In this document: positions 1 through 52,705 of the stretch, piece after piece
Position numbering within the stretch: position 1 is the stretch's first letter
How the letters are laid out: every line of letters starts with the position of its first letter
Assembly: GCA_964556655.1 (NCBI GenBank)
Contig: CAZKWY010000003.1
Coordinates: 1-52,705 of the forward strand
Source: an uncultured Candidatus Saccharibacteria bacterium
Lineage (GTDB): Bacteria; Patescibacteriota; Minisyncoccia; Portnoybacterales; UBA2143
Direction: 5' to 3'
DNA: 52,705 nucleotides
Translations under genes and position numbers: made by a program
The notes under the pieces: generated by a model
The model's database searches: none
Seen by the model: the letters and a program-made list of their open reading frames with translations, nothing else
Told to the model about the DNA's origin: nothing

Positions 1-25
1 TTGTTAATACTTTATCCTAAAAGTG

Positions 26-2605
26 TTAACAACGCGAGCTATTCTTACAGTTAATTTCATCTCTTAGTTTAGTTGCTTCTTCTTTGGGACTGGCGGAAAA
101 AATAACGCCGCGGGAAGAATTGACGATAAGACCTTTGCCTTTGGCGTTAAGGCCAGCTTTAACTACTGCCTCTATGTTTCCTCCTTGAATACCTATGCCT
201 GGCACTAAAAAAGTCATTTCGTCCACAATTTTCCTGATGTCGGCCATTTCCACAGGATAAGTAGCTCCAACCACTAAAAGACAATTATTATTCTTATTCC
301 ATTCGTCTCTTACTTTTTTCGCCACGATTTGCCAAATAGGCTCTCCGCCAGAAATTAAATCTTGCAGTTCCCCCGCCCCCGGATTAGAGGTTCGGCATAG
401 CACAATAATCCCTTTGTCGCTTCTATTTAAGAAAGGCTCCATCGCTTCTCTTCCCAGGTAGGGATGAACAGTTATTGCGTCAAAATCAAGCCAATCCAAG
501 ATAGAGCCAATATATCCTTTATTAGTATTGCCAATATCTCCTCTTTTGGCATCGCAGATACGAAAAATATCGGGATAGTTCTCTTTTAAATAATCAACGG
601 ATTTCTTTAATTCTATCAGGCCTTGGCTGCCCCGCTCCTCATAAAAGGCAATATTGAATTTATAGGCAGCCACATAAGAATGGGTCTGGTCTATAATTTG
701 CTTGTTGAATTCGAATTGGGGAAAATCCGCTGTCCGAAAAGATTCCGGAAGCTTGTCGATGTCTGAATCAAGGCCAACGCAAAGGAGCGAATTTACCTTG
801 TCCGCCCTTTGATTGTATTTATCAATAATGCTTTGATGCCAGCTAAAAGGATCGACGATAAATCTTTTTACTGCCGCTTCTTCTTGGACATCAATAATGC
901 CTCTGCTTAAAGCTTCTGTCAGAACAGAGGAAAAATCGGTCAAAGAATAAAAATTAATTCCCGCTTCGTAAAAAGCTTTTTTAGATTGTTCAAAACCGTA
1001 GCTAAAAATAGCTAGACAGCTTGAAACCTTCGCGCCTTCCTCGCGCAAAGCTTTAACGCCAGCCAAAGCGCTGCCTCCGGTAGTTACTAAATCTTCGACT
1101 AAAAGCACTCTTTTGTCTTTAACATCGCCTCCAGCAATTCTTTTACTCAGGCCATGGTCTTTTGGTTTTTTCCTAACAAAAACCGACGGCTTTTTCAAAA
1201 GATAGCCTAAAGAAGCGCTGTGGGGAATACCGCCTGATTCTATCCCGGCGATAACATCAAATTGAAGATTGTTTTCTTCAATAACCTTGACAAAACCCTC
1301 AATAACTTTTTGCCAATGCTCTGGATAATAGGGAAGTTTTCTATTATCAACATAGACTGGCGATTTAATCCCAGAGACAAAAGTTATTAGCTCGTCAAAA
1401 GAAAAGCCAACCGCTTTTATCTCTAAAAGGATTTTGGCGATCTGTTTAGATAGATCGTTCATAGGATTATCATCTTCAGAAATCAAGACAAAACCCCTCC
1501 TTTTTGCCTCTTCTCGAGATGGAAAATTTATTTGTTCTTCTTTTTCTTTTATTTCTTTCGCTAAATAGGGATTCCACATAGCGCCGGTTGCAGACATTAC
1601 CGCTTCCGCGCCCTTTTGCCTATAAGCCAGATAATCCTCCCGAGAAAAAACGCCGCCTATGCCAACAAGGCTGTAAGAAAAACCCTGCTCTTCCCTAATA
1701 TTTTTGAGCCGTTCTGTCATTTCCAAGCCAGCCCACCTGATAGCCTTGCCACAAACACCGCTTACCAGCCGCCCTTTGCCAGGTAAGGCCTGTTCGCCCG
1801 CTCCATCAACAACTTGCGCTGGAATAGTATTAATCGCCGAAATTCCTTCGACCAATCCGCCAACTTCGCTGACAAAAGACCTCAAAAGATAGTTGTCTTT
1901 AAAATAGGCGATTTTAACGATCAAAGGCGTATTCCCTATTTCATTTTTGACAGCTTCAACTGCTTTCCTGGCCGCTCTTACATTGAAACATAGTAAATCG
2001 TTTGTCCCCTCATTAGGGCAGCTAAAATTAACTTCTAAGACCTTAACTCCTGCCTCTCTTAAAAGCCGAGCAGCCAAAGCAAAATCCTTATAGTATTCCT
2101 CAGGGCTTCCATTGTTGCTTTTAGTCCCCTGAAAGCTCCCTATCAATAATTGCCCTTCGCGAGCGCTAGCTATTGCTCGACTGATATCTTCCTGCCAAAA
2201 ATCAGGGTCAAAAGAAGGAGCGCCAAAAGAATTAGTAATAGAAAGAGGCTCTTGATAACTGCGATCAGCAACGAGAGATCTTGCCGCTTTTTTTTCGTCC
2301 AAATCCCCTTTTATTTTCACCGAAAGCACATTGGGCCATTCATAGCAGGGATATTTTCTTGTCCTGATTGTTTTATAGACGCAGAGATCAAATCCCTTAT
2401 CAAAAGCCGCTTTCACAAAACAACTGTTTAAAAGCGGTCCCGATGGAATGCCAAAAAAAGAATTAACTTTTTCTCCCAGAAACTCTCCGCCGCCAACGTC
2501 TTCTTTTTTTTCGAAAACTGCACCATCAGAAAAAGCGCCAAAAGGCCCTCTCTCAAAATTTTCCAAATAAGTTTTTTCCGGATCGTAAAACGGCTGATAA
2601 AGCAT
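26..2605 (-). CDS. Triple fusion: class 1 dihydroorotate dehydrogenase-like (PyrD) + orotate phosphoribosyltransferase (PyrE) + type 2 OMP decarboxylase (PyrF)
   Basis: NFSCPN catalytic-Cys motif and GIGGV FMN region (aa 1-~355); PRTase motif LLVEDLVTTGGS after internal Met382; ODCase motifs LCVGLD, KFNIAFYE, DAKRGDIGNT, LVPGIG. Confidence 0.9.
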   Translation of the reverse strand: MLYQPFYDPEKTYLENFERGPFGAFSDGAVFEKKEDVGGGEFLGEKVNSFFGIPSGPLLNSCFVKAAFDKGFDLCVYKTIRTRKYPCYEWPNVLSVKIKGDLDEKKAARSLVADRSYQEPLSITNSFGAPSFDPDFWQEDISRAIASAREGQLLIGSFQGTKSNNGSPEEYYKDFALAARLLREAGVKVLEVNFSCPNEGTNDLLCFNVRAARKAVEAVKNEIGNTPLIVKIAYFKDNYLLRSFVSEVGGLVEGISAINTIPAQVVDGAGEQALPGKGRLVSGVCGKAIRWAGLEMTERLKNIREEQGFSYSLVGIGGVFSREDYLAYRQKGAEAVMSATGAMWNPYLAKEIKEKEEQINFPSREEAKRRGFVLISEDDNPMNDLSKQIAKILLEIKAVGFSFDELITFVSGIKSPVYVDNRKLPYYPEHWQKVIEGFVKVIEENNLQFDVIAGIESGGIPHSASLGYLLKKPSVFVRKKPKDHGLSKRIAGGDVKDKRVLLVEDLVTTGGSALAGVKALREEGAKVSSCLAIFSYGFEQSKKAFYEAGINFYSLTDFSSVLTEALSRGIIDVQEEAAVKRFIVDPFSWHQSIIDKYNQRADKVNSLLCVGLDSDIDKLPESFRTADFPQFEFNKQIIDQTHSYVAAYKFNIAFYEERGSQGLIELKKSVDYLKENYPDIFRICDAKRGDIGNTNKGYIGSILDWLDFDAITVHPYLGREAMEPFLNRSDKGIIVLCRTSNPGAGELQDLISGGEPIWQIVAKKVRDEWNKNNNCLLVVGATYPVEMADIRKIVDEMTFLVPGIGIQGGNIEAVVKAGLNAKGKGLIVNSSRGVIFSASPKEEATKLRDEINCKNSSRC

Positions 2606-2653
2606 AATATTACGATATTTGCTAGTTAGTATAGCATCATAAAAAGCGAAAGA

Positions 2654-2682
2654 AAAGAGCGCTGTTTTTTACAACGCTCTTT
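2654..2682 (-). terminator. Intrinsic terminator after pyrC
   Basis: AAAGAGCG...CGCTCTTT inverted repeat with T-rich tail on the minus strand. Confidence 0.6.
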
Positions 2683-2701
2683 AAAAAAAATCAACCAACC
2701 T

Positions 2702-3739
2702 TTATAACAGCCTTCCCTCATCTAATAAAGTCTTTCCCTTTAAGACTACTTTTTCTATTTTTCCTTTGAGAATCCATTTATCAAAAGGAGACCACCCGCA
2801 TTTAGTTTCATAACCTTCTTCACCCACGACAAACTCCTTATTAAGATCCACCTCGAGATAAGTTTTGGACAAAGCAGGAATATTAAATATTCTTTTAGGA
2901 TTTACGCAAAAAAGCCTAACAATATCGTTGTGCTTGATTTTTCTTTCTCTTACCGCCCTTAGCGCCAGCGCGAAGGCAGTTTCAAATCCCGGCACGCCAA
3001 AAACAGGAGGATCTTTTTCTTTTTCCTTAATCGTATGAGGAGCATGGTCTGTTTCTATGACATCGATAGTCCTGTCCCTCACTGCTTGCCAAAGAGCTTC
3101 TTGATCTTTCTTTTTCCTCAAAGGAGGTTTCATCTCGGCATAGCTGCCCATTTTTTCTCTATCTTTATCTGTCAAAAAAAGATGGTGCGGAGTAGCCCCG
3201 GCAGTAACCTTTTGTTTTTTGCTTTTGGCTTTTTTGACTAACTCAACTTCTTCCGCTGTAGACAAGTGGCAAATATGAAGACGCCGATTATAGCAATGAG
3301 CCAAGGCCAGCACCGCGGCAGCATGAATATCTTCCGCGTGAACTAGGATCGGTTTAGAGGAATGCCAATTTTTAAAAACTTCTTCCAAGACGCCCAGCTT
3401 ATCGATCAATAAATCGCCCGTTGTATGATTGCAATAAACTTTGAGACCGAAAATTTTATTATTCCCCCATGCCTGCTTAAAACTTCTTATATTCTTTCCG
3501 TTTGTGCCATAATAAAAGCCGACCTCGCAGATCGACTTTTTTTGAGCTAAAGAAATTTTTTGCCTTAATCTCCCCAACGAAGTGGTAGGCAAAGGATTGT
3601 TGGGCATATCGACAATAAAAACAAAGCCTCCCTTAACTGCCGACCGAGAGCCGGTTGAAAAATCCTCCTTATGGACAGCTCCCGGTTCCCGCAAATGACA
3701 GTGAATATCTATCAAACCCGGAAATCTTTTTCTAGGCAT
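2702..3739 (-). CDS. pyrC: Dihydroorotase
   Basis: DIHCHLREPG, DMPN, HLST, TDHAPH, KCGWSPF motifs; adjacent to the pyrDEF fusion. Confidence 0.92.
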   Translation of the reverse strand: MPRKRFPGLIDIHCHLREPGAVHKEDFSTGSRSAVKGGFVFIVDMPNNPLPTTSLGRLRQKISLAQKKSICEVGFYYGTNGKNIRSFKQAWGNNKIFGLKVYCNHTTGDLLIDKLGVLEEVFKNWHSSKPILVHAEDIHAAAVLALAHCYNRRLHICHLSTAEEVELVKKAKSKKQKVTAGATPHHLFLTDKDREKMGSYAEMKPPLRKKKDQEALWQAVRDRTIDVIETDHAPHTIKEKEKDPPVFGVPGFETAFALALRAVRERKIKHNDIVRLFCVNPKRIFNIPALSKTYLEVDLNKEFVVGEEGYETKCGWSPFDKWILKGKIEKVVLKGKTLLDEGRLL

Positions 3740-3821
3740 GCTTTAAATATAGCAAAAAGAAAGCAAAAAAGAAAGCGCCGTTTTAAAACGACTTGTTAAG
3801 GTGCTTAGCTTTGAAATACTG

Positions 3822-4088
3822 CTATCCACGTTTTCCTTCAAAGCCTAGTCCCAGCGCTACTGCCTTGGCAATTCTTGTGCTAATAAGAGAATTTTTATTG
3901 GGCACTACCCTGACATCCTCGACCTGTTTTAGGTCAACTTTATTCTCTTTCAAAAATCTGTCAATAGCAGGCACAAGGGTTTCACTTAGATAATAAAGGC
4001 CTTCCCATTGGCACTGGGCAATTTCTTTTTGCTCTTCTTTTAAGATAAGAGTAGGTTTTGATTTTGATAAATCAACTACTAAGACCAT
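3822..4088 (-). CDS. Short TsaB-like protein (N-terminal domain only)
   Basis: SETLVPAIDRFLKE...V...S..STRIAKAVALGL resembles the TsaB/YeaZ N-terminal half. Confidence 0.55.
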   Translation of the reverse strand: MVLVVDLSKSKPTLILKEEQKEIAQCQWEGLYYLSETLVPAIDRFLKENKVDLKQVEDVRVVPNKNSLISTRIAKAVALGLGFEGKRG

Positions 4089-4309
4089 TCTTTATCTAAT
4101 TTAAAAACTTTACTTCTCCTTTTAGCGCCTTTTAATAATTTTACCTGATTAATAGAAAGATGAAAATATTTTGCCAGCAGAAAAGCAATAGCTCTATTGG
4201 CTTGACCGTGAAGAGGCCTAGCTTTTGTCCATACTTCAAAACTATCTTTCGCCCTTGCCACGACTTCTTCTTTACCAGCTTCAGTAAAAGCTTTTACCTT
4301 TATCAACAT
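4079..4309 (-). CDS. DUF167/YggU family protein
   Basis: ARP..GQANRAI..LLAKYF and KGAKRRSK pattern; 76 aa. Confidence 0.85.
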   Translation of the reverse strand: MLIKVKAFTEAGKEEVVARAKDSFEVWTKARPLHGQANRAIAFLLAKYFHLSINQVKLLKGAKRRSKVFKLDKEWS

Positions 4310-4325
4310 AAGCTCGACAGATAGT

Positions 4326-5522
4326 TCAGCCTATTTGGCTAACAAAATAGTTCCTGTTTTTAAAAAAGTGGCGAGCCTGTTTAGCGATTCTTTTCTCCGC
4401 TTCTTCGGGGGCTAAGCCGCCTATTTCCTTAAAAAATGTAGCTACCCGGCCAAAGAAAAGGCATCCCAAGGCTTCAATCAAAGCGCTTTTACGAACGCCA
4501 TTTTTTTTATAAAAGGCCAAGAAATCATAGACAATTTTAGACCAAAGTTCTTCGTTAACTTCGGTCCCGTTCTTTAGGCTATAGTTAAGTTTACTGCTGA
4601 TTTTTTCTCCTAAAGCTTTGGTAATAATATGGCAGTTTTGCGAATATTTTTCCAAAAATATTTTTCTAAATAGCTCCTCTTCCGGCTCCGCGTTGGCCAA
4701 GATCGGCAACTGCCTGCCTCCTTTAACATCAATCTTTTCCACTTCTTTTCTTTTTTTAATTTGGTCTAAGTCGCCTAAAAGAGCGTCGAAAAGCGTGCCG
4801 GTTACCTGAAAAAACATTGGTCCCAGCTTGGGAGTAGATAAATCGTGGAGCTTAGAGCCTAAGTTAGCTTGGCAAACACGCATCCTTTTATCAAACAAGG
4901 CTGTCAAAGACATAAAAATATCTATCCCAAACTGATAAGTGGTCTGTTTCCATTTCTTCTCTAGCCACGCATGGCTCATTTTAGAAGAAAAGCCGAATTC
5001 TCCGCCAATCGGCTGACGCAAATCATATCCTAAAAGCCCGTAAACAAGAGGATAGATAAGATGGTTAGTAATGGTAGCGTCTGTCTTGCATCGCAGATAG
5101 TACGGAGCGACAAAATCATATCCTTGATAAATTGGTTCGATCAATCTTTTCATCCATTCCGGACGAATAGTTTTCAAATCGCTGTCTACGGTTGCCCCAG
5201 CCTTAGCCTTCATCTCTTTCATCATCAAAAATTGATTGCGCAAATTATACCCTTTACCAGTAATCCCTTTTGGCGTTTCGACATAGACTAAAGGAACATT
5301 GACCGAAGCGGAAAAAAAAGCATCCTGAACCTCAGGACAAACATCGTGATTAAAATTGATAATAGCGCATGTCTTGCCGGAAAAATATTTTTCTAAGCCC
5401 TTGCCTGCCTGCTCAACCACAAAAGCCATCGTTTTAAACTGGTCATAGCTAGGAATTCCGACAATAATTTCTGCTTGTTTTATCTTTTGAGGGTTTTTAA
5501 TCTTCATAAAAAAACCAAACAA
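4326..5522 (-). CDS. GT-A glycosyltransferase, glucosylglycerate/mannosylglycerate synthase-like
   Basis: VGIPSY, GKG, DSD (DxD), QPIGGEF, FGIDI motifs. Confidence 0.7.
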   Translation of the reverse strand: MFGFFMKIKNPQKIKQAEIIVGIPSYDQFKTMAFVVEQAGKGLEKYFSGKTCAIINFNHDVCPEVQDAFFSASVNVPLVYVETPKGITGKGYNLRNQFLMMKEMKAKAGATVDSDLKTIRPEWMKRLIEPIYQGYDFVAPYYLRCKTDATITNHLIYPLVYGLLGYDLRQPIGGEFGFSSKMSHAWLEKKWKQTTYQFGIDIFMSLTALFDKRMRVCQANLGSKLHDLSTPKLGPMFFQVTGTLFDALLGDLDQIKKRKEVEKIDVKGGRQLPILANAEPEEELFRKIFLEKYSQNCHIITKALGEKISSKLNYSLKNGTEVNEELWSKIVYDFLAFYKKNGVRKSALIEALGCLFFGRVATFFKEIGGLAPEEAEKRIAKQARHFFKNRNYFVSQIG

Positions 5523-5537
5523 AAATCCCCCTTACTG

Positions 5538-6293
5538 TTAATTTTTCTCTTCTTCACCCGCACTCCAGCGATAGTTACAATAATCACACTCTGGATTAGG
5601 CGCGGGCAAAGTTTCGCTAGTCAGACATTCGCGCGCCTCCGACAATTTCCCTTCTATCCAAGAATCATCTCCCTGATAGGGAAGCAAATGAATGTCAAAC
5701 TCTAATTTTCCATCAAAAGCTTCGGCGTCTGTCTTGCCGTTGACGTAAACAAAATAACATGTTGGCGCCACCTTAAAACCATTCCTTCTAAAAAGCCACT
5801 GGTAGACCTCTACTTGTCTTTTATATGCCTTCTGCCAGTCGGCGTCAAGATTAATAGGACTGTTTTTTGCCGTGGCCTTGTAGTCAACAACAATTAACTC
5901 TTTTTGCGGATTAATCCAAACATCGTCTATCGCTCCAGAAATCAAGAAATTAGTCGGCTGGTGAAAAAATTGAATGCCAACCCAATTATTGCGCCATTCG
6001 TCTATTTTTTCATGCTGGAAAGGAATGGCTTCTACTTGATAATGGTTCATTAGAGGATGGCTTTCTCCTCTAGCGCGGTGAAGATCAAATTCTTTTTTTA
6101 ATAAGGCATCTACTGCTGAATTAAGAGCGAAAGGAAAACCAGGCGGACGCCCCACTCCCAAGCGACGGTCCAAATAAAAACAACGAGGACAATTTATAAA
6201 CAGATCTATTTTTGAACGGCTTAACTTAAAAGGATCCCTGCCGCGAGGATCAAAAAGGCCATAAGTTTTTTTAGGATTATAGTATTCAGACAT
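5538..6293 (-). CDS. PD-(D/E)XK nuclease, Cas4/AddB-like, solo
   Basis: LSRS..CPRCFY, GAIDD, VVDYK, Q...Y and C-terminal CDYC. Confidence 0.85.
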   Translation of the reverse strand: MSEYYNPKKTYGLFDPRGRDPFKLSRSKIDLFINCPRCFYLDRRLGVGRPPGFPFALNSAVDALLKKEFDLHRARGESHPLMNHYQVEAIPFQHEKIDEWRNNWVGIQFFHQPTNFLISGAIDDVWINPQKELIVVDYKATAKNSPINLDADWQKAYKRQVEVYQWLFRRNGFKVAPTCYFVYVNGKTDAEAFDGKLEFDIHLLPYQGDDSWIEGKLSEARECLTSETLPAPNPECDYCNYRWSAGEEEKN

Positions 6294-6297
6294 AAGA

Positions 6298-6510
6298 TTA
6301 ATCTTTTTTCTTCTCTTCTAAAGGCTTTTTAGGCATAACCATTATTGCCAAAAGATAAGCAATTAAGCCCGGTAAAAATCCCGTAAAAACAAAGATAATG
6401 ACCCAAATCAACCTTAAGATAACTGGATCAATTTGCGCGTATTCTCCCACCCCTCCGAAGACGCCGGCAAGAACTTTATTTTTTTCGCTGCGATAAATTT
6501 TTTTTGACAT
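6298..6510 (-). CDS. PspC domain membrane protein
   Basis: KIYRS..K.LAGV.GG.GEY..IDP...RL and one TM segment. Confidence 0.9.
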   Translation of the reverse strand: MSKKIYRSEKNKVLAGVFGGVGEYAQIDPVILRLIWVIIFVFTGFLPGLIAYLLAIMVMPKKPLEEKKKD

Positions 6511-6524
6511 ATTTTATCATCTCC

Positions 6525-6679
6525 TTAAGATTGGCAAGTTATTTTATAGATAACTCCCGCCTTATCATCGGTTAGATACATTATCTCTCCCGGCTGAAGC
6601 ATAATATCCGCCAACCGACCCAAGCTAAAAGTCCTAAAACAATAATTAAAAGAGCGGTGATGATAATTTTTTTAATAAT
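6525..6679 (-). pseudogene. Internally deleted PQQ-dependent sugar/sorbosone dehydrogenase-like remnant
   Basis: Hand translation: hydrophobic N-terminus IIKKIIITALLIIVLGLLAWVG joined out of frame to GRLADIMLQPGEIMYLTDDKAGVIYKITCQS*, matching the GRP.D...DG.LYVSDD.AG.IYRI C-terminus of that family. Confidence 0.65.
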
Positions 6680-6711
6680 AGGATTATTTTAACAAACAAA
6701 TAAAGCAATGT

Positions 6712-7863
6712 CTAGTGGTGTTTTCTCTGCCTGCGGCTCGCTTTCAAGCTAAAACGATGAGCCTCCTCTCTCACCCTTAAAAGAGTTTCTTTACTATTTC
6801 CCGCCAGCTGCTTAAAGCTTCTTTTCGTCCGAGAAGGAAAAACCAAGCAATCCCCTTTAAATTTAGAGATGCCCAAGAAAGAAATACGGATGCCTTTTTC
6901 TTTAAAAATATTTTCCAGATAACTAATTTGCGGCCGGCCGCCGTCTATCACTATTAAGTCGGGATAAGGCCATTCATAATGGTTGAATCGTCTTGTCAAA
7001 ACTTCAGCCAAGGCCCGTAAATCGTCATTGGCAGGAGCTTCCCTTATTTTAAACAAGCGATAACAGCTTTTATCCGGCAGAAGGCCGTTAAAAACAACCA
7101 AAGCGCCAATTGTCTCCCTGCCTCTTAAATGAGAAATATCATATCCTTCAATACGATTAAAAGAGAAGGAGGGAAGTTCTTCTTTGGCCAGAAGAGAAAC
7201 ATCTTGGAGATGCTGAAGCGCCTTTGCTTTAAGCGGATTTTCTTTCGCCAGCTTATTCAAAAGCCTTTTTTTCTTGCCAGACAAAAGAAGGATAAGATGA
7301 TTAATGTTTTTTTGGTATTCTTTTTTATCCGCCGTACCAAGGCACACTCCCAGACAAAGACCGATTTGATAGTCAAAGCAGGGTTTGCCGGAAAAAGGCT
7401 TGCAAGTGCTATAAGGAAAAATCCGGCGAATAATTTTTAGGGAAGACCTAATGAGAGACCAGCTCTGGTAAGGTCCAAAAATTCGCGCTCCCGAAAAAGA
7501 AAATTTTTCCATTTCTCTCTGTCTAGCGATAAAAGGACGAGGAAACTCCTCTTTGGGAATAATCAAATACAAAAAAGAACGATTGTCGCGATCTTTGACA
7601 TTGTATTTAGGCCAATGTTTTTTAATTAAGTTAGCTTCTAAAATAATTGCTTCTAAAAGATTAGCTGTTTTTCTATGGCTGATTTTTCTTGCTTTTTTAA
7701 CCATTTCTTCAAGCCGCGGATCACGAGTTTTGAAATAGTTGGCCACTCTTCTCCTCAAAGAAACAGCCCGGCCGATGTAAAGCGGTTTCCCGTCGCAATC
7801 CAAAAAAAGATAAACACCGGGAGTCAAAGGAAGTTTTTTTGCTTGATTGATAAGATCTGTCAT
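6712..7863 (-). CDS. uvrC: Excinuclease ABC subunit C, compact form
   Basis: GIY-YIG PGVYLF...LYIGRA, Cys cluster, RIEGYDISH, IDGG, VREEAHRF; no C-terminal HhH. Confidence 0.9.
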   Translation of the reverse strand: MTDLINQAKKLPLTPGVYLFLDCDGKPLYIGRAVSLRRRVANYFKTRDPRLEEMVKKARKISHRKTANLLEAIILEANLIKKHWPKYNVKDRDNRSFLYLIIPKEEFPRPFIARQREMEKFSFSGARIFGPYQSWSLIRSSLKIIRRIFPYSTCKPFSGKPCFDYQIGLCLGVCLGTADKKEYQKNINHLILLLSGKKKRLLNKLAKENPLKAKALQHLQDVSLLAKEELPSFSFNRIEGYDISHLRGRETIGALVVFNGLLPDKSCYRLFKIREAPANDDLRALAEVLTRRFNHYEWPYPDLIVIDGGRPQISYLENIFKEKGIRISFLGISKFKGDCLVFPSRTKRSFKQLAGNSKETLLRVREEAHRFSLKASRRQRKHH

Positions 7864-10373
7864 AGATATTTCTTTAAATATGAGCCGGTAATGCTTTTGG
7901 GCTTTCGAGCAACTTCTTCCGGCAATCCCTTGGCCACCAATCTTCCCCCTTTTTCGCCTCCTTCCGGCCCCAAATCGATAAGATAATCAGCTGATTTAAT
8001 AATATGCATATTATGCTCAATCACCAGTACGGTATTGCCACCTTCTACCAGCCGATTTAAAACCTTCAACAGCATTTCAATATCATAATAGTGCAAGCCC
8101 ACAGTAGGCTCGTCTAGGAGATAAAGCGTTCTTTTGCCCAGGCGATGAGTCAGCTCGCGGGCCAGCTTTATTCTTTGCGCCTCTCCGCCAGACAAAGTTG
8201 TCGCGCTTTGCCCCAGCCTAAGATAACCTAGGCCAACATCCTGCATTACTTTGACTTTATCCATAATATGTGGAATGTTTTTGAAGAATTTCCCTGCTTC
8301 GTCAATAGTCATTTCCAATACCTCATAAATATTCTTGTTTTTGTATCGAACTTGCAAAGTCTCGCGATTAAATCTTTTACCATGGCATACTTCGCATTCT
8401 ACTAATACGGGCGGCAAAAAATGCATTTCTACCAAATTGTACCCAGCGCCTCGACAAGCTTCGCATCGGCCGCCCGCCACGTTGAAAGAAAAGCGAGAAG
8501 CGCTGTACCCGCGAGCGCGTGAATCTTCTAGCAAAGAGAAAAAGTCTCTGATAGGAGTAAAAATGCCTGTATAGGTGGCTGGGTTAGAACGAGGAGTCCG
8601 ACCAATGGGAGATTGATCCACCATTACTATGCGGTGAAGATACTCTGAGCCCATAATTTTACCGACATCCTCTAGCTGCTCACCCATACGGGATTTAATC
8701 CTGCTGACATTTTTATAAAGTGTGTCATAAAGCAAGGAAGATTTGCCGCTTCCAGAAACGCCGGTCAGGCAAATCATCTTTCTCAAGGGCAAATCAACAT
8801 TAATATTTTTTAAATTATGCGCCCGAGCCCCTCTGATTTTCAAACGTTCCCTAACCCGAGTTCTTCTTTTAAAAGGAAGATTGATCCCTTTTTTCCCGAC
8901 TAAATAAGACAAAGTTAACGAAGAGCCTTCTTTTTTGCTTGCAATTTCTTTTTTCAAAAGAACATCCAGCCAATTGCTCGCCACCACCTTGCCTCCATTG
9001 ATTCCTGCCCAAGGGCCTAAATCAGTCAGATAATCAGCGGCCATGATGGTCCTTTCGTCATGTTCCACGACTACTACAGTATTTTGACTGTCTCTTAGAG
9101 ACTGCAAGGTTTTAATCAAACGAAGAGTGTCTCTCTCGTGAAGGCCTATAGTTGGCTCGTCTAAGACATAAAGAGTGTTGGATAAACGCGAGCCTATTTG
9201 GGAGGCCAGGCGGATTCTTTGCGCCTCCCCGCCCGATAAAGTCTCTGCCTCTCGATCCAAAGAAAGATATTCCAGACCGACAGCCAAAAGAAAATCTAAT
9301 CTTTCTTGAATCTCTTTTAGCACACTGCTAGCAATATTTTTTTCTCTTGAGGTCAGCTTTTTTTGGTATTCTTTAAAAAATATTGCGGCAGCCTCGATAG
9401 ACAAAGAAGTCAGCTCAGCAAGGTTTTTGCCGTTTATCTTTATGGATAAGGCCTCTTGCCTAAGTCTCTTGCCTAAGCAAGAAGGACAAGTGCTTTTAAG
9501 GAAAAGGTCGTCTTTGCCAAGCCCAGAGCAAGCAGCACAAGCGCCATAAGGACTGTTAAAAGAAAAAAGGCGCGGCTCTATTTCAGGAAAAGCAAAATTA
9601 TCCGTCGGACACGTCCATTTAGAAGAAAGAAGAAACTCTTTTTGCTTGCTTGTTTTTTCGTCAAGAATAACTGTTATCAACCCCTTGCCAAAGCTTAAGG
9701 CTGACTCTACTGCCTCTGAGAGGCGACTGACTTCTTCCGGCATAACCTTATCTATGGCCACCTCAATGGTATGGGGGCTATAACGCGGCAAAGAAATTTT
9801 CTCATGCAGAGAGCACCATTCTCCGTCAATTCTTGCTTCGTTATATCCTAAAGAAAGATAATTGTAGAGAAGCTGATAATATTCCCCTTTTCTGCCCCTG
9901 ACAACAGGCGCCAAAATAGCAATCGCTTTGCTCTTGCTTTTTTTAGCCTCTGCTAAAATAATGTCAGCCATTTCATCAAGCGAAAGCCTCTTAATCCTTT
10001 GTCCGCATTCAGGGCAAAAAACCTCTCCTAAACGAGCGTACAACACTCGCAGATAATCATAGATCTCCGTTAGCGTTCCCACGGTAGAACGAGGATTACG
10101 AGAAAGCGCTCTTTGATCAATGGCAATAGCTGGTGAAAGACCGTTAATCTCGTCCACATCAGCCCTTTTCATTTCTCCCAAAAACTGCCGCGCGTAAGGA
10201 GAAAGCGATTCAATATATCGACGCTGGCCCTCGGCAAAAATGGTATCAAAAGCCAAGGAAGACTTGCCGCTTCCAGAAACGCCAGTTAAGACAATAATTT
10301 TATTTTTGGGCAAGGATAAATTTATGTTTTTAAGATTATGAACTCTCGCCCCTTTGATTTTAATTTCATCCAT
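7860..10373 (-). CDS. uvrA: Excinuclease ABC subunit A
   Basis: Two GVSGSGKSS Walker A motifs, two LSGGEAQR signatures, zinc fingers. Confidence 0.97.
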   Translation of the reverse strand: MDEIKIKGARVHNLKNINLSLPKNKIIVLTGVSGSGKSSLAFDTIFAEGQRRYIESLSPYARQFLGEMKRADVDEINGLSPAIAIDQRALSRNPRSTVGTLTEIYDYLRVLYARLGEVFCPECGQRIKRLSLDEMADIILAEAKKSKSKAIAILAPVVRGRKGEYYQLLYNYLSLGYNEARIDGEWCSLHEKISLPRYSPHTIEVAIDKVMPEEVSRLSEAVESALSFGKGLITVILDEKTSKQKEFLLSSKWTCPTDNFAFPEIEPRLFSFNSPYGACAACSGLGKDDLFLKSTCPSCLGKRLRQEALSIKINGKNLAELTSLSIEAAAIFFKEYQKKLTSREKNIASSVLKEIQERLDFLLAVGLEYLSLDREAETLSGGEAQRIRLASQIGSRLSNTLYVLDEPTIGLHERDTLRLIKTLQSLRDSQNTVVVVEHDERTIMAADYLTDLGPWAGINGGKVVASNWLDVLLKKEIASKKEGSSLTLSYLVGKKGINLPFKRRTRVRERLKIRGARAHNLKNINVDLPLRKMICLTGVSGSGKSSLLYDTLYKNVSRIKSRMGEQLEDVGKIMGSEYLHRIVMVDQSPIGRTPRSNPATYTGIFTPIRDFFSLLEDSRARGYSASRFSFNVAGGRCEACRGAGYNLVEMHFLPPVLVECEVCHGKRFNRETLQVRYKNKNIYEVLEMTIDEAGKFFKNIPHIMDKVKVMQDVGLGYLRLGQSATTLSGGEAQRIKLARELTHRLGKRTLYLLDEPTVGLHYYDIEMLLKVLNRLVEGGNTVLVIEHNMHIIKSADYLIDLGPEGGEKGGRLVAKGLPEEVARKPKSITGSYLKKYL

Positions 10374-10376
10374 AAA

Positions 10377-12233
10377 TTATTCCTGATTAACATCAATAAA
10401 TTGTTCTATTTTCTTTTGAATGCCTTTTGGCTTAATGCCATGTTTTTTATTATACGCCATTTGCTTCTCGCGCCTTCTTTCCGCCTCGCTGATAGCCCTT
10501 TTCATAGAGCCGGTAACCTCATCAGCATAAAGAATAACTTTTCCGCGCAAATGACGCGCCGCTCGCCCCATGGTTTGAATTAGAGAAGTCTCGTTTCTTA
10601 AAAAACCCTCTCTGTCCGCATCTAAAATAGCGACCAGACTGACCTCGGGCAGATCTAGACCTTCGCGCAAAAGATTAACACCAATTAAAACATCAAACTT
10701 TCCCTTCCTGAAGTCCGTCAATATTTCAGTTCTTTTAAGAGTGTGAATTTCAGAATGAAGATAATTTACTTTCAGCTTTTTATTTTTTAAAAAACTGCAC
10801 AAATCCTCGGCCATCTTTTTAGTAAGCGTATTAACAATAGCCCGTTCGCTTGATTGGATAATTTTTTCCAGCTCTCCGATAAGATCATCCACTTGACTAA
10901 TAGGACGTTTTTTGCCACAACTGCTTTCCTGGGAGCGTCTGAAAATAGGGCGCACCTCGATAGGCGGATCAACTAAGCCCGTCGGACGAATAATCTGCTC
11001 TACTACTGCTTGTGAATGCCCTAGCTCCCACTTGCCCGGCGTAGCCGAAGTAAAGAGCATCGGACCGACCCTTTTTAAAAATTCGTCAAATTTTAAAGGA
11101 CGGTTATCCAGCGCGGAAGGAAGACGCCAGCCGTATTGGATAAGAGCCTCCTTTCTTGCCCGATCGCCTTCATGCATTCCTCCTATTTGCGGCAAGGCGA
11201 TATGTGATTCGTCAACAATAGTCAAAAAGCGAGATCTATTCCCTTGGCAAGGAAAATAGGAAAGAAGAGTATCGGGCGCTTGGCCAGCTAACTTGCCTGT
11301 TAAATGACGAGAATAGTTTTCCACGCCATGACAATAGCCCAGACTGTCTATCATTTCCATGTCATAACGCGTTCGTCGTTCCAGCCGTTCCGCCTCTAGA
11401 TAAAGGCCGCGTTTTTTAAAATAAGCCAGCCTTTCCCGCAGTTCTTTCTTAATCTCACCAAGGGCTTGTTTGATTTGAGGAGCATGTGAAACAAAATGCT
11501 TAGGCGGGAAAATGACCAGCTCTTTCATTTGCTCATTGATTCTTCTAGTGACTGGGTCAATGGAAAAAATTTCTTTTATTTGCTGGTTGGCCAACTCTAG
11601 ACGGTAAATGTTTTTTTCCGAAGCCAGCATAATTTCAAAAACATCCCCCCGCACTCTAAAAAGTCCGCGTTTTAATTCGCCGTTAGTGCGAGCGAAGTTC
11701 ATTCTCGCCAGCTGCCTGATTAGATCTCCACGCATAGCCGATCTCTTTTCTTCTAAATGAAGAGCGGATTCCAAATAAGAAGCCGGCACGCCCAAGTTAT
11801 AGATACAAGAAACAGAAGCTATGATAATTACGTCCTTTCTTGTCAAAAGGGCATTGGTCGCCTGATGGCGCAACCGATCAATCTCTTCGTTGATCATCGC
11901 CTCTTTTTCAATATAGGTATCGGTGATAGGCAAATAAGCTTCGGGCTGATAATAGTCATAGTAAGAAACAAAATAGTTGACTGAGTTATGAGGGAAAAAA
12001 TTTTTGTATTCTCTATAGAGCTGCGCTGCTAAAGCTTTGTTAGGCGCGATAACTAAAACAGGCATTTTAAAATGTTTAATTACCGAAGCGACAGTAAAAG
12101 TTTTGCCAGAACCAGTCACGCCTAGCAAAGTCTGGCAAGGATAGCCCTTGTTTAATCCTTCTGCCAGCTGCTTAATAGCCCTAGGCTGATCGCCCTTGGG
12201 TTGATAATTGCTTTTTAAATCAAAAAGAGGCAT
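10377..12233 (-). CDS. uvrB: Excinuclease ABC subunit B
   Basis: GVTGSGKT, YYDYYQPEAY beta-hairpin, DESH, LREGLDLPEV, QTMGRAAR. Confidence 0.97.
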   Translation of the reverse strand: MPLFDLKSNYQPKGDQPRAIKQLAEGLNKGYPCQTLLGVTGSGKTFTVASVIKHFKMPVLVIAPNKALAAQLYREYKNFFPHNSVNYFVSYYDYYQPEAYLPITDTYIEKEAMINEEIDRLRHQATNALLTRKDVIIIASVSCIYNLGVPASYLESALHLEEKRSAMRGDLIRQLARMNFARTNGELKRGLFRVRGDVFEIMLASEKNIYRLELANQQIKEIFSIDPVTRRINEQMKELVIFPPKHFVSHAPQIKQALGEIKKELRERLAYFKKRGLYLEAERLERRTRYDMEMIDSLGYCHGVENYSRHLTGKLAGQAPDTLLSYFPCQGNRSRFLTIVDESHIALPQIGGMHEGDRARKEALIQYGWRLPSALDNRPLKFDEFLKRVGPMLFTSATPGKWELGHSQAVVEQIIRPTGLVDPPIEVRPIFRRSQESSCGKKRPISQVDDLIGELEKIIQSSERAIVNTLTKKMAEDLCSFLKNKKLKVNYLHSEIHTLKRTEILTDFRKGKFDVLIGVNLLREGLDLPEVSLVAILDADREGFLRNETSLIQTMGRAARHLRGKVILYADEVTGSMKRAISEAERRREKQMAYNKKHGIKPKGIQKKIEQFIDVNQE

Positions 12234-12395
12234 TGATTGATTGCCTGCCAGACGAAAAAAGTCCCCTTTTTAATTTCTCTAGGGGGTATCGTCTGGATTC
12301 TTATAATTATTATTTTTATTTTACTTCAATTCTAAGCCAAAAGCAAATACAGTTCTTGTCTCGCTAAATCTATCTATAAATTTAGAAAGATTTTA

Positions 12396-12424
12396 TTGAC
12401 TTTATTTAAAAAGAAAAATAGAAT
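12396..12424 (+). promoter_or_regulatory. Sigma70-type promoter
   Basis: TTGACT-17 nt-TAGAAT, divergent from uvrB. Confidence 0.65.
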
Positions 12425-12581
12425 TTCAATAATAATCGCCTTATAAGTGATTTAGCTATGGTCGAATGCCGCCTTTGCAAGTTTTTCTTTTTTTTCTATC
12501 AGGAGTCAGAAGGCATTCTGGTAAAAAGAGAGGAAAGACTGCGGCTTAAGTCCTTTAAAAAACTGACGAAGGAAGCATGAG

Positions 12582-12959
12582 ATGAGAAAGAAGTCGAACA
12601 ATAAGCACACATGGAATTTTTTTAAAAGATGCAAAAAGATTAAGAAAGCAAGACAGGGAGATATTTTTTATGAGACCAGTCAAGTCCCTCTTCAAAAGCA
12701 ACAGATAGAAAAAATTATTATTAACAAAAGAAAAATTACGGAGCTAGAGGAAAAGGCAAGAAAACTTCGCAAGGAAAATAAAATTTTTTTAATCATCGTA
12801 GCCGAAAGCATGGCGAAAGACCCTAAAAATCCATTTACGTTTAAAAGCGTTGCTAGAAGATGTAAAGAAATGGGATTAAGCATATGGCCTTTCTTTTACG
12901 GAAAAGGCAGAATCTTCAAAGGATTTCGGGGTCTGACAGAAAGAACCAACAACAAATAA
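12582..12959 (+). CDS. Hypothetical lysine-rich protein
   Basis: 125-aa ORF between a promoter/leader and a terminator; no recognisable motif. Confidence 0.45.
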   Translation: MRKKSNNKHTWNFFKRCKKIKKARQGDIFYETSQVPLQKQQIEKIIINKRKITELEEKARKLRKENKIFLIIVAESMAKDPKNPFTFKSVARRCKEMGLSIWPFFYGKGRIFKGFRGLTERTNNK

Positions 12960-12975
12960 CTCGCACTTTCTCAAT

Positions 12976-13001
12976 GAGCGCCAAAAAAAGGCGCTCTTTT
13001 T
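12976..13001 (+). terminator. Intrinsic terminator
   Basis: GAGCGCC-A7-GGCGCTC followed by a T run, between convergent genes. Confidence 0.7.
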
Positions 13002-13506
13002 ATTTGGCAATAAACCGCCAGGGCCAATCAGCGCATTCTCCGGCATAATCAATGCCAATTCTTTTATCAGAAACAATATTACGCTTTGCTCCTCTATCTT
13101 CAACCCACAAAATATTTCCTGTTAAAGAAATTCCGTTATGAGCTTCTTTCTTTATTTTAAACTCTCGGCAAAGCTTGCCCGGCCCATCAGCTTTAGGATA
13201 ATCCAAAGCCCTAATCAAAACAGCCGAAGGATAGCCCTCTTTTTCGGTTACTAAATTGAGACAATGATAGAGGCCATAGATAAGATATACATAGACGATA
13301 CCGCCCCGTTTAAACATAACCTTATTTCTTTCGGTCATTCTTTTCGACCCGTGACAGGCTAGATCGCTAAACCCGGCATAAGCCTCTGTTTCTATAATCG
13401 GCGCTTGATAAATTTTACCTTGGCATTGATGTACTAAAAACTTGCCGATTAAGCCTTCGGCTACTTCTGGAGTTGGCCTTAGATAGAAATCTTGCTTTAG
13501 CTTCAT
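13000..13506 (-). CDS. DNA-3-methyladenine glycosylase (AAG/MPG family)
   Basis: IIETEAY, YVYLIYG..HCLN, AVLIRA, GPGKLC, RIGI, WPWRF. Confidence 0.92.
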   Translation of the reverse strand: MKLKQDFYLRPTPEVAEGLIGKFLVHQCQGKIYQAPIIETEAYAGFSDLACHGSKRMTERNKVMFKRGGIVYVYLIYGLYHCLNLVTEKEGYPSAVLIRALDYPKADGPGKLCREFKIKKEAHNGISLTGNILWVEDRGAKRNIVSDKRIGIDYAGECADWPWRFIAK

Positions 13507-13507
13507 C

Positions 13508-14302
13508 TTATTTTTCTACTATAATCATTATTTTTTTAATTGATGTAATAGGCTTATGATAGCCAGTAGGATAATCGCGGATAGCGCTATGCAAAATTTC
13601 CTCTGGATAACGATAGCCCTCGCCCTTTCCCACCCCCGGATCGTTGGTAATAAATTCTTTTGTTTTATAATCATATCCTTTAATGACTAGGTTGTGCCTT
13701 TCTGGCCCCGGCTGAGTAAAATATGGATTATTTAATGCGCGGCCATTGACCGGAACAATTATCGCCCTTCCCTTTTTAAGCTCGCCTATTATATCGCTAA
13801 TGCTAATCCCCTTCTTTAAAAAAGCGCTATGATGATCAAAATATCCCCCTATCAATCGTTCCAGAGTATCTTCGACAGAAGTATCGCGCGCTTCCCCGTA
13901 GTTTTTTTCTTGGTAGCGAGCCATTGCTATGATTTCTTGCCTGGCAATATCCCTATTCAATTCCTTATCCCAAGCCCAATAGACTGACATTAAAACAACG
14001 GCTTCTTCGCAGCCATCTTGAAAAATTGGGTTATCCCATTCTGAAAAAGGCGCTTGCACAATAAAAGGAATTTCTAGAGTAGCTATTTCTTGATTGAAGG
14101 GCTGGTCTTTTTCTGCCTCTTCGGCCAAAGGAAGACTGTCGTTCTCTGCTTCAGCTTGATGTCTTTTTTTTGCCTCTTCTTCTGTCAAGCCAACGAACCT
14201 CTGCTGGCTAATTTCTGAGTCTGTTGATTCTTCAAAAGAAAAAAAGAAGCTAATTGCTCCCCAAAAAATCAAAACCGCCAGTAAAATAAAAAACTTTTTC
14301 AT
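13508..14302 (-). CDS. Membrane-anchored C39-like cysteine peptidase
   Basis: N-terminal TM; PF..QAP, GCEEA (Cys), H.LVIKGYD, NDPG. Confidence 0.8.
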   Translation of the reverse strand: MKKFFILLAVLIFWGAISFFFSFEESTDSEISQQRFVGLTEEEAKKRHQAEAENDSLPLAEEAEKDQPFNQEIATLEIPFIVQAPFSEWDNPIFQDGCEEAVVLMSVYWAWDKELNRDIARQEIIAMARYQEKNYGEARDTSVEDTLERLIGGYFDHHSAFLKKGISISDIIGELKKGRAIIVPVNGRALNNPYFTQPGPERHNLVIKGYDYKTKEFITNDPGVGKGEGYRYPEEILHSAIRDYPTGYHKPITSIKKIMIIVEK

Positions 14303-14332
14303 ATTTTCATTATGCCAAATCCTCCCAAAATT

Positions 14333-14347
14333 CCAAGGACTGTCCTT
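14333..14347. repeat. Monomer of the GACWGTC palindromic repeat family
   Basis: CCAAGGACTGTCCTT, intergenic. Confidence 0.7.
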
Positions 14348-14414
14348 AGCCCTTGAAAGAAAAACCCGTCGAGTGAACGGATTTTTTAAAAATCAAACAA
14401 GTTGTTACAAGTTG

Positions 14415-14937
14415 TTAAAGGTCGTATTCATTGGCGGCCACGGCAACAATGTTCACGTTTTCAGGAAGACGGCGAAAATAGTCCACCGCTTCCAATGATT
14501 TTTCGTCTAAAAAGCCGCTTTCTCGCCGTAAAAAACAATACGCGACAAACCGAGCAGATTGACTTTCGTGACCAAAAAGCTCTACTAAAACCTCGCGAAA
14601 AGACTTATCTTGAGAATCGATAAAAGCCTTTCCAATGGCATTAACCAAAGCCCCTATTAGGAGGGCCAAAGCAAAAAACGCGCCCGTTGCGACATTCAGA
14701 AGTCTTTCCCTCTATTATCCTTTCCATCATTTCATGAGCATCTGCCTGCACGCCAATACTTCCATCGGGTGGCATTAACTCAATCTCTCGCCAAACCACC
14801 AAATCATATTCTTTCCCATTTTTTTCTATCTTGCCATCATCTGCCTTAACGGGATACCGCGCATATTATTTATGCCACTCATATTTATTTTTTTTTAATT
14901 TTATTAGCCATCTCATAGTTTTTTCAATTTGTTTCAT
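14415..14937 (-). pseudogene. Fragmentary hypothetical ORF remnants
   Basis: Frame 14937-14641 has one internal TAA (MKQIEK...HK*YARYPVK...) and overlaps a second start-less frame ending at 14415. Confidence 0.3.
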
Positions 14938-14948
14938 GCTTATTAATT

Positions 14949-15672
14949 TTACTTCTTTAAAATTTCTATCTCTTTCTTTAGCTGGTCTATAACATTGCTA
15001 AATTCCATGCTTTCAAAAGCCTTCGGACAAAGTTCAAAACACAAATCTGCTTTTTTATTTTCTAAAAACATTGTAAAAGTATTGGGATCATTCGTAACAG
15101 AAAGATGATCATCTGTCCCGTTCCACCATGAAACATGGAACTGGCGAATATTATTTAGGCTATCTATTAATTTTCTGACTTTTTCATAATCAATCGATCT
15201 TAAAGCATGAGCAATATCAAAACAGAGACCTGGAAATGTATCTAGATTGTCATAACCAACAATGGGGTCAGGCTTTTTTCGGTATAGTGAATATTCTCAA
15301 TAAGAGCTAATGGATATCTGCCAGTTGCATTAAGTGAAATTTTATTGAACAAATTTTTATATGCTAACGAAGCATCTTTTCTTGGAATATGAACAATGAT
15401 ATACTTTGCCCCTATCTCCTTTGCGAGATTATAAATTCTTTCATAATCATCCGGATTATCGCTAAGACCGAAATGGCTATGGACAGAATTAATTTTAACT
15501 TTATATTTTTTTCTAAGCCTTTAAGGTATTCTATATCCCAGCTGTCCCAGTAGGCATTGTCCCCTTCATTCCTTAGCATCAATTCAACGCCATCAAAACC
15601 AGCTAAACTAGCCGCTCTAAAAATGCGGCCTAAGGAATAGGGATATAAACTTCCTGTTGATAATGTAATCAT
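14949..15672 (-). pseudogene. Sugar phosphate isomerase/epimerase (xylose isomerase-like TIM barrel), two frameshifts
   Basis: AGFDGVEL / NSVHSHF...IIVH...LIEN / LCFDIAHA...FHVS...DH...FEL are recovered across three frames; both breaks lie in A runs. Confidence 0.8.
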
Positions 15673-16151
15673 GAAGCGAATTGCTGTTTAACCTTTTTTT
15701 CAGGCAATTCCAATATAGATAATGCTTTGACAAAATTTTTCTCAAAGTTTTTCAAATCATATTTTTTCGCAGTTCTAGTTATAAAATTGCGAAAGCGTCT
15801 TGTCATTAATCCATTTGTCAAAACTTTATATGTGCCTTCTTCTGTCACTCTTATTTTAATTTTGTTGTCTCTAGTAAAATCAATTACTTTCTGAATGTCC
15901 TTATAATTCTTTTCTGTGAGAACTGAATTAATACTAATTTCTATGTTCGCTTCTTTTAGTTGCTCAATATGTTTTTTGATTTTTTCAAATGTTAAGCCGC
16001 ATGGAGATTGTTTGGAAATCATATTTGGTTCAGCTCTATCAAGTCCAACGGTGATATCAAGATTTTTTACTTTTAAAAATGTCTTGATGTGCTTAGGCAT
16101 GAGTATCCCACTTGTGCAAACATCAATCTTTTTCAATCCGAGAGTAGCTGA
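15669..16151 (-). pseudogene. 5'-truncated radical SAM-like protein
   Basis: VCTSG, ITVGLD, ISINSVLTEKN core strands, but no CxxxCxxC; the frame begins at the IS30 end. Confidence 0.6.
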
Positions 16152-16737
16152 ATTCAACCCCTAAGCGCGACACTGAAGGCTTCCAGGGGGGTTTTGTATT
16201 CGAGCAGTTTTCTCGGTCTGCTGTTTAATTCCTGTTCTACTCTCCTAATCTCTCTATTGGGCATTTTAGTAAAATCAGTTCTCTTTGGGAAGTATTCCCT
16301 GATTAAGCCATTGGTGTTTTCATTAGTTCACCTTTCCCATAAGTGATAAGGATTACAGAAAAAGGTAATTGTCTGTCTGGCTTTCAAATAAAGATATTCT
16401 AATTTCTTAACAATGGCTGTTGTGGTAGATCTGCTGGTCTTGTCATTTAATTTGGAGATAAAGACCATTCCGGTTTGTCTTTCGACCAAAGTATTGATTC
16501 CCGGTTTGTTTTCTCTTGATTCAACACTGTCCGATTCCCAGTCGCCGACTCTTCGTCCTTTTTCCACAATATCCGGTCTTTGCTCAATAAAAGCCTCTTT
16601 TGGCTTAAATACTCGTTGGCAGCGCCTGGCGCCCTTCCTGATTCTTCTTTTTCTCTTTCTTCTATGGTTAAATGTTTGTATTTCATGCACTTTGATAATA
16701 CCTCATTTTATCAAAGTGTTGCGCTTACTTATTGAGC
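16152..16737 (-). mobile_element. IS30-family element, internally deleted (non-autonomous remnant)
   Basis: MKYKHLTIEERE, IEQRP..V..RVGDWESD, TLVER, PY..WER*TNENTNGLIREYFPK, LN.RPRK.L.YKTP; imperfect terminal IRs 16152-16174 and 16715-16737 (TCAA....TAAGCGC.ACACT). Confidence 0.9.
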
Positions 16738-16747
16738 TAAAGATCTG

Positions 16748-16792
16748 CCAAGGACTGTCATTCTAGGACTGTCCTTTTTTGACAGTCCTTGG
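16748..16792. repeat. Triplet copy of the GACWGTC palindromic repeat
   Basis: CCAAGGACTGTCA...TGACAGTCCTTGG 13-bp arms; cores at 16753, 16767, 16781. Confidence 0.85.
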
Positions 16793-16795
16793 AGG

Positions 16796-17392
16796 CTATT
16801 TGAAGAAGATGGGAATTTCTAGAGCATCATCGTTTTCAGGCAATCCTGAAGGATTATCTTTGCGCAAGATTAAAAATCCTCGGTCATAGAATTCAGGCTT
16901 CTCAAATTCAAGATCAAGATAGAGTTCAGGCCTCTCAAACTCAAGCTCACATTCAAATTCTACAAAATCTTCTGTCATCCAATCTCCTTGGGCAGTAGCA
17001 TATCTCTCCGCAATGATTAACCCGTCCCAATTTGTCAAAACCACAGGGAAATCGCCTTCAAAAAACCATGTTCCTCTGGCTTCTCCTTCTACCTTTAGCG
17101 GACTTTCTATCTCTTGATCAGGCCTTGGATGATCAAGTCTGATCAAATCGCTTTTTTCTATTTCGTTGCCAATTTCTTCAATGAACATCTTGCCATTAGG
17201 GTCTTGGCATTTTCTTGGACGGGTCTCCACAACTGGATAACCTGCCTCAACGCATTCTGAAAAATTTTCAATTTTTGACTTTTCCTCCAATGGCGCGTTC
17301 TCTTTTTCTTCTTCTTCAAAAAAGATAAAAAAAGTTATTCCGACAGCAAGCGCTACAATAATCGAAATTACAATTATAGTTTGTTTGGTCAT
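16796..17392 (-). CDS. Membrane-anchored Gmad2 immunoglobulin-like domain protein
   Basis: N-terminal TM; NF.EC..AG.P....PR.C; SPL.V.GEARG.WFFEG.FPV; DNPSGLPEND. Confidence 0.8.
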   Translation of the reverse strand: MTKQTIIVISIIVALAVGITFFIFFEEEEKENAPLEEKSKIENFSECVEAGYPVVETRPRKCQDPNGKMFIEEIGNEIEKSDLIRLDHPRPDQEIESPLKVEGEARGTWFFEGDFPVVLTNWDGLIIAERYATAQGDWMTEDFVEFECELEFERPELYLDLEFEKPEFYDRGFLILRKDNPSGLPENDDALEIPIFFK

Positions 17393-17504
17393 ATTTTTAT
17401 TATAGAATTATTTTATATAATCTAAAAATTATCCACAAAACGAAATCCCTTTATATATAATATAATATCAGAAACAAGGAGGAAAAGAAAGGGGGTGAGA
17501 AAAA

Positions 17505-17723
17505 GTGGATAGATTGAACCCAGTAGATTGGATTGCTTTGATATTGGCAACTATTGGAGGATTAAATTGAGGGCTAGTTGGAGTTTTTGATTTTGATCTA
17601 GTGGCCTTGATTCTCGGAGAAATGAGCTTTTTATCGCGAGCGGTTTACACATTAGCGGGAGTTGCGTCTTTGTATTTCTTATTTGTTGTCAAAAACTTTT
17701 CCCGCAAGCAGACCGCTCGATAA
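17505..17723 (+). pseudogene. DUF378 family membrane protein with in-frame TGA
   Basis: GTG start; ...IGGLN*GLVGVFDFDLVALILGE....SRAVY.LAG.AS; TGA at 17568-17570 replaces the conserved Trp of GGLNWGL. Confidence 0.8.
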
Positions 17724-17773
17724 CGCTTAACGAATAGATCTATCATAGCAAACGAAAAAAAACACCAAAAAAA

Positions 17774-17800
17774 AACGCCGCATTAAAGCGGCGTTGTTTT
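17774..17800. terminator. Bidirectional intrinsic terminator
   Basis: AACGCCGC...GCGGCGTT flanked by A and T runs, between convergent genes. Confidence 0.75.
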
Positions 17801-17810
17801 TTAATATTTC

Positions 17811-18056
17811 TTAATATTCCTCGTCAATATATAATTCAGCGCCCTGAAGAGCAAAATCGTCCGCTTCTCTTTTGTTGTCAAAAACTTTTTGCCACACCAA
17901 AGGAGCAATTTCTTTGCTGGGCTGGCCCTTTGTCGGATAAATGCTGGCCCTGGGAACCCAGCGCCCCTTTTCGTCTTGGCAAGAATCTGGTTCAATATAG
18001 TATCCTTGATAAATATTATCGTCAGAATCGTATTTCAATATTTTTCCTTCGGTCAT
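17811..18056 (-). CDS. Small hypothetical protein
   Basis: ATG at 18056 is 7 nt after a TAAAAT -10-like element; globular-looking 81 aa. Confidence 0.55.
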   Translation of the reverse strand: MTEGKILKYDSDDNIYQGYYIEPDSCQDEKGRWVPRASIYPTKGQPSKEIAPLVWQKVFDNKREADDFALQGAELYIDEEY

Positions 18057-18134
18057 TATTGCTATTTTACAACAACCGCTAAAAAGAAACAATGAAAAAA
18101 GCTCGAACGAATCAACGTCCAAGCCTTTAGATAT

Positions 18135-18330
18135 TTAAACAAAAGAATGGTTGCTAATAATAACCAACCCCTTAGAAGAGTCTGGCTTTTCCTTTCCGTT
18201 TCTGTAATGGATTCTAATCTTTTTTGCCAAAATTAAAAACCAAACAATGATAAAACCTCCCAATCCAAATAAGCAATTATTCCATTAGAGAAAAAATTGG
18301 AAGAATCTCTTGACAATGAATGCATGCTTT
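18135..18330 (-). pseudogene. Possible lysophospholipid acyltransferase N-terminal remnant
   Basis: Hand translation ...GFIIVWFLILAKKIRIHYRNGKEKPDSSKGLVIISNHSFV* stops inside an NHxSxxD-like motif; one upstream in-frame TAA. Confidence 0.35.
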
Positions 18331-18400
18331 TTTAATGTGTTTTTAAAGAATTATAAATAAATTTAACAAAAACCAATATCTTTGCCAGCAGACAAAATTG

Positions 18401-18970
18401 CTATAAAAGCAAGGGCGTAATAAAGGCCTCAATGAAGGCCGCTAATAATAAAAGAGGGATTAAAAATTTGCCAAAAAAAATAAAACCGGATAAAATTTCT
18501 TTTTTTACCTCGCCTTCTTTTTTAATTAGTCGGCTCAAAAAAATAAAACCTATCTTTAAGCCGATAGCAGCGCCGATCACTAATACAGGTATTTCTATCA
18601 ATCCATGAGGAAGTACGCCCACAAAAAAAGAATCAAGAGAGAGCCTTTCCTGCCAGATAACAGCAAAAACTCCCAAAAGCATTCCATTAGAGAATAATGA
18701 CAACAGAGGCACAAGACCGAAAAAGAAACCTAAAATAATGGACAAAAGCAAAGAGAAGCTATTGTTAACGAAAATAATGACTGCCAGAGAAAAAGAGCTA
18801 ACATCAAAAACAGGAGAAAACATTTCGCTAAACCTACTAATTATTTCTCTAGCTTTTTCAGGATAGTTCTTGGCAAAAAAATATCCTTCTAAGACAGAAA
18901 TGATAAAAAAAGAAAAAGCGAAAATAATAAATGGCTTGAGAGATCGCAAATATTTTTTATAGTCCATCAT
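18401..18970 (-). CDS. Stage II sporulation protein M (SpoIIM/DUF95) family membrane protein
   Basis: IFVNN, NG..LG, LPHG.IEIP, AA.IEAFITP. Confidence 0.9.
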   Translation of the reverse strand: MMDYKKYLRSLKPFIIFAFSFFIISVLEGYFFAKNYPEKAREIISRFSEMFSPVFDVSSFSLAVIIFVNNSFSLLLSIILGFFFGLVPLLSLFSNGMLLGVFAVIWQERLSLDSFFVGVLPHGLIEIPVLVIGAAIGLKIGFIFLSRLIKKEGEVKKEILSGFIFFGKFLIPLLLLAAFIEAFITPLLL

Positions 18971-19010
18971 TCAAATCATAGCATATTTTTTATTATTGCC
19001 CTAAAAAATA

Positions 19011-19059
19011 AAAAAACCGCCAAGGTTTTTTTAAAGGAGGATTGTTTTTCTTGGCGGTT
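19011..19059 (-). terminator. Terminator-like hairpin
   Basis: AACCGCCAAG/CTTGGCGGTT arms with a T run on the minus strand; large loop. Confidence 0.5.
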
Positions 19060-19104
19060 GCTAAGGTTGAAAGAACTAATCTAGAGAATACTCATCTATA
19101 TTTT

Positions 19105-19133
19105 AAAATAGCAAACTCTAAATTTATTGTCAA
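19105..19133 (-). promoter_or_regulatory. Sigma70-type promoter
   Basis: TTGACA-17 nt-TATTTT with extended TG. Confidence 0.5.
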
Positions 19134-19226
19134 GTATCAAGGTTTTAGACAAGAGCGATTACTACCGAAATACCCCTAATTTCCCCCTTCTAAGGATAGC
19201 CGCCTCATCGCTCTTGTCATATTAAG

Positions 19227-19255
19227 ATACTAACTAAAGAAAAAACTTTTGTCAA
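19227..19255 (-). promoter_or_regulatory. Sigma70-type promoter
   Basis: TTGACA-17 nt-TAGTAT. Confidence 0.55.
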
Positions 19256-19275
19256 TAAAAAATGACAAAAAAATG

Positions 19276-19303
19276 GCCTTTCAAGAATTGCCTTTCAAGA
19301 ATT
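19276..19303. repeat. 14-bp tandem direct repeat
   Basis: GCCTTTCAAGAATT x2. Confidence 0.85.
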
Positions 19304-19369
19304 ATTCTAATAGAAACAGCCCTTATTGACCTAGAAAAGTGTTTTGTGGTAAGCTTGAAAAGATAATCT

Positions 19370-19720
19370 ATGAGATTTGTTTTCCAAATTATAACTAATG
19401 CCCTAGCCATTTTTTTGGCCGATTATCTTGTCCCCGGCTTTATTTTTGAAGGAGATGTTTTGACATTAGTTATTGCTGGATTATTACTAGGGCTAATTAA
19501 CACTTTTGTTAGGCCGATTCTAAGGATTCTTTCCGCCCCGTTGATAGCGCTAACTCTTGGTCTTTTCCTTATCGTTATCAATATTGTTCTTCTCTGGTTG
19601 CTAGAGTATTTGGTGCCGGAATTGACCATTAGCGGCTTCTGGTCTTATTTCTGGGGCGTTCTTATCCTAAGTTTAGTTAACATAGCTTTCGGCTCCGGCA
19701 AAAAAAAGAGAAAGGATTAA
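19370..19720 (+). CDS. 4-TM phage-holin-like membrane protein (YvlD/DUF360)
   Basis: LLGLIN.FVRPIL..L..PL..LTLGLF..VIN. Confidence 0.9.
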   Translation: MRFVFQIITNALAIFLADYLVPGFIFEGDVLTLVIAGLLLGLINTFVRPILRILSAPLIALTLGLFLIVINIVLLWLLEYLVPELTISGFWSYFWGVLILSLVNIAFGSGKKKRKD

Positions 19721-19942
19721 ATGACAAATTTTTTATCAATTTTTCAAATTATTGTTTCTATCGCTCTGATTGCCTCTATCCTTCTTCAGCAAAGAAGCGC
19801 CGGCGGATCAGGTATTTTTGGCAGTAGCGGCGGAGGCGCCAGCTACTATACTAAAAGAGGGTTTGATAAAATTCTCTTTATTGCCACTATTGTTTTATCT
19901 GGACTATTTATCTCTACCAGCTTTTTAAATCTGATTATCTAG
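19721..19942 (+). CDS. secG: Preprotein translocase subunit SecG
   Basis: Two TMs with ILLQ...G.G.FG and a KRG.DK loop. Confidence 0.92.
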   Translation: MTNFLSIFQIIVSIALIASILLQQRSAGGSGIFGSSGGGASYYTKRGFDKILFIATIVLSGLFISTSFLNLII

Positions 19943-20144
19943 CAGACAAAAAATAAGCAGAATTGCCGCTTTCTAAAGAAAGCGTAGGCTTGTTCTGTTT
20001 AACCAGCAAGCCCTGCTTGACAAGAATATTTCTACTCAACCAACCAGTAAAATAGCTAAATATCTCGGAAGATTAAAATCTCTCTTTGCCAAAGGCCAGT
20101 GGCCGAAAAAAGGCCGTTTAGCCTATCTTCCTAAAGTTCTTTCC

Positions 20145-21857
20145 ATGCGCGAAAAATGGATTATTCGCGGACTTTTTTTGATTATAACTGCTTCTGTGGC
20201 AGGACTAGTTTTCCTTTTTATTGGCTCCCATACCCAATTAGAACCGCGCGTAGGCGGACAATATCGGGAAGGCCTTTTGGGCCAACCGCGCTATATTAAC
20301 CCTGTTATTGCCCAAACCAACGATACAGACAGAGACTTGGTCCGGCTTGTTTATTCCAGCCTTTTCGAATATGACGGCCAAGGCAATCTCGTTCCTGATC
20401 TAATCCAAGATTACACTATCAGCGAAGACGGCCTAGTCTATACTATCGAAATAAGGAAAAACGTCCTGTGGCATGATAATGAACCTCTTACCATTGACGA
20501 TATCATTTTCACCATTAAAACAATCCAGGACCCTGAGTACAAAAGCCCTTTACGTGTAAACTGGCAAGGAGTAGAGACAGAGAGAATAGATGATTACACT
20601 ATGTCTTTGGTCTTAAAAAACGTTTATGCCCCCTTCCTGCACAATCTTGCCGTCTATATTTTACCTAAGCATTTATGGGCCGGCATCTCGGCAGCTAATT
20701 TTCCTCTAGCGGAATATAATTTGAAGCCTGTTGGTTCTGGGCCCTATAAGTTCTCTAAACTCAATAATGATAAGGAAGGAAAGATTGAATCAATAGAGCT
20801 TGTCCGCAGCCAAAATTTCTATCTAGAAAATCCTTATCCCTTAAAAACAGACGAGAAAATTTATCCTCCTTTTATCGAAAAAATAGTTTTGAAATTTTAT
20901 TCTAGCCAGCCTTCTTTGGTTCAAGCCTATCAAAATAGGAAAATAGACGGCCTTAATTTAATTTCCGGCCTTAATAGAGAAGATTTAAGAAATCATCTTA
21001 ATTTTCACGAAGTCAACCTTCCTGCCTACTACGCTGTTTTCTTCAACCAGACAAAAAGCAAGGCTTTAGCAGATGAAACCGTACGCCTGGCCCTTAATTA
21101 TGCTACTAACAAACAAGAAATCATCGATCAGGTGTTAAACGGCAAAGGAGAAAAAGTGGATGCTCCCCTTCTTCCAGGCTGGCTAGGATACAACGAAGAA
21201 ATAAAAGTCTATGATTTTGCTCTTGAACATGCCAATAATATCCTTGAAGCCGAAGGATGGATTGATGACGACCAAGACGGCATCCGCGAAAAAACAGAAG
21301 AAAACGAAGATGACGAAGAAGATAACGAGGAAAAAATCCTCCTTGAAATCAATCTTCTTACTACCAACTGGCCGGAACTCAAAAAAACCGCCGAAATATT
21401 AAAAGAGCAATGGGAGAAAATAGGAGCGCGAGTGAACTTAACGATCGTCGAACCAAATAGCATCCAGCAAGACTTCCTTAGGCCTCGTCAATACGAAGCC
21501 CTTCTCTTCGGAGAGGTCTTAAGCGCTGATCCAGACCCCTTTGCTTTTTGGCACTCCTCACAAAAAAAAGACCCCGGCCTTAATCTTTCTCTTTACCAGA
21601 ATGAAAAAATAGACAAGCTGCTTGAAGAGGCCAGACAAACTCTTGACCAAACTCAAAGAGCAGCCAAATACGCAGAATTCCAAAAGCTTCTCATTGAAGA
21701 CGCACCGGCCGTCTTCCTTTACACGCCGCTCTATTTTTATCCCGTCAGCAAAAACGTTAAAGAAATCTCTATAGAAAAACTTCCTCAGCCCTCCTATCGT
21801 TTTTCCCAAATAGAAAACTGGTATCTAGAAACTGCCCGTATCTGGAAAAAAAATTAA
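20145..21857 (+). CDS. ABC transporter family 5 (peptide/nickel) substrate-binding protein, membrane-anchored
   Basis: NP, LVYS.L..YD, WHD..PLT.DD..FT, PVGSGPY, VR.AL; the frame is open upstream to 19977, so the true start may be earlier. Confidence 0.88.
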   Translation: MREKWIIRGLFLIITASVAGLVFLFIGSHTQLEPRVGGQYREGLLGQPRYINPVIAQTNDTDRDLVRLVYSSLFEYDGQGNLVPDLIQDYTISEDGLVYTIEIRKNVLWHDNEPLTIDDIIFTIKTIQDPEYKSPLRVNWQGVETERIDDYTMSLVLKNVYAPFLHNLAVYILPKHLWAGISAANFPLAEYNLKPVGSGPYKFSKLNNDKEGKIESIELVRSQNFYLENPYPLKTDEKIYPPFIEKIVLKFYSSQPSLVQAYQNRKIDGLNLISGLNREDLRNHLNFHEVNLPAYYAVFFNQTKSKALADETVRLALNYATNKQEIIDQVLNGKGEKVDAPLLPGWLGYNEEIKVYDFALEHANNILEAEGWIDDDQDGIREKTEENEDDEEDNEEKILLEINLLTTNWPELKKTAEILKEQWEKIGARVNLTIVEPNSIQQDFLRPRQYEALLFGEVLSADPDPFAFWHSSQKKDPGLNLSLYQNEKIDKLLEEARQTLDQTQRAAKYAEFQKLLIEDAPAVFLYTPLYFYPVSKNVKEISIEKLPQPSYRFSQIENWYLETARIWKKN

Positions 21858-21869
21858 AAACAAAAAAAT

Positions 21870-22856
21870 ATGAAACAAAGCATCATTAATTTTCCCAATC
21901 AATTCATTCAGCTTTTGGGGCAAAAAGCCCCTCCCCTAAAAAAAGGATGCTTTGACAAAGTAATCATTTCTGGTATGGGCGGCAGCGCTTGGCCGGCAGA
22001 GATTGTTACTGCGTGGCTTAATCCTCCTTTTCCAATGATAGTCAATAGAAGCTACCATCTTCCCAGCCAGAGTGATAAAAATTCTTTGATGATTTTTATT
22101 TCTTATTCCGGCAACACAGAAGAATGTTTAAGCTCTTATCGGGAAGCTGTTAAAAAAGGGCTTTCTTCTATAGCCATCACTTCTGGCGGCCGCCTAAAAG
22201 AAGAATGCTTCAATAACCAAACTCCCCTAATAGAAATCCCTAACGGCTTGGTTCCGAGAATGGCTACCGGTTATATCTTTACATCCCTTTACAACATTTT
22301 AAAAGAAAGCGGCCTGACAAAAAACAGAAATCAAGAAATTGAAACGATGGCTGACCAACTCAAAGACATTATCCCCGCCCAAGAAAAAACCGGTGAAGGG
22401 CTGGCTGAAAAAATGTTTCAAAAAGTGATTTTGATCTATGCTTCGAAAAAAATGAAAGTTCTAAGCTATATCTGGAAAATCAAAATTAATGAAAATGCTA
22501 AAATACCTGCTTTTAGTAATTTTTTTCCAGAGATTAACCATAATGAAATGGAAGGAATGAGCCACAGAGAAGAATATCCTTGCGCTAAAGCTAAAGAAAG
22601 TTTGTTTTTTGCCCTGACCATAAAAGACGAAGAAGATGAGCCACAAATAAAGAAAAGGATGGAACTGACCGAAAAAATCCTCAAAAATAAAGGGCTCTCC
22701 GCGGAAACAATCGATTTAACAGGCCGTAACAGGCTGACAAAAATATTCTCTAACGTTGTTTTGGCAGACTGGGCCTCTTATTATCTGGCTCTTAAATACG
22801 GGGAAGACCCTCTTAAAACAGAAGCTATCGAAAGCTTCAAAGAAAAAATGAAATAA
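21870..22856 (+). CDS. Bifunctional phosphoglucose/phosphomannose isomerase
   Basis: GMGGS, SYSGNTEE, TSGG.L, PR, NENAK, PE.NHNE. Confidence 0.9.
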   Translation: MKQSIINFPNQFIQLLGQKAPPLKKGCFDKVIISGMGGSAWPAEIVTAWLNPPFPMIVNRSYHLPSQSDKNSLMIFISYSGNTEECLSSYREAVKKGLSSIAITSGGRLKEECFNNQTPLIEIPNGLVPRMATGYIFTSLYNILKESGLTKNRNQEIETMADQLKDIIPAQEKTGEGLAEKMFQKVILIYASKKMKVLSYIWKIKINENAKIPAFSNFFPEINHNEMEGMSHREEYPCAKAKESLFFALTIKDEEDEPQIKKRMELTEKILKNKGLSAETIDLTGRNRLTKIFSNVVLADWASYYLALKYGEDPLKTEAIESFKEKMK

Positions 22857-22861
22857 TAGGC

Positions 22862-22945
22862 GGGCAAGTGGCGGAACTGGCAGACGCGCTAGCTTCAGGA
22901 GCTAGTGTCCCTTCGGACTTGCGGGTTCGAATCCCGCCTTGCCCA
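22862..22945 (+). tRNA. tRNA-Leu(CAG)
   Basis: GGGCAAG/CTTGCCC acceptor, CTAGC-TTCAGGA-GCTAG anticodon arm, long variable arm, GTTCGAATC; CCA not encoded. Confidence 0.95.
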
Positions 22946-22959
22946 CTCTTTACTAAAAT

Positions 22960-24642
22960 ATGACTAAAAAAACAGAGAAGAAAAATTTACGCATCATTCC
23001 TTTGGGCGGTTTAGAAGAAATAGGCCGCAATATGACAGCTTTTGAATATGGCGACGATATCATTATTGTAGATATGGGCCTTCAATTCCCTGATGACAAT
23101 ATGCCCGGCATCGACTATATCATTCCCAACACAGCGTATCTTAAAGACAAAAAAGATAAAATCTTAGGAGTTATTATTACTCATGGCCATTACGATCATA
23201 TTGGAGCTATTCCTCATTCTATCGGCCGCCTCGGCAATCCCACCATTTACACCACTCCTCTTACTAAAGGAATCATTCTTAAGCGACAGGAAGACTTTCC
23301 CAATGCTTCTAAATTAGACATCCACGAAATTAAAAAAACCGACAAGATTACATTAGGCTGTTTTGAAATTGAATTTTTCCATGTCAATCACAACATTCCT
23401 GATGGCGTGGGACTGGCAATCAATACTCCTATTGGCCGCGTTGTCCACACAGGGGACTTTAAGTTTGACCATACTCCTATTGGAGACAAGCCAGCTGACA
23501 TTTCCCATCTTAATGAAATTGCCAAAAAAGGCGTTTTATGCCTAATGTCGGATAGCACTAACGCAGAAAAACCCGGCACTTCTATTTCAGAAAAAGACAT
23601 TCAAGACAATTTAGAGATTATCTTTAAAGAGTCAAAAGGAAGAATTATTATTAGCACTTTTGCCTCCCTTTTAAGCCGCATTCAAGAAGTAATTAATTTG
23701 GCAGAAAAATACGACCGTTATATTGCCGTAGATGGATACAGCATGAAGAACAATGTGCAAATAGCCCATCATTTGAAATATCTTCAATCAAAAAAGGGCG
23801 CTTTCATCAAAACAAGCCAAGTTAACGAATATCCAGACAATAAAGTAGTGCTCGTGTGTACCGGCGCGCAGGGAGAGGACAACGCTGTTTTAATGAGAAT
23901 CGCCAATAAAGAGCATAAGCATGTCCATATAGGAAAAGGCGACGCGGTAGTCCTTTCTTCCTCTGTCGTCCCAGGCAACGAAAAAGCCGTCCAGACGCTA
24001 AAAGATAATTTCTGGAAACAAGGAGCAAGAGTTTATCATTACCAAATGATGGATATCCACGCCGGCGGGCATGCCCAAGCAGACGATCTCAAAGCAATGA
24101 TTAATCTTATTAAACCCAAGTTCTTTATGCCTATTCACGGAAACTACTATATGCTGAAACTACACGGCGAGATAGCAGAAAGCGTTGGCATACCAAAGAA
24201 AAACATCATCATTGCCAGCAACGGCAATATTGTCTTGCTGAACAAAACATCTGCTCGTATTAGCAAAGAAGTTGTGCCAGCCAATTATGTAATGGTAGAC
24301 GGATTAGGCGTAGGAGATGTCGGCCAAGTAGTATTAAGAGATCGTCAAGCGATGGCTCAGGACGGCATGTTTGTGGTGATCGCTGTCATTGACAGCCATA
24401 CCGGCAAGATTAAAGGAGAACCAGACATCATTTCGCGAGGATTTGTCTATTTAAGAGAGTCAAAAGATCTTTTAACACAGACTCGCCAAAAGGTGAAAGA
24501 AATTATTCAGCATTCAGCCGCTCCTCATGGAACTACCAACTGGAGCTATATCAAAGATAGCATCAGAGAAAAAATTGGAGAGCTTCTTTACCAAAAAACG
24601 CAAAGAAGGCCGATGGTGCTTCCTGTCGTGATTAAAATATAA
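22960..24642 (+). CDS. rnj: Ribonuclease J
   Basis: PLGGL.EIG.N, THGHYDHIG, HTGDFK, SDSTN, H.GGHA, PIHG. Confidence 0.96.
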   Translation: MTKKTEKKNLRIIPLGGLEEIGRNMTAFEYGDDIIIVDMGLQFPDDNMPGIDYIIPNTAYLKDKKDKILGVIITHGHYDHIGAIPHSIGRLGNPTIYTTPLTKGIILKRQEDFPNASKLDIHEIKKTDKITLGCFEIEFFHVNHNIPDGVGLAINTPIGRVVHTGDFKFDHTPIGDKPADISHLNEIAKKGVLCLMSDSTNAEKPGTSISEKDIQDNLEIIFKESKGRIIISTFASLLSRIQEVINLAEKYDRYIAVDGYSMKNNVQIAHHLKYLQSKKGAFIKTSQVNEYPDNKVVLVCTGAQGEDNAVLMRIANKEHKHVHIGKGDAVVLSSSVVPGNEKAVQTLKDNFWKQGARVYHYQMMDIHAGGHAQADDLKAMINLIKPKFFMPIHGNYYMLKLHGEIAESVGIPKKNIIIASNGNIVLLNKTSARISKEVVPANYVMVDGLGVGDVGQVVLRDRQAMAQDGMFVVIAVIDSHTGKIKGEPDIISRGFVYLRESKDLLTQTRQKVKEIIQHSAAPHGTTNWSYIKDSIREKIGELLYQKTQRRPMVLPVVIKI

Positions 24643-24646
24643 TGGC

Positions 24647-24675
24647 TTGACTTAGATTGAATAAAAAGGCACAAT
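24647..24675 (+). promoter_or_regulatory. Sigma70-type promoter
   Basis: TTGACT-17 nt-CACAAT. Confidence 0.5.
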
Positions 24676-24783
24676 AGAACAACATAGCTTTTTTAAAACA
24701 AATATAGGACAAGCGCTAAAAGCGCTTAGAAAAATTATGGAGGGAGAAAAAGGTCGACTAAAAGATTACTGAAAGGAAATTTT

Positions 24784-25545
24784 ATGTTAAATCAAGAAAA
24801 GATTTTTCCAGATAATCGCCAATCCGACCAAGCCGCTTCTTTGGCCGCCGCATGGCAAGACCAAGATCCTATCTTCCCCCCTCAACAGAACCAACCCTCT
24901 TCGGAAGGCGGACCTCAATTCGGCCAAAGCGATTCAGGAGGCTCTAATAAGGGAGGATTTAGAGGCTGGATCAATAAATACGGCAGCTCTGTCATCCTTC
25001 CCATGGTCGCCCTGATCATTTTGGGGGGAGGAATTTATCTTTATGCCAGCCAAAAAGGAGAAGAAGCCAATATTCTCCTAGAAGATGACGAAACCAATCA
25101 AGAAAATATTGTCGTAGAAAACGGAACCGTTGATTTAGGAGAAGGAGAAGAAGATGAAGATGTGACAAAAGAAGTCTCTCCTGCCCCAGAACAATCCCAG
25201 CCCGAACCAGAACTAGAGCCTGAAGAAGAGATAATCCCAGAGGGCAGAAAAGAAGGCACACAGATTATAGAAACAGCGGCCCCCGGGGAAGGAATGACTC
25301 ACTTGGCTCGTCGAGCTCTTAAAGATTACCTTGAAGATAGCCCCCAAGAAGAACTTGCCAAAGAGCACAAAATCTATATCGAGGATTATCTCAAAGATAA
25401 AAAAGGCGCACACGGATTAGAGATTGGCGAAGAAATTAGCTTTTCAAAGGATTTAATCCAAGAAGCGATTAACGCTTCCGAAGAGCTGACAGAACATCAG
25501 TTAGAAATTATTAAACAGAAATACAGTGCTACTGTTGTTCTGTAA
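24784..25545 (+). CDS. Hypothetical single-pass membrane protein with acidic linker
   Basis: One TM, low-complexity E/P region, C-terminal globular part (GEG.THLARRAL..Y). Confidence 0.75.
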   Translation: MLNQEKIFPDNRQSDQAASLAAAWQDQDPIFPPQQNQPSSEGGPQFGQSDSGGSNKGGFRGWINKYGSSVILPMVALIILGGGIYLYASQKGEEANILLEDDETNQENIVVENGTVDLGEGEEDEDVTKEVSPAPEQSQPEPELEPEEEIIPEGRKEGTQIIETAAPGEGMTHLARRALKDYLEDSPQEELAKEHKIYIEDYLKDKKGAHGLEIGEEISFSKDLIQEAINASEELTEHQLEIIKQKYSATVVL

Positions 25546-25592
25546 AATGAATTATTTTGTATTTATTAGTTCTTTCTTTGTAAAAAACACCT

Positions 25593-25631
25593 AAACAAAA
25601 ACTCCCGGAGATAATCCGGGAGTTTTTGTTT
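25593..25631. terminator. Bidirectional intrinsic terminator
   Basis: AAACAAAAACTCCCGGA / TCCGGGAGTTTTTGTTT between convergent genes. Confidence 0.85.
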
Positions 25632-25642
25632 TTTAGAAAAAA

Positions 25643-26977
25643 TTAATCAAAATACTGGCTTTGGAAGTTGCCTGTTAAATTAATAACATAATCTGTCACT
25701 TTATGATAAATCCATTTTTGGTAATTGCCGCCAGCCAAATATTTGGCATAAGCAGTTCTCTCGCCAATTTCTGTTCTTTGGTTGGCTCCCCCATTAGAAA
25801 GCTTAATAGCCGCAGCCATAAAAGCGTCTTCAGGCCGCCATGGGCTCGGCGGACTATGCCCGGTTAAGCCAGCCACCTGATCTTTGTAGGCCAGCCAGGT
25901 AGCAGGCATAAATTGGGCAATGCCCATCGCCCCCCCGCATCCATACCACGGCTCAGCTGAAACTGGCTGAAGATCAGGATTAAGACCTAATTCTCGACAG
26001 ATTTGCAAAAAGGCGTTTTTCTGCTTTTCGGCAGTAGTGGTATAGCCCAGTCTAAGATAGCACTGATACATATCTTCTCGCCAATTACCTGTCCCTACAT
26101 TCAGTCCCAGCCTTGATTCCGCTTCCAAGACGCCCAAAAGATAAGCTGGCCTAATACCCGTTCTTGAGCCAGCCAGAATAGCATATTGCACAGCGTTGTC
26201 TAAAGAAAGATTGTATTTTTCCAATAAAGAAAGCTGCTCTTTAATATGGCCAATCTCGTTTTCTTTTCCTTTAATAAGCCTTTGATAACGATCCTCCTCT
26301 CCTTTGGTCTGGCCCAAAAGATTCTCCTTTTGGTTTTGCTTGCTTTCCACAGTATTCTTTTGAACTAACTGAAAAGATTTAAGGCGATTCTGCTCCTGCC
26401 TTTCTTCTTCTAAAACAAGCTTATCCTCTTCCATTTGGCTCTTGGCCTCTCTTAAGGAAGCCAAAGCACTGTGAATCTTTTCTTGGACTGTCTCCAAAGC
26501 ATTTAACTGATCAAAAAAATCAGAAAATCGTTTATTTTTAAGCATCACCTCAAAAAGGGCTTCTTTATCGTAATAACTGACTACTCTAATATATTCGCTT
26601 AAAATGTCCTTTTTTTCAGCCACAGTATTCCTTAGTCCCTTAATCTCTTCATCAAGCTGGTCTATTTCTAAGGTATTTCTCCTAATAACCAGATCAAGCT
26701 GGCTTATTTCAGCGCGATATTTATCAATTTCGTTCTCCAAAAGGCTAATATCGTTTTGTAGGCTTTTTGCTTTAGAACGATTTTTCTGAATTTCCTGCTG
26801 ATAATTATTAATTTCCTGCTGTTTCTGCCTAATTTGCTCTTCCAATTCTCTTTTGAGCTGTTCTGTGTTTTCTGCCGCTTTTAAATCATAAAAAAGAGGA
26901 AATGCCAAAAAAAGGATTAACACTGCTAGCAACCCTTTGCACAAAAAGTTTTTGTTTTTTTTAATTTTTATCCCCAC
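25643..26977 (-). CDS. Coiled-coil lytic murein transglycosylase
   Basis: Signal anchor, long coiled coil, AES catalytic Glu, GAMG.AQFMP.TW. Confidence 0.85.
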   Translation of the reverse strand: MGIKIKKNKNFLCKGLLAVLILFLAFPLFYDLKAAENTEQLKRELEEQIRQKQQEINNYQQEIQKNRSKAKSLQNDISLLENEIDKYRAEISQLDLVIRRNTLEIDQLDEEIKGLRNTVAEKKDILSEYIRVVSYYDKEALFEVMLKNKRFSDFFDQLNALETVQEKIHSALASLREAKSQMEEDKLVLEEERQEQNRLKSFQLVQKNTVESKQNQKENLLGQTKGEEDRYQRLIKGKENEIGHIKEQLSLLEKYNLSLDNAVQYAILAGSRTGIRPAYLLGVLEAESRLGLNVGTGNWREDMYQCYLRLGYTTTAEKQKNAFLQICRELGLNPDLQPVSAEPWYGCGGAMGIAQFMPATWLAYKDQVAGLTGHSPPSPWRPEDAFMAAAIKLSNGGANQRTEIGERTAYAKYLAGGNYQKWIYHKVTDYVINLTGNFQSQYFD

Positions 26978-27004
26978 TTTTTAAGAGAGTTCAGAAAATT
27001 AACT

Positions 27005-27694
27005 CTACGCCGCTGGTTCATTTCCTTCAGGAGCCAGCGATTCTTCGCCCCCCGCTTCTTCTTTGGCCTTGCCTTTTTCTTCAACTTCTACTTCTTCGGT
27101 TGATTCGACAGGAGCTTCGTCTAATTCTTCCAGCTCCTCTTGGCTTCGAGGAGGAACTACCGAGGCGACTGTCTCGTCAGGCTCAGCCATAATAGTAATT
27201 TTTTCAGAAGCTTTTAGATCTTTAATATGAATATTGTCGTCGAATGTTTTCAGAAAAGAAATATCTACCTTGATCTCATTAGGCAAATCTTGAGGTAAAG
27301 CTTCTACCTCTACATATTGAATATTTTTGATCAGCACGCCTCCTTCTCTTTCCACCGCTTCTGATTCTCCAACGAAAACAAGAGGCACTTCTACGGCAAT
27401 AGCTTCGTCCATTTTTACTTGATAAAAATCAACATGAATAGGATCGCCCTTAACAGGATCTTTGGCCACATCGTGGATTAAGACAGTTCTTTCTTCATCT
27501 CCGTCTATCTTTAGCTTAAGCAAAGTGCTTTCGCCAGCTTTTTTATAGGCCTTATTAAAGTTACTGCTATCCAGCATTAAATTAACATTGGCATCAGTAT
27601 GACCATACAGAACAGCCGGAACAAATCCATTTTTCCGGAAAGTTTTATTCTTAGAACCTAAAATTTGACGTTTTTTAGCCGATAATTCTAACAT
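27005..27694 (-). CDS. rplY: 50S ribosomal protein L25/Ctc
   Basis: VPAVLYGH, HVDFY, acidic tail; start moved to MLEL. Confidence 0.95.
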   Translation of the reverse strand: MLELSAKKRQILGSKNKTFRKNGFVPAVLYGHTDANVNLMLDSSNFNKAYKKAGESTLLKLKIDGDEERTVLIHDVAKDPVKGDPIHVDFYQVKMDEAIAVEVPLVFVGESEAVEREGGVLIKNIQYVEVEALPQDLPNEIKVDISFLKTFDDNIHIKDLKASEKITIMAEPDETVASVVPPRSQEELEELDEAPVESTEEVEVEEKGKAKEEAGGEESLAPEGNEPAA

Positions 27695-27761
27695 ACCTAG
27701 TATCATAAACAAAAAAAGCTCCCTGGTCAAGGAAATGGCCCAGCGCGATCTAAGCGCTAAA

Positions 27762-27944
27762 TTATTCCTGTTCTTTAACAGCTTCCACTGGACAGATCTC
27801 TTTGGCCTCTTCTAGGCAGGGAAATTCTTCGTATCCCTCTTTTAAAGAGGCCTTGCCTTCCTCATCAAGCTCAAAAGCCTCTTCGCAAACTGCCACGCAG
27901 CTTCCGCAGCCAATACATTTTTCTCTATCAATGGTTATTTTCAT
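27762..27944 (-). CDS. Ferredoxin
   Basis: CIGCGSC...C and CPV. Confidence 0.92.
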   Translation of the reverse strand: MKITIDREKCIGCGSCVAVCEEAFELDEEGKASLKEGYEEFPCLEEAKEICPVEAVKEQE

Positions 27945-28689
27945 TATTGAAAACAATCTTTTTGATTTGTTCGGTTATTTCATAAGGGTCCTCCCTTTGC
28001 CAAACATTTCTTCCCACTGCCAAACCAATCGCTCCTGCTGACATAATGCTACTAACTACTTCTAAAAACTTATCGTCAGAAACTTTAGGTCCGCCAGATA
28101 AAACTACTTTGGTTTTACCTGCCGCCCGAACAGCACCAGCAAAAGCTTCTTCTGATCCGCAGTATTTTATTTTAACCATATCAGCGCCTAATTCAAGCCC
28201 CAGCCGAGCAGCATAAGCGGTAATTTCCGGAGAAGAGTCGTTTTCCACGGCCTTGCCGCGCGGATACATCCAGCCGATTACCGCCATTCCTTGACAATGG
28301 GCCTGTTCAACTATTCTACCAAATTCCCTTAGCATAAGGTACTCATATTTGCTCCCTAAATAAACCGTATATCCCACAGCACAAGCGCCTAATGCCGCCG
28401 CTTCTTCAACAGAGCAAAGCTGGACAGAAAGCGGCTCGCCTTGAGGTATTCTTGTCTTCCCATTGAGCTTGATAATGAGCGGCATTTTATCCTCGTAGCC
28501 AGGATAATATTTTTCTGCCACTCCTTTTTGCAGAACTACGCCGCTATAGCCCCCTTTGACAGCAAGATCCAGAATGTATTTTGGGTCAATGCTTTTGCCG
28601 ATTAGATCAACTGGACCATGCTCCATGCCATGATCGTAAGCAAGATAAATCGCTTTTTCCCTTGTAGTAATTTTTGATAAATCGTTCAT
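27928..28689 (-). CDS. Class I (DhnA-type) fructose-bisphosphate aldolase family
   Basis: AYDHGMEHGP, KLNG, YPRG, ELGADMVK, SGG, GRNVWQ. Confidence 0.9.
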   Translation of the reverse strand: MNDLSKITTREKAIYLAYDHGMEHGPVDLIGKSIDPKYILDLAVKGGYSGVVLQKGVAEKYYPGYEDKMPLIIKLNGKTRIPQGEPLSVQLCSVEEAAALGACAVGYTVYLGSKYEYLMLREFGRIVEQAHCQGMAVIGWMYPRGKAVENDSSPEITAYAARLGLELGADMVKIKYCGSEEAFAGAVRAAGKTKVVLSGGPKVSDDKFLEVVSSIMSAGAIGLAVGRNVWQREDPYEITEQIKKIVFNNENNH

Positions 28690-28754
28690 TGTTCAAAAGC
28701 TTTAATGCGAAAAAGTGACAATTTTACAATTAACAACTGTCCGCAAAAAAAACT

Positions 28755-30017
28755 CTACAAAATTAAATGCCCTTTACACAAATTATCCATTAACGACTCA
28801 TCCATACGCGGCTCCCCTAAATAATCAATAAAAACTTTATTCCAAATAGCTTCCTGTTGGTGATAGCAATATCTTGACTCAAAATCAGCCTTATGGAGCA
28901 AAGAAATACCATTGTCAAAAAGATTAAAACTGATAAGCTCTTCTCCGCCGTCAAAAGAGAAAAAATCAGCCACTGCCTGCGTGTCGTTCCAAAAACCCAG
29001 CCCAGCTTCAGGGAAGCGATTGCTAAACTTTTTAAGGACGGAAGAAACGCTGTAATAATGCCACGCTTCTGTATTAATGCGAGGCTCGAATAGGCGCGGA
29101 TCATGGGGGTCTTTTTTAGCCAAATATTTTGAAAGCACTCGCCAGGCAACACCATCTCCTTTAGGCAGAGGATCCTTGCTCGCTTTTACTTTTAGCGCTT
29201 CGATCATTTTTTTAGCAAAATTCGGCTCTTGGCTATATCTTTCAAAAAGGCGCGCGTGCCAATCTACTTCATAAGCGTAGTGAAGAGTCATAAAAAAAAG
29301 ATAAAGGATTTCTCCAGAAAGATTACTGCCTGTAGGAATGACAAAGACAATGCCCATTTCCTTTAAATGACTCATATGATGAAGCTTTTCTTCCAAAAAA
29401 CTCTTCCCTGCGCCAGCCCACTTTTGCGGCAAGACAATAATCTTAATTTCTCTTTTCTCAAAATCATCTTTAGTAAGATCGCTATAGGGCTTGAAAAAAA
29501 CTTCGTTAAGCCAATCGCCATCTTCAATAAATCTTAGAGCGCAAAAAATCTCAAAGATATCTTCTTTTTCTATCATTTTCTCCAAATCATCTCCGTATCC
29601 CAAGCTACGCATAATCTTTTGAGGGGGGTTAATCCGCAAAAGCTCTTTGGCTTTCTCCTCCTTGAGATAAAAGCCCAGCATGTTGCCAGTTAACTCCTTG
29701 GCAGCGTTAACCATGCTGCGATAGCCCGCTTCGGTAGAAAAATCAGGCTTGCGAAAATGCTTAAATAAAGAGTCATTTGACGCTTTAGCTTTTTCCGTTA
29801 AAAGTTGATGAATTTTTTGCGGATCAATTTTGAAAAAATCTCCTTCCTTGCCCAATCCTAAATCAGCCAATTTTTCTCTTGTCTGATGTTCGTTTTCCCT
29901 TACTATTTCATTAAGCACGCCTTTCTTGTTGCTTACTTCTTCCATCCGAACCTCCAGCCAACTGACCATTTCTTTGGAAGCGCCCAATAATTTAGAAATT
30001 TTAGAAAGATAGTCCAT
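28755..30017 (-). CDS. Hypothetical protein
   Basis: 420-aa uninterrupted ORF within the operon; His-rich LHHMSHLKE and LHYAYE segments. Confidence 0.75.
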   Translation of the reverse strand: MDYLSKISKLLGASKEMVSWLEVRMEEVSNKKGVLNEIVRENEHQTREKLADLGLGKEGDFFKIDPQKIHQLLTEKAKASNDSLFKHFRKPDFSTEAGYRSMVNAAKELTGNMLGFYLKEEKAKELLRINPPQKIMRSLGYGDDLEKMIEKEDIFEIFCALRFIEDGDWLNEVFFKPYSDLTKDDFEKREIKIIVLPQKWAGAGKSFLEEKLHHMSHLKEMGIVFVIPTGSNLSGEILYLFFMTLHYAYEVDWHARLFERYSQEPNFAKKMIEALKVKASKDPLPKGDGVAWRVLSKYLAKKDPHDPRLFEPRINTEAWHYYSVSSVLKKFSNRFPEAGLGFWNDTQAVADFFSFDGGEELISFNLFDNGISLLHKADFESRYCYHQQEAIWNKVFIDYLGEPRMDESLMDNLCKGHLIL

Positions 30018-30043
30018 ATTTTTCTCCCTCCCTCAGATAAAAA

Positions 30044-30535
30044 CTAATCGCTCCACCAATTATTAGCCGGAGCATCATAAGGCGGCTCCGGACCTAACTC
30101 ATAGCAACACCCATTGCCGTCGTTATAAAAGCCATTATCCTGATCGGCTAGAGGATAATTGCCTGAATATTCAAAACGGCATCTTAGGCCATAGCCCGGA
30201 AAGTCATTCTCCTCTCCTCCATCATAGCCATACCAATAATTACCCGTATTAGAAGGATCTTTGGGCAAAGAAGATAGATAAGGAGAAAGATCGGCCTCTA
30301 AAAGACTCCATCCTGGGCCATTGCTTTGTACGTGCCTCGCGGGGTAAGAAGCATCGTGATCGCTTTGGTAGAGCTCTAGGGCTGTCTGAATTTGCCTTAA
30401 ATCTTCCAAGCGCGAGGCATCTCTTGATTTTTTTCTGGCACTGCCCAAAGAGATTAAAGTCAAAGTAGCCATAAGGCCGATAATAGCCACTACGATTAAA
30501 AGCTCCATAATGGTAAATCCTTTTTGTCTTTTCAT
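30044..30535 (-). CDS. Type IV pilin/GspG-like prepilin
   Basis: KG|FTIMELLIVVAIIG, SRDA.R..DL.QI..ALELY. Confidence 0.92.
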   Translation of the reverse strand: MKRQKGFTIMELLIVVAIIGLMATLTLISLGSARKKSRDASRLEDLRQIQTALELYQSDHDASYPARHVQSNGPGWSLLEADLSPYLSSLPKDPSNTGNYWYGYDGGEENDFPGYGLRCRFEYSGNYPLADQDNGFYNDGNGCCYELGPEPPYDAPANNWWSD

Positions 30536-30540
30536 AAAAA

Positions 30541-31527
30541 CTATATCTTTTCTTTAATAATCTTGACCTTTTCCCACGGGCCCCAATCTCCTTTCTTTAG
30601 CAAGCCTCGCGCCGCGCCAAATTCCTGTAAAACAGCTGTCGCGTTGGCAGTTCCCAGCTGAATAGCATATCCAATGTCTTCTTTCTTTACATACCCGGCA
30701 GTAAAGCCAGAACCAAAGGCATCCCCTGCTCCAGTGCGATCAACTAAATCAGATTCAGGGATGCCGGCGCAATAACGATAGCGGCCGTCAGAAGCCACCG
30801 CCCCTTCAGGCCCTTTAGTCATAACTACGATCCCTTTGACCATCTCATCTAAAACAGAAAAAATCTCTTCTTCTTTATCATAGCTAATGCCGGTAATAAT
30901 AGACGCTTCTTCTTGATTGACAAATAAAATATCTATTTTGCCTAAAAAACTTTTTAGATTGTCCAGACCGTCAGAAAGCTGCTCTTGGCCGACTGGATTA
31001 GCCGCTACCTTAATTCCTTCTTTTTCCGCGTATTCTACTACTGATTTAACTACTTTCCATGAATTACCAGATAAAGAAGCCAGATAAAACCATTTGCTTT
31101 TTAATTTAGAAAAATCAATATCTTTTTCTTCTATTTCATGGCAGGCGCCCAGTTTTTTTAAAATGGAACGACCTTCTTTGGGCTTTGATAAAACTACTGA
31201 AAAAGCTGTGGGATGGCTGTCAGTTTCTATTAGCAAATCAGGAGAAACATCATTATCAGCCAACTCTTTTTTGACTCCTTCCCCCATAATATCCTTGCCG
31301 ATTTTGCCGAAATATCCTGCCTGATATCCCTGTCGAGAAAAAGTCACTGCTGAATTAGCGCCTGTTCCACCCATAGAGATAAAAACTTCGTCCATTTTCA
31401 TTTTTGATCCCAAGGGCACCGCTAGAGCTTTTTGGGTTAAAAAATTCTTATCTTCTATTAACTTAAATTCATCGCTGCTTAAATAAATATCTTGGGTTGC
31501 CGAACCCATAGTAATAATGTCATACAT
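30541..31527 (-). CDS. PfkB family carbohydrate kinase
   Basis: GG.GAN.A, N.EEA, T.GPEG, DRTGAGDAFGSG. Confidence 0.92.
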   Translation of the reverse strand: MYDIITMGSATQDIYLSSDEFKLIEDKNFLTQKALAVPLGSKMKMDEVFISMGGTGANSAVTFSRQGYQAGYFGKIGKDIMGEGVKKELADNDVSPDLLIETDSHPTAFSVVLSKPKEGRSILKKLGACHEIEEKDIDFSKLKSKWFYLASLSGNSWKVVKSVVEYAEKEGIKVAANPVGQEQLSDGLDNLKSFLGKIDILFVNQEEASIITGISYDKEEEIFSVLDEMVKGIVVMTKGPEGAVASDGRYRYCAGIPESDLVDRTGAGDAFGSGFTAGYVKKEDIGYAIQLGTANATAVLQEFGAARGLLKKGDWGPWEKVKIIKEKI

Positions 31528-31572
31528 AGATTAGTCTATCCTGCTTTTAATTTCCTACACACCAGCCATTAA

Positions 31573-32046
31573 TTAATTCCACCAAAAACCTGTTTTAGGA
31601 GGGTCAGGCCCTAACTCATAGCCATATGTAACCGCGCCTATAACAAGACCGTTAAAATCTCCGTTATCCTCGCCAAGCAGAGAGAAATTTCCCGAGTGTT
31701 CAAAACCGCACATTATTCCATAGCCATCCCCCTCGCTGTCATAAAAATAAAACGTACCGTCTACTGGATCATTAGGCATTGTTGAAAGATAGGGGGCTAA
31801 ATCAGATTCAAGGCCGCTCCATTCACTATTACCGCTAAAAGCCCTGTCCCTTAATGGATAGCTTTCGTTATCGTTAAAATACATCTCTAAAGCGTTAACC
31901 ATTGTTCTCATATCTGATATCCTTCTCGCGTCTCTGCTTTTTACCCTCGCTGTGTTGATACTGGCAATAGTAAGAGTAGCCAGCAAACCGATAATGGCAA
32001 ATACCACCAATAGCTCAATAATAGTAAATCCTTCTTGTTTTCTCAT
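31573..32046 (-). CDS. Type IV pilin/GspG-like prepilin
   Basis: EG|FTIIELLVVFAIIG, SRDARR.SD....ALEMY. Confidence 0.92.
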   Translation of the reverse strand: MRKQEGFTIIELLVVFAIIGLLATLTIASINTARVKSRDARRISDMRTMVNALEMYFNDNESYPLRDRAFSGNSEWSGLESDLAPYLSTMPNDPVDGTFYFYDSEGDGYGIMCGFEHSGNFSLLGEDNGDFNGLVIGAVTYGYELGPDPPKTGFWWN

Positions 32047-32087
32047 TTAAATAAAACAATGGTTTTGTTTTTTGCGCTCTGCCTCTC

Positions 32088-33062
32088 CTATTTTTTTCTT
32101 TTAACAACCTTTTTTACTGCCTCTTTGATATCATCTGCCAACAGATGAAATTCTTTCATTAATTCTTCCGGCTGGCCAGATTCGCCAAATCTGTCTTGGA
32201 CACCAACCATTTCTACTGGGACAGGACATTTTTTAGCTAGCGCTTCGCAGACAGCGCTACCCATACCGCCCATTACTTGATGGTCTTCCGCTGTTACCAC
32301 CGCGCCCGTCTTTTCAGCCGCTCCTATAATCGTCTCTTCGTCAATAGGCTTAATGGTAGGATTATTAATCACTTCCACAGAAAGCCCTTCTTCTTCTAGG
32401 TGATGGGACGCCAAAAGAGCCTCGTGGACTGTCGGACCGCAGGCAATAATGGTCGCATCCGCGCCCTTTTTAAAAACTTGCGCCTTGCCAATAACAAAAG
32501 GGGTCTCTTTGATAGTGAAGACAGGGGTCGCTTCACGGGCAAATCTTAAATAGACAGGACCCTTCATTTGCCCGGCGGCAATAGTGGCCTTTTTTGTTTC
32601 TTCGGCATCGCAAGGAGCTAAAACGGTCATCTTAGGCAAACATCTGGTGATGGCAATATCTTCCAACCCTTGATGGGTAGCTCCGTCCGGGCCCACCGAG
32701 ACACCAGCATGAGCGCCCGTAAGCTTAACGTTAACTTCATTATAAGCCACGCTAATTCTTAACTGATCCCAATTACGACCGGGACAAAAAACAGAATAGG
32801 TAGAAACAAAAGGTATTTTTCCCACCAATGCCAGACCAGCAGCCATGCACATCATATTCTGTTCGGCAATTCCTGTTTGAATAAACCGTTCTGGAAATTC
32901 ATCTTTAAACATTTTTGAACGCGTAGAGCCGGTTAGATCAGCGCATAAGACAACAACATTTTCGTTTTTTTTGCCTAATTCTACTAATCCTTCGCCATAG
33001 CCGTCTCGCGTTGGCTTTTGTTCTAATTGGTCTTTTTGATAAAGGTTTTTTGCTAAATCCAT
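32088..33062 (-). CDS. Transketolase, C-terminal subunit
   Basis: ADL..ST, GIAEQNM, GPDGATHQ, TAEDH. Confidence 0.93.
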   Translation of the reverse strand: MDLAKNLYQKDQLEQKPTRDGYGEGLVELGKKNENVVVLCADLTGSTRSKMFKDEFPERFIQTGIAEQNMMCMAAGLALVGKIPFVSTYSVFCPGRNWDQLRISVAYNEVNVKLTGAHAGVSVGPDGATHQGLEDIAITRCLPKMTVLAPCDAEETKKATIAAGQMKGPVYLRFAREATPVFTIKETPFVIGKAQVFKKGADATIIACGPTVHEALLASHHLEEEGLSVEVINNPTIKPIDEETIIGAAEKTGAVVTAEDHQVMGGMGSAVCEALAKKCPVPVEMVGVQDRFGESGQPEELMKEFHLLADDIKEAVKKVVKRKK

Positions 33063-33126
33063 AGAATTCTATTAAAGAGCCACAACAGCAAGCACAAAAT
33101 GCTGGCTGTTTCGACAGATAAATAAT

Positions 33127-33984
33127 TTATTCATGTTCGCCTTTGATTTTTCCCCCTAGAGTCCTTAAACAATCAAGAGCTTTTTCCCCTTCCTCTTCAC
33201 CAGGAGCTTTGCCATGCCAAGAATACTCCCACTCAATGAAATCTACTCCTTTGCCCGGAATGGTGTGGGCAATAATAAGGCTTGGTTTTTCAAAAATGGC
33301 TTTGGATTCATTGCAGGCGTCAATAATCTCTCTAATGTTATGCCCGTCTACCTCTTGAACATGCCATCCAAAAGCTTCGTATTTGTCTTTCAATGGTTCC
33401 AGAGGCATAACATCTTCCGTATAGCCATCGATCTGGATATTATTGCGGTCCATAATCTGGGTGATATTAAAAAGGCGGTTTTTGCCAGCAAACATAGCCG
33501 CTTCCCACGGCTGGCCCTCATCTGTTTCTCCATCGCTAGTTAAACACCAAACCCAATTTTTCTTTTTGTCGAATTTAGTAAAAGAATAGGCCATACCGCA
33601 AGCGATGGACAGGCCTTGGCCTAAAGAGCCGCCTGAAGTTTCCACCCCCGGAGTCTCTAATCGACTTGGATGCCCCTGTAAAATACTGCCTAGTTTTCTA
33701 AGGGTCTTTAGCTCTTTCATATCAAAAAAGCCCGCCCGCGCCAAAGCCGCGTACCACACCGGACAAATATGAGCATTTGAGAGCACGACATAGTCTCTTT
33801 CCTCCCAGTCCAGTTTTTTGGCATCATATTTAACTACTCCGCCAAAATAAAGAGCGGCAAAAACATCCGCCATACCCAAAGAGCCGGCCGAATGGCCGGA
33901 TTTTGCTTCCACGAGCATCTCAATAACGTCTTTGCGAAGAACATTAGCCTGATTCTGTAATTCTTTTATCTCCATTATCTCCAT
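33127..33984 (-). CDS. Transketolase, N-terminal subunit
   Basis: SGH..GSL, LQGHP, GSLGQG, SDGE..EG..WEA TPP motif, WHGKAP. Confidence 0.93.
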   Translation of the reverse strand: MEIMEIKELQNQANVLRKDVIEMLVEAKSGHSAGSLGMADVFAALYFGGVVKYDAKKLDWEERDYVVLSNAHICPVWYAALARAGFFDMKELKTLRKLGSILQGHPSRLETPGVETSGGSLGQGLSIACGMAYSFTKFDKKKNWVWCLTSDGETDEGQPWEAAMFAGKNRLFNITQIMDRNNIQIDGYTEDVMPLEPLKDKYEAFGWHVQEVDGHNIREIIDACNESKAIFEKPSLIIAHTIPGKGVDFIEWEYSWHGKAPGEEEGEKALDCLRTLGGKIKGEHE

Positions 33985-33999
33985 AATTTTATATTAAAG

Positions 34000-34632
34000 C
34001 TATTTGCTTTCTCTTAATTGATTAATGTTTTCCTCTATTTTGTTGTTATAAAAAACAGCGCTTCCGCTAACTAAAATATTCGCCCCCGCCTGAACAACCT
34101 TTGGAGCTGTTTTTGGGTTTATACCCCCATCTACTTCTATTTTAACATTAGGATAATTTTCACGCAAACGCTTTATTTTTGCCAAAGTATCTTCTATCAA
34201 CTCCTGCCCTCCTCTGCCCGGCTCTACCGTCATTACTAAAACTAGATCAAGGCGAGGAAGATACGGCTCTACTACTTCAAAAGGAGTTTTTGGATTTATA
34301 GCTAAACCTACTCCCAAGCCAGCTTCTTTTATTCTTTTAATAGCTTCTTTAGCGTCAGCCACGGCTTCGCAATGAAGGATAATTCTTTTAACTCCGCTTT
34401 TAATCCAATTCGCTAGAGCGTTTTCCGGATTAATAATCATTAAATGCGCTTCCAGTTTAATCTTTGTCTCTAATTTTCTCAAATCTTGGGGATTATTCCA
34501 AGTATAGTTATCCACAAACCTCCCATCCATCACATCTAACTGCGCCCACTCCACATAAGGCTCAACCAATTTTATTTTTTCCTCCAGCTCTTTAAAATCA
34601 CTGGCGATAATGGCAGGAATTATTTCAATCAT
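34000..34632 (-). CDS. rpe: Ribulose-phosphate 3-epimerase
   Basis: DVMDG.FV, HLM, VMTV.PG.GGQ, VDGGI, VSGS. Confidence 0.93.
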   Translation of the reverse strand: MIEIIPAIIASDFKELEEKIKLVEPYVEWAQLDVMDGRFVDNYTWNNPQDLRKLETKIKLEAHLMIINPENALANWIKSGVKRIILHCEAVADAKEAIKRIKEAGLGVGLAINPKTPFEVVEPYLPRLDLVLVMTVEPGRGGQELIEDTLAKIKRLRENYPNVKIEVDGGINPKTAPKVVQAGANILVSGSAVFYNNKIEENINQLRESK

Positions 34633-35077
34633 AGTTTTGTTTATTAGCCAAAGACTCTATTTTTTCTATCCTTCTGATATGCCTTTCCTCCCGGCTAAAA
34701 TCCGTATCTAGCCAAGTCCGAACAATTTTTTTGGCTGTTTCTGGATCTAAAACTTTTCCTGCCAAACAAATAATATTGGCGTTGTTGTGCTCTTTGGCCT
34801 GAGTGGCGGTAAATTCATCCCAAACTAAAGCGGCTCTCACTCCTCTAATCTTATTAGCCGCCATGCACATGCCAATACCCGTCGCGCAAAACAAAATGCC
34901 CAGCCCGTTGCTTTTAACTGTTTTTTCGGCCACCTTAAAGGCAAAATCAGGGTAATCGTCTTGAGAGTCTAATTCAGTGTTGCCAAGATCTTCGTATCCT
35001 TTGCTAAGCTCTTCAAGATATTTTTTAATTTCTTCTTTTAAATGCCAACCCGCGTGGTCAGCTCCTAAATAGATCAT
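34625..35077 (-). CDS. rpiB: Ribose-5-phosphate isomerase B
   Basis: GADHAG, DYPD, C.TGIG...AANK, HNNAN, RH.RR; start moved to MIYLG. Confidence 0.93.
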   Translation of the reverse strand: MIYLGADHAGWHLKEEIKKYLEELSKGYEDLGNTELDSQDDYPDFAFKVAEKTVKSNGLGILFCATGIGMCMAANKIRGVRAALVWDEFTATQAKEHNNANIICLAGKVLDPETAKKIVRTWLDTDFSREERHIRRIEKIESLANKQNYD

Positions 35078-35117
35078 TTTAAAAACTAAAAAGGCAATTA
35101 AATTTTTGGCGGTTGCT

Positions 35118-36134
35118 CTAAGATAATTTCTTTCCGACAAATTCAGCAAATTCACCCAGCCGACAGGCATAGCCCCATTCATTATCATACCAAGCAATAA
35201 TTTTTACCAAATTTTCTTTTTGGACCATGGTAGAGGCCATATCTACAATAGCGGAAAAAGAATTCCCTTTGTAATCCGTAGAAACTAATAAGGCATCTTC
35301 TACGCCTAAAATGCCTTTAAGGTTTTCCTCCCCCGAAGCTTTTTTCAAAGTGTAATTAATTTCTTCTATGCTCGTTCCCTTTTTTATTTTAGCCACAAAA
35401 TCAACTGCCGAGACAATCGGCGTAGGTACTCTTATCGCCATGCCGTCTATTTTGCCAACTAGTTCTGGGATAGTTTTTGCCACCGCAATAGCCGCTCCCG
35501 TGGTGGTAGGGATCATTGATAAGACGGCTGAACGAGCCCTGCGCAAATCCTTATGGGGCGCGTCTACCAAATTTTGAGTGCTAGTATAGCTATGAATAGT
35601 TGTCATCAGCCCGCTCTCTATTTCAAAATTATTGTTGATAATCTTGGCTATAGGCGCCAAGCAATTGGTCGTACAAGAGCCCATAGACATAATATCATCC
35701 TTTTCATTATCGTATTTTTCTTCATTAACCCCCAAAACAAAATGAGGCAGGCCTTCTTCTTTGCAGGGCGCTGAAATAATAACTTTTTTCGCCCCCGCCT
35801 TAAGATGGCCACTGGAGGCTTCGCGATTCGTAAATCTCCCGGTACACTCCAAAACAATATCAACACCCAGCTCCTCCCAAGGAAGATTGGCTGGATCTTT
35901 TTCAGAAAAATACTGATAGTTGTCTCCGTTAATCGCTAATTTTCCTTCCTCGCCTTTTACTCCTTTTTTATACATTCCGTAGATAGAATCGTATTTTAAA
36001 AGATGGGCTAAAGTTTTAGGACCAGTTAAGTCGTTAATAGCAACCACCTCAACATCAAGATGGTCATCAATAATCCCTTTAAAAGCCGCCCGCCCGATGC
36101 GGCCAAAACCGTTAATGGCAATTTTAATAGGCAT
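35118..36134 (-). CDS. gap: Type I glyceraldehyde-3-phosphate dehydrogenase
   Basis: INGFGRIGR, SCTTNCL, WYDNEWGY. Confidence 0.97.
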   Translation of the reverse strand: MPIKIAINGFGRIGRAAFKGIIDDHLDVEVVAINDLTGPKTLAHLLKYDSIYGMYKKGVKGEEGKLAINGDNYQYFSEKDPANLPWEELGVDIVLECTGRFTNREASSGHLKAGAKKVIISAPCKEEGLPHFVLGVNEEKYDNEKDDIMSMGSCTTNCLAPIAKIINNNFEIESGLMTTIHSYTSTQNLVDAPHKDLRRARSAVLSMIPTTTGAAIAVAKTIPELVGKIDGMAIRVPTPIVSAVDFVAKIKKGTSIEEINYTLKKASGEENLKGILGVEDALLVSTDYKGNSFSAIVDMASTMVQKENLVKIIAWYDNEWGYACRLGEFAEFVGKKLS

Positions 36135-36152
36135 AATAATTGATGGTTAAAT

Positions 36153-36410
36153 TTATTCTTTGATGTTTAATAATTGGCTAATCCTTGCTTTATCAAAACC
36201 GACAATAATTTCTCCGTCTATTTCTGTTACCGGCACGCCCATTTGGCCTGATTTCTGCACCATTTCCTCTCTCCCTTTTTCATCTTCGGCCACATCAATA
36301 TAATCATAGGCGATACCATGCTCCTCTAAAAAATTCTTCAAAGTGACGCAGTAGGGACAAGAAGGCGTAGAAAAAACTCGTACTTTTTTTTGTTGGGACT
36401 GTTCTGCCAT
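36153..36410 (-). CDS. Glutaredoxin-like protein (YruB/NrdH type)
   Basis: CPYC, SGQMGVPV, VGFD. Confidence 0.92.
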   Translation of the reverse strand: MAEQSQQKKVRVFSTPSCPYCVTLKNFLEEHGIAYDYIDVAEDEKGREEMVQKSGQMGVPVTEIDGEIIVGFDKARISQLLNIKE

Positions 36411-36456
36411 AAAATGACAAGCAATCAGAAACACAAATAAATAATCGTCCCCGCCT

Positions 36457-36489
36457 CAATGATTACTCATTTCTGAACAATGATTACTC
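36457..36489. repeat. 12-bp direct repeat with 21-nt period
   Basis: CAATGATTACTC at 36457 and 36478. Confidence 0.8.
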
Positions 36490-36529
36490 TGCTTATTTAT
36501 TATTTAATCTTTCGCTAGCGGCTAATTTA

Positions 36530-37468
36530 TCAATCTCCTTGGCGATTTAATTGCTTATAAACGCTAAGAACCGCTTTAGCTCCTTCGCCAGCGGCAATAA
36601 TAATCTGTTTATGAGGAATGTTCGTCGCATCGCCGGCGGCAAAAATATTTTCTTGGGAAGTCTTATTGTGCTGATCAATAACTATTTCTTCAGCTTGATT
36701 CAATTCTACCACATTTTTCAATAAAGATGAATTGGCGACTGTGCCAATCTCTACAAAAACGCCCTCCACGGCAATCTTTTCTTTTTGCTCGTTTTCTAAA
36801 TCGGAATAAACCAGCTCTTCAACAAATTGACTACCCTTAATTTCAGACGTTCGGGCATTAAAAATAAGTTTTACTTTTTCGGCCTCCTTTAATCGCTCGC
36901 TAAAACATTCATCGCATTCTAAGCGAGAGCTTTTGGTAATAAGATAAATCTCCCGAGCGTATTTTAAAAGATCCAAAGCTGTTTCGGCGCCCGCGTTGCC
37001 CCCTCCAATGACAGCTACAGTTTTATCTTTAAACAAAGGAGCATCGCAAGTAGGGCAATAACTAACTCCCTTATTGGCAAATTCCGCTTCGCCGGGAAGA
37101 CCCAGTTTCTTATAACGCCTTCCTGTGGCAATAACCGCCGTTTTTGTCTGGTATTCCTCTGTTTCTGTTTTAATTGACAAAAAACCGTCTTTGTTAACAA
37201 CAACCTTTTCCGCCTTCTGATCCTCGGCAATGTTAAAATCCTCGCCCCGATAATTTTCCAGATGAGCAATCATCTTGCTGAGCAAGTCAGGACCAGCAAT
37301 AGACCTAAAGCCCGGGTAGTTCTCCACAAGGTTAGTCCAATTCATCTGGCCGTTCCAATCCTTAGTGATTAAAAGGGTGTTAATTCTTTTGCGCGCCGCA
37401 TAAATACCAGCGCTGATTGCCGCCGGCCCTCCGCCAACAATAATCAATTTGTACATTTCTTTAAACAA
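36530..37468 (-). CDS. trxB: Thioredoxin reductase family FAD-dependent disulfide oxidoreductase
   Basis: GGGPA, ENYPG, GVSYCPTCD, GGGNAG, FAAGD. Confidence 0.88.
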   Translation of the reverse strand: MFKEMYKLIIVGGGPAAISAGIYAARKRINTLLITKDWNGQMNWTNLVENYPGFRSIAGPDLLSKMIAHLENYRGEDFNIAEDQKAEKVVVNKDGFLSIKTETEEYQTKTAVIATGRRYKKLGLPGEAEFANKGVSYCPTCDAPLFKDKTVAVIGGGNAGAETALDLLKYAREIYLITKSSRLECDECFSERLKEAEKVKLIFNARTSEIKGSQFVEELVYSDLENEQKEKIAVEGVFVEIGTVANSSLLKNVVELNQAEEIVIDQHNKTSQENIFAAGDATNIPHKQIIIAAGEGAKAVLSVYKQLNRQGD

Positions 37469-37505
37469 CCGACTTGTTAAAATTTTTTCGGCTGATAGTT
37501 ATTGA

Positions 37506-38273
37506 TTAACAAAACTCTCCCTTATTAGCCGCATTAATGCTTTCCTGAGTATAGTAATCTAATTTTCGCGCTTGTTCTCTGCTAATTTTTTCGCAAGCAA
37601 AACCCCAATGGAACGAAATAAGATGGCCCTTCCTAAGCCCTTTTAAAAAGCTTTTTCCTCCAAGCTGATAAGTAATTTCGCCCCTTACCGTCTTTCCCAG
37701 ACAAATTTTTTCATTTTCTAAGATTAAAGGCCGATAAGCAACCACGATATTTTTCTTTTCTACTTTCTCAACTCTTCCCCAGTTAATACGGCATAAATCC
37801 ATACTAGCTAGAGTGTGAGCGATATCTAAATAGCCTGTCCTTTTCCAAACGCCAAGAACATGAAAATTATGGTGGGGCTTTGGCTTTAAAGATACTTTCT
37901 CAACCAACCTTCTAAAAGCAGGCAAGGCCATCTTCTTTTTCATCTCTAGGCTATCGGATAAATGCCTGTAAAAATTACTCTGATTAGCGTTTTCCAAAAG
38001 AGCATTGCCGATCCAATAAGCCTCTACCACTTTTTCATCAAAAGGATCTCTAATTCCATTAGCGCGAGCGATAAACTTAAGATAAGGATAAAGAGTTTGA
38101 AATTCTTTTAAAATCAAGGACAGTCCTTGGTTAGCTTCTCTTCTCTGGCAGTAGTAAAAAAGGTCTTGATTTTTGTCTGGACCGCAAAAAGTCAACCGGT
38201 TGGGCATAAAGGCATACCGCGCGCACCTTATCATTCCCTTTTCGCTAGACGAGATTTTGCTCCGCTTGATCAT
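37506..38273 (-). CDS. DUF6390-like protein with a HypC-like C-terminal region
   Basis: ARYAF.PN.L.FCGP, YPYL..IA, DPFD..VVEAYWIGN, PHH.FHV, C.I.WG, HWG.ACE. Confidence 0.75.
   Translation of the reverse strand: MIKRSKISSSEKGMIRCARYAFMPNRLTFCGPDKNQDLFYYCQRREANQGLSLILKEFQTLYPYLKFIARANGIRDPFDEKVVEAYWIGNALLENANQSNFYRHLSDSLEMKKKMALPAFRRLVEKVSLKPKPHHNFHVLGVWKRTGYLDIAHTLASMDLCRINWGRVEKVEKKNIVVAYRPLILENEKICLGKTVRGEITYQLGGKSFLKGLRKGHLISFHWGFACEKISREQARKLDYYTQESINAANKGEFC
38115..38129. repeat. Monomer of the GACWGTC palindromic repeat inside a CDS
   Basis: CAAGGAC-A-GTCCTTG, translated as QGLSL. Confidence 0.55.
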
Positions 38274-39150
38274 ATCTTTTTCTAAGGACTGGCCTCGCTA
38301 TCAAAACCACAGCTCCACAAATTAAAATCATCCCTAGCATTTGACCTGCTAAAACATTCTGGCCCAAGATAAAAAAGGAAAGCAAAGTAGTAATCGGACT
38401 GCCCAAAAGCAAAATCGCCGCCGCAACAGAGACATTAATATGTTTTAATCCCGAATACCAAGTAGCCACATAACCGAAGAGAAGAACTGAAGCAATAAGC
38501 AGCCAGCCAATTTGAGAAAGATTTAAGCTAAAAACAAGACCGGCTTGGCCGATAGCCAGCCAGAAAAGGACAATAAAAAAGGAACCAAAAAGCATTCTCC
38601 CTCCGATGACTAGGCGCGCCGGCAAATCTTTTAAAACATGCTTGCTCAAAACGCTTTCCCCGGCCCAAAGAAGGACGGCTAAAAAGATCAACAAATCTCC
38701 CCAGCCAAAATTAACTGAGCCTATCTGAAGCAAGAAAAAATTGCCTGCCAGCATAGTTAAGCCACCGATTAAAAATTCTTTGCTGATTTTTTCTTTTAGC
38801 AAAAACACCGCCAAAAGCGCGACGAAAAGGAACATCGTCTTATGGATAAAAGACCCTTGAGCGGCGCTGGTTAGAGAAAGCCCCTTGAAAAAAAGCAAAA
38901 AAGGGAGGGAGCCGCCGATCAGGCCAATACCTGCCAGCTTAGCCCACTGATCTTTCTTCAGCCTTTTGACCAACCGCCAATCTTTCATCATCAAAAGCCA
39001 GCTGATTGCCAAAGAAGCAACGATAATATTTTTAAGACCGGTGAAAATATACGGGTTAGCGACATTGACGCCAAATTTATTAATAAAAATAGCCAGGCCT
39101 GAAATAAAAGCCGTGCCTAGAATTAATAAAAATCCTTTTTGTTGTTTCAT
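38245..39150 (-). CDS. DMT/EamA family transporter
   Basis: About 10 TMs in two repeats; LLKEK loop. Confidence 0.9.
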   Translation of the reverse strand: MKQQKGFLLILGTAFISGLAIFINKFGVNVANPYIFTGLKNIIVASLAISWLLMMKDWRLVKRLKKDQWAKLAGIGLIGGSLPFLLFFKGLSLTSAAQGSFIHKTMFLFVALLAVFLLKEKISKEFLIGGLTMLAGNFFLLQIGSVNFGWGDLLIFLAVLLWAGESVLSKHVLKDLPARLVIGGRMLFGSFFIVLFWLAIGQAGLVFSLNLSQIGWLLIASVLLFGYVATWYSGLKHINVSVAAAILLLGSPITTLLSFFILGQNVLAGQMLGMILICGAVVLIARPVLRKRYDQAEQNLV

Positions 39151-39224
39151 GGTTTGCCTTTAATTAAGAATATTCTTTAAAAAAACTTAATGGTATTTTA
39201 GCATAGAAAAGGAAAAGACAAAAA

Positions 39225-39428
39225 TTACTCTTCGCCGGCTTCCTTTTTGATTTCTTTTAGCTGGTTTTCTGTTTCTTTTAGCCTTTGGCGGCACTCTTTA
39301 ACCAGTTTTAACCCCCTTTGATATTTTTTTAGTCCCTCTTCTAAATCAATGTCTTCTTGCTGAAACCATCGATTGATTTCCTCTATTTCTTGGTAAGCTT
39401 TAGTAAAATTAAATTTTTCTTTGCTCAT
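39225..39428 (-). CDS. xseB: Exodeoxyribonuclease VII small subunit
   Basis: F.....E.I.......LEE.L..Y.RG..L...C...L; follows xseA. Confidence 0.92.
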   Translation of the reverse strand: MSKEKFNFTKAYQEIEEINRWFQQEDIDLEEGLKKYQRGLKLVKECRQRLKETENQLKEIKKEAGEE

Positions 39429-39449
39429 ATTTTTAGCGCTTCTGCGCCG

Positions 39450-40784
39450 CTATTGTTTTTTAAATACTTTCTCCACTTGAGAGCCGGCCCGACCGTCGGA
39501 AAATCTTGTTTCTATCCGCTGGCCCTTTTTTAACTGGCTAACATGCTTGATAACCTTGCCCGAGCTTGAATCAGAAACAATGCTATATCCCTGCCTCAAC
39601 TTAAGCGCTGGGCTAGCCAAAAAGATTTTTTCTTTTTCTCTGGCTAGTTTTTGCCTGATTTTTTCCAGCCAAGAAAATCCGTTTTGGTGAAGCTCTTCTA
39701 AGTATTCTAGAGTATCTGACTTTTGTTGTCTAATAAGCCCTTCTATTTTGTAAAGATTGTTTAAAAAAAGCGCTTCAGTCTGATAAAAATTTTGAAAATA
39801 TTCCCTAAAAGAATTGTTCATAGCGTCAGCTAGATAAAGAAAGGATTCTTTTTTGCTTTCTATTTCCCCTGTGATTGCTTTTTCTATTTGTTCTTCTAAA
39901 AAGACTGTCCTTTGCTTGGCTAAAACAATTTTTTCCTTAATAGCCGCTGTCATGCTTTTTTCAAAAACAGGCATCTGCGACTGCGCCATTCGCCAAGGAT
40001 CGCTCAAAATTCTCGCCGCGTCCGTAGGAGTGGAAGCTCGCACATCAGCTACATAATCAGCTATGGTTTCGTCGCTTTCATGGCCTACGCCGCAAACGAC
40101 AGGCAGGCGGGAAGCAAAAATTGACCGCGCCACCGTCTCTGAATTAAAAGGCTGAAGACTTTCCCAACTTCCTCCTCCTCTGATTAAAATCAAAGCGTCT
40201 ATTTTCTTAGCGCTTTGATTAAACCAATCAATGGCTCGCTCAATTTCTTCTTCTGCCGATAAGCCCTCTACCCTGACATCATAGAAAAATATCTCAAAAT
40301 TAAAAGCGCCTAAATGCTTGATAAAATCAGGCAGCGCTCCTCGTCCGTATTGAGAAGTAATCAAGCCAATGGTTCGGCAAAAAGGCGGCAGCTTCCTTTT
40401 CCTCTCTAGGGCGAAAAAACCGTCTTCCCCCAAACGTTTCTTCAGCGCTTCATAGGCCCGCCTTAAAGCGCCTTCGCCAACCAGCCCTACTTTTTCTACC
40501 TGCAGAGTAAGGTCGCCTCTTTTAGGATAAACTTGGCAAGTTCCTTCAATCTTAACTTCTTGCCCGGGCCCTAGCTGGCAGCCGCTTTTATCTAAGTTTC
40601 TCTGCCAGGCAAAGCATTTCAAAACTCCCTCTTTTTTCTTGTCAAGCAACGAAAAAATAGTGTAATTAGGATAACGATTGATCTTTTCGCCAACTTCTCC
40701 TTGGACTATCACCCGATGCCTGATTAGGCTGTTAATAAATTCTATCAGTTCTTTAACGGAAAAAATTTTTTCTTGGTCTAACAT
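39450..40784 (-). CDS. xseA: Exodeoxyribonuclease VII large subunit
   Basis: OB fold, IGLITS, RGGGS.E.L..FN.E, GVGHE.D, TPT.AA, L.QGYS. Confidence 0.95.
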   Translation of the reverse strand: MLDQEKIFSVKELIEFINSLIRHRVIVQGEVGEKINRYPNYTIFSLLDKKKEGVLKCFAWQRNLDKSGCQLGPGQEVKIEGTCQVYPKRGDLTLQVEKVGLVGEGALRRAYEALKKRLGEDGFFALERKRKLPPFCRTIGLITSQYGRGALPDFIKHLGAFNFEIFFYDVRVEGLSAEEEIERAIDWFNQSAKKIDALILIRGGGSWESLQPFNSETVARSIFASRLPVVCGVGHESDETIADYVADVRASTPTDAARILSDPWRMAQSQMPVFEKSMTAAIKEKIVLAKQRTVFLEEQIEKAITGEIESKKESFLYLADAMNNSFREYFQNFYQTEALFLNNLYKIEGLIRQQKSDTLEYLEELHQNGFSWLEKIRQKLAREKEKIFLASPALKLRQGYSIVSDSSSGKVIKHVSQLKKGQRIETRFSDGRAGSQVEKVFKKQ

Positions 40785-40802
40785 TATTGAAATTTATTTA
40801 TT

Positions 40803-40967
40803 TTATTCCTTCTTTTTCTTTCTCGCCCAATTGGTCATACTAGAAAAACCTAAAAACCCCAAGCCAAGAGGAAATAATACCAGAAAAGGAAGAAAAGGCA
40901 AAAATATCCCCGCTAAGCCGACTAACACAAGGATAACGCCAATAATTTTTTTAAATACTCTTCTCAT
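40803..40967 (-). CDS. Small membrane protein (54 aa), absent from the ORF track
   Basis: MRRVFKKIIGVILVLVGLAGIFLPFLPFLVLFPLGLGFLG...KKKKE*; -10-like TGGTATGAT upstream. Confidence 0.7.
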   Translation of the reverse strand: MRRVFKKIIGVILVLVGLAGIFLPFLPFLVLFPLGLGFLGFSSMTNWARKKKKE

Positions 40968-41084
40968 TAGCTTCTTTTTATCATACCAGAAAGAACAAAG
41001 TGGAACAAAAAAATCAATAAATCAGGCCCTGACTTTTTAAAAAATATATTCCCAATAAAATTTATTTCTGTTATAATAGAATCA

Positions 41085-41303
41085 ATGTGTTTAGCTACTC
41101 CTGCCAAAGTAATAACCATTAAAAAAGATTGGGCCCGAGTAAAATCAGGTGACCATATCCATAGAGTTAATCTAGGCCTTTTGAAAAATGTAAAGAAAGG
41201 CGATTATTTAATTGCGCACGGAGAGCTGGCTATTAATAGGCTTAATAAAAAAGAAGCTGAAAAAATCATTAAACTGATTGAAAATTACCAAACTGACCAA
41301 TAG
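41085..41303 (+). CDS. hypC: Hydrogenase assembly chaperone HypC/HybG/HupF
   Basis: MCLA.P.KV, V.KGDYL..H. Confidence 0.92.
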   Translation: MCLATPAKVITIKKDWARVKSGDHIHRVNLGLLKNVKKGDYLIAHGELAINRLNKKEAEKIIKLIENYQTDQ

Positions 41304-41306
41304 ACT

Positions 41307-41332
41307 AAAACAGCGGACTAGTCCGCTGTTTT
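41307..41332. terminator. Bidirectional intrinsic terminator
   Basis: Perfect palindrome AAAACAGCGGACTAGTCCGCTGTTTT between hypC and the large subunit. Confidence 0.8.
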
Positions 41333-41360
41333 TGATAACCCGCGACACAAGGCCATAAAG

Positions 41361-42587
41361 CTAATGGACTGAGCAAGTGATACAAGGATCGTAAGCGCGC
41401 ACTAGCATTACTAAAAGCCGTTCCAATTCTTTTCGCGAGCGGTTTTTTGTTTGATCAAGAAGCGCTTGGGCGCTTTTTTCAATGGAAGTAAGGTTTTGCA
41501 CGGTCGGAGTAATAATGTTGGCTTCTTTAATCAAACTTTCTGCTGAAGCTGGCTCAGTTTTATCCAAAATCACTTCATGGTAAAGCCCTCCGCGAGGAGC
41601 TTCTATGACGCCAATACCCTTAAAAGGCGCTTTTGATCCAGGTTTTTTAATCGGCTCTTCTAAGCTGCCTTTTAAAATGCTTTTGACAGTTTTTTCCGCT
41701 TCCTTGTAATAATAAAGAATTTCTATTGCTTGAGCCAGATTATTGTGAAAAGGATTGGCTAAATCAAGCCCGTATTTCTTATCATAATTTTGATACACAG
41801 CCAAGCGCGCCAGAGCGCCTACTATCATTTCTTCTCCCCTGTATTTGCCAAACTTCGCTGTAGAATAACTTCTCACTTCTTCCTCAATATCTTTTTTATA
41901 GTTGTTAACCGGAGAAAATTGCTTCTTTCGCGGGCTAATAGAAGATACTGTAGCAATGGAATCTTTTTCCTGTGCTGCCATGATAAGCTCTACGCGCAAA
42001 GGCGGGTAATCAAGCTTGCTGGCTAACGCTAGCGATCTTTCAGCCGCTTTTCTTGTTTTTCGAAGTTTATCGAGCAAAATTTCTAGCTTTTCTTTATTCG
42101 GCATTTTATAAAATCCGCCAATGGCAGAGCTGGTTGGATGAGTATGACGGCCGCCAGCCAGATCCACAATCATATCCGAAACCTCTTTAAGCGCCAGAGC
42201 GTCCTTAAAGGCCGGAGGATTTTTTTTAGCCAGTTCTGTCGCTCGATCAATGCCTAAATAGTCAGGCAAAGATAAAAAGAATAAATGAAGGGTGTGGCTT
42301 TGAATCATCTGACCGCACTGCATTAAGTAGCGCAAAGAAGATGCCTGACGGCTAGGCTTAATGGCTAAAGCGTTTTCCAGAGCGTTTAAAGAAGCAAGGT
42401 TATGGGCCGTAGGACAAACTCCACAAATACGCGGCGTAATCCAGTGCATCTCTTGAGCGGTTCTATCAACCAGCATGCCTTCAAACAGCCTTTCGCCTTC
42501 ATAAATATTAAGTTTAACTTGGCCCTTTTTCCAGTCAATAGTCAAATTGCCATGTCCTTCAATTTTTGCGATAAAATCTTCTTTCAT
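41361..42587 (-). CDS. [NiFe]-hydrogenase large (alpha) subunit, group 3b-like
   Basis: IEGHG, L1 RICGVCPTAH, EAPRG, TPT, L2 YDPCITCSVH followed directly by stop. Confidence 0.95.
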   Translation of the reverse strand: MKEDFIAKIEGHGNLTIDWKKGQVKLNIYEGERLFEGMLVDRTAQEMHWITPRICGVCPTAHNLASLNALENALAIKPSRQASSLRYLMQCGQMIQSHTLHLFFLSLPDYLGIDRATELAKKNPPAFKDALALKEVSDMIVDLAGGRHTHPTSSAIGGFYKMPNKEKLEILLDKLRKTRKAAERSLALASKLDYPPLRVELIMAAQEKDSIATVSSISPRKKQFSPVNNYKKDIEEEVRSYSTAKFGKYRGEEMIVGALARLAVYQNYDKKYGLDLANPFHNNLAQAIEILYYYKEAEKTVKSILKGSLEEPIKKPGSKAPFKGIGVIEAPRGGLYHEVILDKTEPASAESLIKEANIITPTVQNLTSIEKSAQALLDQTKNRSRKELERLLVMLVRAYDPCITCSVH

Positions 42588-42589
42588 TT

Positions 42590-43336
42590 TTAATGGTTAT
42601 TTTTATTTTTTTTCATAGCCTTATTCAAAAACATGGAAAAATAGCGGTCTATTTCTTTTTTGTCAGTAATTTGGCTAAGAGCTTTCATCAAATTATCTAT
42701 TTCTGGCTCTTCGCGCAAGCCAAAGCATCCATAACAAGGTGAACCGCCTGAAATGCATATTGCCCCGCATCCTCCTTGAGTGATAGGGCCGAGACAGGGC
42801 TTTCCTTCTATTAAACGGCAGCGATTGCCCGCCATCTTACACTCTAGACAAACTGAATAAGAGCGGTATTTTGGCATTTTGCCGGCCAAAAGGTCCTCCA
42901 TCACTCTCAATACTTCTTCGCCATTAACCGGACATCCATGAACAAGAAAATCAACTTTGACATAAGCCGAGAGAGGAAGAGCGTCAATCCCCCGGGGGCG
43001 ATATTCACTACCATATATCTTCTTATACCACTTTTTTCTTTCTTTTTTATCAAGAATGGCCGGAATGCCTCCTAGAGTCGCGCAAGTGCCAAGGCCAATA
43101 ATCATCTTAGAGGTTTTCCTTAGCTTTTTTAGCAGGCTAACCTCATGGCCGGTGATAGGCGTCCCTTCAATAATAGTAATGTCAAAAGGGCCTGGCTGAT
43201 TGTTTTCTTGGCCTAAGCGCCAATTAATAATATGGACTCTTTTTTCAAGAGCTAATAACTTTTCCCTCAATCCGACCAGCTCTACCTGGCATCCTTCGCA
43301 GTCTGTAAAGTCATAGATGGCAATTTTTGGCTTCAT
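42590..43336 (-). CDS. [NiFe]-hydrogenase small (delta) subunit
   Basis: CEGC, IEG, GTCA..GG, GCP, C.EC, CLGP.T..GC.A.C, C.GC. Confidence 0.92.
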   Translation of the reverse strand: MKPKIAIYDFTDCEGCQVELVGLREKLLALEKRVHIINWRLGQENNQPGPFDITIIEGTPITGHEVSLLKKLRKTSKMIIGLGTCATLGGIPAILDKKERKKWYKKIYGSEYRPRGIDALPLSAYVKVDFLVHGCPVNGEEVLRVMEDLLAGKMPKYRSYSVCLECKMAGNRCRLIEGKPCLGPITQGGCGAICISGGSPCYGCFGLREEPEIDNLMKALSQITDKKEIDRYFSMFLNKAMKKNKNNH

Positions 43337-43341
43337 AAAAA

Positions 43342-44166
43342 TTAATCCCAATTTTTATCTATTTCATCGAAATAAAAGACAGGCCCATCCTGGCATACGT
43401 ATTTGTCTCCAGTTAAGCAATGCTGGCATTTGCCTACTCCACATTGCATCTTTCTTTCCATGCTGACGAAAATGCGACGATCAGAAATGCCCAATGGATG
43501 AAGTACTTTTCCCAGAGCGTCCATCATGGGACCCGGCCCGCACATAGAAGCTACCGCGTTTTTGGGATCGATCTTAATTTCACTGATTAATTCCGTAACA
43601 AGGCCAACATGACCTTCCCAGTCCTTAGTTGGCTCATCAACTGTCAAAAGCACTTTAATGCTTTTGCTCCATTCTTTGAGCTTATTTTTCATTAAGAGAT
43701 CGTCTGGCGTTCGCGCCCCATAAATGAGATAAACATTATTAAACTTATCTCGATTAGCAATAATATATTCGATCAAAGAGGCAATGGGCGGAATACCGCA
43801 TCCGCCAGTCGCCATCACCATATCTTTGCCAGCAATAAAATCCAAAGGGAAGCCATTGCCATAAGGGCCGCGCAGAAAAATTTCGTCTCCTTTTTTTAAA
43901 TTATGCATCGCATTAGTAAGCGTGCCAGCTTTTCTAACCGCTATTTCGAAATAAGAATCTTCGTAAGGAGAAGAAGAGACGCCAAAAGGCGCCTCTCCAT
44001 AACCAAAATGACTGACCAAGATAAATTGCCCCGGCACAAAAGCCAATCCTTGTCCGTTTTTATCAAATAATCCTTTTTCTTTTTTCAAACGAAAAAGCTT
44101 AACTGTTTCAGAAAGATCTTGCGTTTTGACAATAATGACCTTAAATGGCTGATAAATATTTTTCAT
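43342..44166 (-). CDS. Hydrogenase gamma subunit (FAD/NAD(P)-binding, 2Fe-2S)
   Basis: PGQF, RGPYGNGF, GGCG..P, CGP..M, MQCGVGKCQHC...C.DGPV. Confidence 0.92.
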   Translation of the reverse strand: MKNIYQPFKVIIVKTQDLSETVKLFRLKKEKGLFDKNGQGLAFVPGQFILVSHFGYGEAPFGVSSSPYEDSYFEIAVRKAGTLTNAMHNLKKGDEIFLRGPYGNGFPLDFIAGKDMVMATGGCGIPPIASLIEYIIANRDKFNNVYLIYGARTPDDLLMKNKLKEWSKSIKVLLTVDEPTKDWEGHVGLVTELISEIKIDPKNAVASMCGPGPMMDALGKVLHPLGISDRRIFVSMERKMQCGVGKCQHCLTGDKYVCQDGPVFYFDEIDKNWD

Positions 44167-44175
44167 AGAGATATT

Positions 44176-45102
44176 TTAATAATTACTGACTGCTTTCTTG
44201 TAATCGGCCACGATCCTTTTTAAAACTTCTTCTATTTTTATCCCTGCCGGACAAAAATTAGTACAACGAACGCATCCTACGCACTGCGCCTTGCCATATT
44301 CCTTATAGGCACGAACAAATTTATGATAATACCAGTTATAGTAACGTTCTTTAATGGTTTTGTGGAAATTATGGCCGCCAGAAATCTTAGCAAAGTCAGG
44401 CAAGGTACAAGCATCCCAATAGCGGCAACGAGAACACTCCTTATCATCTATGCGAACTCTATCCTCGAAAGAAAAACAATGACACAGCGGACAAACATAG
44501 GTACAATTACCACATCCAAGACATTTTTCTGCCAGCTCGTCCCATATTTTATGTTCGGCCCTCCAAGACCAAGCTACCGCCTCTGCCAGCAACTCAGCAT
44601 CTAAAAGCATTTTCCTTAGCTCGCTTAACTGGGAATAGTTTCCTTTTGCTTTTTTAGGCGCCGATTTCCTAAAAAACTTTCCCTTGGCAATTTCCTTTCC
44701 TTTTTTGGTTAAAACCATAGCTTCATATTCCTGAGCGCTAATTTTTTTAAAGACGACGTCGCCTCCCGGCGCTATTTTGAAATCATCATCAGTCAGACCT
44801 ATGAGAAGAGATTGGTTTCTTCTTCGCCAATAATAGAAATCCTGCTGAGGTTTTTTCATAATTTCATCCAATTGAGTCATCGCCTCAAGATCAACAAGAT
44901 TCAAGCCAAAAACAGCAATCTTTTCTTGGTGCTCGGGAACTTTTAATCGACCGCCTTTTTTGTCAAAAACAAAAGTTTTTTCTTTGGGCGGAAAAAAATA
45001 TTGTTTTGGCGGCATATATGTTTCTCTAGCGTCTATTACTCTATATTTCTTGCCCAACTCGTTAAGCCAATCTTTAATTTTGCTTTCTTTAATAACTAAC
45101 AT
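44176..45102 (-). CDS. Hydrogenase beta subunit (4Fe-4S dicluster)
   Basis: CLGCGNCTYVCP.C.C, R.WD.C, HKF, CVGCVRC...CP. Confidence 0.92.
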   Translation of the reverse strand: MLVIKESKIKDWLNELGKKYRVIDARETYMPPKQYFFPPKEKTFVFDKKGGRLKVPEHQEKIAVFGLNLVDLEAMTQLDEIMKKPQQDFYYWRRRNQSLLIGLTDDDFKIAPGGDVVFKKISAQEYEAMVLTKKGKEIAKGKFFRKSAPKKAKGNYSQLSELRKMLLDAELLAEAVAWSWRAEHKIWDELAEKCLGCGNCTYVCPLCHCFSFEDRVRIDDKECSRCRYWDACTLPDFAKISGGHNFHKTIKERYYNWYYHKFVRAYKEYGKAQCVGCVRCTNFCPAGIKIEEVLKRIVADYKKAVSNY

Positions 45103-45134
45103 TATTTTTATTATATCACACAACCCCTAAAAAC

Positions 45135-45168
45135 AAAAAAACCTGGCCGGATTGCTGTCCGACCAGGC
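45135..45168 (-). terminator. Intrinsic terminator
   Basis: CCTGG.CGGA...TCCG.CCAGG hairpin with a T run on the minus strand. Confidence 0.65.
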
Positions 45169-45174
45169 GTTTGT

Positions 45175-45687
45175 TTAGGCATGTTCCCTCCTTTTTTTGG
45201 CATTAACATAGTTGCCGTACAAAACGATCTTTCTAACCCGCCTATTCTTTTTAGAATCAAGGAAACAAACATTATCCTTTATTACCACGATACCTGCTCT
45301 AACCATCTCTTCAAAAAGAACAAAGCGAACATCCTCTTCTCTAATTTCTAATCTAACTATTCTCCTAACAAGCTCATCCGCATTTATTTTTTTCACGCCA
45401 AGAACTCTAACAATAGAAAGAGCGATTAGATGGACCAAATGATGGCATTCTCCGCAGAGAAGATGAATTGCTTCGGGACAGAGATAAGAGATACCGCGAT
45501 GTCCAGAAAAATCCCAATGATGTTTGAAAAAAGTTTCTGGATCTCCTCTTGCGCCACAAGAGGGCAAACAGCAGCATGACCTGCCATAATCCAAAGCAGA
45601 AAAAATTTTTACTTGCGCCGAAGTCAGCCCGCGAGTGCGGCGCTTTCTGATAGAAGTCCTTCTGGCAGCTCTGTTTTTTAAACTCAT
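45175..45687 (-). CDS. Hypothetical protein with a degenerate HNH-like zinc motif
   Basis: C....CG, HH, LLCGECH..VH; strong AAGGAGG RBS. Confidence 0.55.
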   Translation of the reverse strand: MSLKNRAARRTSIRKRRTRGLTSAQVKIFSALDYGRSCCCLPSCGARGDPETFFKHHWDFSGHRGISYLCPEAIHLLCGECHHLVHLIALSIVRVLGVKKINADELVRRIVRLEIREEDVRFVLFEEMVRAGIVVIKDNVCFLDSKKNRRVRKIVLYGNYVNAKKRREHA

Positions 45688-45748
45688 AGCAGCCTCCTTT
45701 TGCTATGTTAAAACTGAATAAATTAGGAAAGAACTTTAAAGTCCGAGA

Positions 45749-46447
45749 TTAAAGCGAAAGCTTTTCCTCAATAGCTCTTTTAAATTTTTCGTATGGCTGA
45801 TTGCCAACAAGTTTTTCTTCTCCAACAAAGAAAGTTGGCGTACCCGAAACTCCATTTTCATCGGCTTGGACATACCAGCTTTGCGCTAGTGACTGATAGG
45901 CGCTGTCCTCAAGACAAGCGCTAAACCTATCCTGGTTCAAACCAATTTTTTGAGCAATGCCTTTCAAGTCCTCAACAGCGCGAATCTCGCTGGCATGATC
46001 AAAAAGATATTGGTTGTAAGAAACATAGCCACCCTGCTCTTGAGCGCACAGAATAGAGACAGAAACCGTTACAGGAGATAAAAATCTGCTAATTAACTTT
46101 ACTTTGCCAGTTTTAATATAATCTTCTATCAATAAAGGACGTGTTTCTTCGTGAAAAGAAACACAATGACCGCAAAAATGGCTGGAATATTCTATTATCG
46201 TCACTGGAGCCTCTTCGTATCCTAAAACAAACTCTCCTTTGTCGTTGATATAGTTCGGTAAATCTTGGTAAGAAGGAATTTCCTGGTTATTATTTTCTTG
46301 ATTTTGCTCTTCTTTTTGCCCTGTTTGCGATCCTTCCAGCACAGAAGCAGATTGATCATCACTGCTGTTGTTATTAGAGTTGTCATACCAAACAAGCAGA
46401 CCAAAACCAGTTAAAATTAATGCTAATAAAATTACTTTTTTTACCAT
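45749..46447 (-). CDS. DsbA family thiol-disulfide oxidoreductase
   Basis: LG...APVTIIEYS...CGHC, GV.GTPTF, G.QP. Confidence 0.92.
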   Translation of the reverse strand: MVKKVILLALILTGFGLLVWYDNSNNNSSDDQSASVLEGSQTGQKEEQNQENNNQEIPSYQDLPNYINDKGEFVLGYEEAPVTIIEYSSHFCGHCVSFHEETRPLLIEDYIKTGKVKLISRFLSPVTVSVSILCAQEQGGYVSYNQYLFDHASEIRAVEDLKGIAQKIGLNQDRFSACLEDSAYQSLAQSWYVQADENGVSGTPTFFVGEEKLVGNQPYEKFKRAIEEKLSL

Positions 46448-46468
46448 GTTTTTAATATATCACTAAAA

Positions 46469-47761
46469 TTAAGCTAAGGCAAATTTTTTAGCTTCTTTTA
46501 AAATTCTCCCTACTCCCGTTTTTTTTATTTTTCTTTTCTCCATAATAATTTTTCCGTCAACAATAACTGTCTCTACATCGCTCCCCTTGGCAGAATAGAC
46601 CAAGTGAGAAACCGCATGATGCAAAGGCAAGAGATGGGCCTTCTCAAAAGAAAGAATAATAATATCAGCTTTTTTGCCCGGCTCTAAAGAGCCCAGCTCT
46701 TTTTCCTTTCCTAAGGCTCTGGCACCGTTAATTGTCGCCATATCTAACGCTGTCTGAGCTATCGCCACAGTCGGATCAGACCAATGGCTTTTATGGATTA
46801 GAGCGGCTATTTTCATTTCTTCAAACATATCCAAATTATTATTAGAGCAAGAACCGTCTGTGCCTAAGCTAATATTAACGCCTTTCTTTTGCATCGCAGG
46901 CAAAGGCATGGTGCCGGAAGCTAGCTTCATATTAGAAGCTGGACAATGGCTAACTGAAGCGCCTGATCGGGCTAAAAGGCTAATTTCTTTTTTGCTCGGC
47001 CAGCAGACATGAGCCAAAATAGTCTTCGGCGTCAAAATGCCATTTTCAAACATCACTTCTAGCGGCCTTTTCTGGTATTTTTTAAAGCAAAAGGAGATTT
47101 CTTCCTTGGTCTCTAAAAGATGAGTGGTCAACAGCCATCCTTTTTTGTCAGCCATTTGCCGGCATCTTTTGTAAGTCCTCAAAGAAGTCGTCTGCATCAT
47201 ATGGGGCGCTATCGCCCCTTCCACCAAGGACTGTCCTTCTAGGACAGTCCTTGAAGGACAGTCCTTGAGAGCTTGGGAAGAATTTTTAAAGGCAAAGGTG
47301 GGCATATCCAAAACACCGCTTCCTAAAATTCCCCGCAAGCCCATCTTTTTGGCCGCTTTTGCCACTTCGTCCTCGAAATAGTAGAAATCAACAAAGCAGG
47401 TAGTGCCCGACTCAATCATTTCCACCATAGACAACAAAGAGCCCCAAAGGACTTCTTTCCGGCTAAACCTCGACTCAGCAGGATGGATTTTATTAAACCA
47501 CCATTTTTGCAGATCCATATCATCAGCGTAGCCACGCAGAAGAGACATGGCTAAATGAGTATGGGTATTAATCAGGCCAGGCATTACTAAGCACTCTTTT
47601 GCGTCAAAAATCTTTTTGGCTTTTTGGCCAAATTCTTTTTCCACCGTTTTAGTCGTCCCTACTGCCTTAATTAAATCTCCTTCAATAACAAGAGCGCCTC
47701 TTTCAATAAGACGCCGTTTTCTATCTTGGGTTATTAAAATGGCGTTCTTGATTAAAATCAT
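46469..47761 (-). CDS. Amidohydrolase, MTA/SAH deaminase (MtaD)-like
   Basis: PGLINTHTH, APH, H..ET, HCP.SNMKLASG, LGTDG..SNN. Confidence 0.88.
   Translation of the reverse strand: MILIKNAILITQDRKRRLIERGALVIEGDLIKAVGTTKTVEKEFGQKAKKIFDAKECLVMPGLINTHTHLAMSLLRGYADDMDLQKWWFNKIHPAESRFSRKEVLWGSLLSMVEMIESGTTCFVDFYYFEDEVAKAAKKMGLRGILGSGVLDMPTFAFKNSSQALKDCPSRTVLEGQSLVEGAIAPHMMQTTSLRTYKRCRQMADKKGWLLTTHLLETKEEISFCFKKYQKRPLEVMFENGILTPKTILAHVCWPSKKEISLLARSGASVSHCPASNMKLASGTMPLPAMQKKGVNISLGTDGSCSNNNLDMFEEMKIAALIHKSHWSDPTVAIAQTALDMATINGARALGKEKELGSLEPGKKADIIILSFEKAHLLPLHHAVSHLVYSAKGSDVETVIVDGKIIMEKRKIKKTGVGRILKEAKKFALA
47225..47267. repeat. Triplet copy of the GACWGTC palindromic repeat inside a CDS
   Basis: Cores at 47229, 47243, 47257; translated as KDCPSRTVLEGQSL. 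Confidence 0.85.
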
Positions 47762-48639
47762 CCTATGGTCAAACTTCTTTTTTGTCCCTCCCCCCTGTTG
47801 TATCCTCCAAGACTTCCGTTAGAACAAACGACCCGATGGCAAGGGATGTTAGGGCAGTAATTTTTACCAAGCGCCTGGCCAACCGCCCGAAAGGCGCGAG
47901 GAGAGCCTGCAATCCGCGCCACTTGGTGATAAGTCATTGCTTGTCCCCGAGGAATTTTCTTTACAATATAGTAAATTTTTTCTTGAAAAGACAAACAATT
48001 AAAAACCGGCTGAAAGCTTTGCCGATGCGCAGGGCAAGGGCCAATTTCTTGAAGTTTTTTTAAATGGGAATAAGTTCCATATCCTTTATGCGAAGAAAAA
48101 CCATAACCCGGATATTTTTTATCCAACCTTTCCATCAAGCGATCGCGGCTAACCTTAGCCAAAATAGAAGCTAAAGAAAGCAAAAATAATTTTTGATCGC
48201 CTTTCACTACCGCCTCTTGAGGAAGAGCTAGACGAGAAAGAGACGCCCTGCCATCTAAAAACAAAAAACCTGGACAAATATCCAGCTTTTTTAAACATCG
48301 CCACCAAGCTAGCTTGGTGGCCTGGCCAATGTTAATTTTATCAATAACAGAAGACCCAACAGAACTAACCCGCCACTTTATTTGCGGAATATCTTTGATT
48401 GCTTCAAAAATCTCTTCTCTTTGCTTAGCTGAAAGATGCTTTGAATCTCTAAACCCGTTCTCCAAGAAAAGTAATTTCTGAAATAATTTAACCACTGAAG
48501 CATCAATTTGAGCCGAGCCTTTTATCGCCGCTATTGCGGCCGTTACCGGTCCGGCCAGAGGTCCGCGCCCTGCTTCATCAATGCCAGCCGCCACTTGACA
48601 ACCTTGTCTAAATGCTTTTCTTTCCCAAACAGAAAACAT
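47758..48639 (-). CDS. rnhB: Ribonuclease HII fused to an O6-alkylguanine-DNA alkyltransferase C-terminal domain
   Basis: GIDEAGRGPLAGPV, DSK.L, KGD, KGYGT; then IP.G...TY..VA...G.P.A.RAVG.A and PCHRVV. Confidence 0.9.
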   Translation of the reverse strand: MFSVWERKAFRQGCQVAAGIDEAGRGPLAGPVTAAIAAIKGSAQIDASVVKLFQKLLFLENGFRDSKHLSAKQREEIFEAIKDIPQIKWRVSSVGSSVIDKINIGQATKLAWWRCLKKLDICPGFLFLDGRASLSRLALPQEAVVKGDQKLFLLSLASILAKVSRDRLMERLDKKYPGYGFSSHKGYGTYSHLKKLQEIGPCPAHRQSFQPVFNCLSFQEKIYYIVKKIPRGQAMTYHQVARIAGSPRAFRAVGQALGKNYCPNIPCHRVVCSNGSLGGYNRGEGQKRSLTIG

Positions 48640-48653
48640 CCCCGCCTTTACAC

Positions 48654-48700
48654 CCCAAGGACTGTCATTTTAGGACAGTCCTAAAATGACAGTCCTTGGG
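48654..48700. repeat. Triplet copy of the GACWGTC repeat; 47-nt palindrome
   Basis: Perfect 23-bp arms around A48677; cores at 48660, 48674, 48688. Confidence 0.9.
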
Positions 48701-48706
48701 AAAGAG

Positions 48707-49666
48707 TTATTTAACTAAGTTAGGAGGCGTTTCTCCTCCTAGAGCAGCAATGACGTTGCTAGCTGCCATTTCCGCCATTTTATTACGCGTATCTTTGGTA
48801 GCCGAAGCAATATGCGGCGTTAAAACAACGTTTTTTAAATCCGCTAAACCAGGCGAAAGCTCGGGTTCGTTTTCAAAAACATCTAAAGCGGCGCCGGCAA
48901 TCTTTTTCTCTTTAAGCGCCTCTATTAAAGATTTTTCATCAATTACCGGCCCGCGAGAAGTATTAATTAAATAGGCGCCCGGCTTCATCATCTCTATCTT
49001 TTCTTTGCTAATTAAATGCTTCGTTTCATCGGTCAAAGCTGTATGCAAGGTGACAAAATCAGACTCTTTTAATAAGTCTTCTAGCTTCATATACTTAGCT
49101 CCTAGTTTTTCTTCCATTTCTTCGTTTTTTTCAATGTCATGATAAAGAATTTCCATGCCAAAGCCATTTTTCATTCTTTCTGCCACCGCTAAACCAATTC
49201 TGCCGAAACCAACCACTCCCAGTTTTTTGCCGGTAACATCAGCGCCTAAAAACAGTTCTGGCCCCCATGCCTTGTATTCTCCCGCTCTTGTATATTGGTC
49301 TGCCTCCAAAATCCTTTGCGCCACGGAAAAAAGCAAACCCACGGCATGATCCGCCACAGCATCAGTTAAGACCCCCGGCGTATTGGTTACCATGATTTCT
49401 CTTTTCTTAGCTTCTTCTACATCAATATTATTGTAACCGACCGCGTAATTAGCAATAATTTTTAATTGCTCTCCAGCCGCATCCATTATCTCGCCGTCTA
49501 TCTTTTCTGTTAAAACTGATAAAATAGCATCCGCCCCTTTAGATTTTTCCAAAAGTTCTTCTCGAGAAATCTTTCCTTCCGGCCCCACGTCAACTTCAAA
49601 ACCTTTTTCTTTTAATAAATTAATTCCCTTTTCGGGAATTTTACGAGTGATAAATACCTTGGCCAT
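48707..49666 (-). CDS. D-glycerate dehydrogenase/glyoxylate reductase (D-2-hydroxyacid dehydrogenase)
   Basis: AVGYNNID, NTPGVL, G.GRIG, INTSRG, LDVFE.EP, PHIASAT. Confidence 0.92.
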   Translation of the reverse strand: MAKVFITRKIPEKGINLLKEKGFEVDVGPEGKISREELLEKSKGADAILSVLTEKIDGEIMDAAGEQLKIIANYAVGYNNIDVEEAKKREIMVTNTPGVLTDAVADHAVGLLFSVAQRILEADQYTRAGEYKAWGPELFLGADVTGKKLGVVGFGRIGLAVAERMKNGFGMEILYHDIEKNEEMEEKLGAKYMKLEDLLKESDFVTLHTALTDETKHLISKEKIEMMKPGAYLINTSRGPVIDEKSLIEALKEKKIAGAALDVFENEPELSPGLADLKNVVLTPHIASATKDTRNKMAEMAASNVIAALGGETPPNLVK

Positions 49667-49786
49667 ATTAACCCCTTTCTTAATTATTTTTTAACCTTCC
49701 TCCTTCGCGCCTGCATTTTAACATAAAACGATAAAAAAATGAAAAATAACAAACTAGCAAAAGAATGTTAACTTTTTTATCAGAAA

Positions 49787-51376
49787 TCATCTCTCCGCTA
49801 GCGGCAGTTTAACCCAAAATTCGCTTCCTTTGCCTTCGCCCTTGCTTTCTACGCCGATCTCTCCGCGATGAGCCTCTACAATAAGGCGAGCCACATAAAG
49901 ACCGAGACCGATCCCCTCTGTCCAGATGCGAGAAACCTTCTTGCCTCTGATAAATTTTTCAAAAAGATGGCTTTTTTCTTCTTTAGAAACACCAATGCCG
50001 GTATCTTTGACTGAAAAAATAAGATGGCCATCAGTTCTTCTTAAATAAATATCCACTCTTCCTTCTCTGGTATATTTTATTCCGTTATCAATCAAATTGA
50101 TAATAACCTGGCGAAGTTTTTCTTCGTCAGCATTAACTATCAGACTGTCTTTTTTGGGTTCATGGTAAATAAGTTCCAGTCCTTTTTTATTAGCCGAAGG
50201 ATCGTATTCCTCTACCGCCTCTTTGACAATCTCGCTGACAGAAATATGCTCAAATTCAAACTTCATTCTTCCTCCTTCCATATGGGACAAATCTAACAAA
50301 TGGTCTACTAGCTTAATCAATCTTTCGTTGCTTTTAAGGGTTTTCTCTAACTTGTCTTCTATTTTATTAGACGTTTTGCCGTAAAAGCCCTCTAAGATCA
50401 TAGAAAGATAACCCTTGATTATCGAAAGCGGAGTTCTCAATTGATGAGAAGCAATGGAAATAAACTCTGATTTGGCTTTATCTAGTTTTTTTAATTCAAT
50501 GTTGGCCTTTTTCAAGCTCTTCGTAATCTGCGCTAGTTTTTCCTTAGAACGAATTTCGCTGAGAACGCTTTTAATAAGAAGAATGCTGAAAATAACTACA
50601 CCTATAAAAAGAGCGAATTTAAGAATGCCTTCTGATAAGCCTTCTGACAACAAGGCGTCGATAAAAAAAATTATTGCTATTAATGAGCTGAAAACCTCTG
50701 TAGCGATTACCTTAATATTAAAAAGGCTATGTCTAAATATCGCATAAGCCACAAAAATAGACATTATTAAAATAAATACAGGCGAAAAGAAATATACAGT
50801 GTAAGTCTTAAAAATCGGCAATAGCAACGCGCTTACAAATGCTAAAACCGATGACAGCAAAGAGCCATAAAATATAAACTGAATTTGTCTTTTTCTAATT
50901 CTAATATTTTTGAAAAAACGGATCTTGCTTATAAGAACCATGTAACCAGCAACAAAATAAATAATTAAATATGCTGTGTAAATATAATAAAGAGGACCAA
51001 ATACAAAAGGAATTTTACTATTTTCAATCATCAGATTAGGTCTAGAAACAATCAGAATGATTAAAATTGTCGGCACTACAGATAATAGCGGTATTTCATA
51101 TTTGCTGATTTTCTTTTGAGTTAAAAATAATCTAGTAAAAATAAGATATAAATAAGGCAAGAAAAGAGCGATAACGTAAGTAACGATAGCCCAAAAAAAT
51201 ATTCTTTCGTTAGTCTCGCTATAAAAAATATCGGCCAATATCCATAGCAAAATAGCAACATTCAAAAATATAAAAATTTTATCGGATAACTCCTTCTCTG
51301 ACTTGAACAGTATGAGAACGATAATAAACGAAGCTATGAGAGCAGCAAAAGGTAAAGCGATCAAAAAAATGCCCAT
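49787..51376 (-). CDS. Multi-TM sensor histidine kinase
   Basis: About 9 TMs; SHQLRTPL H-box, NLIDNGIKY, DTGIG, GLGLY. Confidence 0.93.
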   Translation of the reverse strand: MGIFLIALPFAALIASFIIVLILFKSEKELSDKIFIFLNVAILLWILADIFYSETNERIFFWAIVTYVIALFLPYLYLIFTRLFLTQKKISKYEIPLLSVVPTILIILIVSRPNLMIENSKIPFVFGPLYYIYTAYLIIYFVAGYMVLISKIRFFKNIRIRKRQIQFIFYGSLLSSVLAFVSALLLPIFKTYTVYFFSPVFILIMSIFVAYAIFRHSLFNIKVIATEVFSSLIAIIFFIDALLSEGLSEGILKFALFIGVVIFSILLIKSVLSEIRSKEKLAQITKSLKKANIELKKLDKAKSEFISIASHQLRTPLSIIKGYLSMILEGFYGKTSNKIEDKLEKTLKSNERLIKLVDHLLDLSHMEGGRMKFEFEHISVSEIVKEAVEEYDPSANKKGLELIYHEPKKDSLIVNADEEKLRQVIINLIDNGIKYTREGRVDIYLRRTDGHLIFSVKDTGIGVSKEEKSHLFEKFIRGKKVSRIWTEGIGLGLYVARLIVEAHRGEIGVESKGEGKGSEFWVKLPLAER

Positions 51377-51383
51377 ATTTAAA

Positions 51384-52163
51384 TCAATATTTTATAAATC
51401 CTAGTTTTATTTTTATGTCTTGGCACAAACAAGCAATTACAAAAAAAATATAGAATAAAAAATAATTTTTCTTAACCCATTGCTTAAATGAAGTTTCCAG
51501 CTGAATGGGATCTCTTATTTTTTTATTATTTTCTCTCAAGAAACTAAGGTATAGATTTCCCATCCTCAGCAATACCTTAGTGGCAGTTCTGGGTTTTTTA
51601 GCCAAAATATCATCAATATGACTAAGCGGTCCTTTGTCTTCTATGATATGGGAATCATCTAAATTTAGCATGGCGTCTCTAATTCCGTCCCACTCTACTA
51701 ACCTGCTTTGAGGATTAAAAATGCTCGTCTTTATGGAAAGGTCTATATCGTCCGAAGCATCGCATTTTATCCATTTATTTCTCAGATAAACATAGTTATA
51801 AATATGTACTGATTTTTTACTAATCCTTTTTTTTAGAAAAGACGGCACAATAGGCCCAAAATATTCTCTGCCCATAACCCTTAAAACTCCAAAGCCCGCT
51901 GGAATACCGCAGCCTCTTAATAGAGCAATTAACAGAACTGCTTTATTGGTGCACATCCCAGCTCCGGCCTCTAAAACCTCCGAAGCTTTTTTTTGCCAAG
52001 AACCAAACCTATAAGGAATGCTATCTCTAACATATTCAAATAAAGAGACGGCCAGTTCTCTTTCGTTAAGGTTTTTCGCTTTAAACTTCTTAATAACTTT
52101 CTGCAAATTAGAAGCGCTGAAATCGCAATAGTAATCCTCTTTAAGAAAATCTTTTAAATCCAT
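51384..52163 (-). CDS. Transglutaminase-like protein
   Basis: G.C..KA.LL.ALLR..GIPA, H, W...DA triad. Confidence 0.88.
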   Translation of the reverse strand: MDLKDFLKEDYYCDFSASNLQKVIKKFKAKNLNERELAVSLFEYVRDSIPYRFGSWQKKASEVLEAGAGMCTNKAVLLIALLRGCGIPAGFGVLRVMGREYFGPIVPSFLKKRISKKSVHIYNYVYLRNKWIKCDASDDIDLSIKTSIFNPQSRLVEWDGIRDAMLNLDDSHIIEDKGPLSHIDDILAKKPRTATKVLLRMGNLYLSFLRENNKKIRDPIQLETSFKQWVKKNYFLFYIFFVIACLCQDIKIKLGFIKY

Positions 52164-52580
52164 ACTATTATTGTTAAAACAAACTTCCCCCTAAACTATC
52201 CTTAAAGCTTATTATAAAACGAAAAAAAAATTAAGACAATGGGATAAAGAATAAAAAATATAATTAAGAATATGTCAAAAGCAATTGTCTGTCTGGCTTT
52301 TAAGGAAAGATCTTCTAGTCTCTTAATAATAACCATCCAAGAAAACACCCCCCCTGCAAATAAAGATTCGGATTCTCTCACTCCTCACCTTGGAACTATG
52401 GGCTACAAAAGAAAATCCTCCTAGCGTAATCTATGACTGGTATCAACGCCGAGGATATCAAGCAGTCCATAAATATCCGGCTCAAGACGGAAGAATGATT
52501 CTAGGCGGGAAAATAAGTTCGGTTCTTGATAATTTTTAAATAATTTGTTAATTTCTAGAAAGCTCCTTAGCCCCCCTTGA

Positions 52581-52656
52581 GGAGGTGTAGCTCAGAGGCT
52601 AGAGTGCCGGATTGTGGCTCCGAACGTCGAGGGTTCGAATCCCTTCGCTCCCGCCA
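52581..52656 (+). tRNA. tRNA-His(GTG), atypical acceptor end
   Basis: D arm GCTC/GAGT, anticodon loop TTGTGGC, T arm GAGGG-TTCGAAT-CCCTT, encoded CCA. Confidence 0.85.
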
Positions 52657-52705
52657 ATTTACGATTTTGTCATTTTTGGCAGAATTGGAAGCGGAGCAAA
52701 GCTCC

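Follow-up and report, generated by a model that had tools for sequence, protein, structure and literature searches.

Related Systems

RAYT-REP and REPIN systems have been studied almost only in large-genome Proteobacteria, where it is debated whether they are replicators that were domesticated long ago and are inherited vertically. The available parts of Nunvar 2010 (PMC2817692) describe the RAYT ORF as flanked on both sides by REPs, and those of Bertels 2017 (PMC5581495) describe RAYTs as single copy and vertically inherited. The GTAG and CGTC superfamilies, as presented in the accessible sections of Di Nocera 2013 (PMC3733652), are short palindromes, often dimerised or clustered, some of them intragenic and coding for 20-30 residues, with the GTAG ones tied to tyrosine transposases. 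No report linking RAYTs or REPs to CPR genomes was found in the literature searched, on which supplementary figure 7 of PMC5581495 may bear. The palindromic repeats described here are best explained by a RAYT-REP system carried by a Patescibacteria (CPR) genome, in which they would form the BIME/REPIN-like REP population, with a probability of about 0.85; the system is of a known kind with a new architecture, a nested hairpin. As in Proteobacteria, the abundant palindromic repeat of the genome stands on both sides of a single-copy Y1 HUH transposase gene, and repeat and transposase co-evolve in a lineage-specific manner with vertical inheritance at a fixed locus. In contrast to the proteobacterial systems, the host is a 0.7-Mb Patescibacteria genome, and the copy number is low (26 arrays), although the genome is also 6-9 times smaller.

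Repeat Copies and Abundance

The window, i.e., the whole stretch of 52,705 nucleotides that was analysed, contains three hairpin elements of 41-47 nt, in each of which the GGACWGTCC box occurs three times at 14-nt intervals, and two single boxes:

16748..16792, no strand assigned, REP triplet with arm GGACTGTCA, apex GGACTGTCC and arm TGACAGTCC
47225..47267, minus strand, REP triplet in frame within an amidohydrolase gene (46469-47761, minus strand, 430 aa)
48654..48700, no strand assigned, REP triplet, a perfect 47-nt palindrome in an operon-like gap
14333..14347, no strand assigned, solo unit CCAAGGACTGTCCTTAG, both array ends around one box
38115..38129, minus strand, solo box AAGGACAGTCCTTGG within a DUF6390 gene (37506-38273, minus strand)

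All five copies listed in the initial annotation were found where it had placed them, with GACWGTC cores starting at 16753/16767/16781, 47229/47243/47257 and 48660/48674/48688, exactly 14 nt apart as claimed; the single AGGACWGTCCT boxes occupy 14336-14346 and 38117-38127. The triplet at 16748-16792 has non-complementary spacers (ATTCTA and TTTTTT) and lies between genes, at 5 nt from the stop of a Gmad2-domain gene (16796-17392, minus strand) and 59 nt from the start of an ORF (16328-16690, minus strand), with a DNA fold of dG -15.4/-15.9 kcal/mol (z -5.7/-6.8). The copy at 48654-48700, rightly described as a perfect palindrome (23+1+23), folded as DNA with 22 pairs, dG -25 kcal/mol and z -10.3, and lies 6 nt past the stop of a 2-hydroxyacid dehydrogenase gene (48707-49666, minus strand) and 14 nt ahead of the ATG of an RNase HII-Ogt fusion gene (47758-48639, minus strand). 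The solo unit at 14333-14347 is intergenic, between a Peptidase_C39_2 gene (13508-14302, minus strand) and an ORF (14415-14669, minus strand). The solo box at 38115-38129 had been listed as a monomer of the family; it is not an insertion, since it falls in conserved codons (N-Q-G-L-S-L versus QGLNL in relatives) with no indel, and it may be due either to chance or to micro-conversion.

The core GACWGTC was found 19 times in the window against 1.35 expected, a count reached by 0 of 100 shuffles, and AGGACWGTCCT with at most one mismatch was found 12 times against 0.35; the remaining 8 GACWGTC matches were isolated and near background. The genome (714 kb, 39 contigs) holds 26 multi-unit arrays with 107 units. 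The enrichment and the fixed 14-nt phasing extend beyond the window, as had been anticipated, with 52 copies of AGGACWGTCCT observed against 0.20 expected. A spacing of exactly 14 nt was found for 46 pairs of neighbouring cores and for none in 20 third-order Markov simulations. The repeats are a genuine genome-wide family of hairpin elements of about 43 bases each, and a chance origin is excluded by this enrichment. That the pattern reflects chance, an assembly artefact or a CRISPR-like array is hardly credible. The sequence comes from a metagenome bin, and contigs end within 20 nt of 3 arrays, which would suit an artefact, but the enrichment is far over Markov expectation, and independent Logan contigs from three runs contain the same arrays, as do bins from other projects. 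CRISPR arrays have direct repeats of 25-40 nt, with unique spacers of similar length between them. The family is not CRISPR, because the period is 14 nt and the 5-6 nt spacers are of a few recurring types rather than unique, with the units inverted. The region was present in 3 DNA runs of one microbial-mat study, and no RNA run was listed for it. Logan contigs break at the repeats; even so, one independent contig spans 47225-47267 with 0 differences, and contigs of two further samples span 48654-48700. The Logan contigs of the three runs, which drop rare variants, showed no empty-site or unit-number variants.

Hairpin Architecture

The family unit was found to be a hairpin of 41-47 nt with the build 5'-(CC)AAGG-arm, A/T-rich spacer, AGG-N5-CCT apex, spacer, arm'-CCTT(GG)-3'. 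Of the three cores in the initial description, the outer two are the arms of a single nested hairpin and the middle one is its apex; the 14-nt phasing arises from this nested palindrome, the arms in this genus having the apex sequence (GGACWGTCC). Triplets are often joined head to tail via CCTT-C-AAGG. Compared with REPINs, each triplet is itself a long hairpin of inverted sub-units, but doublets are head-to-tail triplets. The element differs from REPs of 20-40 nt that carry an unpaired GTAG tag, and probably also from REPINs, in which a spacer separates two inverted REPs. It resembles BIMEs in its evenly spaced units of alternating orientation, which would form hairpins in single-stranded DNA, and differs from proteobacterial REPs in the AGG/CCT boxes at base and apex and in the internal period of 13-15 nt. 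Pairing across 9 hairpins from 7 genera, assessed from end- and centre-anchored pair counts because the MAFFT alignment of the hairpins was asymmetric, involved 18-21 of 19-21 positions. In the stem, positions 5, 7 and 9 each showed 4 different Watson-Crick pair types and positions 10 and 11 showed 3 each plus some mismatches; the AGG/CCT boxes at base and apex were invariant across genera while the stems covaried. Within the present genome (G000) covariation was weak because arm position 8 is often mismatched, with A opposite G (arms compared by eye).

At the array flanks, CCAA in a C-rich 5' stretch and a TTGG that matches in part were the only features seen, and both extend the palindrome. 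Neither GTAG, CTAC, CGTC nor GACG was found within 8 nt outside either end in any of the 26 arrays (0/26), and the arrays showed neither a target-site duplication nor a conserved unpaired tag. The likeness to the GTAG/CGTC superfamilies (PMC3733652, accessible sections) is one of short, clustered and partly intragenic palindromes, whereas the conserved boxes here are the paired AAGG...CCTT.

Most arrays sit in very short gaps between genes, some of them operon-like, and eleven counted spacers are T5 (T6 with the adjoining base), giving a stem plus a T-run on one strand. Both features would fit host elements with a cellular role (phased sites for dimeric proteins, mRNA-stabilising hairpins or terminators) to which the transposase is linked only incidentally, and, according to PMC2817692 and PMC3733652, proteins bind to REPs in other organisms, for which roles in ending transcription and in stabilising mRNA have been suggested. 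Such a role is nonetheless unlikely to explain the family, given that arrays were found in gaps of convergent, tandem and divergent type and also inside genes, and that the repeats matched no Rfam family (the window gave 2 matches, both tRNAs). Intrinsic terminators, in which a GC-rich stem precedes a T-run downstream of a gene on its strand, were rejected as an explanation, as 0 of the 20 terminator-like sites in 40000-52705 coincided with the two arrays there; T-run variants exist elsewhere, but they are not oriented to the genes at 16748-16792. The coding share of these genomes is about 90%, and intergenic space is scarce.

Transposase

The initial annotation had suggested a RAYT-type HUH tyrosine transposase encoded elsewhere, and one was found on contig C32 with the same units on both sides. 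The protein (P0001, 198 aa, ORF C32:1878-2474) is the sole PF01797 match in the genome (51.5 bits) and its only Y1 HUH transposase. Arrays lie at C32:1852-1892 and C32:2484-2538, both with the same apex orientation; the upstream one was recorded as starting 9 nt before the ORF, and arrays were reported also to overlap its stop. A 16-mer flanking the RAYT has 23 copies in the genome. The contig is 2.5 kb long and belongs to a metagenome bin, its link to the genome consisting of the shared repeats and of synteny in relatives.

Among the NCBIfam models, REP_Tyr_transpos (NF047646) was the only match of P0001, with a score under the curated cut-off (72.2 versus 80 bits), as in three orthologues (63.0, 69.8 and 78.3). 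In the PDB sequence search 4ER8 (E. coli TnpA-REP) was the sole match, with the HUH and Y..NP motifs aligned, and H63, H65, Y123, H125, N127 and P128 were invariant in 19 homologues (19 of 20 sequences were aligned, locus L047 being left out as it carries a stop). The AlphaFold model (pLDDT 88) gave 4er8_A as its best Foldseek match (E 1.4e-7, TMt 0.71), above IS608 and ISDra2. The latter two (PDB 2a6m, 2xm3) also have a Y1 HUH fold and recognise hairpins in single-stranded DNA, but are multi-copy and autonomous with distinct left and right ends, whereas P0001 is single-copy and syntenic. An ordinary selfish insertion sequence of the IS200/IS605 type, recently arrived instead of domesticated and with the arrays as its MITE/PATE-like derivatives, could also have a Y1 HUH fold and a score under the RAYT cut-off, and classical IS200 transposases are present in this bacterial family (G001 and G004). 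This origin was considered very unlikely. P0001 gave no match to transpos_IS200 (NF033573) at E<=0.01, on which the classical IS200 TnpA of G004, used as a control, scored 102.5 bits, and BLASTP detected no similarity between the two proteins; no tnpB was seen in the 2.5-kb contig, and the gene is single copy, its chromosomal surroundings being the same at all 12 loci, which come from 12 genera. P0001 is RAYT-like, not IS200-like.

Orthologues and Repeats in Relatives

RAYT orthologues were found in 11 of 40 relatives, with 52-66% identity. A sigma-factor gene adjoins the RAYT in all 12 loci, that of G000 included, and the neighbourhood shared by 12 genera therefore indicates long vertical descent. 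Palindromic arrays of the same build and genus-specific sequence flank the RAYT in at least 10 of the 11 orthologue loci, and the flanking-repeat sequence was abundant in the own genome in all six RAYT-positive relatives tested. The core of G022 was found 70 times in its own genome against 0 in four others (copies within one mismatch numbered 87 in G002 and 86 in G003), that of G009 at 39 sites against 0-1 elsewhere and that of G011 at 22 against 0-1, while G016 has its own family of 81 copies. The presence of an abundant family correlated with that of the transposase, with one exception, G008, among the genomes in which no RAYT was found: G001, of the same genus as G022, showed background counts only, G024 kept 3 copies, 2 of them in ksgA, and G008 (assembly 96% complete, 40 contigs) had 69 pattern matches of the family, yet no Y1 transposase was found in it. 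In the wider clade, at least three 11-mers were common to both flanks in 67 of 77 more distant homologue loci. CRISPR, DNA-uptake-sequence and restriction-site readings were rejected, the core shifting between genera and always bracketing the transposase gene.

Retention of the system at one locus across 12 genera of streamlined genomes could also speak for a host role. On the other hand, the core varies by genus and still brackets the transposase gene of that genus, and orthologous gaps of relatives lack the element: the gap corresponding to 48654-48700 is 4 nt in G005 and without repeat in G016 and G008, which bears out the presence/absence differences that had been predicted. The phased protein-binding site offered in the initial annotation may hold as a secondary role, but it does not explain genus-specific cores that always bracket their own transposase gene. 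The REP/REPIN-like reading put forward there is supported, since genome-wide counts, the transposase gene between the same units and the empty sites in relatives, i.e., every check it proposed, were positive, and transposition of the repeats by the RAYT is what we infer from these sequence comparisons.

By analogy with E. coli TnpA-REP, the RAYT would bind the single-stranded hairpin, probably via the AGG/CCT boxes, and would cleave and rejoin it as that enzyme does. Cleavage and rejoining may copy elements to new sites, preferentially beside or in place of existing ones, and slippage between 14-nt units may add or remove units. With so little room between genes, some copies would be kept in frame where protein loops tolerate them.

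Copies inside Genes

Two of the 26 arrays lie in frame within genes, namely the amidohydrolase gene of the window and ksgA. The copy at 47225-47267, which is thus not extragenic, encodes K-D-C-P-S-R-T-V-L-E-G-Q-S-L, and Amidohydro_1 matches the protein in one unbroken stretch (residues 58-406). All eight amidohydrolase orthologues (8/8) have an unrelated 15-residue K...L segment and no repeat at the site, a net change of -1 codon and a further case of the presence/absence difference. The FemAB coding copy of G016 likewise replaced a segment, with no length change. In-frame copies were also noted in rpoC, lepA, tsaD, ksgA and others, some of the host genes being essential.

Rickettsia palindromic elements (RPE) are protein-coding palindromes. 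As with RPE, the repeats lie in frame in conserved genes of a reduced genome and the genes are unbroken; the differences are that a cognate transposase is present here, that the elements are shorter (42-84 nt) and that one KsgA-loop site is taken by differing repeat families in different genera. In 9 of the 30 related genomes this surface loop contained an in-frame palindrome with 15 or more pairs, which began after the same fifth loop codon in 6 of the 9. The palindrome resembled the own REP family in G000, G008, G009, G017, G020 and G022, and its core in G024 was of the G011 type. The single-gene KsgA tree, built to date gains and losses at the loop, is poorly resolved (13 of 27 inner branches open, bootstrap not settled), and it shows only that genomes with and without the palindrome are intermixed (G000/G013, G008/G016, G017/G011 and G024/G007).

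The RAYT-sigma gap is filled in all the genera, by differing sequences, and the RAYT C-terminus of G022 and G009 retains a degenerate GGACTGTCC-like unit despite switched REP families. These gaps and the C-terminal unit, together with the KsgA-loop palindromes and with the amidohydrolase (G000) and FemAB (G016) copies that replace a segment with little or no length change, led to the speculative and rather doubtful proposal that REP sites are long-lived landing pads, overwritten in place by the REP that the RAYT of the genome recognises at the time, essential genes included.

Significance

The complete system occupies one locus over at least 12 genera with episymbiont-type genomes of 0.5-0.9 Mb and about 90% coding, a retention which argues that it is tolerated or useful under extreme streamlining. 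The genus-specific pairs of repeat and transposase, built on one architecture, form a natural specificity series, in which the invariant AGG/CCT boxes as against the covarying stems point to the bases that the enzyme may read. The repeats break CPR assemblies, as seen here where contigs end at 3 of the arrays and the RAYT is left on a contig of 2.5 kb, and they may be misread as gene fusions or odd loops. With Rickettsia as the first, the in-frame copies provide a second clear example of proteins in reduced genomes being shaped by palindromic repeats. If the landing-pad proposal were true, a domesticated HUH transposase would replace, from a template, patches of DNA that are bounded by hairpins, and it would rewrite protein loops in ultra-small genomes.

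Anatomy of the repeats

Three triplets and two single boxes lie in the window:

16748-16792, triplet (hairpin with three GACWGTC cores)
47225-47267, triplet
48654-48700, triplet
14333-14347, single box
38115-38129, single box

The positions reported in the initial annotation were exact for all five, as was the 14-nt spacing, nine GACWGTC matches forming three runs at that distance; the perfect palindrome described at 48654-48700 is a 23+1+23 structure. Dinucleotide shuffles of the window predict 1.35 GACWGTC matches; 19 were observed, a number that none of 100 shuffles reached. When folded as single-stranded DNA, each triplet formed one long hairpin (dG −15 to −25 kcal/mol, z −5.7 to −11.5). 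Two tRNAs, tRNA-Leu(CAG) (22862-22946) and tRNA-His(GTG) (52581-52656), account for all Rfam and ARAGORN matches in the window.

Orientation of 32 triplets of the genome by their central base revealed a common build: an arm GGACTGT(C/A)A, a spacer TT(C/T)TA, an apex GGACWGTCC, a second spacer (TAGAA, TAAAA or TTTTT) and an arm T(G/T)ACAGTCC. It follows that the "three cores" of the initial annotation belong to a single nested palindrome, in which the outer two are the arms and the middle one forms the apex. Since the symmetry centre is the W of the middle core, a single element in its two orientations accounts for both the T,A,A and the T,T,A triplets. Most elements are preceded by a C-rich CCAA and many are followed by TTGG, and doublets consist of triplets linked via CCTT-C/G-AAGG.

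Genome-wide distribution

The window is contig C3 of an assembly of 713,875 bases in 39 contigs (40% GC, rated 93% complete). The proposal of a genome-wide family was borne out, with 52 copies of AGGACWGTCCT where 20 third-order Markov simulations predict 0.20. The fixed phasing also extends across the genome: among 149 GACWGTC matches, 46 neighbouring pairs lie exactly 14 nt apart (none in 20 such simulations) and 9 lie 28 nt apart. With a looser core, 26 arrays of 2–7 units were found (107 units, 1,475 bases), most commonly of 3 (8 arrays) or 6 units (6 arrays), together with 10 solo cores; the array count is a lower bound because three arrays sit within 20 nt of contig ends. The assembly is broken by these repeats. 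The end of contig C5 (41386-41450) and the start of C13 (1-57) overlap inside a doublet, and from this overlap the two contigs are probably adjacent.

A probable REP-associated transposase flanked by the repeats

The genome contains one match to Pfam Y1_Tnp, located on a 2.5-kb contig:

C32:1878-2474, minus strand, P0001, 198-aa ORF with the Y1_Tnp match

One array begins 9 nt upstream of the ATG and extends to the contig end, and a second covers the last codons (K-D-C-P) and the stop. The sole NCBIfam match of P0001 was the equivalog "REP-associated tyrosine transposase" (RAYT), at 72.2 bits, below the cut-off of 80. As a control, a classical IS200 transposase of a related genome (G004) scored 102.5 bits on transpos_IS200 and showed no BLASTP similarity to P0001. 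The only PDB sequence match was 4ER8, E. coli TnpA-REP (E 0.006), in an alignment that matches up the HUH and Y-x-x-x-N-P motifs; these residues are invariant across 19 homologues. In a Foldseek search with the AlphaFold model (pLDDT 88.4), 4er8_A ranked first (E 1.4e-7, TMt 0.71) and the transposases of IS608 and ISDra2 came lower.

Orthologues of P0001 (52–66% identity) were found in 11 of 40 related genomes, and 12 of 12 loci, the genome under study included, share one sigma-factor gene downstream, with a nucleotidyltransferase gene in between in five. The RAYT occupies a fixed chromosomal locus. By their record titles, the nearest homologue loci belong to Patescibacteria-group and "Candidatus Saccharibacteria" bins, and more distant ones to Doudna-, Davies-, Levy- and Curtissbacteria and to other phyla. 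Among the 77 more distant loci with both flanks available, 67 had at least three 11-mers common to both.

Of the 11 orthologues, at least 10 have palindromic arrays with a genus-specific core on both sides, and these cores are abundant in the home genome only.

Cores of the repeats in related genomes
G022: AGGCCGGACCT, 70 copies at home, 0 in four other genomes
G009: TGGAGCWGCTCCA, 39 sites at home, 0–1 in other genomes tested
G011: AAGGAACGTCCTT, 22 copies at home, 0–1 in other genomes tested
G002: one-mismatch variant core, 87 copies at home
G003: one-mismatch variant core, 86 copies at home
G016: GGGACWGTCCC form of the family studied here, 81 matches at home
G008: GGGACWGTCCC form of the family studied here, 69 matches at home

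In the remaining 38 relatives, the pattern of the family studied here gave 0–2 matches. G001, of the genus of G022 and with no RAYT orthologue found, had background repeat counts only, and G024, likewise with none found, retained 3 copies of the AGGAACGTCCT core. The exception is G008: the repeats are present, yet its assembly (40 contigs, 96% complete) yielded no Y1 transposase.

Several features of these loci were recorded besides. The first REP unit takes in the end of the RAYT gene, four codons plus the stop, which read KDCP* in the genome under study and RDCP* in G016. The RAYT 3′ ends of G022 (SECP*) and G009 (RDMP*) carry degenerate GGACTGTCC-like sequence, although the genome-wide core differs there, and this stretch appears to be a relic of an earlier repeat family. 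G003 (L007) and G020 (L008) hold, besides their main family, a few GGACWGTCC-cored hairpins at other spacings (20–40 nt), and this core may be ancestral in the bacterial family. The G020 orthologue (L015, G020:C1:160809-161369) has one in-frame TAG within a 425-codon open frame, and an IS200-type transposase of G001 (L114, G001:C2:42480-42845) has one in-frame TGA; these stops could reflect pseudogenes, recoding or sequencing errors.

Covariation across genera

Nine representative hairpins of 39–43 nt from seven genera were compared, and 18–21 of 19–21 positions were paired. AGG/CCT was invariant at the base (positions 2–4) and at the apex (3–5 nt from the centre). The intervening stem covaries, with four different Watson-Crick pair types at each of positions 5, 7 and 9, and three at positions 10 and 11, where some mismatches also occur. 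The AGG boxes are spaced 13–15 nt apart across genera, which generalises the 14-nt phasing. No GTAG or CGTC tag was found in any of the 26 arrays of the genome; the family therefore falls outside both REP superfamilies as given in the available text of Di Nocera 2013 (PMC3733652).

Presence/absence polymorphism

The comparison of empty sites called for by the initial annotation revealed polymorphism at 48654-48700: the 67-nt gap around this element measures 4 nt in G005, and the repeat is absent in G016 (168-nt gap) and in G008 (two small ORFs instead). In Logan contigs from three runs of one microbial-mat study, both the 47225 and the 48654 array are spanned with no differences, with depth peaks of 29 and 41 at the repeats versus about 6–7 elsewhere. 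A neighbouring gene (47758-48639, minus strand) encodes RNase HII (Pfam residues 18-211) fused to an O6-methylguanine-DNA methyltransferase C-terminal DNA-binding domain (217-290), a fusion that aligns along its length in G001, G003, G005, G016 and G022.

Arrays within genes

Intragenic REPs are already known in other bacteria, according to the available text of PMC3733652. Two of the 26 arrays of the genome lie within genes. The triplet 47225-47267 is in frame within an amidohydrolase gene, and the Pfam domain continues through it. It encodes 14 residues, and at this place eight orthologues carry 15 residues of unrelated sequence; the element accordingly takes the place of a variable loop instead of extending it. 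The second is as follows:

C1:31482-31564, array of 6 units encoding 29 residues, in ksgA/rsmA (C1:31177-32046)

In G016, 6 of 26 arrays examined are in frame, within rpoC, lepA, tsaD, miaB-like radical-SAM, FemAB and UPF0102 genes (L130, L137, L140, L141, L142, L144), and a single Pfam domain bridges the array in four (RpoC domain 5, TsaD, Radical_SAM and UPF0102). The orthologues in the genome under study have gaps of 4–18 residues at five of these six sites.

The loop of KsgA (16S rRNA dimethyltransferase) between GD(I/V)L and K(V/L)(V/I)ANLPYY was compared in 30 genomes (L149-L178). Its length is a multiple of 3 in all 30 and 33–48 nt in 17. In nine it contains a palindrome, in frame and with 15 or more pairs (G000, the genome under study, and G003, G008, G009, G017, G020, G022, G024 and G026); it resembles the home REP family in G000, G008, G009, G017, G020 and G022, and in G024 its core is identical to the G011-type core. 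In six genomes the element begins after the fifth loop codon. Of 11 genomes carrying a RAYT orthologue, 6 have the palindrome, compared with 3 of 19 in which no orthologue was found, and one genus includes both states (G024 occupied, G007 empty); the KsgA tree was too weak for counting gains and losses. Long loops with other hairpins occur in three more genomes, which belong to other families of the same order: G040 (L172), G033 (L173) and G032 (L174) have inserts of 87–138 nt with different hairpins, e.g., GTCATTCC...GGAATCCAGG and CCCGGG..CCCGGG, which may represent another repeat family. The loop of G016 (L150) has no REP and is 51 nt long with an in-frame TTTTCAA ×4 tandem repeat, and that of G015 (L164) contains an in-frame ACGAAAT ×3 tandem. 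Almost any sequence appears to be acceptable in this loop.

Proposed mechanism and relation to known systems

By analogy with the biochemistry of E. coli TnpA-REP (4ER8; available text of PMC3479197 and PMC8266576), the RAYT would bind the hairpin on single-stranded DNA, cut it and rejoin it, with the AGG/CCT boxes as its probable read-out. Insertion beside, or replacement of, existing elements would give rise to the CCTT-C-AAGG junctions and to the re-use of sites, and slippage between 14-nt units could alter the unit number.

A literature search for RAYT or REP with names of the candidate phyla radiation (CPR, Patescibacteria) returned nothing relevant, co-mentions being incidental, and the HUH survey PMC6006769 makes no mention of the CPR phyla concerned. 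In sequence, predicted structure and synteny, the system shows every feature of RAYT-REP systems given in the available text of Nunvar 2010 (PMC2817692) and Bertels 2017 (PMC5581495), except that the curated HMM cut-off is not reached. It differs from them in its CPR host, in its hairpin, which is nested, has three boxes and ends in paired AAGG/CCTT, and in that one protein loop is occupied repeatedly.

Follow-up and report, generated by a model that had tools for sequence, protein, structure and literature searches.

In the Hyp machinery of [NiFe]-hydrogenases, HypC is an iron-side factor whose family has an OB-fold barrel and a C-terminal helix, and its cysteine must come right after the removed initiator methionine. 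HypD, its partner in the Fe(CN)2CO scaffold, carries Fe-S cluster cysteines, a Rossmann-type domain and CGxH-type motifs, and in the usual operon order its gene sits after hypC. In the maturation of [FeFe]-hydrogenases, the chemistry of HydG is the origin of CO and CN. In the accessible part of one current review, the six Hyp proteins are stated to be necessary for every [NiFe]-hydrogenase (PMC12134894). Group-3b clusters of CPR bacteria, named hyd1/hyd2 and containing fam002, correspond to the operons considered here (Jaffe et al., 2020; PMC7304191), and the available portion of that paper mentions neither missing hypDEF genes, DUF6390, its linkage to EamA nor a role in maturation. A link between DUF6390 and hydrogenase maturation appears to be absent from print.

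The window analyzed here is a 52,705-nucleotide stretch of DNA from an uncultured Candidatus Saccharibacteria bacterium, in which the following features were recognized:

36153-36434, minus strand: glutaredoxin (Grx), after the TrxB-like gene (PF00462, E 2.4e-19)
36530-37468, minus strand: thioredoxin-reductase-like flavoprotein (TrxB-like), directly after DUF6390 (PF07992, E 2.8e-46)
37506-38273, minus strand: DUF6390 protein, 255 aa, two domains (PF19927, E 6.9e-60)
37545-37793, minus strand: C-terminal HypC-like domain of DUF6390, residues 161-243, with CRIxWG (Cys161) and GDxVSxHWG (His222-Trp223)
37824-38246, minus strand: N-terminal domain of DUF6390, about residues 10-150, with YCGP (Cys30), VVEAYWxGN and PHHxFH (His135, His138)
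38245-39150, minus strand: EamA/DMT transporter, 301 aa, two repeats (PF00892, E 8.9e-38)
39225-40784, minus strand: xseB and xseA, exonuclease VII (PF02609, PF02601)
41085-41303, plus strand: hypC, 72 aa (PF01455, E 2.4e-18; TIGR00074, 51.5 bits against a cut-off of 48)
41361-42587, minus strand: [NiFe]-hydrogenase large subunit, 408 aa, group-3b-like (PF00374, E 3.1e-34)
42590-43351, minus strand: small (delta) hydrogenase subunit, 253 aa (PF01058; best NCBIfam match ShyD/HydD)
43342-44166, minus strand: gamma subunit with FAD/NAD(P)-binding and Fe-S domains (PF00175, PF10418, PF00970)
44176-45123, minus strand: beta subunit, 4Fe-4S dicluster (PF17179, E 3.1e-28)

The hydrogenase itself looks complete: the large subunit carries the CxxC nickel-iron motifs at both ends, as RICGVCPTAH close to the N-terminus and as DPCITCSVH at the very C-terminus, which has no extension, and the small, FAD/NAD and Fe-S subunits lie alongside. 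Its top NCBIfam matches are the sulfhydrogenases HydA/ShyA, each under its cut-off, and the group 3b assignment is thus one by best match, with the NCBIfam equivalog cut-offs unreached. The hypC gene, present as a single copy in the genome and near a promoter-like site at 41049-41077, encodes a protein with Cys2 and His45. The xseB and xseA genes that separate it from the EamA gene are unrelated and lie outside the module; hypC and EamA are direct neighbors in the relatives nearest to the window (L076-L081). The transporter scores 130 bits across two stretches, in keeping with the two repeats of PF00892. DUF6390, also single-copy in this genome, matches PF19927 over profile positions 2-239 of 244 with 203 bits (cut-off 25), and its reading frame overlaps the 3′ end of EamA by 29 nt, which suggests translational coupling. 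The true start of DUF6390 may lie at codon 14, an ATG.

The first-pass annotation had remarked that hypC was the only hyp gene in the window and proposed a minimal or non-canonical maturation module; the first remark extends to the entire genome. Neither HypD, HypE, HypF, HypA, HypB, HycI nor HydG was found in the 714 kb available (93.2% complete), a search with PF01924 (HypD) returned no match, and a source of CN or CO was likewise not found there. The canonical HypABCDEF set with its endopeptidase is therefore represented by hypC alone, and the proposal withstood the genome-wide search for hypA/B/D/E/F that had been named beforehand as its test.

The same pattern recurs across two phyla. Among 301 genomes of Patescibacteria, DUF6390 was detected in 27 and a [NiFe] large subunit in 64, the latter in 27/27 genomes with DUF6390 vs. 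37/274 without it. Kinship inflates the counts of this survey, and the trait is fixed at the family level. The two genes lie less than 2 kb apart in 20 of these 27 genomes, 3-11 kb apart in five and on separate contigs in two. HypD, HypE and HypF occur in 15, 13 and 14 of the 64 hydrogenase-bearing Patescibacteria, respectively, and none of these carries DUF6390; at the family level, DUF6390 is found in 16 families and HypD in six, with zero overlap. In a sample of 251 Chloroflexota, the corresponding numbers are 22 for DUF6390, 144 for the large subunit and 117 for HypD. All 22 genomes with DUF6390 encode the large subunit and none has HypD, or HypE above the cut-off, whereas HypD is present in 113 of the 122 large-subunit genomes that lack DUF6390. 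In five DUF6390-bearing Chloroflexota, among them three whose contigs measure 1.4-2.2 Mb, neither HypB nor HypF exceeded its cut-off, and HydG was absent from a slightly different set of five in which the window's genome replaces one of these (G462). Altogether, neither hypD nor hypE was found in any of the 49 DUF6390 genomes, nor hypF in the 32 of them searched for it. In these samples, consisting mostly of metagenome bins, DUF6390 is mutually exclusive with hypD and hypE. Neither HypD nor a detectable DUF6390 was found in a further 22 of the 64 hydrogenase-bearing Patescibacteria and nine of the 144 hydrogenase-bearing Chloroflexota. A distribution of DUF6390 unlinked to hydrogenases, which had been named in advance as fatal to the proposal, is thus not what these genomes display. 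The term minimal understates the reach of the module, which extends beyond reduced genomes to Chloroflexota of up to 7.7 Mb.

Profile comparison shows the C-terminal 83 residues of DUF6390 to be homologous to HypC/HupF (PF01455). Alignment of this region with 28 HypC sequences by hhalign gave a probability of 96.1% (E 3.7e-9) and a second run 94.1% (E 1.2e-7), both placing residues 161-243 on HypC 2-66, Cys161 on Cys2 and His222 on the HypC histidine; controls with reversed HypC, with the N-terminal domain against HypC and with DUF6390 against HypD gave 0.1, 1.6, and 0.1%, respectively. This is exactly the alignment that had been drawn by eye, with the same equivalents of the HypC Cys and His, though plain BLASTP does not recover it (E 0.2, in another register). 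Searched against 177,635 PDB sequences, the DUF6390 profile produced four matches at E ≤ 10, three of which are HypC (E 0.032, 0.036, and 1). Pfam HupF_HypC matches 18 of 91 DUF6390 relatives at E ≤ 0.1 (best 4e-7), and any other non-DUF6390 family at most one; the protein of the window itself stays under the Pfam HypC threshold, with no match to PF01455 at E ≤ 0.01 or at E ≤ 0.1. The histidine of the GDxVLVHxG motif of HypC is retained as His222, within a GDxVxxHxG motif followed by a similar helix (xxEAxxL-like), and like hypC the DUF6390 gene resides in hydrogenase operons. DUF6390 differs from HypC in its length (255 aa vs. about 75), in a 13-residue insert in the barrel region and in the position of the aligned cysteine, which is not N-terminal as in HypC but internal, at residue 161 instead of 2, after a conserved Asp-x.

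It differs further by an additional N-terminal domain of 150 residues with an invariant Cys and His of its own. Cys30, His135, Cys161, His222, Trp223, and Gly89 are invariant in 291/291 unique DUF6390 sequences from three sources, and His138 is retained in 266 of them; the FCGP and HHNFH stretches singled out at first sight as potential metal ligands are therefore genuine motifs of the family. For the N-terminal domain, no relative of known structure was found, a profile search of the PDB yielding chance matches only (E 0.43 and 1.7), and no enzyme signature was detected. The free HypC proteins encoded beside DUF6390 have followed another course: their histidine is kept in only 9/28, vs. 15/15 HypC proteins of HypD-bearing CPR genomes, and decays while the equivalent His222 does not vary.

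The position of the gene recalls HypD. Related CPR loci show the order hydB-hydG-hypC-eamA-DUF6390-SSU-LSU, and 25 of 35 soil contigs (≥6 kb) the order SSU-LSU-NifU-DUF5947-DUF6084-x-hycI-hypA-hypC-DUF6390; two HypD query sequences had zero matches in these 35 contigs. DUF6390 thus holds the slot after hypC that is normally taken by hypD, and does so beside group-3b, CPR hyd2, 1h-like and other group-1/2-like enzymes. The two proteins are alike in this operon position and in their complementary phyletic patterns, no genome among the 49 having both, and DUF6390, like HypD, presumably gives a cysteine to a shared metal site. In sequence they are unrelated (0.1% by hhalign against 13 CPR HypD proteins): HypD is more than twice as large, and DUF6390 has neither its Fe-S cluster cysteines nor its Rossmann-type domain. 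Because it lacks both homology to HypD and any Fe-S cluster motif, DUF6390 cannot copy the chemistry of HypD.

Taken together, this pattern points to an undescribed way to build the metal centre of a hydrogenase, and we favor, with a probability of roughly 0.6, the reading that DUF6390 is an iron scaffold or carrier in a [NiFe]-hydrogenase maturation route that operates without HypD, HypE and HypF. Cys30, His135, Cys161, and His222 would make up a metal site at the junction of the two domains, where an iron unit bound for the active site would be held, and DUF6390 would thereby fill the scaffold role that HypC and HypD share. From there the unit would be passed to the large subunit, either directly by the HypC-like domain or through free HypC, and the adjoining or fused membrane transporter, EamA in the window, may supply the precursor.

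The transporters also bear on two competing explanations. Of 80 related loci, 63 have EamA in the flank, almost always directly upstream of DUF6390 as the first-pass annotation had noted for the window, and EamA-DUF6390 fusions occur in at least three protein clusters and one genome locus (L115/P0007, P0278, P0253); the hypC/EamA/DUF6390/hydrogenase module seen in the window is thus conserved in its relatives. Elsewhere the neighbors of DUF6390 are SBP_bac_5 ABC systems of the Nik/Opp type (L189, L190, L193) or Fbp-like ABC systems (L196, L197, L204, and 11-16 of the 61 soil loci with downstream ORFs), and such neighbors suit plain metal supply. DUF6390 could then be a metallochaperone coupled to transport that receives nickel (or iron) from the neighboring importer, delivers it to the hydrogenase and replaces HypB/SlyD rather than HypD. 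The lack of a detectable HypB in the window's genome and in the five Chloroflexota checked, the order hypA-hypC-DUF6390, the suitability of two invariant Cys and two invariant His as a metal site, and the resemblance of the helix-turn-helix fusions of the family to metal sensors all agree with such a function. We nevertheless regard it as unlikely, since it leaves unexplained the absence of hypD and hypE from all 49 DUF6390 genomes, the likeness of the domain to HypC, an iron-side factor, and the decay of the histidine in free HypC beside DUF6390, and since what the transporters carry is guessed from their family names alone.

Somewhat more doubtful still is the explanation of the first-pass annotation, according to which the transporter imports a ready-made Fe carbonyl/cyanide unit or cofactor from neighbors or host, which DUF6390 takes over at the membrane and passes into the enzyme, the cell having no CN/CO synthesis of its own. 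The missing HypE, HypF, and HydG of the window's genome and the EamA-DUF6390 fusions would be expected under such scavenging, and CPR bacteria are described, in the literature accessible in part, as relying on other cells. Circumstantial support comes from an exchange of the slot before DUF6390 within a single genus, where it is occupied by HypC::HydE and HydG inside the [NiFe] operon (G153), by EamA (G171) or by neither (G112). However, this last cluster has neither EamA nor HydE/G, 17 of the 80 CPR loci have no EamA in the flank, and no import of this sort is known for any [NiFe] enzyme. Soil contigs with 1h-like operons and Chloroflexota of 2-7.7 Mb are served by DUF6390 too, often with no EamA and in what is probably an oxic habitat; an O2-sensitive Fe carbonyl cyanide is a poor fit to group-1h operons of the aerobic-soil type, whose adjoining transporters are ABC systems or none. 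Least probable is an assembly chaperone or regulator without cofactor chemistry, in which DUF6390 holds the apo-large subunit in the manner of HypC paralogues and HupK-type helpers, or senses a ligand for expression, the hypDEF functions being met by something unrelated that has so far escaped notice: a HypC-like domain could merely bind the large subunit, the N-terminal domain bears no mark of an enzyme, and fusions to DNA-binding domains (PadR, GntR, XRE, and ArsR-type), found in five among the 150 family representatives listed, suit a sensor, but the Cys/His invariance in both domains argues for a metal or covalent site, the perfect exclusion of hypD in two phyla demands a reason, and stand-alone forms make up the majority of the family.

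To return to the iron scaffold, its mechanism is incomplete as long as no ligand supply goes with it. In some CPR genomes, the [FeFe] radical-SAM maturases HydG and HydE, unrelated in sequence to DUF6390 and not found in the window's genome, are encoded in the [NiFe] operon just before it, with HypC fused to HydE, and might supply the CO and CN there instead. Extending the scaffold reading, we tentatively suggest that the NiFe(CN)2CO centre is also made by a second route, without HypD/E/F, in which DUF6390 would be the central iron scaffold. The ligand-bearing iron might come on loan from the [FeFe] system through HydG/HydE or be imported via the dedicated, sometimes fused, transporter. Such a route could conceivably serve about four in 10 hydrogenase-bearing Patescibacteria (27/64) and about one in seven hydrogenase-bearing Chloroflexota (22/144) in the samples searched, and the enzymes served would perhaps include 1h-like ones, the kind that consumes atmospheric H2.

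Forty-nine genomes of two phyla, several of them with megabase-scale contigs, thus have intact-looking hydrogenase operons; hypD was found in none, and all share, in the place expected for hypD, one uncharacterized protein combining a HypC-like domain with an invariant Cys/His set. If the scaffold role is correct, it implies new chemistry for putting CN and CO on iron, accounts for enzyme maturation in many uncultured fermenters and soil H2-oxidizers, offers a far smaller gene set for producing [NiFe]-hydrogenases in other hosts and gives a role to DUF6390, a domain of unknown function that comprises more than 1000 sequence clusters.

The order DUF6390-TrxB-like also recurs in the closest relatives. 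A TrxB gene lies within the flank of 11 of the 80 loci and a Grx gene within that of nine, and the TrxB-like flavoprotein may act as a supplier of reducing power.

The genome to which the window belongs (713,875 bp in 39 contigs, 93.2% complete) encodes a single HypC and a single DUF6390 protein, and no HypD, HypE, HypF, HypA, HypB, HycI or HydG was found across it, the search for HypF returning only matches to Sua5, acylphosphatase and TsaD-like fragments. The observation in the first-pass annotation that hypC is the only hyp gene of the window thus extends to the whole genome. Both genes belong to the following module.

Hydrogenase module of the window (coordinates, strand, feature)
37506-38273, minus strand, DUF6390 gene (PF19927, 203 bits; 255 aa), overlapping the end of the EamA gene by 29 nt
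38245-39150, minus strand, EamA transporter gene
39225-40784, minus strand, xseA and xseB, between hypC and the EamA gene
41085-41303, plus strand, hypC (PF01455, E 2.4e-18), tail-to-tail with the hydrogenase operon
41361-42587, minus strand, [NiFe]-hydrogenase large subunit (LSU), RICGVCPTAH near its start, last residues ...DPCITCSVH
42590-43351, minus strand, small subunit (SSU) of the same operon
43342-44166, minus strand, gamma subunit (hydG in operon orders) of the same operon
44176-45123, minus strand, beta subunit (hydB), first of the four operon genes
Beyond the DUF6390 gene, minus strand, a thioredoxin-reductase-like gene, then a glutaredoxin gene

Because hypC abuts the EamA gene in the closest relatives (loci L076-L081 and L096), which are organized as hydB-hydG-SSU-LSU, hypC, eamA-DUF6390-trxB-grx and lack xseAB, the 2.8-kb gap in the window looks like a local insertion into a contiguous module, or a rearrangement of it. 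The large subunit is group-3b-like by best match, its top NCBIfam matches being sulfhydrogenase subunits. It stops exactly at the His of DPCxxCxxH, with no C-terminal extension for cleavage, and the lack of an endopeptidase in the genome fits this ending. Just upstream of the operon, a 170-aa Cys/His-rich ORF (45175-45687; ..CCCLPSCG.., ..CGECHHLVH..) has no match in Pfam or NCBIfam, and a strong terminator-like hairpin (45168-45141) lies between the two. The window stretch is present in three DNA runs, all from one microbial-mat study and one of them perhaps its source, and no RNA run containing it is listed.

The link between DUF6390 and hydrogenases that had been proposed from the window holds in two phyla, as a large subunit is encoded by every DUF6390-bearing genome sampled in Patescibacteria (27/27) and in Chloroflexota (22/22). 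Among 301 Patescibacteria genomes, 64 encode a large subunit, including all 27 with DUF6390 versus 37 of the 274 without it. The two genes lie less than 2 kb apart in 20 of the 27 genomes, 3-11 kb apart on one contig in five (the window included) and on separate contigs in two. HypD, HypE and HypF are found in 15, 13 (11 over the cut-off) and 14 of the 64 hydrogenase-bearing genomes, respectively, essentially the same genomes each time, and none of these encodes DUF6390; 22 of the 64 have neither HypD nor DUF6390. The two proteins are split by family (16 families with DUF6390, six with HypD, none in common), so the independent events are far fewer than these genome counts. HypC is present in 55 of the 64, and family f36 consists of four genomes in which DUF6390 is present and no HypC was found.

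In Chloroflexota, a phylum reached via locus L138, 251 genomes were sampled, of which 22 encode DUF6390, 144 a large subunit (E ≤ 1e-5) and 117 HypD. HypD is found in none of the 22, nor is HypE over the cut-off, five of them giving paralogue-level HypE matches of 89-102 bits. Of the 122 other genomes with a large subunit, 113 encode HypD and nine neither HypD nor DUF6390. These totals count G342 and G477, two genomes flagged as unpublished, both with HypD and without DUF6390; minus these, they become 249 genomes, 142 with a large subunit, 115 with HypD and 111 other large-subunit genomes with HypD. HypF and HypB over the cut-off are absent from the five DUF6390-bearing Chloroflexota searched, three of which have contigs of 1.4-2.2 Mb, and HydG from the four of them in which it was sought. 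Since the DUF6390-bearing Chloroflexota genomes measure 1.3-7.7 Mb, the pattern of hypD and DUF6390 is no by-product of genome reduction. Long, apparently fused DUF6390 frames in this phylum proved to be over-extended ORFs.

Among the 80 top genome loci, sampled from one genome per species and almost all of them in Patescibacteria, 59 encode a large subunit within 8 kb of DUF6390 and 61 a small subunit; HypC is detected by phmmer in 27, and EamA is found in the flank in 63, nearly always immediately upstream and on the same strand. A typical single-strand operon (L101, L104, L109, L128) reads hydB-hydG-hypC-eamA-DUF6390-SSU-LSU. Of 20 Chloroflexota loci, 15 encode the large subunit within 8 kb, ten have EamA next to DUF6390 and eight have HypC directly upstream of it (seven by phmmer, L193 by Pfam). 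One partner there is a full-length PF00374 enzyme (764 bits), and the 600-aa large subunits neighbored by NifU, DUF5947 and DUF6084 are read as group-1h-like. The order SSU-LSU-NifU-DUF5947-DUF6084-x-hycI-hypA-(hypC)-DUF6390 is shared by 25 of 35 soil-metagenome contigs that are 6 kb or longer; in 10 of 12 that were inspected, the gap preceding DUF6390 contains a canonical HypC (MCLGIP...GDWILVHMGFAL), and none of the 35 gave a phmmer match to the two HypD query sequences. The place directly after hypC is the usual one of hypD. By accompanying hydrogenases of any class directly after hypC, DUF6390 behaves like a hyp gene, and it is very probably a hydrogenase accessory protein of some kind.

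BLASTP between DUF6390 and HypC is not significant (E 0.2), and the relationship is visible to profile methods only. A profile of 91 DUF6390 sequences, searched against 177,635 distinct PDB sequences, gave four matches at E ≤ 10, three of which are HypC (2z1c, E 0.032; 3vyr, E 0.036; 3d3r, E 1). The hhalign probability is 96.1% (E 3.7e-9) for the C-terminal part against 28 Patescibacteria HypC sequences and 94.1% (E 1.2e-7) for the full DUF6390 and HypC alignments. Both alignments pair Cys161 (numbering of the window protein) with Cys2 of HypC and His222 with the His of GDxxxxH, and both recover the register in which the two proteins had been aligned by eye. The Pfam HypC model matches 18 of the 91 members at E ≤ 0.1 (best 4e-7), with sub-threshold matches within DUF6390 ORFs of eight more genomes; each other non-DUF6390 Pfam family matches at most one of the 91. 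Controls were negative, with 0.1% for reversed HypC, 1.6% for the N-terminal domain against HypC and 0.1% for DUF6390 against HypD. By these profile comparisons, the HypC-like domain hidden in DUF6390 is real. Unlike HypC itself, DUF6390 falls under the Pfam HypC threshold, has its Cys at an internal position and carries an additional domain. The N-terminal 150 residues have no PDB relative by sequence-profile search and no detected relationship to HypD, to which DUF6390 is unrelated in sequence.

Across 291 unique full-length sequences, pooled from cluster representatives and from 80 genome, 20 Chloroflexota and 80 soil-metagenome loci, Cys30, Gly89, His135, Cys161, His222 and Trp223 are invariant, and His138 (266/291), Cys227 (262/291) and His134 (247/291) are partly conserved. 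The invariant Cys30, His135, Cys161 and His222, distributed across the two domains, resemble a single putative metal site. On the one hand, the corresponding His of free HypC is present in all 15 HypC from HypD-bearing Patescibacteria; on the other hand, it is kept in just 9 of the 28 HypC encoded beside DUF6390, whose equivalent His222 never varies. The pattern is consistent with DUF6390 having taken over iron binding from HypC. The DUF6390 tree groups by operon type (52 changes versus 108 in shuffles), a grouping in which kin share labels and which is not taken as co-evolution. Selenocysteine was rejected for the single TGA or TAA seemingly inside some genome matches, as full-length stop-free ORFs span the domain; each such triplet is probably the stop codon of the gene itself.

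Within one genus, three genomes are distinguished solely by the content of the slot between hypC and DUF6390. In G153, the slot holds a HypC fused to HydE (281 bits, cut-off 254.6) followed by HydG (613 bits, cut-off 312), both radical-SAM maturases of [FeFe]-hydrogenases; in G171, it holds EamA and an extra DUF6390 fragment (168 aa, ordinary type, adjoining EamA); in G112, it is empty. HydG generates the CO and CN ligands of [FeFe]-hydrogenases. Its occurrence in a [NiFe] operon lacking hypDEF, beside DUF6390, suggests the latter as an acceptor of ligand-bearing iron. We consider, with a probability of about 0.6, that DUF6390 serves as the iron scaffold or carrier in a maturation route independent of HypD, HypE and HypF.

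The transporters invite other readings. EamA and DUF6390 are joined in a single polypeptide in at least three protein clusters (P0007, P0278 at 566 aa, and the partial P0253) and at locus L115 (563 aa, same Pfam scores as P0007). In addition, DUF6390 is followed by a Nik/Opp-type (SBP_bac_5) ABC system at L189, L190 and L193 and by an Fbp-like one at L196, L197 and L204. A transport-coupled nickel or iron chaperone is an unlikely description of DUF6390. The scavenging of a preformed unit, which the first-pass annotation had proposed, is less likely again, its one, circumstantial support being that the hypC-DUF6390 slot can hold a transporter in place of HydE/HydG; the observation behind that annotation is confirmed and its interpretation supported in part. 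N-terminal DNA-binding domains of the PadR, GntR, XRE or ArsR type are found in five of the 150 DUF6390 representatives listed. Of the alternatives to an iron scaffold or carrier, a ligand-free chaperone or sensor appears the least probable.

The Patescibacteria operons have been described, together with a neighboring family with some hypC-like members, in a study whose consulted portions do not mention missing hypDEF, DUF6390 or EamA and whose tables may carry the family under another number (Jaffe et al., 2020; PMC7304191). We found no literature naming DUF6390, connecting [NiFe] maturation with its family, with EamA or with HypC-HydE fusions, or reporting hydrogenase genomes without hypDEF; 'hydrogenase maturation factor' is the automatic JGI name of one protein cluster among 120 listed DUF6390 relatives. 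The route is possibly a new pathway of hydrogenase maturation.

Several observations accompany these results. HypC::HydE with HydG occurs in eight of the 64 hydrogenase-bearing Patescibacteria, all lacking hypDEF. The fusions read measure about 425-435 aa, exceed the TIGR03956 cut-off and precede a true HydG (613 bits); in G153, the pair lies within the [NiFe] operon, with the gamma subunit on one side and DUF6390 on the other. ORFs adjoining HydE/HydG in G153 and G066 were identified as PGK, enolase and DinB rather than HydF or HydA.

HypC::HydE / HydG sites
L049:1501-2802 (genome G130)
L280:8264-10922 (genome G153)
L281:5703-8356 (genome G066)

In four hydrogenase-bearing Patescibacteria genomes with neither HypD nor DUF6390, the DUF6390 slot is taken by an unannotated ORF of 200-260 aa, which follows hypC and/or EamA or lies close to a SemiSWEET-like transporter and shows HypC-like end motifs by eye; at hhalign probabilities of at most 2.4% against DUF6390, such slot ORFs were not counted as family members.

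ORFs in the DUF6390 slot
L278:6398-7174 (genome G008), 258 aa
L276:3033-3698 (genome G040), 221 aa
L277:6515-7165 (genome G037), 216 aa
L279:5443-6054 (genome G202), 203 aa

Same-strand ABC importers lie 3' of DUF6390 on Chloroflexota or soil contigs (L193:804-4687; L190:8717-12254; L197:8891-12526), the Fbp-like type comprising SBP_bac_11/6, a double permease and a TOBE ATPase. At 44 of the 80 loci (L089:8727-9104, L095:8723-9094 and 42 further Patescibacteria loci), which have the short-small-subunit ('hyd2'-type) hydrogenase, DUF6390 is directly followed by a conserved reading frame of some 125 aa (FGNPDL..DSLPL...HDFD), a very divergent HycI-like endopeptidase (PF01750, E 3.4e-4 and 5.1e-5). 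Finally, the DUF6390 of family f77 (L283:8303-9583 in G171; L282:7847-8521; L280:11044-11718) is divergent and, at 224-253 aa, shorter; its C-terminal domain is nearer to HypC (..CFxxCGKV.., ..GDLVxIH..).
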